41,690 nt of DNA from a virus (Duplodnaviria > Caudoviricetes): positions 1 through 41,690 of the IMG/VR virus record IMGVR_UViG_3300034052_000006, one strand, 5' to 3'. Positions within the stretch are counted from its first letter, which is position 1; every line of letters begins with the position of its first letter. The position numbers and the translations under genes were made by a program. This document shows, piece by piece, positions 1 to 41,690 of this stretch. A model generated the notes under the pieces. The model saw nothing but the letters and a program-made list of their open reading frames with translations, had not been told where the DNA came from and did not search any database.

Positions 1-2037
1 GAACGAAGCTAGATCGTAGGTCGTTCCGCCGTTGATGCGACCACGAATCTTGAGGTCGTACTGCGCGTTGGCCGTGGCCGGACCCGTGCGCGGCACCAAC
101 TCGATCCACGCCTCGCAATCCTGAGCCCCCGCCGTAGCATTCGTTTTCCAGCCACTCCCCTTGAAACGCAATGCAGGAGAGTACTTCTGTGCCCCCACCG
201 TAGCAGTAGAGGAGGTAGCGAGGACGAGGCCATCGACTGAGGTGGCGGCTACGGGAAGGCTGTTCGTCAGAGTGCCGATCCCGTCCATGTACCACTTCTC
301 GGTGGCGGTCTGGAGGGTAGTGCCGGTGGTCCCAACATCCGGGGTCTGCCAGGAGAAGATCTTACCCGTGACAGCGCCAGCACCCGTGCCACGCGAACCA
401 CGGAAGGTCCAGGTAGCGGGAGCAATGTCAGTACCGCTTGCATCCTGTACAGAGAGAGTCTGCGCTACGGGAGGGTTCGCTGCGGCCTTGCCGAGTTGCC
501 AGTTAGCGGCTGCACTTCTCGCCAAGAACACATCACCATCTGCTGCGACACTTGACCCAATCCCAAAATAGTTTGCAGTTTGGGTTAAAACGATACCCCT
601 CGTATGGTGGTAATAGAAAGCTCCACCATCATTATACAGGAATGTAGCCTGCTGTGTATTATTCCATGTTTCATTATCAATTTGAAACCTATTACCGCCT
701 GCATTTAAGAGTTTCAATCCTATAAGATCGCCGCCTATATGGCCAATATTTAGTCTATCGACATAAGAAGCGCCATTATCTGATGTTGAGAAGTTGATGT
801 ATCCGCCATCAGCGGTTGCCTTTGCCTCAATAGCGCCATTGAAGGTCTTGGCGCTTCCGCTAAAATACGAAGCCGCGAATCTCTGCCTTGGGGAATATTT
901 GGGGTTTAAACTCGTAGCAGTAGCAGAGGTCTGGAGGACGAGGCCATCAACTGAGGTTGCGGCAACGGCTTGCGTGTTGGTCAGCGTTCCTTCGGTCAGC
1001 GTCAGGTTACTGGTGGTCTTGTTATAGACGAAGTTCGCGTCTCCATAGAACGCGCCTGCATCGTTGATCTGGACCTGGGTATCTGCGCCTCCGGGAGTTG
1101 CATTGGCTCCGGTGGCACCCGTTGCGCCAGTGGCACCCGTATCGCCCTTATCCCCAGTCCGCTCGAAACAGACGGTGATAGGTTCCCCATCGGGGTAGGA
1201 AGCTACCCCAGAGATGTAGGACACAGAGATGTTCCTGTACCCACCTGGGTTAGCTACAGCCGACACCGAGTAGAACAAGCAGTTGAACGGCTCTACCGTA
1301 GAGAAGATTCTGATGTAGCCCTTGAGGGTACTGGTCGAGTCATCGAACTGGTCAATGATCGCGCTAACATCATTGTTATCAACATCGTTGGTATCAATGC
1401 GAAGCACAGTTGCAAGGGTTGTATCCGCATTATCCCACCGCAGATTCCCCATGCCAGGGTCGCTATCGGTGGTCGTTACGCTGGACAGGTAGCTTAGAGC
1501 AATGGCCCCGCCAGCGGGTCCGATTGCACCAGTTGCGCCTGTAGCGCCCGTGGGTCCAGTCGCTCCAGTGGCACCCGCAGGGCCAGTATCACCTTGGACA
1601 CCCTGGATGCCTTGGATGCCTTGGATACCCTGCGCCCCCTGCGGTCCTGTGGCCCCAGTTGCACCAGTTGCTCCAGTGGGGCCAGGCACCGTAGAGTCCG
1701 CTCCAGTCGCGCCCGTAGGCCCTTGCGGCCCCGTAGGCCCCGTAGGCCCAGTAGGCCCGACAGGCCCAGGCGGAGTGATGAGGGCTTGGCAGCGGCGGAT
1801 CTGCACCCCACCTGGGAGCGACAGGTAGACATCGTAGTAGCCCGTGGGAGCCGCGAACCCAGCCACGCCGTCACCAGTGGTCGTGAACGGGTTTGCCTTC
1901 GCAGGCGGTGCGTAGATGTCCCCACCAGGGGTATAGATGTCAGCGATGGTATCGTCAGCCGTGTTCCTGACCAGAACCTCGATGCCGCTTAGACGGTTCC
2001 CGTGGCGGTCTTCAAGGATTTCATACCATCGCTGCAT
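1..2037 (-). CDS. Collagen-containing fibre protein (fibre 1), 5' part; runs off the window edge
   Basis: Not in the ORF track because it has no stop in the window. Hand translation from ATG 2037 ([18 protein letters not shown]...) is open to base 1 (679 codons). It contains Gly-X-Y runs ([19 protein letters not shown]; [13 protein letters not shown]) followed by a ~238-aa repeated unit. Confidence 0.85.
1507..1770 (-). repeat. Collagen-like (Gly-X-Y)n coding repeat
   Basis: 9-nt periodic repeats such as gccccgtag and gccttggat encode GPT, GAT and GIQ triplets. A short second run lies at ~1110-1160. Confidence 0.9.
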
Positions 2038-2049
2038 CTCATCCTCGCA

Positions 2050-2739
2050 CTAGGTGATCGGGGCGTGGGTTGCGCCAGTGAGCGAAAGGCTCCGGGCAGG
2101 GTCGCGCTCAGGCTCCATGTTCACTTCGGTCTGTCGGCCACCCGTGGGGATCTCGCCGGGCATCCGCTTGAACTTCTGGAGTTCCATCTGGGCCTTGTAC
2201 TCTTCCCAGGAAACATCTTCGCGGTAGACGGTCCACTCGTAGCGCGACTGCCACTCCTCCCACCACTCCCACGAGTTGTCGCGGAGGGGCTGGGCCTTCC
2301 GAACGGGGCAGTTGGTATCGAGCAGAACCGAGAACGCTTCGACAGGAACGACCACGCGCTGGCCCCTGCGGACATAGATGACGGGCAGCATACCGAGCCC
2401 AAGCGGAACCCAGCTACCACCGTTCTCGCCCTGGGCACTGATCTTGATCTCGACACACTTGCCGCTGAATCCGTTCTTGCTGGTCTTGTTGACAGGGCTC
2501 GTGGCTCCGTCCTGAACGACCGCCTGGAAGTGCGCGGCGTCCTGATCGGACTTCTCGATGGCACCGAGATGGTCACGAGTCTTGTTGATCTCGTCACGGA
2601 AGAACGCTTCCGCCTCTACCTTCGCGGCAGAGAGAAGCTCTCCGTACATGGTTTCACGGATGCTCTGCTGGAGGTCCATCTTCATGGCCTCCAGGTCGAA
2701 CTCCATGGGTGGTGCGACTACCTTGGCTTTACGAGGCAT
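2050..2739 (-). CDS. Hypothetical protein of the capsid operon
   Basis: 229 aa with a GGGAAGGAG RBS. The segment VPLGLG..VIYVRRGQRVVVPVEAFSVLLD resembles proteins I recall downstream of N4-gp56-type capsid genes (not searched). Confidence 0.6.
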   Translation of the reverse strand: MPRKAKVVAPPMEFDLEAMKMDLQQSIRETMYGELLSAAKVEAEAFFRDEINKTRDHLGAIEKSDQDAAHFQAVVQDGATSPVNKTSKNGFSGKCVEIKISAQGENGGSWVPLGLGMLPVIYVRRGQRVVVPVEAFSVLLDTNCPVRKAQPLRDNSWEWWEEWQSRYEWTVYREDVSWEEYKAQMELQKFKRMPGEIPTGGRQTEVNMEPERDPARSLSLTGATHAPIT

Positions 2740-2774
2740 GGTTATCTCCTTCCCGCATGGCGGGGTTGCTGGTT

Positions 2775-2806
2775 AAAAGAGCCAGGGGGGCCGAAGCCCC
2801 CCCGGC
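2775..2806 (-). terminator. Intrinsic terminator after the capsid and decoration genes
   Basis: Minus strand reads GCCGGGGGGGC-TTCG-GCCCCCCTGGC-TCTTTT: cUUCGg loop and U tail, directly after the stop at 2813. Confidence 0.85.
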
Positions 2807-2812
2807 CAGGGG

Positions 2813-3145
2813 TCAGTGCGTCAGGACGAAGTAGCTGGTGCAGGTATCCGTGATGATCTCGGTCGAGGCCGTCAGGGTGCCACCAGCAGCGGTACTCCAG
2901 GTGAGCGCAGTGGACGAAAGGATGTCGCCCGTGGTGGCGAAGATGATGCCGACATAGGCACCAGCCACGGCGTCATAGACGAAGGTGTGAAGCTGCTTGT
3001 CAGCAGTGCCGATGATCTCGACCTTGGTAGGCCGGAAGCCACAGGCGATGTCGGTGGCGACTTCGGACGAATCCGAGACAACCTTCCAGACATCAATGCC
3101 GTTCGAGCCGGGCTGCTGGGTGATGTGGGTGACAGTGGAAGCCAT
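2813..3145 (-). CDS. Putative capsid decoration/cement protein
   Basis: 110 aa, Thr/Ala/Ser/Gly-rich with a beta-strand pattern. AGGAG RBS, immediately after the capsid gene and before the terminator. Confidence 0.55.
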   Translation of the reverse strand: MASTVTHITQQPGSNGIDVWKVVSDSSEVATDIACGFRPTKVEIIGTADKQLHTFVYDAVAGAYVGIIFATTGDILSSTALTWSTAAGGTLTASTEIITDTCTSYFVLTH

Positions 3146-3156
3146 GGTCGGATCTC

Positions 3157-4176
3157 CTATTCAGCCGAAGCGGCGCACTCAATGCGGCCGATGTAGTCTT
3201 CCTGGAGGATTCCAGAGCCCCAGTTGCCCTTCCAGCCGATCTGCGCCCACTGACCAAGCGGGTTCGCGTGGTCCTTGGAGGTGTAGGGCAGGTAGGTCAC
3301 ATCCGCCGAGCCTTCAAGCTCGATGGTGGCGTAGGCGTCAGCACCGATGCAGAGGCAGATGTAGACATCCGAGTAGGTGGTCCCCCGGGTGCCAGCAATC
3401 GCAGCGCCGCTCTCAAGGAAGAAGCGGGTGTGGGTGGAGCGGACGAAGCGGAAGTCACGGTACGAACCGAACTCACCGTTGTACAGGCCTCCGTTGGCAG
3501 CGTACTCGGTGACAGGGATGAAGCCGGGGATGTCGCGGGTGTCATGCTCAACATCGGGATGCACCAGGATGACATAGCCCTCCATGATGCCCTGGGTGTT
3601 GATCTTCGAGCCAGCCGAGATCTGCTTGGTGAGGGGCTTGGCAAGCTGCCGCTTCAGGCGGGTCGCCATCTTGTCGAGGGCCGCGCCGTTCATGCGACCG
3701 ATGACATTGGAACGAGCGCCGCCAGCGACACCGCCGCTGTCATCCGTCAGGCGGAACACGGTGGTACCACCCACGAGGCCATCACGGTAGATGGCGTCCT
3801 GGGACTGGCCCATGTTCTCCGAGTTGATCTCGATCAACTCCTTGACCACATCCTCCAGGCTCGTCCGAGCCACCATGTCGGACACGATGAACAGGTTCCC
3901 GTACTGGGAAGTGTTGATCGTGACCGTGGAGCGGGTGGGAGTCGTTTCAGAGGGGACGGTTCCCTCGATGATCGACTTGATGTTGCCAGCGGTAGAGCCA
4001 GTCGTGGGCGCGATGCGATCCCACTTGGCGACCTTCCACTGCGTGGAGTTGCGGGAAGGGAGCTTGATCTTCTTCCCAAACTGGGTGTGAACAAGATTGG
4101 GCTTAGCCCGATCAAGGCACTCGCGCTCAATGAAGCTCGGATTGAGCGGAGTGACGGTGGCGGTGGTCATCGTCAC
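3157..4176 (-). CDS. Major capsid protein, N4-gp56 family
   Basis: 339 aa with EGTVP..T, QYGN....SD, YVILVHPDVEHD, GEFG....RFV and NPLGQ...IGWK motifs. Follows the scaffold gene. Confidence 0.9.
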   Translation of the reverse strand: MTMTTATVTPLNPSFIERECLDRAKPNLVHTQFGKKIKLPSRNSTQWKVAKWDRIAPTTGSTAGNIKSIIEGTVPSETTPTRSTVTINTSQYGNLFIVSDMVARTSLEDVVKELIEINSENMGQSQDAIYRDGLVGGTTVFRLTDDSGGVAGGARSNVIGRMNGAALDKMATRLKRQLAKPLTKQISAGSKINTQGIMEGYVILVHPDVEHDTRDIPGFIPVTEYAANGGLYNGEFGSYRDFRFVRSTHTRFFLESGAAIAGTRGTTYSDVYICLCIGADAYATIELEGSADVTYLPYTSKDHANPLGQWAQIGWKGNWGSGILQEDYIGRIECAASAE

Positions 4177-4249
4177 GGTAGTTCTCCATTGCGGTTGGGT
4201 TGGTTGCGGAGGGTGAGCGGCAACAACCTAACACCAATGGTGGAGCGGA

Positions 4250-4984
4250 TTAAGCCCAGCCGAGTTTCTTGCGTGCAGCCTGCCACGCATCGTCACTGAG
4301 TTTGTAAGCGTCCACATTGGTAAGGTCATTACCAAGCTGAGGACGGCTGTTTGCACCATTCGTTTCCGTGGTACCGAGCGAACGCATGGCCCCGCGCTCT
4401 TGGGCGGTCATGCTCCGGCTCGATCCCTTCCCGTAGAACTCGCGTGCGTAACGAACCTGGGTTCCAAGCGACACCATCCTGCGCGGGTCGCTGAAGTGTT
4501 CTTCACGCTCGGACTCAGGCATAGCACGAAGGATCGCGGCCATGTCCGTCTTGAGGTCATCAAGATCGGGTAGTCGCTGGGCCACGAAGTCTAGCTTGGC
4601 TTGCTCAACCTGATTCTGCTGTACATGGGTCAAAGTGCCCACGAGCGGGTTGAGGGCCTTCGCTAGTTCGCGCTTGAGGTAGGGTCCGACATACTTCACA
4701 ACGGTCGGATCGTACTGCTCTTCCTCTTCGCGGTCGCGGCGTTCGGCATCTTCCTGAGCCCTTCGCTCTGCCTGTTGCAGTTCGAGAAGGGTTTTCTGGT
4801 GCATGAACTGGCGGAGTTCCCGTAGCTCGGTCGTGACCTCATCGAACCTTTCACGGGGGATGAACGCTTCGCGTTTCGCTGTGCGCTGTGCCTCGTGTGG
4901 GTTCGGCTCGGTGATACCTTCCGGTGCCTCGACACCTTCCGGGACTTCCTCGTTCAAGCCGTTGTCAAGATTTTCGCCGTTCAT
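4250..4984 (-). CDS. Capsid scaffolding protein
   Basis: Acidic N-terminus, IPRERFDEV followed by coiled coil, C-terminal LSDDAWQAARKKLG helix. Lies between portal and capsid genes. Confidence 0.75.
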   Translation of the reverse strand: MNGENLDNGLNEEVPEGVEAPEGITEPNPHEAQRTAKREAFIPRERFDEVTTELRELRQFMHQKTLLELQQAERRAQEDAERRDREEEEQYDPTVVKYVGPYLKRELAKALNPLVGTLTHVQQNQVEQAKLDFVAQRLPDLDDLKTDMAAILRAMPESEREEHFSDPRRMVSLGTQVRYAREFYGKGSSRSMTAQERGAMRSLGTTETNGANSRPQLGNDLTNVDAYKLSDDAWQAARKKLGWA

Positions 4985-5298
4985 GGCTGATCTCCACCGG
5001 GTTCCGCACCGGACTGCGCTGTTGCAGTGTACTGTTCGCTAAGAAGTGTTGCAAGATCGCTTATGAACTTCCGCTCTACATCAAGGGCCGACCGTAGGAC
5101 CGGATAGCTGGGCAGGGTCGGGTCCACCCATTGGAGGCATCCCAGCTTCCGAAACTCCAGCCATGCTAGGAGGACCGCCAGATCCGGGTTGGCCCTGAGG
5201 CGCGCCAGGGCCTCCTTGCCCTCCGCCGTTTGCCATACCCGGGGCACCCCCTGCTTGGGCCAAAGCAAGTTGTTCAGCGAACTGCTGTTGCTGCTCAA
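4981..5298 (-). CDS. Small head-assembly protein (Bbp19-like) overlapping the portal 3' end
   Basis: TTG start at 5298 lies 7 nt after AGGAG. The sequence RVWQTAEGKEALARL resembles the F.T..GK.VL..L motif of small portal-scaffold proteins. The stop overlaps the scaffold ATG (ATGA). Confidence 0.6.
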   Translation of the reverse strand: MSSNSSSLNNLLWPKQGVPRVWQTAEGKEALARLRANPDLAVLLAWLEFRKLGCLQWVDPTLPSYPVLRSALDVERKFISDLATLLSEQYTATAQSGAEPGGDQP

Positions 5299-7084
5299 AG
5301 GCCTTCTCCTGTTCTGTTTTGAGATACTGCCCGGCATCCCTGAAGCCGCCATTTTCCAGGAGGCGTTCAAGCCAGGGGCGGAGTTTGAACTCCTGACGGA
5401 TCTCTGGGTCTTGAAGTAAAAGCTGAGAAAGCTGCATCTGCTGGTCGTACTGCTGCTTGCTCTGAGAGACTTGGCTCGATCCTACCACCCGAATGTCGTA
5501 GGCTCCAAGGATGTCCTCAGGCTTCACGATCATGCGGACATCGCCACCCGTGATCTCCATCTTGGTCATCACATCGGCTGGCATCCCGGTGGCTTGCGAA
5601 TGGGCGATACGGACCCACACAGCCTTGTCGGTGTACTGCTGATTGACTGCCACCCACATCCGCATCACAGGGAGCAGGAACTGCTCTTCGCAGTGCTTGA
5701 CCCTACGGTTAGTCAACGCGCTGGCTGTCTGTGACAGCACATTGACTTCGGTGGCAGACTTGCGGTTGTCAGCGTTCGTGAAAGCCTTGTTCGCCCCGGT
5801 GAGGTCATTGAACTGGGTGAGCATGAAGCCGAGGTCGCCCATGCCGAGGGCTGCATCATTGGGGCGGTAGAGGGGCCAGATCGACTGGGGGCCGCTGTTT
5901 GAGTTGAACGGGTGCCATGTGCCCGGGCCTTCGTCCATCGCGTCAGGGTCAAAGAGCCCGTCATCGATGTAGCCCATGGGCGGGGCGATGGACATCGTGT
6001 TCGCATCGATGCACTGGTTGAACCGGACATTGATCGCGTCCTGGAAGCCCAGGTACGGCTCAAGGATGCCCCGTCCGTAGACCTCGTTGGGTTCCTCGAT
6101 GTAGGTGTACATCTGCCACGGGGGGAGCCCGTGCATGAACCCATTGGGCTCGAAGGCCATGAGAACCCTGCGGTTGCCGATGACCATGCGATGGTTCTTG
6201 TAGATCTTCACCTTGCCTTCGGTGTCACGAATTGGGAAGTCGCCCCAGTACTCGTGAAGCTCGACCCCTTCCTTCACCTGCTCAGTGAAGCCGCGCAGCT
6301 TCTCCATGGCTTCGATCATCGAGTCAACCGACCGGGCCTGAGGGATACCATCCGAAAGCTGGTCCAGGTTCTCGTACTTGATCCGGCCATCCGCCAGAAG
6401 GTTGGTGGCTTCCAGGTAGGCCAGGGTCTTCACGAAGCGGATGCAGCGAACCGCATAGGTTTCGTCATCCGGGTGTCGGTCCTGGTAGTAGTCGAAGATC
6501 GAGGCAAATGAGAACTCCGGCCCGTCATAGACGAGCATATCCCTGTTCTCGATGGTCAGGTTGAACGGCGGAGGGGGGAGCCCCTGCTGCGCGTTCTGGT
6601 TGACGAGTTCCTCGTACTCCTTGAGCTTCATCTTCACAAGCTCTTGGTCCGGCACCTTGAGCTTCTTCACGGCGTGGGTGACACACCAAGCTGTGCTGCC
6701 GAAGAGAACCGCCTCCTTGAGGGCCAGTTCAGCCTTGCGTTTGAAGCCTGTCTTATCAAGCTGCCAGTAGGCCAGCGACCGCATCATCTTGGCCCCAGCG
6801 TCATCGTCCGGGGTGATGCCCAACATATCCATGAACTGGTCATGTGGCATCACGGATTCGATTAGCTGGGAGGCAACCGACTCGACTGCGTGCAAGCTCA
6901 CATTGAAGAACCGCTTCGAGCGGATCTTCTTCATGTTCTTGAAGGTGTCACCGAAGTCCCCGAGATAGGCCTCATAGGCCCGTCTCCACTTCCGCTCACG
7001 ATCTCCACGAGCGCCTTCCAGCCTTTGAATGAGATCCGTGCCGTAGGCTACGGCAGCCGCTTCATCAACCGTGGGATCGATCAC
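5081..7084 (-). CDS. Portal protein (P22-like podoviral type)
   Basis: 667 aa between terL and the scaffold gene, with EVYGRGILE, QDAINVRFNQ.IDA and KSATEV motifs and a Q/G/P-rich C-terminal tail. Confidence 0.9.
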   Translation of the reverse strand: MIDPTVDEAAAVAYGTDLIQRLEGARGDRERKWRRAYEAYLGDFGDTFKNMKKIRSKRFFNVSLHAVESVASQLIESVMPHDQFMDMLGITPDDDAGAKMMRSLAYWQLDKTGFKRKAELALKEAVLFGSTAWCVTHAVKKLKVPDQELVKMKLKEYEELVNQNAQQGLPPPPFNLTIENRDMLVYDGPEFSFASIFDYYQDRHPDDETYAVRCIRFVKTLAYLEATNLLADGRIKYENLDQLSDGIPQARSVDSMIEAMEKLRGFTEQVKEGVELHEYWGDFPIRDTEGKVKIYKNHRMVIGNRRVLMAFEPNGFMHGLPPWQMYTYIEEPNEVYGRGILEPYLGFQDAINVRFNQCIDANTMSIAPPMGYIDDGLFDPDAMDEGPGTWHPFNSNSGPQSIWPLYRPNDAALGMGDLGFMLTQFNDLTGANKAFTNADNRKSATEVNVLSQTASALTNRRVKHCEEQFLLPVMRMWVAVNQQYTDKAVWVRIAHSQATGMPADVMTKMEITGGDVRMIVKPEDILGAYDIRVVGSSQVSQSKQQYDQQMQLSQLLLQDPEIRQEFKLRPWLERLLENGGFRDAGQYLKTEQEKAFEQQQQFAEQLALAQAGGAPGMANGGGQGGPGAPQGQPGSGGPPSMAGVSEAGMPPMGGPDPAQLSGPTVGP

Positions 7085-7086
7085 AC

Positions 7087-7929
7087 CTACTCCTCGTTGA
7101 AGAAGCTACGCATCCCACGCGACCTTCGGAGCTTGTGCATCGGGTCATAGGCCTCAAGACCTGTCGCCTGTTGCGGGGCCTTGTCGGGCACGGGCATCGG
7201 GCCAGCGCCTGTGGGGCCTTGGTCGCCCTGCGGCGCAGCACCACGCCAGCCAGCGGGGCCACCGTCAGGGACAGGCATGGCACCGGGGCCACCCTGCATC
7301 TCAGGGGCCTGCTGGTAGTTGAAGCCGCCTGTGCCAGTAGGAGGCGGCAGAGCGTGGGGTGTCGGGCCGTTCTGAGGGCCGCCCATCGCCAGCCACGGGT
7401 TCGACTGGGGGAAGAAGTTCTTCTGCGGTTGCATCACAGGCTGGGCCGAGCCCTGCGGGACATACGCCGATCCGTTCCAGACCGAGTTGCCCTGCTGGCC
7501 GAGGGGGCCGTAGTCGATGCCACCCCCGCCCTTCGTGCCCGTGCCGTTCTGCGCGTTCGCCCACGAGTTCGAGTCCCACTGCTTGGCAGCGGGGCCGTTC
7601 ATCTGCACGCCGTTCTGGTTGAGTTGAGGGGCTTGGTCAAGCTGGGCATAGCCGAGGCCACCCCCACCAATCCACGGGCTTCGTTTGATCCAGTCGTCGG
7701 GGTTGAAGGCACCACCGGGGCCATTGGGCGGGTTGATCTTCTCCCGCTGCTGGAACTGCCGAGGGTCCATCATGTACTGCTGAAGCGTCTGCTGGCCTCC
7801 GCCACCAAGCTGCCCGGGCCGCCCACCCATCCGGCCAGGGCCACCAAGACGCTGCTGCATCTTCCTCCCGAAGCCATCCCCAGGGATCGCAGCACCACCG
7901 CCTGGGCCTTCATCGAAACGGGTCTTCAT
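7087..7929 (-). CDS. Gly/Gln/Pro-rich low-complexity hypothetical protein
   Basis: 280 aa with an AGGAG RBS, tightly packed between terL and the portal gene. Confidence 0.7.
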   Translation of the reverse strand: MKTRFDEGPGGGAAIPGDGFGRKMQQRLGGPGRMGGRPGQLGGGGQQTLQQYMMDPRQFQQREKINPPNGPGGAFNPDDWIKRSPWIGGGGLGYAQLDQAPQLNQNGVQMNGPAAKQWDSNSWANAQNGTGTKGGGGIDYGPLGQQGNSVWNGSAYVPQGSAQPVMQPQKNFFPQSNPWLAMGGPQNGPTPHALPPPTGTGGFNYQQAPEMQGGPGAMPVPDGGPAGWRGAAPQGDQGPTGAGPMPVPDKAPQQATGLEAYDPMHKLRRSRGMRSFFNEE

Positions 7930-7938
7930 GGCGATCTC

Positions 7939-9411
7939 CTAGTGGGCACCGAACTCGCTGATGCTATCAACGATTTCCCTGTTCAACCTACTGATTCTTC
8001 CGAACCTTCGCAAGGTGTCAGGCGTCTCCCTGCCCTTGTTCCACCCGTAGAGCGCGGCATCCGCAGCGTGGTCCTCCCCGGTGGTATCGAACTGCTCGGG
8101 GTTCGTGTTGTTGACCTGAAGCGCCGGGATCGTCCTGATGCAGTGGTAGCAATTGTCCATGAAGACCAGCCGTGCGTGTCCATTAACAACCTTGAGCGCA
8201 TCTCGGAAGGATTGGATGATGCCTTCCTTGCGTTTGCCACCCGACACCTTCATGGCAGGGTTGAAGTACACGCCAGCCCGTTGGAACTCCTGGGCAATCG
8301 AGTACTCATGACCTGCCCGGGCGAACGAGTGGCTATCCAGCCACCGCTCACGGATGAACTCATGGTTCTCGCGCTCGATGTCCATGATCCTCAGGCCGAT
8401 CTCATACGCCGTCTCGTTGGTGCCCTTCCAGGGTTCCTTGTCTGACAGTGCGCCATACAGTTCTCTGTATACATACACCTGTCCATGGGGCGACTGCGCG
8501 AACCACAGTATGGCGTAGGGTGCGTGGGTACCGAAGTCAGCCCCTACCCACCGCTTCCACGAGTCAGGCGGGGTGAAGTACGGCACGATGTGGACGCCAG
8601 GGTTCCATTCCGTGAAGAACGCCCCTTCCACCACATTCCAGTCGCCATACAGCAGCATCTTCCGCTGGGCATCCGGTAGCTGAAGCAGGTTCCCGACATA
8701 GTTGCCGTCCTGCATCATGTACCAGTTGTCCGTGACCTTGCCGGGGATGAACACACGGGTCCGTTCGTAGGTCACGCCGTTCACCACGAACGATTCGGTG
8801 ACAGGTTTCATGGCCGAGGCCGGGTCAATGAAGCGTTTCTTGACCCACACATGGCCCACACGGCCCGGGTTGGTGGTAGCAATCCTTCGGAGCTTCACGC
8901 CAGGGTGCGGCGACCGCAGGCGGGACCACATATAGTCATAGCAGAAGCTAGTTTCCCACTGGGTAAGCTCGTCAAAGCCAATCCAGGTGAACTCCACGCC
9001 GTCATACTGGTACACATCGTCATCGGAGTCGAGATAACCAAGCCTAAGGGTCGCTCCGTTCGGGAAATACCATGTTTTGTCAGCGTTCGACCAGCACTTG
9101 ATGCCATAAGCCTTCCCAAAGACCTCCTTGGTGCGCTTCAGGATGTGCTGAAAGTGGGGAAACGCCCGGCGGACGAGCAAACCATGGGCATTACCGCCAT
9201 GAACGCTCATGTGCGCCGCAAAATCACCCACCAAGACATCCGTTTTGCCGCTTCCAGCCGCTCCACCGTACAAGATCTCGTCACATGGGCACGAGAGGAC
9301 CAGCTTCTGGCGTGGCTGAGGCCACCAGACCACCCCTTCCGGCACGATGTGCTTGGTCGCAGACCCCTCAGGTAGCTCAAACTTCTGAACTCCGATGGCC
9401 TTGATGCTCAT
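7939..9411 (-). CDS. terL: Terminase large subunit
   Basis: Walker A GGAAGSGKT, Walker B IGFDELTQ, TTNPG coupling motif, nuclease acidic motifs GADFG and EDHAADA. Confidence 0.95.
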   Translation of the reverse strand: MSIKAIGVQKFELPEGSATKHIVPEGVVWWPQPRQKLVLSCPCDEILYGGAAGSGKTDVLVGDFAAHMSVHGGNAHGLLVRRAFPHFQHILKRTKEVFGKAYGIKCWSNADKTWYFPNGATLRLGYLDSDDDVYQYDGVEFTWIGFDELTQWETSFCYDYMWSRLRSPHPGVKLRRIATTNPGRVGHVWVKKRFIDPASAMKPVTESFVVNGVTYERTRVFIPGKVTDNWYMMQDGNYVGNLLQLPDAQRKMLLYGDWNVVEGAFFTEWNPGVHIVPYFTPPDSWKRWVGADFGTHAPYAILWFAQSPHGQVYVYRELYGALSDKEPWKGTNETAYEIGLRIMDIERENHEFIRERWLDSHSFARAGHEYSIAQEFQRAGVYFNPAMKVSGGKRKEGIIQSFRDALKVVNGHARLVFMDNCYHCIRTIPALQVNNTNPEQFDTTGEDHAADAALYGWNKGRETPDTLRRFGRISRLNREIVDSISEFGAH

Positions 9412-10034
9412 TCGGTGTCCTCAGTCGGCTCTTCCGGCTCTTCCTGATGCTCGGGAGCCGTCAGGATGGGTACCTCTTCCACATCCCACGACAAATCGGT
9501 TGTACGAATCACTCCAGACTCCCCCATCTCGCCGGATCGGCGCTCTTGGACCTGTCTCTGGACCTCGGCTCCCCAGTCTTCGATGCTGCCAGCCATAGTC
9601 GGTACAGCGATGATAGGAGCGTGTACCACCACATCGAGGCTTCCCTCCTTCGGCATCATCTTCACCGCAAGATTACCTGCCTCAAGAGGCTTCTCAAGCG
9701 AAACATCCGCCAGCCTAGCCATGAACATCGGGTCCACAACCATGTTCTGAACCAATGCCTTGAACGCCTTCATCCGCTTCGCAGGCGACAACTCAGCCCC
9801 ACGGATCAAGTCGTACTTCAACTTCTCGTCCATCGAAGCGAACGCACGCCTCGCAAGCTCTACCCCATCCTCCGTTGGTAGATTTTCATTCGCCTTTGGA
9901 GCCACCTTGATCCAGGTACCCCAGTTCTTGGAAAGTACCGGGGGCGGTGGGTTCCTCTGCTCAGGCAGCCCCTCTCTCGGCTTCGCCTCCATCAACCTCG
10001 TCTCGCTCGGATGCCTCGGACCTCGGTTTCCCAT
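9408..10034 (-). CDS. Putative terminase small subunit
   Basis: 208 aa, first gene of the late arm. Overlaps the terL start (ATGA). Helical core with an acidic tail. Assignment is by position. Confidence 0.6.
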   Translation of the reverse strand: MGNRGPRHPSETRLMEAKPREGLPEQRNPPPPVLSKNWGTWIKVAPKANENLPTEDGVELARRAFASMDEKLKYDLIRGAELSPAKRMKAFKALVQNMVVDPMFMARLADVSLEKPLEAGNLAVKMMPKEGSLDVVVHAPIIAVPTMAGSIEDWGAEVQRQVQERRSGEMGESGVIRTTDLSWDVEEVPILTAPEHQEEPEEPTEDTE

Positions 10035-10069
10035 GCCCTAACCTAACCCCCACGAGTCCCTCGTTCAAC

Positions 10070-10180
10070 ATCGATTATGTACCATTTCATACCCGCCAAA
10101 GCAAATCTTTTAATTGATTCATACTCTTAACATTCAAGCTATCATCTCCTACACTATTCTTTCTTAATAATAGATAAGAG
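10070..10180. promoter_or_regulatory. AT-rich tract upstream of the late operon (late promoter or packaging region)
   Basis: Abrupt AT-rich stretch between the divergent arms. I could not assign -35/-10 boxes unambiguously. Confidence 0.45.
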
Positions 10181-10409
10181 AGGGTGGAGGCACTAACTCG
10201 CGGGATAGGGTATGGGCGGCGGTGGCGTGGCGACCACCCTCCGTGCGGAGAAGTCACTCCCCCGTACCCTACCGGGATAGGGGAGCCAGGGTGTCTGCGC
10301 CCCTCGCCGCTCCGAGCCGCTGGTCTTTTTCTCTCGGCCATGGATGTCCCCATCCATACCATCCTGGAACCCGCGCCAATGCTGGGCTTAGCTGTGGGAG
10401 CCTTCATCT

Positions 10410-10425
10410 TGTCTTAATTAAGACA
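10410..10425. repeat. Palindrome TGTCTTAATTAAGACA, copy 1
   Basis: Exact copy, ~93 nt upstream of the first early ATG. Confidence 0.97.
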
Positions 10426-10518
10426 GAATATTTTTCTAAGGGTATGGCAAAGCTATCACCGAATCCTAGGTTGGATGTTGTCGGGGAATGGTCCCCGCAA
10501 TCACCCAAAGGAGCCAAC

Positions 10519-11133
10519 ATGGCTACCAAGCAGATCTCCTCTAATCCCAAAGGCCGCCTGGAAGGCCTGACCTTCCATGCGTTCGTCAAGGGCGGCAAGG
10601 CCCCCGAGTCCCTCTTCCTCAAGTACGATGCTCCCGAGGTCCAGGAAGCGCCGGAGGCCTTCCTCTCCGTGTGGGGCTCCGGCAAGAAGCCCGGGCGGAT
10701 CATCCCGGCCTTGATGGCGTGGGCGATGGACACCCTGGGCGCCGTGGAAGGCCGGAAGGCCATCACGAGCGGCGGCATCGTGTCCGTCATGCAGAGGGTC
10801 GAGGCCCTGCACCCTGACACCGAGGAAGCCCTCAAGGCCTCCAATGTCCGCAAGGCCTACTCCAAACTGGACCGGGCCGCTACTTCCAGCCTCTCCGGGT
10901 CCTGGAGCCTGGCTCGCAAGACCTGCGGACTGGCTCCCGAATCGAAGGGTGGCCCCGCGCTCTCCGGTGGGATGGTTCAGTCCTGGATGAAACGGCTGGG
11001 CGAAGGCGGGTTCTCTCCCACGGTCACCCGCGAAGTGCTGGAAGGCCTCGCGGCGGCTGCGCTCAAGGCCGCTGATGGCCTCCCGAAGGCCGCCAAGGGT
11101 AAGAAGGCCGCCAAGGCCGCCAAGGCCGCCTAG
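10519..11133 (+). CDS. First early protein, with Lys/Ala-rich histone-H1-like C-terminal tail
   Basis: The AAGGAG RBS before ATG 10519 favours this start over 10222. Ends KAAKGKKAAKAAKAA and has its own terminator. Confidence 0.8.
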   Translation: MATKQISSNPKGRLEGLTFHAFVKGGKAPESLFLKYDAPEVQEAPEAFLSVWGSGKKPGRIIPALMAWAMDTLGAVEGRKAITSGGIVSVMQRVEALHPDTEEALKASNVRKAYSKLDRAATSSLSGSWSLARKTCGLAPESKGGPALSGGMVQSWMKRLGEGGFSPTVTREVLEGLAAAALKAADGLPKAAKGKKAAKAAKAA

Positions 11134-11156
11134 CACCCTTGCCAGCCCCGGGAATC

Positions 11157-11180
11157 AGGCCCCGCGAGAGCGGGGCCTTT
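11157..11180 (+). terminator. Intrinsic terminator
   Basis: AGGCCCCGC-GAGA-GCGGGGCCT-TT with a GNRA loop and a short U tail. Confidence 0.7.
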
Positions 11181-11209
11181 CCCTATGTCCACTCCCCTTC
11201 CATTCCCCT

Positions 11210-11225
11210 TGTCTTAATTAAGACA
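11210..11225. repeat. Palindrome copy 2
   Basis: Exact copy between the terminator and the RBS of the 11243 gene. Confidence 0.97.
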
Positions 11226-11242
11226 CCCTCACGAGGTATCCC

Positions 11243-11626
11243 ATGGCCCACCGAGAGACAATCATCCCGGCCGCGAAGGCCGTCTATCAGATGGTTCCAT
11301 CCATCGTCCGGGATAGCCTGGACATTCCATCCAAGCTGGATCTTTGGACATCCTGCATCGTCTACGCTGAGGGTGTCTTCCAAGGATGCGGCGAAACGGC
11401 TGAAGAGTCTGCCAATGGTCCACAGGCCGGACGCTGGCTCCGCGCTCGGGCCATCATGCTTCGGACGCTGGTAGCCTCTGGCGTCAGTCCCATCCAGGCC
11501 GTCCCAATGGTAGATGGCGATCTGTACAGCGCCGCCGATGATGCGATCATGATGGAACTAAGCAAGCGCCCCATCACCGTCATCCCTCGTGTCTTCTGCC
11601 CTGAAGCCCGGCTTACCTTGTCTTAA
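11243..11626 (+). CDS. Hypothetical early protein
   Basis: 127 aa with a GAGGT RBS. The TAA stop lies inside palindrome copy 3. Confidence 0.7.
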   Translation: MAHRETIIPAAKAVYQMVPSIVRDSLDIPSKLDLWTSCIVYAEGVFQGCGETAEESANGPQAGRWLRARAIMLRTLVASGVSPIQAVPMVDGDLYSAADDAIMMELSKRPITVIPRVFCPEARLTLS

Positions 11627-11634
11627 TTAAGACA
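11619..11634. repeat. Palindrome copy 3
   Basis: Exact copy; supplies the TAA stop at 11624-11626. Confidence 0.97.
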
Positions 11635-11657
11635 TGGACGCGCTACCCTTCACCCTT

Positions 11658-11685
11658 AAGGCCATGGCTTCCGCCGTGGCCTTTT
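11658..11685 (+). terminator. Intrinsic terminator
   Basis: AAGGCCATGGC-TTCC-GCCGTGGCCTT-TT. Confidence 0.7.
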
Positions 11686-11749
11686 CGCACTTCGCAGTGT
11701 GGAGTGCGTCCCTCTATATCATCGTTCATCTACTGCGATGGAGGAACAA

Positions 11750-11950
11750 ATGAGCCTAACCCAGGCCATCAAGGCCAGGATCGCCCATGAACTGTCCGAA
11801 CCGATCCAGGACACGCCCGAATGGCTCCAACATCAGCTGGACATCCTCCGGGTGGAGGCGCTCCGGGAGGATGCCCGAAGGCGGGACTTCACCCGCTGGG
11901 AATTGAAGGTACTGGATTCCAGGATTAGTACCTCTTTTCTCCCCTATTGA
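11750..11950 (+). CDS. Small hypothetical protein (66 aa)
   Basis: GGAGG RBS before ATG 11750 (MSLTQAIKARIAHEL...). The stop overlaps the -35 box of the next promoter. Confidence 0.65.
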   Translation: MSLTQAIKARIAHELSEPIQDTPEWLQHQLDILRVEALREDARRRDFTRWELKVLDSRISTSFLPY

Positions 11951-11976
11951 CATTCGGTGTTATGCTGTGGTATCAT
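11947..11976 (+). promoter_or_regulatory. Sigma70-type promoter for the AAA-vWA/replication operon
   Basis: TTGACA (11947-52), 18-nt spacer, TATCAT (11971-76) with an extended -10 TGn. Confidence 0.8.
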
Positions 11977-12009
11977 TAAACAATGACGGCACAGGGCTTG
12001 AGCCGCTCA

Positions 12010-12025
12010 TGTCTTAATTAAGACA
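12010..12025. repeat. Palindrome copy 4
   Basis: Exact copy that extends to 18 bp (ATGT...ACAT). Lies ~30 nt downstream of the inferred transcription start. Confidence 0.97.
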
Positions 12026-12090
12026 TTGAGGAATCAGGACCAAACCACACCCTGGCGGCATGGAGCCGCCTAATCCTTTGGAGGTCTTCA

Positions 12091-13419
12091 ATGACCCTCT
12101 CCCACATCTACGCCGTCCTCACGACAGCGACCCTCACTCCCACCGAGATGGAGCTAACACCCGCTCCCATGGAGGACGGAGCCCTCAACCCGGTGCCCAA
12201 GGAGATCCGGGCTTCCATGAGCGGCATGGGCATCGCCGCCCTGCGGAACCTCGCCTCGTACTACCTGGGCAAGAGCCCCCGGTGGAGCAAGATGACGAAG
12301 CCGGAGGTCATCGCTGCCATGGAGGCTGGCATGATCCCGCCCATGGCCCCGGCGGCTCCCGTCATCATGGCGGCCCCTACGGCTGCTGCTCCGATCTGGA
12401 CCACTGGCCCCGCTGTGGGCGAGAACCAGGGCTACTCGGTGGACGCTGACGGCAACGCTCTCCCGCCCGTCCTGGGGGATGGGCTGGATGAGTTCTTCAC
12501 CGGGCTCTGGCAGCCTGGGCCGCCCAAGAGCAACCTGAGCGCCGCTCAAGTTGTAGAGGCCCGGCGTCACATCTGGGACGCTGGAGCCATCGACCTGATC
12601 GCTGCGACCTGGGGTGCCCAGGGCCATCTCGGCGGCCTGAAGCCGATGGTGCTGACGGGGGAGGCTGGGGACGGCAAGTCTGCCTCCTGGCGATCCTTCG
12701 CTTGGCGGACGAACCGCCAGTACATGAGGGTCAGCCTGGGCCTGGGGACGAACCAAGCCGACCTCATTGGTCGGTGGATAGTCAAAGATGGGGAACTCTT
12801 CTGGGTGGATGGGGTCTTCCCCAAGGCCGCCAAGGCTGGGGCTCTCCTCAACCTGGAGGAGATCGACAGTGCCAACGATGGCATCCTCGCCAGCGTCTAT
12901 TCGGCCCTGGAGCCCACGGGTGACCTTCTTCTCAAGGAGAAGGATGGGGAGGTTCTCCGCCCGGCCCCTGGCTTCTGGCCCCTGGCGACTGCCAACAGCT
13001 TCGGCTCCGGCGATGAGTCGGGGCGCTACACTCACTCCCAGACGATGAGCGGCGCGCTGCGCTCCCGGTTCTGGGGGCACAAGCTGACCCGTCCCTCGCA
13101 GCACACCCTCCACCGCATCCTGAGCAACTGGGGATGCCCGGAAACCGTGGCCGATCATGTCTCCAAGGCCATGGAAGGGCTCCGGTCCCTCGTCAAGGAT
13201 GGTGCCATCCAGTCCACTGGCTTCGGCACCCGTGAAGCCATCGGCTGGGCTCTGGCCTCCATGGCTCTGGGGGACTACAAGAAGGGCTTCATGGTGGAGT
13301 GCGGAACCAGCCTCAGCGAGGGTGAGTTCACCATCGCGTGGGAGACGGCTTCGCGCTTCGTGTCGCAGGAACAACTCAAGCTGGCCCTGGCGGCCACGAA
13401 GAAGGGCGGTGTCGCATGA
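12091..13419 (+). CDS. MoxR/CbbQ/NorQ-type AAA+ ATPase with N-terminal Rho_N/HeH-like domain
   Basis: Walker A GEAGDGKS, DLIG..., Walker B LLNLEEID, sensor LATAN, Arg finger ALRSRF, and a GTRE motif. The N-terminal segment MSGMGIAALRNLASYYLGKSPRWSKMTKPEVIAAM is Rho_N-like. Confidence 0.9.
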   Translation: MTLSHIYAVLTTATLTPTEMELTPAPMEDGALNPVPKEIRASMSGMGIAALRNLASYYLGKSPRWSKMTKPEVIAAMEAGMIPPMAPAAPVIMAAPTAAAPIWTTGPAVGENQGYSVDADGNALPPVLGDGLDEFFTGLWQPGPPKSNLSAAQVVEARRHIWDAGAIDLIAATWGAQGHLGGLKPMVLTGEAGDGKSASWRSFAWRTNRQYMRVSLGLGTNQADLIGRWIVKDGELFWVDGVFPKAAKAGALLNLEEIDSANDGILASVYSALEPTGDLLLKEKDGEVLRPAPGFWPLATANSFGSGDESGRYTHSQTMSGALRSRFWGHKLTRPSQHTLHRILSNWGCPETVADHVSKAMEGLRSLVKDGAIQSTGFGTREAIGWALASMALGDYKKGFMVECGTSLSEGEFTIAWETASRFVSQEQLKLALAATKKGGVA

Positions 13420-15560
13420 GCGAGATCAAAACCAAGCGGTACGGTGGAGGCCTGGACGCCTTCCAGGCTGTGGCTGTTGGCCGCGCCATCACCCGGGACC
13501 GGATCGCCGGGATGATCCCCGGGGAAGAGGGCTCTCAGAAGGCCAGCCTGGGGATCGATGATGGGGGACGGGCCATGCTCTGCCTCCCCGCTGACGAGGA
13601 TCTGCCCCCGGGCTGTGGGATCGAGGTCGCCAAGGGGCTCATGGACCACGAACTGGCCCATGGGCGGTACACCCGGAACTCCACCATCAGGAACCTGCTG
13701 AAGGTTTCACCGGAAGGCGGAGCCCTCGTGAACATCATGGAGGACGCCCGGGTGGAGGCCTCCATGAAGGCCGATCTCCCCGGCACCCATGACACTATCG
13801 CCGCTCTGAACCGCTACGGCGGCCAGAAGGTCATCAAGGCCATGCAGGACTATCAGGCCAAAGGCGGAGTCATCTCCGACTTCGGGCGGCTGTCCACAGC
13901 CCTGGCCCTGGTGCATACCGCGCCGGAGCATATCGGTGAAGCCCTGGGCGACAACCCCAAGCTGCGGGAGTTCTTCGACCACATCAAGCCGTTCGTGGAC
14001 AAGGCGACCAAGGCTGCCGACAGCACTCAGGTCGAGCGACTGGCCCGGAAAGCCTGTGAAACGCTTGGCCTGGGCTGGCTCAAGGACGAAGAGCCCCCGC
14101 CCCCGCCTGAACCTCGTGGGGGTGGCGGCAAGAAGGGCGAAGGTGACGGCAAGGACAAGGACAAGGGCGAAGGCGACAGCGACAAGGAAGACCCTGAAGC
14201 TGAAGCTGAGGGAGGCGGAGAAGGCGAAGGCGAACCGTCCGGTGACGAGGCTGGCGAAGAAGGGATCAAAGGTTATGACCCCGGCGGCGGGGCGGATACC
14301 TTCAGCCCGTCAAAACTCACCGAGGAAGCCCTCAAGGACGCTTTCGCCAAGTCTGAGAAGGAAGCCAAGCTGGAACTTGCCAAGGCTTCGCTTGAAGCCA
14401 AGGCATCCAGCCTCTATGAGCCCATCTACAAGATCGCGCCCTCTTCCGGGAGGCACGACAAGGAGTACACCATCGGCCTTCGGGACTCCCACCGTGGCGA
14501 ATACAAGGACCTGACCGACAAGACCCTGCCTGTGGTCGCTGGGCTGAGGGCTTCCCTCAGGACGGCCCTGCTGGCGAAGACCCGGGACAAGATCATCCGG
14601 TCCCAGGAAGAGGGCGACATCGATGAGGGTATGCTGTATGCCCTGGCGACCAAGACCTCAGATCGTGTCTTTGCTAAGACAGTCCATGGCATCAAGACCA
14701 GCACCATCGTCACGCTGCTGGTGGACTGCTCTGGGTCCATGCACGGTAGCTCCATGGACAGGGCGACATTGGCTGCCACCGCATTGGCTGAGTCCCTCTA
14801 TGGGATCAGGGGCGTGGACTTCGAGGTTCTGGGGTTCACGACAGGCAGCTACCACGATGGCACCACTCGGTCAGCCTCCTCGAAAGCGGTAGACCCTTCA
14901 GAGTGGTTCAAGCGCATGAAGGAGATGACAGACCGGGCTGAGGCTGAAGCTCTCGCTGATCCCGAGAAGATGGCGGAACACCTGTCCCCAGAGGCACTCA
15001 CTTCCCTTGGGGTGGAGGGGACTTGGCACCGCACCGAGTCTCTCCTGCACATTGTCGCCGTCCCCTTCGGAACGAAGGACAAGCGGGAGTTGGCGTGCAT
15101 CGCGGGGCTCTACGCTTCCTCGAATAACCATGATGGCGAGGCCGTCCGCTGGGCGGCCCGTAGGTCGCTGGAGAGGAAGGCTGACAGGCGCATCCTCATC
15201 GTCATCAGCGATGGATACCCCGCTGGTTCCTATGACAAGTCGGACTCCGGCAGGATGAGCGGTGTCGTGCCCAAGTGGTACAAATCGGAAAGGGAGAGGA
15301 GCTACGAGAAGTTCGGCGATATGGGTCGTGGGACACAGCCCAACTATGTGGACCTGAAGTCCGCCATCAAGGTGGCCCGCGATCATGGAGTCGAAGTCTA
15401 CGGCATCGGCATCACGGGTGCTACCAGCGCGATCTATGAGTTCTACGGGGAGAAGAACGCGGTCGGCTTGACTGACAGCCGCGATCTCCCATCATGCTTG
15501 GTGGGGGAACTCAAGACCCTCTTAATCACTGGAGGCAGTCATGCCACGCGGGGACGGTAG
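13416..15560 (+). CDS. vWA-domain protein (CobT-like) with N-terminal HExxH zincin-like domain
   Basis: ATG 13416 overlaps the AAA stop (ATGA). Motifs: DHELAH...NIMEDARVE, an acidic Gly-rich linker, MIDAS LLVDCSGSM, HDGEAV and ILIVISDGYP. Confidence 0.9.
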   Translation: MSEIKTKRYGGGLDAFQAVAVGRAITRDRIAGMIPGEEGSQKASLGIDDGGRAMLCLPADEDLPPGCGIEVAKGLMDHELAHGRYTRNSTIRNLLKVSPEGGALVNIMEDARVEASMKADLPGTHDTIAALNRYGGQKVIKAMQDYQAKGGVISDFGRLSTALALVHTAPEHIGEALGDNPKLREFFDHIKPFVDKATKAADSTQVERLARKACETLGLGWLKDEEPPPPPEPRGGGGKKGEGDGKDKDKGEGDSDKEDPEAEAEGGGEGEGEPSGDEAGEEGIKGYDPGGGADTFSPSKLTEEALKDAFAKSEKEAKLELAKASLEAKASSLYEPIYKIAPSSGRHDKEYTIGLRDSHRGEYKDLTDKTLPVVAGLRASLRTALLAKTRDKIIRSQEEGDIDEGMLYALATKTSDRVFAKTVHGIKTSTIVTLLVDCSGSMHGSSMDRATLAATALAESLYGIRGVDFEVLGFTTGSYHDGTTRSASSKAVDPSEWFKRMKEMTDRAEAEALADPEKMAEHLSPEALTSLGVEGTWHRTESLLHIVAVPFGTKDKRELACIAGLYASSNNHDGEAVRWAARRSLERKADRRILIVISDGYPAGSYDKSDSGRMSGVVPKWYKSERERSYEKFGDMGRGTQPNYVDLKSAIKVARDHGVEVYGIGITGATSAIYEFYGEKNAVGLTDSRDLPSCLVGELKTLLITGGSHATRGR

Positions 15561-15819
15561 GGCCAACGGAAGCATCCTCTATGTCAGACCCAAGGTGCTT
15601 CGGCGAAGGGCCAGTCTGGCCTACTCCGCCAAGATCCTCCTCCGCACGGAGCGGGGCGTGAACTTCACGCTCTACGGGGAGCCGATGTCCCTGTCCGGTG
15701 ACCCGGAGCTTGACCGTAGGCTGGAGGAGACGAGGCTCCAGGCAATCGAAGCGTGCAACGACTACATCATCACCCTCAAGGAAGCGCGGGAAATGCCTTC
15801 CGAAGAGGACGAGTCTTAA
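15541..15819 (+). CDS. Hypothetical protein (92 aa)
   Basis: GGAGG RBS; overlaps the vWA end. The TAA stop lies inside palindrome copy 5. Confidence 0.65.
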   Translation: MPRGDGRANGSILYVRPKVLRRRASLAYSAKILLRTERGVNFTLYGEPMSLSGDPELDRRLEETRLQAIEACNDYIITLKEAREMPSEEDES

Positions 15820-15826
15820 TTAAGAC
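15813..15826. repeat. Palindrome copy 5 (14-bp core, 15/16 match)
   Basis: aGTCTTAATTAAGACA; supplies the TAA stop at 15817-15819. Confidence 0.95.
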
Positions 15827-15847
15827 ACTCCCGCCAAGCGAGGTAGC

Positions 15848-16018
15848 ATGACGCTCCCGAAGTGGCTGTCCAAACTGTCTGTCTCTTTCCGATGGAACAA
15901 CCTGGACACAGGCCGCTCCGTGAGCGTCAGCCTCGCATCTCTGAAAGCACTCTTCAACCTGGGCACGAAGACGCTGAAGCGTCAGCCCCCTCCCACAGGA
16001 GAACACCATGAGCAATAA
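15848..16018 (+). CDS. Small hypothetical protein (56 aa, below the track cutoff)
   Basis: GAGGT RBS, MTLPKWLSKLSVSFRWNNLDTGRS...HEQ*. Fills the gap and overlaps the next start. Confidence 0.55.
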   Translation: MTLPKWLSKLSVSFRWNNLDTGRSVSVSLASLKALFNLGTKTLKRQPPPTGEHHEQ

Positions 16019-16826
16019 CATCACCCTCTCCAAGGAAGACATCACCCTCACCATCGACATGAAAGACCCGGACGGCCTGGGTGCCGTGGTCCTCAAGGCC
16101 AGCGAACTGCTGATCCAGCGTACCGCTGAACAGAACAGGGCCTGGTACTGGGGCCGGGTCATCATCCCCATCGGGGTGGCCGCGCTCACGACCATCCTCA
16201 TCGCCATCGTCATGAAGGCTGGCTGGGTGGTGTACCTCGCGCCGACCTTGGCCTTGGTCGCTTGTGCCTACACCCTCAACCGCATGGTCCACCGTCACGC
16301 TCATTCCGCTGGCGAGACGGGTGCGCTGATGGAGAGCGTGAAAGAAGCCCTCGACAACTACAAGGTTGGCTTCCTGCTCAACCGCTTCCACCAGTACCGC
16401 GAAGAGACTGGCTTGCCGATTGGCCCGTCCATGTTCATGAATATGCTGCTCAGGGCTGACATCGATAGGGACATGGCGGGAAAGGCCAGCCATCTTCTCG
16501 GCAGCTTCATCTGGCCCGAGGCTGACCACAACGGTTTCAAGATGGCGATGCTGGAGGGCGAAGAGACGAAGGCCTACGCCGAGAAGCATGGGGTTGATGA
16601 CCTCGCCTCCAAGACCCACGACATCATCCTGTCCTGCAACTCCGCCTTCAACGCGGATCTGCTGGCTCTGTCCTCCGCCAGAGAAGCCATCAGCGCCCAG
16701 TACCCTGACAAGTACTGGATCAAGCTCCTGATTGACGGCCCTATCCCTGCCCCTGATGGCAAGGATCTCTCCGAGTACAAGGAACTTCACGACAAGTTCA
16801 GGGCTATCTCCATCTCGCTGAACTAG
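16008..16826 (+). CDS. Membrane protein with two predicted TM helices
   Basis: AGGAG RBS. Hydrophobic stretches VIIPIGVAALTTILIAIVM and WVVYLAPTLALVACAYTL, followed by a soluble helical domain. Confidence 0.75.
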   Translation: MSNNITLSKEDITLTIDMKDPDGLGAVVLKASELLIQRTAEQNRAWYWGRVIIPIGVAALTTILIAIVMKAGWVVYLAPTLALVACAYTLNRMVHRHAHSAGETGALMESVKEALDNYKVGFLLNRFHQYREETGLPIGPSMFMNMLLRADIDRDMAGKASHLLGSFIWPEADHNGFKMAMLEGEETKAYAEKHGVDDLASKTHDIILSCNSAFNADLLALSSAREAISAQYPDKYWIKLLIDGPIPAPDGKDLSEYKELHDKFRAISISLN

Positions 16827-16836
16827 GGGAGTCGGT

Positions 16837-17571
16837 GTGACAACCCTCCCCGCCAAGCAAGTCTATGCCCTGCTCAGGACGGCGGCTGCCTTCTCGCGGA
16901 GCGCCGAAGGGAAGAGGCTTCTGGCTGAGGTACCTTCCGAGTTGGTGTCTGAAGTGAACCACTTCATGCGCCAACCCGGAAGTGACCTTGCGATCCTTGC
17001 CCTGTGTTCGGTAGCCCTGAACTCAAGGCCTTTCCTAACACCGAATGGCGAGAGTCACCCACCCCTGCCTTTCCTTGATGCCATCCCTGACGGACCCCCT
17101 CCCCTTCTATTAGATAAAGTATCATCTTCTAATAGTGAGACTCTTAATACCCATACTTCTAATGGTCTTTGCTTAAAGCCAATGCTTTCTGGTGATTCAA
17201 AAGCACATGGTATTCTTTTGGGTAAGAGAGAAAGATCAAGGTCAAAAGAAACAAGTACCTTTTACAGTGAGGGTGAGGACCAACAGGCGACCATGATGGC
17301 GCTGCTCTCAAGCCGGGACTCGGTGTATGCCATGTCCCCGAACACAATCCTGGGCGAGGCGGCTTCCAGGTTCTGGAAGATCGCCAACCTCTGGCCCGTA
17401 GCCAAGAGGCCCATGATCCGCCGGGCCTCCCTGCTGTACCGCTCCTTCGTGGAGGAGCAGCAAGATGAAGTCAAGATACTCAGGACTGCCGCTGAGTATG
17501 TCGAGGAGACGGACCCAAAGTACCTCAAGCGGTTCGACCTCTGGCTAGAACAACAGCCTTGGCAGGGCTAG
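16837..17571 (+). CDS. Putative replication initiator (replisome organizer)
   Basis: The C-terminus FWKIANLWP..KR...AAEYVEETDPKYLKRFDLWLEQQPW resembles the FW..YP.K...KYI.HP.TWLNQ.RW end of phage initiators. The central linker is encoded by AT-rich repeated DNA. Confidence 0.65.
   Translation: MTTLPAKQVYALLRTAAAFSRSAEGKRLLAEVPSELVSEVNHFMRQPGSDLAILALCSVALNSRPFLTPNGESHPPLPFLDAIPDGPPPLLLDKVSSSNSETLNTHTSNGLCLKPMLSGDSKAHGILLGKRERSRSKETSTFYSEGEDQQATMMALLSSRDSVYAMSPNTILGEAASRFWKIANLWPVAKRPMIRRASLLYRSFVEEQQDEVKILRTAAEYVEETDPKYLKRFDLWLEQQPWQG
17100..17270. promoter_or_regulatory. Putative replication origin within the initiator gene
   Basis: AT-rich island with iteron-like CTTCTAWTRG at 17104, 17126 and 17156, followed by an A-rich tract. 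Confidence 0.55.
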
Positions 17572-17603
17572 AAGGCCCCTAGAAGGGGCGGAAAGGGTTT
17601 GCC

Positions 17604-17930
17604 ATGACCGATGACCTTGATGACCCGCCGGGAGGCGTTCTAGGCCCCATTGCGCCCAAGAAACGCTGGGCTGTGACCCGGGTGAAGGCACCCCTCAGGA
17701 AAGAGTGGAACGCTAACCCGATCTTCAAGGGGCAGGATAGCTGGTGCCCGAAGTGCGAACTCTGTGGGTACCGGGACTACCCGATCAACATGATGGATGG
17801 GCTGTGCTTTTCGTGCCACCTACACACGACCAACCCTGAGGAGTACGCTGCCTTCTGGGCTGGCTTCGATGCTGGCCGTGACCCCGACAAGGCGAAGAAG
17901 GAACGGATCAACAAGCTGGACTTTGACTAG
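17604..17930 (+). CDS. Cys-rich (Zn-binding) hypothetical protein
   Basis: CPKCELCG...CFSCH motifs; directly after the initiator. Confidence 0.65.
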   Translation: MTDDLDDPPGGVLGPIAPKKRWAVTRVKAPLRKEWNANPIFKGQDSWCPKCELCGYRDYPINMMDGLCFSCHLHTTNPEEYAAFWAGFDAGRDPDKAKKERINKLDFD

Positions 17931-17939
17931 GAGACAGCG

Positions 17940-18086
17940 ATGAGCAGACACGGATGGTCCGGCTTCTCGGAGGACGAGATCGAGGACATGGCTGGGCTGT
18001 GCCGGATCGACAAGAACGCAGAGAACGATGAGCCCGAGGAAGAAGATGTCTTAATTAAGACAACTGGGGAGGAGGGCGAGGAATGA
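17940..18086 (+). CDS. Small very acidic protein (48 aa, below the track cutoff)
   Basis: AGGAG RBS; MSRHGWSGFSEDEIEDMAGLCRIDKNAENDEPEEEDVLIKTTGEEGEE*. The stop overlaps the next ATG. Confidence 0.65.
   Translation: MSRHGWSGFSEDEIEDMAGLCRIDKNAENDEPEEEDVLIKTTGEEGEE
18047..18062. repeat. Palindrome copy 6 (intragenic)
   Basis: Exact copy; read in frame as VLIKT in the 17940 gene and lies just upstream of the 18083 RBS. Confidence 0.97.
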
Positions 18087-18292
18087 TCTGGGAACACGGG
18101 AACCCTGGCTCTGCCCAGGCGTGCAAGAAGGGGTGTCGGTGCCCCGTCTCGGACAACGGACACGGGAGAGGAATCGTTGGCGGATACGGGGGGACCGAGA
18201 AGGAACCCGCCTTCTGGATCAACGCTTCCTGCCCACTCCACGGCACGGTGTTCAAGGACAAACACAAGGGGAAGCCCGATGAAAAAGGCTGA
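18083..18292 (+). CDS. Small Cys/His phage protein (putative Zn-binding)
   Basis: NPGS..A...GCRCPVSDN.HG.G...FWI...CPLHG pattern, which I recognise from small phage hypothetical proteins. GGAGG RBS. Confidence 0.7.
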   Translation: MIWEHGNPGSAQACKKGCRCPVSDNGHGRGIVGGYGGTEKEPAFWINASCPLHGTVFKDKHKGKPDEKG

Positions 18293-18518
18293 CCTAAAGA
18301 AACTTTCCGCTGAGTTAAAGCGGCGGAACATCAAGCTCTTCGTGGAAGGCGAGTACCTCTGCGCGGTAGGCCAGCGCATGGACTTGTACTCCATGGTTTC
18401 CAAGCTGTCGGACAATGCCCGGCAGATCGCTGATACAATCACTTCTTCAGCCCCCGAGAGAGGAGGTTCTGGGCTATCCGTGATCGGTAAGGATCACATT
18501 TACATCACTATCAAATAG
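18279..18518 (+). CDS. Hypothetical protein (79 aa)
   Basis: Probable start ATG 18279 (MKKADLKKLSAELKRR), overlapping the previous gene. Confidence 0.6.
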   Translation: MKKADLKKLSAELKRRNIKLFVEGEYLCAVGQRMDLYSMVSKLSDNARQIADTITSSAPERGGSGLSVIGKDHIYITIK

Positions 18519-18534
18519 TCTTTGAGGAGACGCC

Positions 18535-19605
18535 ATGGAAATGGTACATAGCAAGACGGCAGTAGAAACACTGGGAGAGGTACACATCCTCACCCCTGAA
18601 ACCCTGATGAAGGTAGCCCTGACTGGCGAGATGAATGGCCTGAGTCAGAGCCAACTCATGCAGGTGTACCTGGAGAAGTGCTACCGCGTGGGGCTGGACC
18701 CTGCCACCTATCCGTTCCAGCTTCTGGAACTGAACAGCAAGCTGATCTGGTACGCGACCAAGGCCTGTGCCCATGGGCTCACCAAGAAGCACGGCCTGTC
18801 TGTCACCTGCATCACGCAGGACATCAAGGAAGATGGAGCGGTGGTGATGTACCGCTGCTCCGGCCCTGGCATTGGCGGAGAGATGCGGGACTGCGATGAC
18901 ATCGGCGTGGTGGATCTCACCGGGCTGAAGGGGGAGCGCCGCTCCAACGCGATCATGAAAGCCCACACGAAGGCCAAGCGCAGGGCTGTCCTGTCCTGGT
19001 CTGGGCTGGGCGAGAGTGACGAGGAGGAGCTTGCGTCTATCCCGGGTGCCAAGGTCGTGCCCTTCACGACCACCGAACCTGTCGAACTGTCCGGCATGGC
19101 CCGGGCCAAGGTCGAGGAGATGCTGGAGATGATGAGGTCCATGTACCTCTCGGCCAGTGTGGACGCTGCCTACGACAGGCTGAAGCTGAAGCTGGCTGCT
19201 GCCTCTACCTCGGGTGAGTGCGATGAGATCGTGGACGAAGCCTACGGTGCAGTGAAGGTGGCCTGGGATAAGAAGCACCCGCCTCCGGCAGCCCTGCCTG
19301 AACCCCACAAGCTGGACTACCCTGGGGTCCAGGCCGCCCTCCAGGCCATAGCTCTCAACACGCTCGAACCCACGGACAACGAGTTCCAGTCCCTGCTCGA
19401 ACGGGTGTATGACGAGATGTACCGCCCTGCTGTCGAGCGTACCACCGGACCCAGGCACGAAGCCCACTGGCAAGCATCCCGCCGCAAGCACACGACCGTC
19501 TCCGCGAAGGGCTACAAGTTCTGCATCCTGCGCTTGGCTGAAGAAGCTGAGCGGCTCAACGCTGAGGGCACCCCTGCCCCGGACGGAGGTTCCACCGATG
19601 ACTAG
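18535..19605 (+). CDS. RecT/Red-beta-like ssDNA annealing protein
   Basis: C...GLDP...PF....LN.KL..YATK and NAIMKAHTKAKRRAVL...GLG..DEEE motifs; adjacent to the YqaJ exonuclease gene. Confidence 0.75.
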   Translation: MEMVHSKTAVETLGEVHILTPETLMKVALTGEMNGLSQSQLMQVYLEKCYRVGLDPATYPFQLLELNSKLIWYATKACAHGLTKKHGLSVTCITQDIKEDGAVVMYRCSGPGIGGEMRDCDDIGVVDLTGLKGERRSNAIMKAHTKAKRRAVLSWSGLGESDEEELASIPGAKVVPFTTTEPVELSGMARAKVEEMLEMMRSMYLSASVDAAYDRLKLKLAAASTSGECDEIVDEAYGAVKVAWDKKHPPPAALPEPHKLDYPGVQAALQAIALNTLEPTDNEFQSLLERVYDEMYRPAVERTTGPRHEAHWQASRRKHTTVSAKGYKFCILRLAEEAERLNAEGTPAPDGGSTDD

Positions 19606-21091
19606 CGTGTACAACCGATATGCCTGTCACACCATCCCGCAAGGGACTGCTGACTGGCACAGGCAGCGTGACCTTTGCCACTCTGCCAGCGAAGTTGCTG
19701 CCATGGTCGGAGCCTCCAGGTGGGAAACCCCCCAGCGGTACCTGGAGAAGATGAAGATCGCTGCGATGGCCCACCTCGCAGGGCGCGAAACCCCTGGCGC
19801 TGCGCGTGCTGCGCGTGAGTCCGCCATGGCACCCGACCCCAAGAACATGAAGCTGCGGCTCGGCCACCACATGGAAGAGTTCATGCTCAAGGAATACGCC
19901 ATCCAGAACGGCAGCAAGCGGGACATCAACATCATCTACCCTGGCGGCCTGTACATGGCGGTTATTAACCCCGCCGTCTACCTGCCGTCCCCGCCTCCTC
20001 CTACTGGCGGGAAACTGATGGCTAGTCTGGATGCGCTGAACTTCGACAGCATCCGCAACCTCCACGCAGCCTACCCGCCCGAGGCAGTCAACACCGAGGA
20101 CGGGTACTGCATGGTCCCAGCCTTGTCGATGAACCCGCACGAGGGCGGCCACTCGACTTCGATTGAACCTGCAACGATGGCCGCGCCCAAAGGGGCATGG
20201 TGTACCTACGGTCCCAAGACGGATGCCTTCATGACCTTCCACTGCCGGGTGATCGAGTGCAAAGTTGTCGATCCCAAGTACTTCAAGGGCGAACCCCTGG
20301 AGGAACACCTGTGGCAGGTCGAGGCCCAGATGCTGGCGACTGGGACCAAGAAGGCAACCCTGCTCTACATGGTGGGGACCAAGCTGCACACCTTTGACCT
20401 CGATGCCGATCCCGTGAAAGCCCAGTTCATCCTGGAAACCATCGAGTACATGGATCACTTGATACTCCACGACCGCAAGTACGACCCTGCTGAGGCACCC
20501 CGTCTTGTCGGTGGTAGCCCATCCGTCAGCGTGCCTCAGACCAAGGGCGACATCGTGGAGGCTACGCTGATCGACTCCATCCTGCTCCTGGATGGGGCGA
20601 AGGACGAGATCGACAAGCAGATCGATGAACTGAAGGACGATCTGAAGCGGACTCTTCGGGATCAGTTGCCCGATGGTGAAACCAAGATTGAGTGCCACCC
20701 TGAGGACGCGAATGGCTATGCGTCCTTGGCGATGGTGGCACCTGCCCCCAAGCCCAACCTTGAACGCGCCCTCGAACTGGCAGTCGGCGAAGACAAGGCT
20801 GCCTACGATGCCTTCGTCATTGCGGCTGGCACCATCACCCCCAAGCCTTACGAGCGTCTCCTCGTGAAGCCGAACGCGACCTCGCCAGTGGAGAAAGAAG
20901 CCACGAAGATCAAGCGGACACCGAAGAAGAAGATGCCCACGACCTGGGGTCCAGTCTCCTCTGTCCCAGAGTTGAGCCCAGAAGTGAGGGCTAAAGTGAA
21001 GGCTGAAATCTTTCGTCAGTACCAAGAATCCTCCGGCAGCGCGACAGCCGAACGCTGGCGCGAGATTGCGAAGGGGGTGAAGGGTGAGTGA
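19598..21091 (+). CDS. YqaJ/lambda-exonuclease family protein
   Basis: GGAGG RBS at ATG 19598. Motifs QGTADWHRQR, SASEVAAMVG, GHHMEE, MASLDA, VIECK and WQVEAQM..TG. Confidence 0.88.
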   Translation: MTSVYNRYACHTIPQGTADWHRQRDLCHSASEVAAMVGASRWETPQRYLEKMKIAAMAHLAGRETPGAARAARESAMAPDPKNMKLRLGHHMEEFMLKEYAIQNGSKRDINIIYPGGLYMAVINPAVYLPSPPPPTGGKLMASLDALNFDSIRNLHAAYPPEAVNTEDGYCMVPALSMNPHEGGHSTSIEPATMAAPKGAWCTYGPKTDAFMTFHCRVIECKVVDPKYFKGEPLEEHLWQVEAQMLATGTKKATLLYMVGTKLHTFDLDADPVKAQFILETIEYMDHLILHDRKYDPAEAPRLVGGSPSVSVPQTKGDIVEATLIDSILLLDGAKDEIDKQIDELKDDLKRTLRDQLPDGETKIECHPEDANGYASLAMVAPAPKPNLERALELAVGEDKAAYDAFVIAAGTITPKPYERLLVKPNATSPVEKEATKIKRTPKKKMPTTWGPVSSVPELSPEVRAKVKAEIFRQYQESSGSATAERWREIAKGVKGE

Positions 21092-21416
21092 CGCGCTCCC
21101 CTGTGAAGGGATCAAGATCAGCCGTTTCGATGGCATGAACGGGACCGAGGCGAAGTACGCCCAGTGGCTAGACCACGACAGCACCGTGTATCGGTGGTGG
21201 TTCAACCCCTTCGGGATGCGCCTCGCCAGGGCTACCCACTACCACCCTGACTTCCTCATCCAGAGGACCGATGGCTTGCTCGAACTCCACGAGGTCAAGG
21301 GGTTCTGGCGGGACGATGCCAGGGTGAAGGTGAAGATCGCCGCTGAGATGTACCCATTCCCCATCTCTATCGTGACCTACTCCAAAAAGGAGGGCTTCCA
21401 TGTCGAACCCGTCTAG
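21084..21416 (+). CDS. PD-(D/E)xK endonuclease (DUF1064-like)
   Basis: MNGTEAKYA...YHPDFLI...LHEVKGFWRDDARVKVK. Confidence 0.8.
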   Translation: MSDALPCEGIKISRFDGMNGTEAKYAQWLDHDSTVYRWWFNPFGMRLARATHYHPDFLIQRTDGLLELHEVKGFWRDDARVKVKIAAEMYPFPISIVTYSKKEGFHVEPV

Positions 21417-21657
21417 CCCCCCTGATCCGCTGCCGCTCTCTGAGAAGCTCACCCCCATCAAGTTCTACATCACCCCTCCTGAAAAGGATCTGGAGGGCAA
21501 GCTCTTACCTACCTGGAAGATCGGATTCTCTTACGAAGTCAACCTCAAGAAGTGGGGGTTTGTTGTGTATGCCCCCGGCACATGGTCCCAAGAGCAGGTG
21601 GTATCATATGCCCTAGAGTGGCAGAGGATGATCCTTAGCCACATGGAGAAACAATGA
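21400..21657 (+). CDS. Hypothetical protein (85 aa)
   Basis: AGGAGG RBS; overlaps both neighbours. Confidence 0.65.
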   Translation: MSNPSSPPDPLPLSEKLTPIKFYITPPEKDLEGKLLPTWKIGFSYEVNLKKWGFVVYAPGTWSQEQVVSYALEWQRMILSHMEKQ

Positions 21658-22331
21658 CATGGGACGCCAAAAACTTAGTGATGGATACACTGCTCGGCAA
21701 AGGTACATCCTACGCCACCGGGTTCTTGGACGGTGTATCGACTGCCCTTGCAGTCTTGAAGAAGACGAACGGGCAGCCGGACACGCTCGATGCTCTCGTT
21801 GCCGGGAGCGTAGACGAGGACGCTACAAGCAAGAAGTCGATACAGCAAAGGCTCTCATCGCAGCCCTCAGCGGTGGAAAGGAAGGGGGGTAAGTACTACC
21901 ACCGCTTAGCGCCATCCGATATGCCTTCTGTCGGGGCACGCTATGCCACCATCTGGAGGAAGCACCTGCTTGAAACTGGGCGGAACCCCGACAACATCGT
22001 GCTGATGCAGTGGGTGCTGAGCTTCGTAGACAGGGGGGACTACCTGACCTCCCATGAGCTAGTCCGTGCATACCGCACCATGCGTGCTGTCGGGGCCTCG
22101 CAGCCACCCGATGAAGTCATCGAGGTCGCAGACAGCATGGACTTTGTGCGGCTCCAGGCCGGGTTCTACTCGGCACTGAAGTTCATGGAGCGAGAAGGCT
22201 GGGCCATCCGTGAGCCCGTCATGGAACACGCACGGAGCTACGAAACCGAAACGCAGAACACAGGCGGGAGGTACTGCTTCCTCTTCAGAGTCACCGACCT
22301 GCCCATCTTCCCGAGGAAACCCCATGCTTGA
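21654..22331 (+). CDS. Putative tandem winged-helix DNA-binding protein
   Basis: The N-part TSKKSIQQRLSSQPSAVERKGGKYYHRL is HARE-HTH-like. The C-part VLSFVDRGDYLTSHELVR...GFYSALKFMEREGWAIRE...GGRYCFLFRVT is PadR-like. Confidence 0.55.
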   Translation: MTWDAKNLVMDTLLGKGTSYATGFLDGVSTALAVLKKTNGQPDTLDALVAGSVDEDATSKKSIQQRLSSQPSAVERKGGKYYHRLAPSDMPSVGARYATIWRKHLLETGRNPDNIVLMQWVLSFVDRGDYLTSHELVRAYRTMRAVGASQPPDEVIEVADSMDFVRLQAGFYSALKFMEREGWAIREPVMEHARSYETETQNTGGRYCFLFRVTDLPIFPRKPHA

Positions 22332-22776
22332 TGAAACCCTTGAACCCACCGTTGTCCTGCCCGGCAAGGTTGTCCGTGGTGCCACCTACATCGGCACCGT
22401 CACGAAACAGGCCACCAAGATGGGAACCACCACGGGTGGCACCCACTACATGAACTTCTCCATCACCATCCCCCATGTGGAGAAGGGGGAGAACGGCTAC
22501 CAGAAGCCCTTCTACATGGGCATCACCCTCTACTCGAAGGAGATCGATGGCTTCCGCTGCCGCCCTGGAGCGCACGATGTGGTCATGGTGTCCGGCCTTC
22601 GGACCCGGGCCAATGTCGGCAAGAACGGCATCGCCTATGTCGAAGGCGTAGGCTGGGGCGACCACATCGACATCATCAGCAAGAAGGGCGAGAAAGCCAC
22701 CGGGGTTGGAGGCTTGCCTGTATCTTCGCCCGTTCCGCGCAGGTCCGCTGCCGAGGAGGATGACATCCCATTCTGA
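22324..22776 (+). CDS. ssb: Single-stranded DNA-binding protein
   Basis: OB-fold-like strand pattern and the canonical acidic C-terminal tip EEDDIPF. GAGG RBS before ATG 22324. Confidence 0.8.
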   Translation: MLDETLEPTVVLPGKVVRGATYIGTVTKQATKMGTTTGGTHYMNFSITIPHVEKGENGYQKPFYMGITLYSKEIDGFRCRPGAHDVVMVSGLRTRANVGKNGIAYVEGVGWGDHIDIISKKGEKATGVGGLPVSSPVPRRSAAEEDDIPF

Positions 22777-22777
22777 G

Positions 22778-22793
22778 TGTCTTAATTAAGACA
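22778..22793. repeat. Palindrome copy 7
   Basis: Exact copy, 1 nt after the ssb stop and abutting the convergent terminator. Confidence 0.97.
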
Positions 22794-22795
22794 AT

Positions 22796-22825
22796 GAAAA
22801 GGCCCCGTGAGGGGCCTTTTCTTTT
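22796..22825. terminator. Bidirectional intrinsic terminator between the convergent arms
   Basis: GAAAAGGCCCC-GTGA-GGGGCCTTTTC-TTTT, with U tails available on both strands. Confidence 0.9.
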
Positions 22826-22831
22826 GTCTGC

Positions 22832-23374
22832 CTACGCCAAGGCGCAGGTCAAGACAAAGTGCCAGCCGTCCGTGTTCGCGCTACGCACGACACGGATTGC
22901 GTTGATACCACTCAGGTCTTCGAGACGGATCACGACAAGAGCGGAGTCAGCGATGGCAGTGGGGGAACCGAGGAGCGGCAAGGCTGCTGACGCAGCGTTC
23001 CGAACAAGGGAGAAGTCGGCCCAAGTGGTGCCCTGGTCCTTGGACACCTGCACCTTGAAGGTAGTCGTTCCAGGGCCAGCGCCGTAGATCTTGCCGGAGA
23101 TGAAGATGTCCGACACGAGGCTCTTCATGGAATGGAGAGGGCCTCCCCTGGTACCAGAGACACCATCGCTGGCACCGCACACATCAACCCGACCGTAGCG
23201 GTAGGAAGAAGTGATGACGCCCGTAGTGGTGCCGCCGCCGTTGGAATCCCACAGGACGCTATTCACGGAGCCACTGATGGCTGCGTCAATAGCCTCAACG
23301 AACATACGGGGAGGCACAACGGGAGCGTTCTTGGGGTGCTTGGAATGGCGGGGCGCGATGTTCGGGTAGGTCAT
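22832..23374 (-). CDS. Putative beta-sandwich virion protein
   Basis: AGGAG RBS; FKVQVSKDQGTTWADF Asp-box-like motif and AIRVV. Confidence 0.6.
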   Translation of the reverse strand: MTYPNIAPRHSKHPKNAPVVPPRMFVEAIDAAISGSVNSVLWDSNGGGTTTGVITSSYRYGRVDVCGASDGVSGTRGGPLHSMKSLVSDIFISGKIYGAGPGTTTFKVQVSKDQGTTWADFSLVRNAASAALPLLGSPTAIADSALVVIRLEDLSGINAIRVVRSANTDGWHFVLTCALA

Positions 23375-23382
23375 GGCTTCTC

Positions 23383-23745
23383 CTATGTGGTACGAAGGGT
23401 GAGATTGCAGACAACTGCTTCAGTGGTCCCAGTCTTCACCAGACGCAAGCCCGTGCAGGGCGGGAGAGGGTTGTACAGGTACACACCAGCGAGATTGCTG
23501 GAGGCCCCAGCCAGGGCACCAGTCGTAGCGACCGTGGGGCGGATGGCAGCGGTCCAGGTCTTGCCCCTGTTCAAGGAGATCTGAAGGCCGACCGTATCAG
23601 AAGAGTTCCCGGTGACTTCGAGGGCTGCACACGCGAACCCTGACGGGTCAATGCCATACACCGCGCCCGTAGCAGCAGTGACATCGGTGACTCCGGCTGC
23701 CACCGAGAAGGATGCAGACCGTGTGACGCAGAGTTCGGGGTTCAT
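23383..23745 (-). CDS. Putative beta-sandwich virion protein
   Basis: LQISLNRGKTW motif and GLRLV; Thr/Ala/Gly-rich. Confidence 0.6.
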   Translation of the reverse strand: MNPELCVTRSASFSVAAGVTDVTAATGAVYGIDPSGFACAALEVTGNSSDTVGLQISLNRGKTWTAAIRPTVATTGALAGASSNLAGVYLYNPLPPCTGLRLVKTGTTEAVVCNLTLRTT

Positions 23746-23964
23746 CTAGCTCACCTTCGGGGGGGCAGTGCGGTCGATCAGACCGAGGGTGGCGAGAAGG
23801 GCAGCCGCAATCGTCAGCAGCTTGGCCGCGAAGGCGACAACATTCTTGTCCATCTTGTAGACGCCGTAGGCTTCGATTGCCTGTTGACCAGCCAGGATGA
23901 GGGCACCCCACCAAGTCTTGGAGCCGAACAGGTTCCCGATGCTGATGTTCTTGAAAAAGTTCAT
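23746..23964 (-). CDS. Putative holin
   Basis: 72 aa with two hydrophobic helices, an SKTWWG motif and a GGAGG RBS; adjacent to the endolysin. Confidence 0.65.
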   Translation of the reverse strand: MNFFKNISIGNLFGSKTWWGALILAGQQAIEAYGVYKMDKNVVAFAAKLLTIAAALLATLGLIDRTAPPKVS

Positions 23965-23989
23965 ACCGCCTCCGTGTTGTTAGGATAAG

Positions 23990-24532
23990 TCAGGCTGGAG
24001 GAAATCTCCAGGCCCGGAAGAGCCAGCCAGTTAAGAAGACATTCTGAGTCGGGTCTTTCTCCGCGATAGCCCGGTACTTGTTCTCACAGATCTGCCCGAG
24101 GATGGACAGCATGGGCTCTTCGGGGATGGTATTCAAAACAGCGAGGGTCTTAGGCCCGAAAGACCCGTCTGTTTTTAGTGGAGTAGTTGCCTCGGCTGAG
24201 CCGTTTAACTCCTCTTGAACCCACTTAATAACACGGGCAGGGCCGAACTGGATCGACATATCGAACAGCTTCCGCGCCACCCTTCGGCTCTTCACCCCAT
24301 CGCAGAACCAGTAGTCCTTCCTGAGGATGTCCTTCGCAGTCTCAAGCGGCAGGTCTTTCATCTCGCCCATGTACCCATGCCTCCGTGCCGTGGCTTGGGT
24401 GACACCATACTTGGTCGGTCCGCCCTTGTCTCTAGGGTGGTGGACATACCCTCCCTCGTTCCGAAGGATGTAGTGCCACACGGGGTCATCGTATGGGAGT
24501 TCAGTCTTCACGGCTTCCTCCATGGTGAGCAT
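23990..24532 (-). CDS. Endolysin, glycoside hydrolase family 108 with PG_binding_3-like C-terminus
   Basis: ILRNEGGYVHHPRDKGGPTKYGVT catalytic motif; DGSFGPKTL and FLTGWLFR. Confidence 0.92.
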   Translation of the reverse strand: MLTMEEAVKTELPYDDPVWHYILRNEGGYVHHPRDKGGPTKYGVTQATARRHGYMGEMKDLPLETAKDILRKDYWFCDGVKSRRVARKLFDMSIQFGPARVIKWVQEELNGSAEATTPLKTDGSFGPKTLAVLNTIPEEPMLSILGQICENKYRAIAEKDPTQNVFLTGWLFRAWRFPPA

Positions 24533-27500
24533 CAGGTACCAAACTTCTTTCTCATGCTGTTCAGGTTGGCCTTGTTCTTCCCACTGGCCGAGCCGCTGCC
24601 GCCCATGGAGTCAATCTTCCGGTTGAGCTTGCTGTTGTCCAGGCGGAACTCACTCTCCCCGCCGACAACCTTGAGGTACTCATTGAAGTCCTTGGCCTTC
24701 TCGGCGAACAGCTTCCGCTGCTCAGCCATGTCCTTCTTGATGGACTCGCGCTCCTTCGGGCTGGCCGTCTTGGCTTCATCTGCAAGCTCAGCGAGATGCT
24801 CACCGAAGTCCTTGAGGATGGAGTCACGAGCGTCCTTGAGGTTCCCCCGTAGCTCAGCGATCTTGTACTCACGAGTCTCTGCGGTGGTAGAAACACCGAA
24901 GGCCTTGAGCCCACGCTGGATGGGGGTGTACGGGATCTTCTCCCCGTTGGCCCGGAACTTACCCTCCACGGAACGGGCGATGGCCTTGGCGAAGTCAGGC
25001 ATGGTGTTCTTGTAGTCCTTGCCAGCCTGACCCGTGATGCCCTCGGCCATGTCGGTCACGGTCCCACCGAAGGCCCCGCCCACCACGCTGAGCGCAGCTT
25101 CGGGGATAGACGCATTGGGCTTGATGAAGAAGAAGTCGGACATATTGAAGCTGGAGCCGATGTCTAGCCCGATGATGTTGAAGCTACCATCAAAGACAGC
25201 ACGCCCCATCCGCTCCCCCAGGTGGTGCATAAGGAATCGCCGTGCCGTCTCCTCCCAGTCATCCCACTCATCGCCCAGCATCTTCGACAAGCCGTAGCCC
25301 AGGACGCTCATGGTGACGCCCAGGTAGGCCGAGCCCTTGAGCCCAGCCAGCGCAGCCGTCACAGCCCAGCCCTGAACGACAGGGGTGAAAGCCTCGATGG
25401 TCGCTTGCTTCTTGCTCATGCCACCCTTCATGAGTTCCTCACGGGCCTTGGAGGCAGCCGTCAGGAACGCAGCAGCGTAGTCGATCTGGAAGCTCTTGAA
25501 CTGGAGAGCAGGGCCGAGCAGGGTAGCCGTGGGCATACGCTCGACTCCAGCCCTTGAGGACCGACCTTGCTGGTTGTGGACGCGATCAACCTGCTCCTCG
25601 GAACGCTTGGTGGAAAGCTCCCAGTTTCCGATGGTGCTGGGGTCAACCTTGCCGTCCGAGTGGCCGGAAGTGTAGCTGAGCAGGAAGTCGGTGATGAATG
25701 TCCTGCGCCTGTTGGCCGACTCCATCGGGCTGGACAGGGCAGACGAGTACCCTACCACCTTGCGGTAGGCTGCCTCCGCCTTGCCCGTCACGAAGCGGTT
25801 GTCCACCAGAGCATCAACGACATCCTCAACAAGCTGGTTGTCGAAGGTGCCCTGCGACTCAGCGAGAGCAATAGCCTGTTCCAGGGCTGCGATCACCTTG
25901 GCCGGGGTGCCCAGCTTGTGGGTGTTCACGACCTTCGTGACCATCTCGACTCCAGCCTTGGAGAGCTTGCCGTGCCCATCCAGCATGGTGGCGTGGTGCC
26001 CCTTCAGGTTGGAGGCGAAGTCACCCCACAACTGGCGGTAGGCCAGCTTCCCTGCGGTGTCATGAATGTCAGCCAGTGTCTTCTTCGAGATCGTCCCGTC
26101 CTTGACCGACTCCATGTAGAGCAGCTTGAACAGGGGCCACTCCTGCGAGTACCGCTGAAGGTGCTGCTGGGGGATCGAGTAGAGGAACTTCAAGCCAAGG
26201 CGCATGACAACCGTGAACCCCTTGGCCCAGGTCACAGCCGTCTCGGTCACAGAGGGCGGGGTCACGAGGTAGTTCCAGTACTCCCTGGCAACCTTCGGGA
26301 TGTTGGTGCCAGCGGCCTCGCTGTTGACTTGGGTTAGAGCCTCGCTGATGTCGCCGTAGTGTTCGCGCATGGCGACCTCACGGGCCAGCGACCGGGCGTA
26401 GTGGGAGTCCACCATCGCGCCCTGGTTGCTCATGCCGTTCACGCCCGTCCGATGCTTCAACCTGCCAGCGAAGGCGTGGTGAGCAGCCGACTGGGCGTGG
26501 TTGGCGAGGTAAGAAGCCACTTCATCCTGGACCATGCCGGGGAAAGCGGTGGCGATGAAGTCGTTCCTGGAAGCCTCGTCAGGGAACACGGTGTCCACGA
26601 CAGCAGCGATGGAGTCCAGGAAGTCGGCATCGTACCCGCTGAAGTTGCTGGCCGCCTTGCCCAGGTAGGTCGCGCTCTCACGGTTGGCCTTGGCGACAGG
26701 CTCGACAGTCACGCGCCCCTTGAGCGCAGACTTTCCGTCCCAAGCAAGCTCCTTCTGGACCCGCTCATGGACTGCGTTCTTCATGTCCGACTCGGTGACG
26801 CCAGTGACATAGCCGAGGCTACGGGTCACACTGGTCCCGTCAGCAGCCTTCTCGGTGTACAGCACCTTCGACACGGCAGCCGGGTTCTTGGAGCTAAGCT
26901 CACCCACGGGGATCTTCTCGGACTTGGCGAGGAGAGCCACCTGATCCCGAAAGTCGGCATCGTTGTAGTAGCGGATGACACCGACAGGTTCAGCTACCCC
27001 GGCCCGGAAGATATGGGCCTCGTGGTCGCCGAAGCGGATGAAGGGGACATAGCCCTTGTTCTCGTTCAGCTTCGCCTTGAGCTTCTTGAAGGCTTCACGG
27101 GCAGCCTTGATAGCCTTGGACTTGGCGGCATCAGACATGGAGGACCGTTCGACCACGGAAGAAACTGTCTTAATTAAGACATTCTCTGCCACATCGGACA
27201 GCTTGCCCTTGGCCTCCTCGTAGTACCGGAGCCGCTCCTTGTAGTGTTCGATCATCTGATCGTTCCACTTCATCTTGTCCTTGAGCGCCTTCAGGCCAGC
27301 AGGTGTGTTGAAGCTGACGCCAGTGCCGATCACATCCCCGGCTGCGTTCTTGATCTCGAACTTAGACCAAGCGTTCATTGCCACCGAAATGGCAGCTTGC
27401 TCACGGTTGGTGAGCGCAGACCAAGACCGGGCGAGGTTGGCCTCTTCGCCAACCACTTGACGGGTCTTAGCCATCCAGTCCCGGGTGGCGCGGTTCAGCT

Positions 27501-30500
27501 TCGCCAGCGCAGGGTAGCGCCGAGAGTAGGCATCCACGAACCTGGGCCACTTCATGAGCCACTCAGCCGCACGAGCGTAGCCCTTCTTGTCGGACGGAGC
27601 GGCGACTGAATCCACAAGGGACAGGGCTTCGCCGAAGCTACGCTCCCCACCCGTAGTGGTGTACTTCTGGCGGAGTGCATCGATGAGGCTTCCGACCGTC
27701 CGGTGTGCGCCACCCTGGAAGAGAACCCTATCAGACGGGCCGACCGAAGGCTTCGCCCCGGCATGGACCTCGCCAGCGAAGTTCTTCCCAGGGGTGAGCG
27801 TGTTGGCAAGCACCCGCACCACACTGGGGTTGAGCCCACGGATGGGCTTGCCCTTCAGGTAGGCGTAGACCTCAGACAGCCACTGCTTGTACTTCTCGAA
27901 GACTTTGGTGAGTGTAGGCACAGGAGCCTTGCCGCGCCGGAAGAACTCCTCGGCAGCCTCGGCGAAGTACTCAGCCCTCTGGGTCTGATCCATCGTCTCG
28001 CCCGTGCGCTTCTCCTCCTGGGCGATAGCCTTATCGAGAAGCTCCCGGTTGGCCGGGGAGAGCTTCGTCTCGAAGAAGTGCCACAGTTCGTGGAGGATCG
28101 TGCTTGGGTCAGCGTGTTCAGTGAGGTAGATGACAGCCTTCTTGCTGTCCTCATCGAACGCGATGGCACCACGGACTACTTCTCCCGTTCGCTGAGCATC
28201 AAGCGTTCCGCTTCCTCGTGATCCATCCCGGTCAGCAGCCGAGTGTTCATCAGTTCGAGTTCCTTCTGCCTCTGTTCTGCTAGAGCGTGAAGTTTCTCCA
28301 TCCGCTCCTTTCTGGAAGAGGAAGGCGCTTCTTTCGATTGCCCTCGTTTCAGCAATGTCTCGAATGTTTCGGACTTCTCGTTTGGCATCGGCTTCATCGT
28401 ATCCCCTTGCGATGTAGTAGTCGTGGAGGTTTTGGAGGATCTCATCGGCCCTGCCGTCTTCCCCGTGGAAGAAATAATCTACTACGGTGTCGGTGAACGC
28501 AGGCAGGTCGATACTGTTGGTGTCATCGGCTTCCTGACCCTTCGGCATGGTGCCGCCGAACATCTTGTAGAGCGCCCACTCGTCAACGGCAACAAGGTCT
28601 TTATTGATGATCGACTCGATAGGCGTAGACACATAGACAATCGGAGTCCCGCCCCTTACGAGGACTCGCTGGTGGTGGCTCTCTTCACTTAAAACGGAAA
28701 CAGACCCACGGAACTTCATTCTTGAAGCCACAGCGGGGACACCGCCAACAACCATGCCCCAGACTTCCCCATCTGCTAAAAGCGGGGTGTCTCTCACAGC
28801 AGCGGCGACTCCCGTGGAGAGACGCGACCTGCTGAGGCCCGTACCATCAGACTTGCCAGCCTTCCCGGCGAAGTTCCTAGTCATCCCAACATAAATATTC
28901 CCAGAGTCATGGTCCACCAAGAGGTTGGTGTACCCGGCCCCATCTGGTGAAAGGATTTGATAAAGCAGACCACGACCCTTGCTGTCGTTCCAAACGCTTA
29001 CTGTTTCACCTGTCGAGCGGAGCTTGTGGACACTATCAGGGGCTTTCCGGTTCTCTCCGTAGCCTTTGTTCATAACAGAGGAATCAAAGCCGGGGACATT
29101 AATATGTACTTCGTACTGGGCGGCATGATGGATTTTGTCGAACACGGACATCAAGGCATCGCCAGCAGCGGTGCTTTCGTGGTGGTACTCGTGCTTAACC
29201 TTGTCCCTGAGAACGGCGTGGGCGCGTGGTCCAGACTGCTTGAGGATGCGCTTCTTCTTCTTCGCTGGGGTGGGTGGCTCAGCCTTCGCGGCAGGCTTCG
29301 CCCAAGGGGCCTGGGCCAGGATGTTGGCCCCAACGCGCTTCTCTTTGTCCGTGAGGGCTTCCTTCCTCAGCATCTTCTCGTAGACGCCAGTAGCCCCAGC
29401 GAGGGCGAAGGCCCGGCGAACCCAGTGAGTCCTGGCATACGATTCCCGGTCAGCGAGTGCTTTCTCGCCAGGGGTGCCGTTCTTCTTGAAGTGCGAGATC
29501 TCTTGGGCTGTTAAGACACGGGCAGCTTGGTTCGTCTGCTGCTCGTATGGGCCAGCAAGGGAGATCTTCTCACCCTCCGTGAACTCACCCTCCGCGATAG
29601 AACGCTTTGCGTCCTTGGCCTTGTTCTCAAGATCCTCCAGTGACTCACGGAGGTTCTTGCCAGTCTTGGCTTCCTCCCCTTTCTTGGGGGCCTTGCTCTT
29701 GGTGGCGGGAGCCTGCTTCGTCTTTGCCCACACGCCACGCTTGTTGTCCCACTCCCAGCCCTTGTTGCGAAGGTGAGCCTGCTGGATGTTGGACCCGCTC
29801 GGGTGGGCGAACTCCTTGCCCTCCTGCCGGGGCATCATGATGACCTCTTCGCCCGTCTCGACATCCTCGGTGGGCTCAGGGATCGCCTGAAGCTGAGCCT
29901 CGACCTTCGAGCCAGTCTTGGGCATAGCGGTGGTACCGCCACCCTTGCGCCGGGCCTTCTCTTCGAGAGACAGCACAGGGCGCGGAGCCGGGGGCTTAGG
30001 GGCCGGAGCGGCAGCGACTGGCGCAGGGGGCGGAGCGGGTACCGTAGGAGGCTGCCGAGGGGCCTTAGGAGCCTTCGGAGGAGGCATGGGCGGCATAGGT
30101 GTAGCCGCCTGCTCGGGAGGCATTACAGGGGCTTCTACGGCAGCAGGAGCGGCAGCCTCGGCAGGCGGGGTCTGACCGACCATACGGAGAAGCTCAGCCT
30201 GCATCTTGGGCTGGACGCTGATCTCTCGGAGGAGTTCGTCATACGCCTTCTGGAGAGCGACAGGGCTTGTCTCTTCTGGGTTCTGCCCAGCCACGAAATG
30301 GTGGACGAGGGTATCGATCTGCTCGGCGACATCAGCCCCGAAGAAGTTCGTCACCTTCTCTAGGAACAGGCCACCGGGCGTAGTCCTCTCGCGCTGAGAC
30401 TCAGCGATCTGGTTGGCTGCATCATCCTGAAGAGCCTGCGAGTTCCACGATTCGATGGCAGGGTCTTCCGCGAAGTCCGTCTCCTCGGAAGCGAGGTTGT

Positions 30501-31884
30501 TCAGTGTCGAGTCTTCGACACGGTGGAAGTTGACTCCGCCATCCCAGCCGAGAGAGGGCAGTTGGGGGGTTCCGTCCGCGAGAGTCCCCGCCGGAGGGGT
30601 CATCCCCAACTGGCTCTGGGCGAAGTCTTCGGCCTCCTGGGTTCCCTGCACATGGTCCCAGTTCGGCTGCTGATACTGCCCAGGCCCAGCATGGTTGAAG
30701 TTCTGCCCGGGCATGACGGTGCTGGGGTCGGGGGTATTCACATCCCCGCCAGTTGGCGCAGGCTGCTGAGGGGCACGCCCGATGCTGGTCGCAGAGGACA
30801 TACCACCGATGGCAGCACCGAGGTAGCCAGCCTCCTTAGCTTCAGGCGTGTTGAAGTAGGTCGCAAGGTTCTCGCGGGTGACTGGCATATTGTTGCCCAG
30901 CACGCCGCCGATGGCTTCCTGGCCCCGCTCCTCGAAGCCTTCCGCGAAAGCCTTGGTGCCCACCATCAGGGGAGCCAGCACGGCATCGGGGACACCAGCC
31001 CTCTGGAGGTACCCGAACGCTCCGGCCATGTCCTTCTTGCCGAGCATCCCCTTCATCATGTCATCGTCAAGGCCGAGCTTGTCGGTCAGGCGCAGCAGCG
31101 CCATGTTCAGCGCAGCACCCTTCAAGCCCTGGATGGTTGCTTGCTGCCGGGCCTCGTCAGGGTTCATGCCCTGCGCGATGAGGTTGGCTTCAGACTCACG
31201 GAAGGTGCCCCGGCCTTCGGTGGCAGCCTCAGTCGCAGATCCGGCCCATGTGCCCAGCATCTGCGCGATAGAGTCAGTCGCACCTGCGGCCTTAGCCCCG
31301 GTACCAACAACAGCACCACCGATAGCGCCGAAGGCCATGCCAGGGACAGAGGACGAGATGCCCGTGCCGAGGTTGTTGCCAAAGGACTCCAGCGCACTGT
31401 CCGAGGACTTGCCGTACAGCGCGTTGAGGTTCTGCTCACGCGCCGTGTCGGCGAGGAAAGTCTCCGTGTCACGGGCTCCGAAAAGCCCAGCGATGTTGGA
31501 AAGCCCACCGCTGTACGCAGCCCCGACAGACTGCAAGCCACGGTCGAGTTCCCGCTCCCTGTAAGCGACAGCGGCAGGGTCTTCCCCGATCACCGCTCCG
31601 ACAGGGTTCATCGCCTTCGCGCCCAGCTTCGCCAGCCAGGAGGGCTCCTGGTCCTCTGCCTCGCCGATCCGGTTGATCTCCTCCTGGGTGTAGAGCTTCT
31701 TCCTTTGCAGGTACTGCTCTTCGGTCATAGCCTCGTAGGGGCGTCCAGTCGCTGCCTCAAACGCCTCACGGGTCTTCCGGCCAGGGCGGACAATCCCCTG
31801 CTTCTCCTGGAGAAGCCGGATGTATTCTTCCTCTGTCATCCCACCAGTGGCAGCGGGGTCATCGGCACCATCGAACCACGCCAT
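24532..31884 (-). CDS. Large ejected/internal virion polyvalent protein (zincin metallopeptidase plus PLxRFG-type region)
   Basis: 2450 aa. ADPSTILHELWH...EYFAEAAEEFFRRGKAP...VFEKYKQWL (HExxH at 28078-28092) and YVPFIRFGDH (27028-27045). Third gene of the ejection cluster. Confidence 0.85.
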   Translation of the reverse strand: MAWFDGADDPAATGGMTEEEYIRLLQEKQGIVRPGRKTREAFEAATGRPYEAMTEEQYLQRKKLYTQEEINRIGEAEDQEPSWLAKLGAKAMNPVGAVIGEDPAAVAYRERELDRGLQSVGAAYSGGLSNIAGLFGARDTETFLADTAREQNLNALYGKSSDSALESFGNNLGTGISSSVPGMAFGAIGGAVVGTGAKAAGATDSIAQMLGTWAGSATEAATEGRGTFRESEANLIAQGMNPDEARQQATIQGLKGAALNMALLRLTDKLGLDDDMMKGMLGKKDMAGAFGYLQRAGVPDAVLAPLMVGTKAFAEGFEERGQEAIGGVLGNNMPVTRENLATYFNTPEAKEAGYLGAAIGGMSSATSIGRAPQQPAPTGGDVNTPDPSTVMPGQNFNHAGPGQYQQPNWDHVQGTQEAEDFAQSQLGMTPPAGTLADGTPQLPSLGWDGGVNFHRVEDSTLNNLASEETDFAEDPAIESWNSQALQDDAANQIAESQRERTTPGGLFLEKVTNFFGADVAEQIDTLVHHFVAGQNPEETSPVALQKAYDELLREISVQPKMQAELLRMVGQTPPAEAAAPAAVEAPVMPPEQAATPMPPMPPPKAPKAPRQPPTVPAPPPAPVAAAPAPKPPAPRPVLSLEEKARRKGGGTTAMPKTGSKVEAQLQAIPEPTEDVETGEEVIMMPRQEGKEFAHPSGSNIQQAHLRNKGWEWDNKRGVWAKTKQAPATKSKAPKKGEEAKTGKNLRESLEDLENKAKDAKRSIAEGEFTEGEKISLAGPYEQQTNQAARVLTAQEISHFKKNGTPGEKALADRESYARTHWVRRAFALAGATGVYEKMLRKEALTDKEKRVGANILAQAPWAKPAAKAEPPTPAKKKKRILKQSGPRAHAVLRDKVKHEYHHESTAAGDALMSVFDKIHHAAQYEVHINVPGFDSSVMNKGYGENRKAPDSVHKLRSTGETVSVWNDSKGRGLLYQILSPDGAGYTNLLVDHDSGNIYVGMTRNFAGKAGKSDGTGLSRSRLSTGVAAAVRDTPLLADGEVWGMVVGGVPAVASRMKFRGSVSVLSEESHHQRVLVRGGTPIVYVSTPIESIINKDLVAVDEWALYKMFGGTMPKGQEADDTNSIDLPAFTDTVVDYFFHGEDGRADEILQNLHDYYIARGYDEADAKREVRNIRDIAETRAIERSAFLFQKGADGETSRSSRTEAEGTRTDEHSAADRDGSRGSGTLDAQRTGEVVRGAIAFDEDSKKAVIYLTEHADPSTILHELWHFFETKLSPANRELLDKAIAQEEKRTGETMDQTQRAEYFAEAAEEFFRRGKAPVPTLTKVFEKYKQWLSEVYAYLKGKPIRGLNPSVVRVLANTLTPGKNFAGEVHAGAKPSVGPSDRVLFQGGAHRTVGSLIDALRQKYTTTGGERSFGEALSLVDSVAAPSDKKGYARAAEWLMKWPRFVDAYSRRYPALAKLNRATRDWMAKTRQVVGEEANLARSWSALTNREQAAISVAMNAWSKFEIKNAAGDVIGTGVSFNTPAGLKALKDKMKWNDQMIEHYKERLRYYEEAKGKLSDVAENVLIKTVSSVVERSSMSDAAKSKAIKAAREAFKKLKAKLNENKGYVPFIRFGDHEAHIFRAGVAEPVGVIRYYNDADFRDQVALLAKSEKIPVGELSSKNPAAVSKVLYTEKAADGTSVTRSLGYVTGVTESDMKNAVHERVQKELAWDGKSALKGRVTVEPVAKANRESATYLGKAASNFSGYDADFLDSIAAVVDTVFPDEASRNDFIATAFPGMVQDEVASYLANHAQSAAHHAFAGRLKHRTGVNGMSNQGAMVDSHYARSLAREVAMREHYGDISEALTQVNSEAAGTNIPKVAREYWNYLVTPPSVTETAVTWAKGFTVVMRLGLKFLYSIPQQHLQRYSQEWPLFKLLYMESVKDGTISKKTLADIHDTAGKLAYRQLWGDFASNLKGHHATMLDGHGKLSKAGVEMVTKVVNTHKLGTPAKVIAALEQAIALAESQGTFDNQLVEDVVDALVDNRFVTGKAEAAYRKVVGYSSALSSPMESANRRRTFITDFLLSYTSGHSDGKVDPSTIGNWELSTKRSEEQVDRVHNQQGRSSRAGVERMPTATLLGPALQFKSFQIDYAAAFLTAASKAREELMKGGMSKKQATIEAFTPVVQGWAVTAALAGLKGSAYLGVTMSVLGYGLSKMLGDEWDDWEETARRFLMHHLGERMGRAVFDGSFNIIGLDIGSSFNMSDFFFIKPNASIPEAALSVVGGAFGGTVTDMAEGITGQAGKDYKNTMPDFAKAIARSVEGKFRANGEKIPYTPIQRGLKAFGVSTTAETREYKIAELRGNLKDARDSILKDFGEHLAELADEAKTASPKERESIKKDMAEQRKLFAEKAKDFNEYLKVVGGESEFRLDNSKLNRKIDSMGGSGSASGKNKANLNSMRKKFGT
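27166..27181. repeat. Palindrome copy 8 (intragenic)
   Basis: Exact copy; read as VLIKT in the 2450-aa protein using TTA and ATT codons. Confidence 0.97.
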
Positions 31885-31899
31885 GTTTCCTCGCTTTAG

Positions 31900-32763
31900 T
31901 TAGTAGGGGCCAGCATCTTCACTCGGGATGGGGGACACGCCGGGCCTTGCCACAGGCCTACTCAGGTCAGGCTGCGTAGTCCCAGGCTTCAGGTGGTACC
32001 TGACACCATCGATCTCCACCGTGTCATCAGCGAAGTACTTGGGCTTACCCTGCCCCACCGGGGCTCCACCCTGCCCGTTGAGAGAGAACTGGTTGTAGAC
32101 CTGGGAGAACTCCTGTGGTGAGCCATTGAAGGTGCCGTCCTTGGTGGCCTTGAAGTAGGCTTCCATCAGCCCAGCACGCGCCCTCTGCGCCGCCTGTTCT
32201 TCCTTGGAGCCGAGGGCCGCGTCCCTGGCACCGATGTTCATGGTGGCGATCTCTTTCTGGGTGCGCTGCCCAGCCAGAGTGGCCCCGACCTGAGCCCCGG
32301 TCGCCCACCGCTGCGTCTCATCACGCCGCTTGGCCTCCTTCTCTTCCTGGGTCAGTTTGTCGTAGCCGAGTTGCAGGTTGTCCTTGTGGAACATACTCGA
32401 CTGACCGAGCCGCTTGTTCTCTAGGTCAACCTGGAGCATATGGTACCGTGCGTTCTCGTCAGCCGTCCGCTGCTGGCGGCCCTCAGCCGTCTCAGCGAGA
32501 TCGTCAGCCCTGCCGATGTGTCCGATGTTCGCATCCGTCATGCGCTCGGTGTTAGCAACACCGCGCTCCTTGAGGCCGAACTCCTTGGACTCCATCTCGT
32601 GCTTCCGAGCAAGCTCGTCCTGCATCATCTTCTGGCGCATGACATTCTGGTAGCTGCCCTTCACGGCATCCAGGATGTTCGGCTGGTTCATGGAGTCCTT
32701 CATCAGACCTAGATTGGTCTGACCGTTCTGCGCGAAAAGCTGGAGAAGCTGGGAGTAGTCCAT
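31900..32763 (-). CDS. Putative ejection/internal virion protein
   Basis: 287 aa, Gln-rich and coiled-coil-like; middle gene of the three-gene ejection cluster. Confidence 0.65.
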   Translation of the reverse strand: MDYSQLLQLFAQNGQTNLGLMKDSMNQPNILDAVKGSYQNVMRQKMMQDELARKHEMESKEFGLKERGVANTERMTDANIGHIGRADDLAETAEGRQQRTADENARYHMLQVDLENKRLGQSSMFHKDNLQLGYDKLTQEEKEAKRRDETQRWATGAQVGATLAGQRTQKEIATMNIGARDAALGSKEEQAAQRARAGLMEAYFKATKDGTFNGSPQEFSQVYNQFSLNGQGGAPVGQGKPKYFADDTVEIDGVRYHLKPGTTQPDLSRPVARPGVSPIPSEDAGPY

Positions 32764-32766
32764 GGC

Positions 32767-34941
32767 TCACCCGTAAGGATTGAAGCTGGGTTGCGGGGCG
32801 AAGTTCTGACGGTACGGGCTCATCCCCTGGTAGGGAGAACCCGGCTGCACAAGCATGGTCGAAGGTGTCTGGCCGGGTGCCCGGTAGCTGTACTGCCCGA
32901 AGTTAGGCATCTGAGGCCCAGCGCCCGGCCCGGTGTTGCCGCTCATGAATCCCTGGACTCCACCGTACTGGGAGGACATCGGAGGAGCGCCGGGAGGAGG
33001 AGCGCCCTGTGCCGGGGCTGGCCCCATGCCGAGAGCCCCTCGGCCAGCATTGCCCCAGTTCCAGCCCTGACCACCCGAGAAGCCACCCGCGATGCCACCT
33101 GCCGCCATGCCTGCAAGCTGCGCCCACTGACGGTCCTGCTCCTGCTGCCGCATCTGCTCGTACTGCCACTGCTGCTGACGGGACTGCTCCTCCATCCCGT
33201 ACTGAGCCATGTCGCGCTGGTTCTGCTGGCCGACAGCCGCTTGGTTGTAGCCCATGCCCATGCCGACACGCTGGTTGTTCATGCCGCTCTCTGCCATCGA
33301 ACGGTTGAAGGCGCTGTCCTGCTGGCCCTGGGTGAAGTTGAGCATCTGCATCCGCTGGTTCCAGTTGTCCTGGTCCCGCTGGTCTGCGAACGAAGCATCG
33401 CGGTAGGCGTTGTCCATCCCGCGCTGTTCGAGAGCCGTGCGCGTGTTGAGGGCCGTCATGCCCTGGCCGAACAACTGGTTCGCCATCTGGTTGCGGAAGT
33501 CCAGAGCCTGAGCCCCACGGTTGTAGGCACCCTGATCGATGCCCCACATATCCATGGCCTTCTGCCGCCCCAAGTTCGCGTTGAACTGGTCAACCTGATT
33601 GTTCATGCCAGCAGCCTGCATCTGGCGGCCAGCGTGAGCTTCCCGGCCCTGGGCCTCTAGCCCGGCGACCTGGAACAGGTTGTTGTTCTTGGCATCGTTC
33701 AGCCCCGCTTCTTGGCGGATTCGCCCAGCCTCAGTAAGCGAGCTACCAGCCAAGCCACGAGACGCCATGGATTGACGCTGTGCAGCGCCCTGGTTCTGAA
33801 AGTCGTTTTGCGCCCTCTGGTTGAGTGCATTGCCAACTCCACGGTACTGATCCTGGTACTCACCAAGACGAATCTTTTCCCCACCGTTCCCGCCACCAGG
33901 GCCGAGAGACTGGTTGAGTTTCATCCCAATGTCGCTGTTCCAGAAGTCTTTTGTGTTGAGGTTGTCGAGCCCCAACCGAGCCTTCGCCCTCTCCTCGTCT
34001 GAGGCGCTGAGGTCCGACTGGGCACGCTTCGACATCTCCGTAGCCCACGGGTCGTACATCGGATCGACTTCAAGCTCCTTCCCCTGCCAAGTGGGGTCGT
34101 GCAGACCGCCACCCTCACCGGGGAGAGGCATAGGCCCGGCCCCGCCACCAGGGCCACCCTCTGGGCCAGCGCCACCAGCGGCTTTCTTGGAGCGCCGGGA
34201 GCCGCCACGGTTCAAGGCCTGAAGCATGGGGTTGTTCGCTGCGGAGTCCGTAGGCTCAGCATCGAAGTCCTTCTGCATCCCCTGAAGCTGCGCCAGCCTG
34301 CGTTCAGCAGCGCCCAGCGCCTCGGAGGAGATGGCATTGTTGCCCTCGCGGGACTTGGCCTCCTGCTCGTACTGCTTGAACTTCGAGGTCTGCTCCTGCA
34401 TCCGGTCGGTCAGCCAGAAGCCCATGGAGTTCTTCATGGACTTCCCTGCGTACTTGCCGCTGGGGACTTCAGCATAGAAGATCTGCCGAAGAGCAGCATG
34501 GCCTTCGGGCGTGGAGTCGTCCCAGATCTTCCCCGTCTTGGGGTTCAAGAACTTGGGATCTACGAACTCTTCAGCCGTCACCTGCTTGTTGGCCTTCGGG
34601 TCTTTGTACTTGGCGACCAGGGCTTCCTGCTCAGCGATCTGGGCCAGCAGGTCACGCTTCGCGCTGGCACCCGCACCGGAGCCCGTCCCGCCCATCAAGG
34701 CGTCCATGAGGTTCCGGCTGCGGTACTGGTCCATCATCCCGCCGAGAGACGAGCCCTTGTCCCAGAAGTTGTAGTTGCCGTAGGAATCCGTGTAGCCGCC
34801 GCCGTAGCCAGTGCTAACACCGCCGGGGCGCTGCGGGTTAGGGATCTCCCCCGGACGGGGGGGCGCTCCGCCGCCCTTCTTCTTGTTGAGGTAGCTCGAT
34901 GCAAGCCCAACGCCTGTCGTGACAACCGCAGCCCAACTCAT
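32767..34941 (-). CDS. Putative DNA ejection/pilot protein
   Basis: N-terminus MSWAAVVTTGVGLASSYL, an ASRGLAGSS motif, and Q/N/G/M-rich helical composition typical of podoviral ejection proteins. Confidence 0.7.
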   Translation of the reverse strand: MSWAAVVTTGVGLASSYLNKKKGGGAPPRPGEIPNPQRPGGVSTGYGGGYTDSYGNYNFWDKGSSLGGMMDQYRSRNLMDALMGGTGSGAGASAKRDLLAQIAEQEALVAKYKDPKANKQVTAEEFVDPKFLNPKTGKIWDDSTPEGHAALRQIFYAEVPSGKYAGKSMKNSMGFWLTDRMQEQTSKFKQYEQEAKSREGNNAISSEALGAAERRLAQLQGMQKDFDAEPTDSAANNPMLQALNRGGSRRSKKAAGGAGPEGGPGGGAGPMPLPGEGGGLHDPTWQGKELEVDPMYDPWATEMSKRAQSDLSASDEERAKARLGLDNLNTKDFWNSDIGMKLNQSLGPGGGNGGEKIRLGEYQDQYRGVGNALNQRAQNDFQNQGAAQRQSMASRGLAGSSLTEAGRIRQEAGLNDAKNNNLFQVAGLEAQGREAHAGRQMQAAGMNNQVDQFNANLGRQKAMDMWGIDQGAYNRGAQALDFRNQMANQLFGQGMTALNTRTALEQRGMDNAYRDASFADQRDQDNWNQRMQMLNFTQGQQDSAFNRSMAESGMNNQRVGMGMGYNQAAVGQQNQRDMAQYGMEEQSRQQQWQYEQMRQQEQDRQWAQLAGMAAGGIAGGFSGGQGWNWGNAGRGALGMGPAPAQGAPPPGAPPMSSQYGGVQGFMSGNTGPGAGPQMPNFGQYSYRAPGQTPSTMLVQPGSPYQGMSPYRQNFAPQPSFNPYG

Positions 34942-35444
34942 ACGGGAACCCCCTCGAACTCAAGCGTGTCCGTGACTGCGCTGATGGTTTCCAACTCCTC
35001 GAAGCTCTTGGCAATGAACTCGTCTTCGATGGCATCAAGATCGGTCAGGTGTGTCCCGTGGATACAGGTCCACACGGTGTCTTCGTGGGCATAGCCCACC
35101 CGCTTCACCCCTGGCGGGGAGACGATGGTGCATGGGGCTGTCACCCTACGAGGGCCATCCTCGGTCATCACCGTGATGTCGCCCTTGCTGATGATGTTCA
35201 GGTTCGCGTGCTTGTGGATCTTCCCCACGATCACGCAGCCCTTCGGGATCGTCATCTCACGAGCGTAGATGCCGTGCGAGAAGTGATGCGCCACGGGGAG
35301 GTCGATGATCTCTTCCGGTGGCATCGCCTTCATGAACTCTTCCAAGTTCATGATCTGCTGCCGGATCGGCACGCTCTCTCTGGATACGATCTCTTCAGAC
35401 ACTGGCTTCCTCGCGGGTGGTTGTTTCAGCGGGGGTAGCTGCAA
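34938..35444 (-). CDS. Cupin-fold phage protein
   Basis: HHFSHGIYAREMTIPKG..IVGKIHKH..LNIISKG...SPPGVKRVGYAHEDTVWTCIH. Confidence 0.8.
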   Translation of the reverse strand: MQLPPLKQPPARKPVSEEIVSRESVPIRQQIMNLEEFMKAMPPEEIIDLPVAHHFSHGIYAREMTIPKGCVIVGKIHKHANLNIISKGDITVMTEDGPRRVTAPCTIVSPPGVKRVGYAHEDTVWTCIHGTHLTDLDAIEDEFIAKSFEELETISAVTDTLEFEGVPV

Positions 35445-35943
35445 TGGCCCGTGGAGCCGGATCGTCTGGGAGCAGCCCGAGTAAAGCGATGTTCACCGGG
35501 CCGTTGCCAAAGTCTCCACCTAGTCTAATCCCTGACGGGCCTGACTCAACCAAGAACCCGATGGATTTTAAAGCCCTTACGGTCTGGTTGTGGGCCATGG
35601 GGGCAACCGACTGAACCCGGTAGTTGCCTCCCTGGTTGAACCACCTGTCTCGCAACTGTGGGGCCAGGGCTACGATCTCAGGGCGCAGGTCGATACCATC
35701 GGCCTTACTGACGAACTTCTGCATGGGCACGAGGTTCAGCGTCAGTAGCCCAGGCACGGAGGGAGTCTCTAGCATCATAGCTAAAGGCTCCTCTCCATTC
35801 ATCCAGATGACTGCGGTGGTAGCCATTGCGTATGACGCCATTGCGTTGGGGTCATAAAGCTGAGCCGGGAGACGATTGTGCTTCTTGAGGAACAGGTACA
35901 ACTCAGCAGTGGTTGGTCGCTTGGCTTCAGCAATGGTAATCAT
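35395..35943 (-). CDS. Putative GNAT-fold tail/virion assembly protein
   Basis: RVQS..P..HNQTVRALKSIGFLVE matches the GNAT C-terminal pattern. Sits after the nozzle gene, as T7 gp13 and P22 gp14 do. Confidence 0.55.
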   Translation of the reverse strand: MITIAEAKRPTTAELYLFLKKHNRLPAQLYDPNAMASYAMATTAVIWMNGEEPLAMMLETPSVPGLLTLNLVPMQKFVSKADGIDLRPEIVALAPQLRDRWFNQGGNYRVQSVAPMAHNQTVRALKSIGFLVESGPSGIRLGGDFGNGPVNIALLGLLPDDPAPRAIAATPAETTTREEASV

Positions 35944-37829
35944 CGGAGTCCTAACACCCGGACATCGGGCCTAATGCCGATGATAGTAGGAGCGGCAGCA
36001 CTGCTGGAACCCTCGAACTTGATCCTGAAGTACCTGTAAGCCCCAACGGGGCGAAGCTGGTAGTGGGTCACGGTGGCAGCTTCTGACTCCAGGACCGTCC
36101 GTCCATTCACTGTCGATTCGGTGATATTAAATACCTGGGTAGACTTGGACGCGAAGTCCCAAGATACCGTCACGGTGGCAGAGAAAGACCCGCTGCTCTT
36201 GTCGATGTGCAGGTCCAGGGTCGGCATGGTCTTCCGCATCGGGGTTCTCATGTCGTAGTCGGCGCTCGTCCAACTCCACGAGATGTTGGCCCCCGAGTCA
36301 GTGTCGCCCGTGTTGAGTTCCAGGATGTCGCCGTCAGGGGTAGCCGCGATGATGCGGCGGTCCTCGGTGACACCAACCCCGATGGGAGCCCACCCGCTGT
36401 ACTTGGTCCAGGCCCCAAGCTCGTGGTTGTACACAAGCTGCTTGCTATTCGTGGTGCCACCGACAGGGCGGAAGAACCAGACAACCCGCTGGGTCTTGGC
36501 ATCGTGGTAGGCCAGGATGTTGGGCCAGTAGTCTCGGTCGGCTTCATCGTTGACTACGGAACGGACCTTCTTGCTGAGGTCATCCGATTCGACATCAGCC
36601 CCAGACAGCACACGCGAGATCGTGGTCGGCCCGAACTGCGACCAGATGTAGGCATCATCGCCAGCGTGGGCGATACCGAGTGGGCTAGTAGACCCTGTGT
36701 TCAGGATCTTCTGGAGCCCGAAGTCGGCAGTGGTAGACCCCGTGTAGACGAAGAAGTTCGTCTCCGTGAAGACGATGGTGTAGTCGAACAAGGGGGTGAT
36801 GGCACGGACCTTGTTATTCATGCCACCGATCACAGCGACATCGAAGGCATCTGTATCATCGATGTACTCAAGGTGGTCATTGGAGCCCGAGAACCACAGG
36901 CGGTCCCTTCGCCAGAAGACCACGCGCTGGTTCCGGCCACGGGCCATCGTGGTCACACCCTCTGGGTAGCCGTTGCTTTCCCAGTCGGATGGGGTAGTCC
37001 AAGCCGTGTCGGGCAGGGTTGTGGAAAGAGGCTGGTTGATGGACAAGCCCCCCGCAGCCTCGTCCGAGAACGAAGACGAGTCTTCACCGTAGACCACGCT
37101 TGCGAGACGCCACTGAGCCGTAGTCGGGACGCAAGTCCCCCACGGTGTCCCGTCAGCATCCGAGTACCTACGGATGATGTACCCAGCCGCTCCACGCACG
37201 GGCTGCCAAGTCACCTGCCATGGGTAGGTCGAGCTAGGATCTCTGATGTTGAGCCCACAAGAGAACGGGAAAAGCACAGGCCTACCTTCTCCTCGCCCCG
37301 AGAAAGCCGACACGGCGTAGACGGCATTAGCGGTCCCGGCTGTGCCAATAACGCCGACAACATTCAGGTTGCTCGGCTGTTCCAGCAGGGATGCTTCTTT
37401 GAGGGTCCGAACCCCCCGCCCATCCAAGGGGCTGTACACCAAGGGCTCGAAGTCCTGATTCGCCAGGATGAGGAACCCGTTGATCGAGGTCGAGATGATC
37501 GGCGCTGCGCCCGTCCAGGTGATGCTCGTACCTGACACATCATCCCAGGTGACACCATCCCGGCTGTGCTTGTAGCCGCCGTCTACCACCGCGAAGAAGC
37601 ACATCGTGCCTTCGCTGTCGTAGAAGATGGTGAAGTGCCAACAGGCCGCACCTAGAGAAGCCAGCGTCACGCAGCCCTTCCTGCGGGTGAAGCCTCCCCC
37701 AGGCAAGACATCTACATTGAGAAGGTCTTGCGCCTCACCCGGCTTTACATTCAGCTTGCTGGCGGTTGTGTTGAGGCCGCCGAACAGCCATGTATCCGTA
37801 CCCTGGCTAGTCCTGCCTGCGTACCCCAT
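35940..37829 (-). CDS. Tail nozzle/stabilization protein (tubular B or P22 gp10-like)
   Basis: 629 aa with FGGLNT...GEAQDLLNVD...GGFTRRKG at the start, beta-propeller-like repeats, and YRYFRIKFEG at the end. Confidence 0.8.
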   Translation of the reverse strand: MGYAGRTSQGTDTWLFGGLNTTASKLNVKPGEAQDLLNVDVLPGGGFTRRKGCVTLASLGAACWHFTIFYDSEGTMCFFAVVDGGYKHSRDGVTWDDVSGTSITWTGAAPIISTSINGFLILANQDFEPLVYSPLDGRGVRTLKEASLLEQPSNLNVVGVIGTAGTANAVYAVSAFSGRGEGRPVLFPFSCGLNIRDPSSTYPWQVTWQPVRGAAGYIIRRYSDADGTPWGTCVPTTAQWRLASVVYGEDSSSFSDEAAGGLSINQPLSTTLPDTAWTTPSDWESNGYPEGVTTMARGRNQRVVFWRRDRLWFSGSNDHLEYIDDTDAFDVAVIGGMNNKVRAITPLFDYTIVFTETNFFVYTGSTTADFGLQKILNTGSTSPLGIAHAGDDAYIWSQFGPTTISRVLSGADVESDDLSKKVRSVVNDEADRDYWPNILAYHDAKTQRVVWFFRPVGGTTNSKQLVYNHELGAWTKYSGWAPIGVGVTEDRRIIAATPDGDILELNTGDTDSGANISWSWTSADYDMRTPMRKTMPTLDLHIDKSSGSFSATVTVSWDFASKSTQVFNITESTVNGRTVLESEAATVTHYQLRPVGAYRYFRIKFEGSSSAAAPTIIGIRPDVRVLGLR

Positions 37830-37833
37830 CGGT

Positions 37834-38565
37834 TCACCACCAATCCTGATGTCCGCCTTCGATCATGTAGCTCTGACGCTCAGCGAGACGGGTCAGCTTC
37901 TTCATACTCCTGATCCGGTTCGTGATGATCTCATCGTACCGATTACGGTAGGCACCGACATCAGGGAAGCCCATCTTGGTCCCGGTCTTCCACTTGGCGA
38001 ACTCGACAATCGCTTCAGCGTACTCTTCGGGGAGGTCAAACGGATCGTCCTGGTTGTCATCGCCGTTGAGCCGGACAGGGGGCTTCAGGCGGTAGCGGAG
38101 GTAGACCCTGCTACCACCGTTGTCGATGAAGTCCTGGCTCGGCGGGGGCCACACGATCATGGCTGTGCCATCGATACAGGCGAACCGTGTGGAGCCATTC
38201 TCTGGCAACGGGTTCGTGACATCAGAAGGGATCAGCTTGTTCCAGGCGAGAGGGGTCAACTCCTCCAAGGTGTTGGCACCGATCCTCATGTCGGAGACGA
38301 GCTTCATGAACCGAGTTGGCAGGGGGTAGGATGTCACCCCTACTTCGAGGGTCTGGTAGTAGGGCATGATCTGCCAGGGCCAAGTCTGCTTGTACCAGAG
38401 GTCTTCGACCCCATCGTTCAGCGCGTTGATGGTAGTCAAAGCCTGATGGTCGGGGTCGGAGATGTCCGAGTACCGCTCGATCCCAAGCTCATCGTGAACG
38501 CGGTTGAGCAGCACCAAGAGGGTATTAACCCCTGTCCCGCCCGTTGGAGTTAGCGCGGTGGTCAT
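37834..38565 (-). CDS. Head-tail adaptor (tubular A-like)
   Basis: LLNRVHDELG, W..QTWPW, GVTSYPLP..F, VWPPP and LPEEY.EAIV motifs. Confidence 0.8.
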   Translation of the reverse strand: MTTALTPTGGTGVNTLLVLLNRVHDELGIERYSDISDPDHQALTTINALNDGVEDLWYKQTWPWQIMPYYQTLEVGVTSYPLPTRFMKLVSDMRIGANTLEELTPLAWNKLIPSDVTNPLPENGSTRFACIDGTAMIVWPPPSQDFIDNGGSRVYLRYRLKPPVRLNGDDNQDDPFDLPEEYAEAIVEFAKWKTGTKMGFPDVGAYRNRYDEIITNRIRSMKKLTRLAERQSYMIEGGHQDWW

Positions 38566-38567
38566 GG

Positions 38568-39743
38568 CTAGGCTCCGACAAGAGCGACATACAGATCGGT
38601 GCAGGTGAGCCCATCCGCGACATTCGTGGCGTCAGGGGTGGACAGCAGAAGTTCAAGGGTCGCGTCAGCAGTGGTCGATAGGGTCACGGGGGACGAGTTG
38701 CAATCGCTCTGGGTCAACCCGGCGACTCCGTTCGATTGGTAAGCCGTGAGCGACCCTGAGCCCATAAACGACCCCGACCCGCCAGTGGCCCGACAGACAA
38801 CCTCGAAGTGCATCTCCCAGTTAGCGACATTGTATCCAAGGCCTGCCCACTGCGATGAGTTGTCGAAGAGATCGACAAGTACGGTGGCACCATTCACGCG
38901 CAGCCTAGCCCTGATCTTCGTGACCGAAGCCGTGAACGCGCAGAACCCACGGGCCTCCACGATGAGGCGGCACCCTTCTGTGAAGGTGTTCCCGCCGATG
39001 GTGCTGGAACCCGTGTAGGTGGCCGCCGAGAAGAGATCGACCTCCGCCGTGGTGTTGATGTTGTTGACACTGGAGCGGCTCTGGTAGATCCGCCTGTACG
39101 CATTTGTGAGCCCGAGGCCTTCAACCGTGGTGGGCTTGCTGGTGACATCAGCCCACGCAGGGGTAGCGGTTGTTTCGCTGATCCCGGTGATGATTCCTTG
39201 CGCGTTGGTCGTGACGAGAGCGATCTCTGTGGCACTTCCGAAGGTCGTGCTGGCAGTAGGGCCGAAGGCCGGGAGATCCGCCATGACCAATGCCCGGTAG
39301 TCAGGCGTGGCATCTGCCCCAGTGGTAGGACCAGCCAGGATGGTGTTCTTGACCTGGGTGGCGTAGGTGACAGAGAGAACCCCGACCCCAGTGGTAGGGT
39401 TGTCGCCACCGACCGTGAAGTGATCCGGCATCGTGAGCCCAACACTCAAGCCAGCCCCAGTGCTTTCGACATCCGAGACATAGACGCCGGGGATCGTGTA
39501 GCTCCCGAATCCTGCGCCCTCGAACTTGAAGTCGTACCGGGCCGGGGGCAGGGAGAAGGCGTAGCGCCCGTAGGCATCGGCGACATAGGGGTTCGGAAGA
39601 GTCGCAGTAGGGTCTTCGTCCGTGTTGGCCGCATACACTTCCGCCAGCGGCACAGGGTCATTGAATGGGTAGACGCAAAGGCTCCCGCTGGGGACGGGCT
39701 TGCCAGTCCTTGGGTCTACGATGATCCCGTACACTCGCTGCAT
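38568..39743 (-). CDS. Second fibre/spike protein (fibre 2)
   Basis: The N-terminal anchor resembles fibre 1. It has fibre-shaft motifs (LAGPTTGADATP.YRALV.ADLP; VTTNAQG.IT; WADVTSKPTT) and a C-terminal beta domain. Confidence 0.8.
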   Translation of the reverse strand: MQRVYGIIVDPRTGKPVPSGSLCVYPFNDPVPLAEVYAANTDEDPTATLPNPYVADAYGRYAFSLPPARYDFKFEGAGFGSYTIPGVYVSDVESTGAGLSVGLTMPDHFTVGGDNPTTGVGVLSVTYATQVKNTILAGPTTGADATPDYRALVMADLPAFGPTASTTFGSATEIALVTTNAQGIITGISETTATPAWADVTSKPTTVEGLGLTNAYRRIYQSRSSVNNINTTAEVDLFSAATYTGSSTIGGNTFTEGCRLIVEARGFCAFTASVTKIRARLRVNGATVLVDLFDNSSQWAGLGYNVANWEMHFEVVCRATGGSGSFMGSGSLTAYQSNGVAGLTQSDCNSSPVTLSTTADATLELLLSTPDATNVADGLTCTDLYVALVGA

Positions 39744-39776
39744 ACACCCTCCTGATAAAGACTAAAGCAACCAGCC

Positions 39777-40118
39777 TTAGACGCTACCGCCTACATCGTG
39801 TCCTTCTTCGTCAGTCTTCCGTGTACGGACACCGAGTCGTGCGTGAAGGACTTCAGCGGGGAAGGGGCAGCCGGGGTTTGAGCAGACCCCTGCCCCCATT
39901 CTCTCGATGACCGTTCGGTGGTTTTCAATGTGCCACTCCACCTTGTCGATCCTGCCATCAAGGTGGTCGAGCGATTCAGTCAGCTTGCTCATTGTCCCGT
40001 TCAGGCGCTCCAGGGTTGAATCCAATCCCGTGACCCACCTGTTGATGAAGTACCCGAGGGCGAGGACGAAGAGCCCACACACCCCGAAGATGAATGTCTG
40101 GATGATATGGGATGGCAT
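39777..40118 (-). CDS. Single-TM coiled-coil protein (XhlA/holin-like)
   Basis: N-terminal TM IIQTFIFGVCGLFVLALGYFI followed by heptad repeats. Confidence 0.6.
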   Translation of the reverse strand: MPSHIIQTFIFGVCGLFVLALGYFINRWVTGLDSTLERLNGTMSKLTESLDHLDGRIDKVEWHIENHRTVIERMGAGVCSNPGCPFPAEVLHARLGVRTRKTDEEGHDVGGSV

Positions 40119-40139
40119 CCTAGCTCCTAGGTGGTGGGT

Positions 40140-40436
40140 CTACTGGTTGAGAAGCAACATGATCCCATGATACCCAGCGGCCATGGCAGCGCCTCCGGCG
40201 ACCGTGTTTAAACAATCGGCAACCTCGGCGGTCTTGCCAGCCGCTACATCCACTATCTCTTTGATGACACCTACAATTGCAGCCGCCACCACGACCCACA
40301 CCCACCCGTTTAGCTCTGGGCAAGTCAGCAGGTACAACACCATGGCTCCCCCGACAGCCATGCCAGCCAGGAAGTGCTTTTCTTTGTCCTCGGCCGTCCA
40401 AGGCCAGGGCGAGGTCGCTGACCAGATGACGCGCAT
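40140..40436 (-). CDS. Small membrane protein (VanZ/YfiM-like DK.KHF motif)
   Basis: EDKEKHFLAG...KEIVD...D..NTVAGG with three hydrophobic helices. Confidence 0.6.
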   Translation of the reverse strand: MRVIWSATSPWPWTAEDKEKHFLAGMAVGGAMVLYLLTCPELNGWVWVVVAAAIVGVIKEIVDVAAGKTAEVADCLNTVAGGAAMAAGYHGIMLLLNQ

Positions 40437-40738
40437 TAGTCGTTCACCAAGCCGGGGTACTCGGGGAGCAGCTTCAACTGTTCCAACGCCTGAGCGAAGA
40501 TGTTGCCATCGGCTGGCACATAGTCGAAGGGGAAGGTGTTGCTGTACCGCTCCTTCTTCCCGTCCTGCTTGGCTGCCTTGGACTTGTAGACCTTGTAGTG
40601 GGCCAGCGAATCCATGCCGGAGTAGGGCGTGGCGACCCGGGTGGTATTGACCTCCGTGATGACGAAGTAGGCATTGGGCCAGGACTCGTCCTGCTCGGTG
40701 TCGGGGTGGTTGAAAGGACCGATTGCTGCGAAGGCCAT
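40436..40738 (-). CDS. Small fibre-associated protein (putative chaperone)
   Basis: AGGAG RBS; directly after the fibre 1 stop. YKSKAAK..GK...NIFAQA...LK.LPEY pattern. Confidence 0.6.
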   Translation of the reverse strand: MAFAAIGPFNHPDTEQDESWPNAYFVITEVNTTRVATPYSGMDSLAHYKVYKSKAAKQDGKKERYSNTFPFDYVPADGNIFAQALEQLKLLPEYPGLVND

Positions 40739-40747
40739 GGCGGGCTC

Positions 40748-41690
40748 CTATGCGTTATGATCTGGGCAGAGAGTCTCGCCCATCTCGACATTGACGGGGC
40801 CAGTGCCAGCGTTGTTCTCTCCGGCCTGGATGGTAATGGTGAGCGTGTTAACTGCTGTCGTGTCCACGGTGGTAGATGCACCCATAGAGAGGGTTTCGGC
40901 AACACCCTGGACATTGAACGCGCCGAAGCTGATGAGAGTTCCTGTCGCGCCGATGGTTCGGCATACCGTCTCAATGTCGATAGTGAAGGCCAAGGCAGCC
41001 ATAACGGTAGACGCTGGAGTGGTGAAGGTGAGGACCGTAGACCCCGCATACTTCACGCGAATCGTGTAGAACGAGTTGACATTGTTCCGCTGCGTGATCG
41101 TACCTCGCAGACGGTTGTTGATCTTCTTTCCAGCGGTGAGGTAGTTCGCTGCCATCGGAATCGTGTAGACCGTGGTTTCCGTGGTGCTTGAGGCAGGCAC
41201 TTGGACCTGGGCCGTGAGGATCTCCTGAGCCAGCACCACAGAGCGGCGGACCTGGAAGGTCGTGAAGTAGAGCGTGTGGCCCTTGAACTCCATCGCGCCC
41301 TCTTCCACTGCCGTCATAAGCGGACCAGCGGTGAACTTCAGGGGCGCAGAGGAAGCAGCGGTGGAGCCCGCCTTCAGGTGCAGGGTCGCGGTGGGTGTAG
41401 TTCCAGCGCCGATGTAGAGTTTGCCGTCCCCCGTAAGCCCCATCTTGGCCGTAGCGGTCTGGAGGGTGGTGCCCGTAGAACCCACATCAGGGGTCTGCCA
41501 TTCGTAGAGGATGCCCGTGTTGGAGGCATCGCCCGTGCCCCTAGAGGAGCGGAAGGTCCACTTCGCTGGGCCAATATTAGTACCGCTGGCATCCTGTACG
41601 CTCTGGGTTTGCGGGACCGGAGGGTTAGCGGCATCGCCACCGAAACGCCAAGTGGCGCTGCCGGGGGAAGCGAGGATGGCGGGGTTGGCG
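40748..41690 (-). CDS. Fibre 1, 3' part (continuation of 1-2037 across the contig break)
   Basis: The frame is open from 41689 ([37 protein letters not shown]...) with no convincing start. It repeats the unit seen at 302-486. Confidence 0.8.
   Translation of the reverse strand, partial: ANPAILASPGSATWRFGGDAANPPVPQTQSVQDASGTNIGPAKWTFRSSRGTGDASNTGILYEWQTPDVGSTGTTLQTATAKMGLTGDGKLYIGAGTTPTATLHLKAGSTAASSAPLKFTAGPLMTAVEEGAMEFKGHTLYFTTFQVRRSVVLAQEILTAQVQVPASSTTETTVYTIPMAANYLTAGKKINNRLRGTITQRNNVNSFYTIRVKYAGSTVLTFTTPASTVMAALAFTIDIETVCRTIGATGTLISFGAFNVQGVAETLSMGASTTVDTTAVNTLTITIQAGENNAGTGPVNVEMGETLCPDHNA

Follow-up and report, generated by a model that had tools for sequence, protein, structure and literature searches.

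Dispersed copies of a 16-bp palindrome as candidate operators of a phage-encoded dimeric protein in an uncultured sediment podophage

The record examined here, from an uncultured sediment phage, represents a novel podophage of about 42 kb with a podovirus-type virion module, and its presumed early region is marked by eight or nine copies of a single 16-bp palindrome. They are most likely (a probability of roughly 0.55) operators through which one dimeric DNA-binding protein, encoded by the phage, would repress transcription across that region or act as a roadblock to it. A single dimeric protein binding all of the sites is the best reading of the array. The window is the whole stretch of 41,690 nucleotides, a record that is classed as linear and possibly incomplete (CheckV 59%), with both ends falling in tail-fibre frames; the labels early and late as used here are inferred from gene content.

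Copies of the palindrome and their placement

In a scan of the whole window, TGTCTTAATTAAGACA is exact at 10410, 11210, 11619, 12010, 18047, 22778 and 27166, with a perfect dyad in each, and a further copy at 15812 matches it at 15 of 16 positions. When up to three mismatches are allowed the window yields nine matches, against a mean of 0.03 in shuffled sequence (0 of 100 shuffles reached nine), and there are none at four mismatches. The ninth and weaker site, TGTCTTTGCTAAGACA at 14666, has the form TGTCTT-N4-AAGACA and lies inside a VWA gene. As it keeps both 6-bp arms while changing three of the four central bases, the centre of the palindrome is not strictly invariant, and the near-invariance claimed in the original prediction, central bases included, describes the seven exact copies among eight but not this site. 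All eight occurrences of TTAATTAA in the window fall within palindrome sites, where Markov models of orders 0 to 3 give an expected count of 0.001–0.1. The same prediction had listed eight copies at these positions, an AT-only core expected well under once by chance and no copy in the remaining ~25 kb; each of these points is borne out, one of the eight copies being a 15/16 match. Flanking similarity among the copies extends to no more than 2–3 bases, and the coincidence of the word with a PacI site is presumably incidental. The sites and the features around them are as follows.

10410–10425: site 1, exact; intergenic, where terS and the + strand region diverge, with gene 10519 starting 93 bp further on
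10519–11133, + strand: first + strand gene, lying between sites 1 and 2; its product of 204 aa, with a Lys/Ala-rich tail, is the putative lead binder
11157–11180, + strand: GC-rich terminator-like hairpin after gene 10519, with a short T run, ~30 bp before site 2 (read by eye, absent from the hairpin scan listing)
11210–11225: site 2, exact; intergenic, 17 bp upstream of the start of gene 11243
11619–11634: site 3, exact; gives the TAA stop of gene 11243–11626, with a terminator-like hairpin ~24 bp beyond
11947–11976, + strand: TTGACA-18-TATCAT (11/12) with a TG extension, the best-scoring sigma-70-like promoter in the region
12010–12025: site 4, exact; flanking bases extend the palindrome to 18 bp; lies 34 bp past the -10 box and 65 bp before the AAA+ gene
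12091–15560, + strand: gene pair encoding a CobS-like AAA+ protein (12091–13419) and a CobT-like VWA protein (13416–15560), downstream of site 4
14666–14681: weak ninth site, TGTCTT-TGCT-AAGACA, within the VWA gene
15812–15827: site 5, 15/16; gives the TAA stop of gene 15541–15819, 20 bp before the next start
16837–17571, + strand: probable replication initiator gene, free of palindrome copies but containing an AT-rich patch
18047–18062: site 6, exact; 3' end of the small ORF 17940–18086, where it reads VLIKT, 20 bp before a start at 18083
21654–22331, + strand: 225-aa orphan, winged-helix-like in its C-terminal half; putative second binder
22778–22793: site 7, exact; lies between the SSB-like gene that closes the + strand set (1 bp past its stop codon) and a bidirectional terminator 2 bp further on
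22796–22821: bidirectional terminator-like hairpin, where two convergent regions meet
27166–27181: site 8, exact; in the 2450-aa virion gene 24532–31884 (- strand), residues 1569–1573, VLIKT

The + strand region takes up 30% of the record, comprises about 18 genes with replication and recombination content and is enclosed in its entirety by sites 1 and 7, which mark its ends; seven of the eight sites fall within it (P about 1e-3). Seven of the eight are also intergenic or no more than 40 bp from a gene end, compared with 12% of positions (P about 3e-6), and the bias toward gene boundaries gives a P of about 4e-5 when restricted to the + strand region with the weak 14666 site included. Start codons lie 17–20 bp downstream of three sites, stop codons are supplied by two (sites 3 and 5), and site 4 stands 34 bp past the 11/12 promoter. 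Sites 1–4, spaced at 800, 409 and 391, enclose three single orphan genes, and distances from the spacer between terS and gene 1 (about 0.2, 1.0, 1.4, 1.8, 4.5, 5.6, 7.8, 12.6 and 17.0 kb) describe a falling density. Promoter-like sequence on the + strand lies near sites 4 and 5 only, the right arm of site 5 doubling as a weak -35-like box (AAGACA-16-TAGCAT, 8/12); none scoring at least 8/12 was found near sites 2, 3, 6, 7, 8 or 14666, and no site overlaps a strong promoter.

Site 8 lies deep inside a late gene. Its codons include the rare TTA, ATT and ACA, TTA accounting for 20 of 981 Leu codons overall and 4 of 173 in the 2450-aa virion gene. Because of these rare codons, and of a product of the five codon frequencies of 9e-5 (a post hoc figure), the DNA word appears to have been imposed on the virion protein sequence at this site.

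Contigs from runs that were not flagged as possible sources of the record (X5, X7 and X8) reproduce the sites with 0 differences: X5 contigs span sites 1–4 (record 10241–12146) and cross site 7, while those of X7 and X8 cross site 5. Contigs from X1 and X2, which are possible sources, cross sites 1–6 and site 8 with all listed differences outside the sites. No joint at a palindrome site was seen in the contigs of eight runs, contigs being a form of data that drops rare variants, and the 2020 sediment runs possibly represent one campaign. An adapter or assembly artefact is rejected, since the sites read the same, and show no joints, in contigs from other runs.

The word and its array in other phages and genomes

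In the databases searched the word is private to this phage as an array: no dispersed array of it was found in any other phage or genome searched. No match to the word (E up to 10) was found among the 50,697 phage records of GenBank, and the 16 matches in IMG/VR are each single. The exact 16-mer is absent from the open literature searched, in which the Cluster O paper was the one comparable case found. Extra copies at three or fewer mismatches occur at a few matched loci (two at L011, three at L014, five at L100 and several pairs), and these are low-GC background or a tandem array. Across 68 phage loci of at least 10 kb no multi-copy perfect palindrome was found, save for one TA run.

Protein scans of viral contigs and metagenomes gave no close relative spanning the sites, yielding instead L017 and phages at no more than 38–46% capsid identity. 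L017, the sole close relative (78% in terL), extends over the head region, a part in which the window likewise has no site. In seven near-whole records with the same virion module (G001–G007) no dyad with 6-bp arms occurs in more than two copies. The relatives without an array, the scarcity of promoters near sites, the position of site 8 in a late gene and the negative searches for a binder were counted against the operator reading.

Candidate binders and competing explanations

If the sites are operators, the product of gene 10519 would be made first and would accumulate, its dimer contacting all 16 bases much as a ParB/KorB-type DNA-binding domain would, but with no sliding-clamp domain. Bound protein would damp its own gene, the AAA+/VWA unit, where site 4 follows the best promoter closely, and the units that end or start at sites 3, 5, 6 and 7, with the outcome that an early-to-late switch is timed or a carrier state is held. 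A possible reason for the almost invariant centre comes from SopB, for which all 16 bp of sopC matter for binding, according to PMC3597684.

Within the operator reading, the odds that 10519 is the binder fall a little short of even. Its only full-length homologue in a full profile scan, run with 10519 as query only, is P0029 at 27–30% identity; it has no Pfam or PHROG match and no homologue in the seven distant relatives G001–G007. Atlas comparison places it near unnamed viral clusters (0.90–0.91) and DUF3102 (0.81), with two ParB-HTH rows that fall below the bar. The 21654 protein is a more doubtful candidate: its Atlas structure rows (Fur, HxlR/PadR, GntR and IclR) are all below the bar, it has no homologue, and a PadR HMM was negative. 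In a word-index homologue search 10519 and 21654 each matched only itself, and all family searches with both were negative. Their single-sequence AF2 models (pLDDT 37 and 40) are unusable, which makes uninformative a PDB fold search that gave no match at E 0.001. Both candidacies rest on sub-threshold hints, and it is possible, if not probable, that another protein fills the role. No XRE repressor was detected in the phage by HTH_3 or PHROG repressor matches. Assignment of the C-terminus of 16837 as a ribbon-helix-helix was dropped when it matched initiator-like proteins, being common to the corresponding proteins of G001 and G002. A broader and rather speculative proposal is that 10519 is one of a widespread but unnamed family of proteins encoded by the first genes of phages, clamp-less ParB/KorB-type DNA-binding domains reading a private parS-like 16-mer as master off-switch or shield for the first-entering third of the genome; such a family would supply the missing binder of Cluster O-type arrays.

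Among the competing explanations, one in which the sites are marks of entry or protection, crowded at the first-entering end so that an ejected or immediate-early protein can anchor or shield the DNA, would accommodate the falling density away from the terS/gene-1 spacer, the emptiness of the other ~25 kb and a site 8 that has no promoter context. It is nonetheless improbable: the physical genome end is inferred rather than mapped, searches of the 2450-aa protein turned up no DNA-binding domain, and so marked a bias toward gene boundaries points to transcription, though it may only show where a 16-mer is tolerated. The centromere option of the original prediction, in which ParB-type loading sites partition an extrachromosomal prophage, fares slightly worse. 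Like chromosomal parS and the sopC of F, the site is an inverted repeat of 16 bp, and a hand count against parS as printed in PMC3597684 gives identity at 10 of 16 positions, closer than the earlier statement that parS shares the geometry but not the sequence would suggest; neither integrase, as that prediction also had it, nor resolvase or other recombinase was detected in the possibly incomplete record, and the weak ParB-HTH rows for 10519 point the same way. However, a six-frame search at E up to 1–5 with positive controls found no ParB_N, HTH_ParB or CbiA/ParA, the sole ATPase found in the + strand region is the CobS-like AAA_5, and a centromere has no need of gene-boundary placement. It is equally improbable that the sites serve to recruit or titrate a host protein, be it a regulator, a ParB or a nucleoid factor. 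A convincing phage binder was not found, and single exact copies are intergenic in some GC-rich genomes (Acidobacteria, Binatia), but the GTDB genomes contain 81 exact stretches in 596 Gb, below the approximately 139 expected for uniform DNA (an exact scan would miss a degenerate motif); among the 80 exact matches listed only one MAG appears twice, with near-identical flanks, and nine inspected loci share no regulon context.

Recombination at sites bounding exchangeable gene cassettes is very improbable. Deletions between repeats are reported for Cluster O in PMC4351075, sites 1–4 do enclose single orphan genes, and attC-like cassette junctions occur at this place in the relative G002; against this, there is no recombinase to be found and no joint in the eight runs, the flanks are shared over no more than 2–3 bases and the symmetric core is directionless, and exchange at site 8 would break an essential gene. 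The likelihood is smallest for RNA or single-stranded DNA hairpins, acting as processing sites or N4-type promoters. Every copy, 14666 included, can form a 6-bp stem with a 4-base loop, and the positions between genes would suit such a role, but the hairpins are weak (about -3 kcal/mol as DNA), the loop is self-complementary in 8 of 8 copies though folding does not require it, and neither an Rfam match nor an RNA polymerase family match in the large virion protein was found. Replication iterons were rejected, as the sites are 0.4–4.7 kb apart, show no regular tandem spacing at an origin and are absent from the initiator 16837–17571. The tandem array at L100 contrasts with this dispersed spacing.

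Comparison with known systems

Stoperators occur in temperate phages whose repressor is known, and the inverted repeats of phiC31 and the dispersed centromeres of N15 are possible parallels. As PMC4351075 describes them, Cluster A stoperators are asymmetric, transcription-oriented sites inside and between genes that are proposed to stop transcription. The roadblock or silencer role first proposed fits the gene-boundary placement seen here, and the sites are likewise dispersed within and between genes; the accompanying term "stoperator-like" fits loosely because stoperators are asymmetric and oriented, whereas the present site is a symmetric, perfect palindrome in a phage in which no repressor or integrase was detected. 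A model for how the array may act is provided by KorB of plasmid RK2, which silences from promoter-proximal and distal OB sites, 12 in number (PMC11790492). Both arrays consist of dispersed 16-bp sites in about ten copies, but KorB depends on KorA and on a clamp domain with CTPase activity, and sliding is not expected here because no ParB_N domain was detected. Similarity to parS and sopC likewise lies in the 16-bp inverted repeat and the positions shared with parS, all positions being read in parS/sopC (PMC3597684 and PMC7333895); the difference is that no ParA or ParB was found here and that the sites favour the gene boundaries of one region.

In Cluster O mycobacteriophages (Corndog) the dyad repeats are 17 bp long and number 34, with 14 of 34 intergenic; their binder and function are not known to the authors of the report, who consider control of transcription initiation unlikely because few sites lie near promoters, the same reason that applies here (PMC4351075). 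In both cases many dispersed copies, far above chance, have invariant arms starting TGT and an AT-rich centre, mix intergenic with coding positions, are denser toward one genome end, and occur in phages without integrase or parAB (here none detected, in a possibly incomplete record); the Cluster O word is absent from host and other phages, as the present word is private in the databases searched. The phage described here differs in the sequence and length of its word (16 bp rather than 17), in copy number (8–9 rather than 34), in its podovirus-type virion module and in a tighter tie to gene boundaries (7/8 versus 14/34 intergenic), and the Cluster O array is shown to be conserved in related phages whereas the close relative here covers the head region only. 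Dyads of this kind, invariant and dispersed in phages that lack an integrase, have gone without an explanation ever since the Cluster O report. The present genome is compact, with 8–9 sites, two candidate binders that can be named and ~18 genes on the + strand, and the question of whether such an array and its binder regulate, partition or protect is therefore testable with synthetic oligonucleotides and a few proteins, without phage culture; a validated pair of word and binder would be a new orthogonal 16-bp operator. To describe the sites as an unrecognised network, as was originally done, overstates their novelty, invariant dispersed dyads having already been published for an integrase-less Cluster O phage: the Cluster O array is the closest known case, and this phage is a new case of a known, unexplained pattern.

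The palindrome array and its placement

Eight copies of a 16-bp palindrome had been noted between 10410 and 27181, with none noticed in the other ~25 kb of the window. All eight are present where they were placed, seven exact and one matching at 15 of 16 positions, and the array is real. When three or fewer mismatches are tolerated, one more, weaker site appears at 14666, in which both 6-bp arms are kept and the centre is altered. Shuffled sequence gave a mean of 0.03 matches, with nine reached in 0 of 100 shuffles. Each of the eight TTAATTAA words in the window lies inside one of the sites, and this word alone is over-represented among 10-14-mers.

The sites and the terminator beside site 7
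Site 1, 10410: ahead of the first + strand gene
Site 2, 11210: ends 17-20 bp ahead of a start
Site 3, 11619: provides a stop codon
Site 4, 12010: 34 bp past a promoter match of 11/12
Sites 1-4 as a set: enclose three single orphan genes
Site 5, 15812 (15/16): provides a stop codon and ends 17-20 bp ahead of a start
Site 6, 18047: ends 17-20 bp ahead of a start
Site 7, 22778: between the stop of the last + strand gene and the terminator
22796-22821: bidirectional terminator, where the + and - strand regions converge
Site 8, 27166: within the large virion protein gene, reading VLIKT

Placement of the sites is strongly biased toward gene boundaries. Seven of the eight are intergenic or no more than 40 bp from a gene end, a class that makes up 12% of positions (P about 3e-6), and with the weak site counted in the proportion is 7/9 (P 1e-5). 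Site 8 uses TTA, a codon chosen for 4 of the 173 leucines of the virion gene. In a relaxed promoter scan, just three of the sites had a candidate nearby, and one of these candidates was on the - strand; this counts against a simple operator model.

Contigs from eight sequencing runs were compared with 9500-28500. Runs that carry no flag as a source have contigs spanning sites 1-5 and 7 with no difference; for sites 6 and 8 the spanning contigs come from possible-source runs, and their listed differences lie outside these sites. Because strain variation is low, this constancy is no evidence of selection. Contigs of one run (X2) depart from the window inside the YqaJ gene (20582-20828) and omit 87 bases of the large virion gene (28244-28332), possibly as strain variants.

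Genome context and relatives

The - strand carries a podovirus-type module of terminase, SU10-type portal and adaptor, N4-gp56-type capsid, a 2450-aa virion protein, tail fibres and a GH108 endolysin. The + strand region (10519-22776) encodes orphans, a CobS-like AAA+/CobT-like VWA pair, a YqaJ exonuclease, a resolvase-like nuclease, an SSB-like protein and, probably, a replication initiator. Polymerase, integrase (not seen originally either), serine resolvase, XRE repressor, ParB and ParA were not detected in the record. The AAA+ protein of the pair (12091-15560) has a 180-aa N-terminal extension in which a small helical nucleic-acid-binding motif is possible by eye, without a family match. 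Two similar AT-rich patches occur before terS (10098-10177) and inside the probable initiator gene (17104-17183).

The window spans the entire record, for which CheckV places completeness at 59%. Both record ends fall within paralogous tail-fibre frames (1-2000, with collagen-like repeats, and 40748-41690), and relatives sharing the virion module measure 37-40 kb; in one of them the record ends cut the terminase in two. From these ends and sizes we take the record to be nearly complete despite the CheckV value, the missing part probably lying within the tail-fibre cluster.

The only close relative found, contig L017 (78% in terL and 81% in the capsid), spans the head region, which is free of sites. 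In seven distant relatives no comparable palindrome occurs, nor does any homolog of the first + strand protein, 10519. As far as sampled, the array is private to this phage lineage. The exact word has 16 single matches in IMG/VR but no match in GenBank phages under a cutoff that did let other 16-base matches through, and it is absent from the literature searched.

Other repeats occur among the relatives. L017 likewise has an AT-rich patch before terS (157-236), with a short palindrome, CTGTCTATAGACAG, whose outer TGTCT/AGACA arms are common to the window's palindrome. In a distantly related podophage, G002 (L202:10082-18017), 9-12 dispersed repeat pairs with ends CCTAAC and CGTTAGG lie between small early-region genes; they resemble integron attC cassette junctions. 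In another relative, G003 (L204:13100-17270), a series of pentapeptide-repeat genes whose 5' ends are repeated lies in the early region.

A predicted target for repression

Because the 16-mer is symmetric, almost invariant and tied to gene boundaries, it is best explained as a putative duplex site for a dimer. With a probability of roughly 0.55, the array is the target of a repressor or roadblock protein that the phage encodes to shut down its early region, and 10519 would be the first candidate for it. A binder without a CTPase domain would act locally, and many sites would therefore be needed. Recognition by ParB-type domains is described as extending over all 16 bp (PMC3597684); the word has 10 of 16 positions in common with parS by hand count, a post hoc comparison with a chance of about 3% for a palindrome. 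KorB is described as acting through a 16-bp site, whether close by or distant, to silence genes on a plasmid (PMC11790492).

The candidate binders are leads only. For the 204-aa 10519 protein there is a single true homolog, P0029, which is 27-30% identical across the full length and ends in the same basic tail. In the Atlas, a protein-cluster and structure resource, it adjoins unnamed viral clusters at 0.90-0.91, the nearest named family being DUF3102 at 0.81; two ParB-HTH structure rows fall below the Atlas bar, and neither DUF3102 nor ParB-HTH family HMMs match it. For the 225-aa orphan 21654, the rows are mostly winged-helix, all below the bar. The AF2 models of both proteins were unusable.

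Other roles for the array are each improbable. Entry or protection marks are perhaps the least unlikely of these. Service as a centromere is slightly less credible, with neither ParB nor ParA detected in the record, and binding by a host protein is doubtful to the same degree, as GTDB genomes hold 81 exact stretches, fewer than the ~139 expected for uniform DNA (one MAG appears twice among the 80 matches listed). As to recombination sites for gene cassettes, no joint coincides with a palindrome site in contigs of the eight runs across 9500-28500, and integrase and serine resolvase went undetected; this reading is quite improbable, and hairpins are more so still.

Comparison with known systems

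On the features tested, the array belongs neither to ParABS nor to iterons, and it falls outside KorB/OB and the stoperators as well, although it may work like either of the latter two. A contig from Pyrinomonadaceae (L100:780-1007) carries nine TGTC-N8-GACA boxes with a period of ~19 bp, an array that includes the exact 16-mer, between replication-module genes, one of these genes being DnaC-like by eye. These boxes show the site geometry in use in an iteron-like setting; they are tandem, whereas the phage sites are not. The closest likeness is to Cluster O mycobacteriophages, with which the array shares four of five characteristic features; for the fifth, sites kept in place among close relatives, L017 bears only on the site-free head region. 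As described, these phages carry a 17-bp dyad in 34 copies with invariant arms and a function not known, are without integrase or parAB, and have dyads whose role in transcription initiation their authors doubt (PMC4351075). The array adds to this known but unexplained kind of Cluster O-type dyads.
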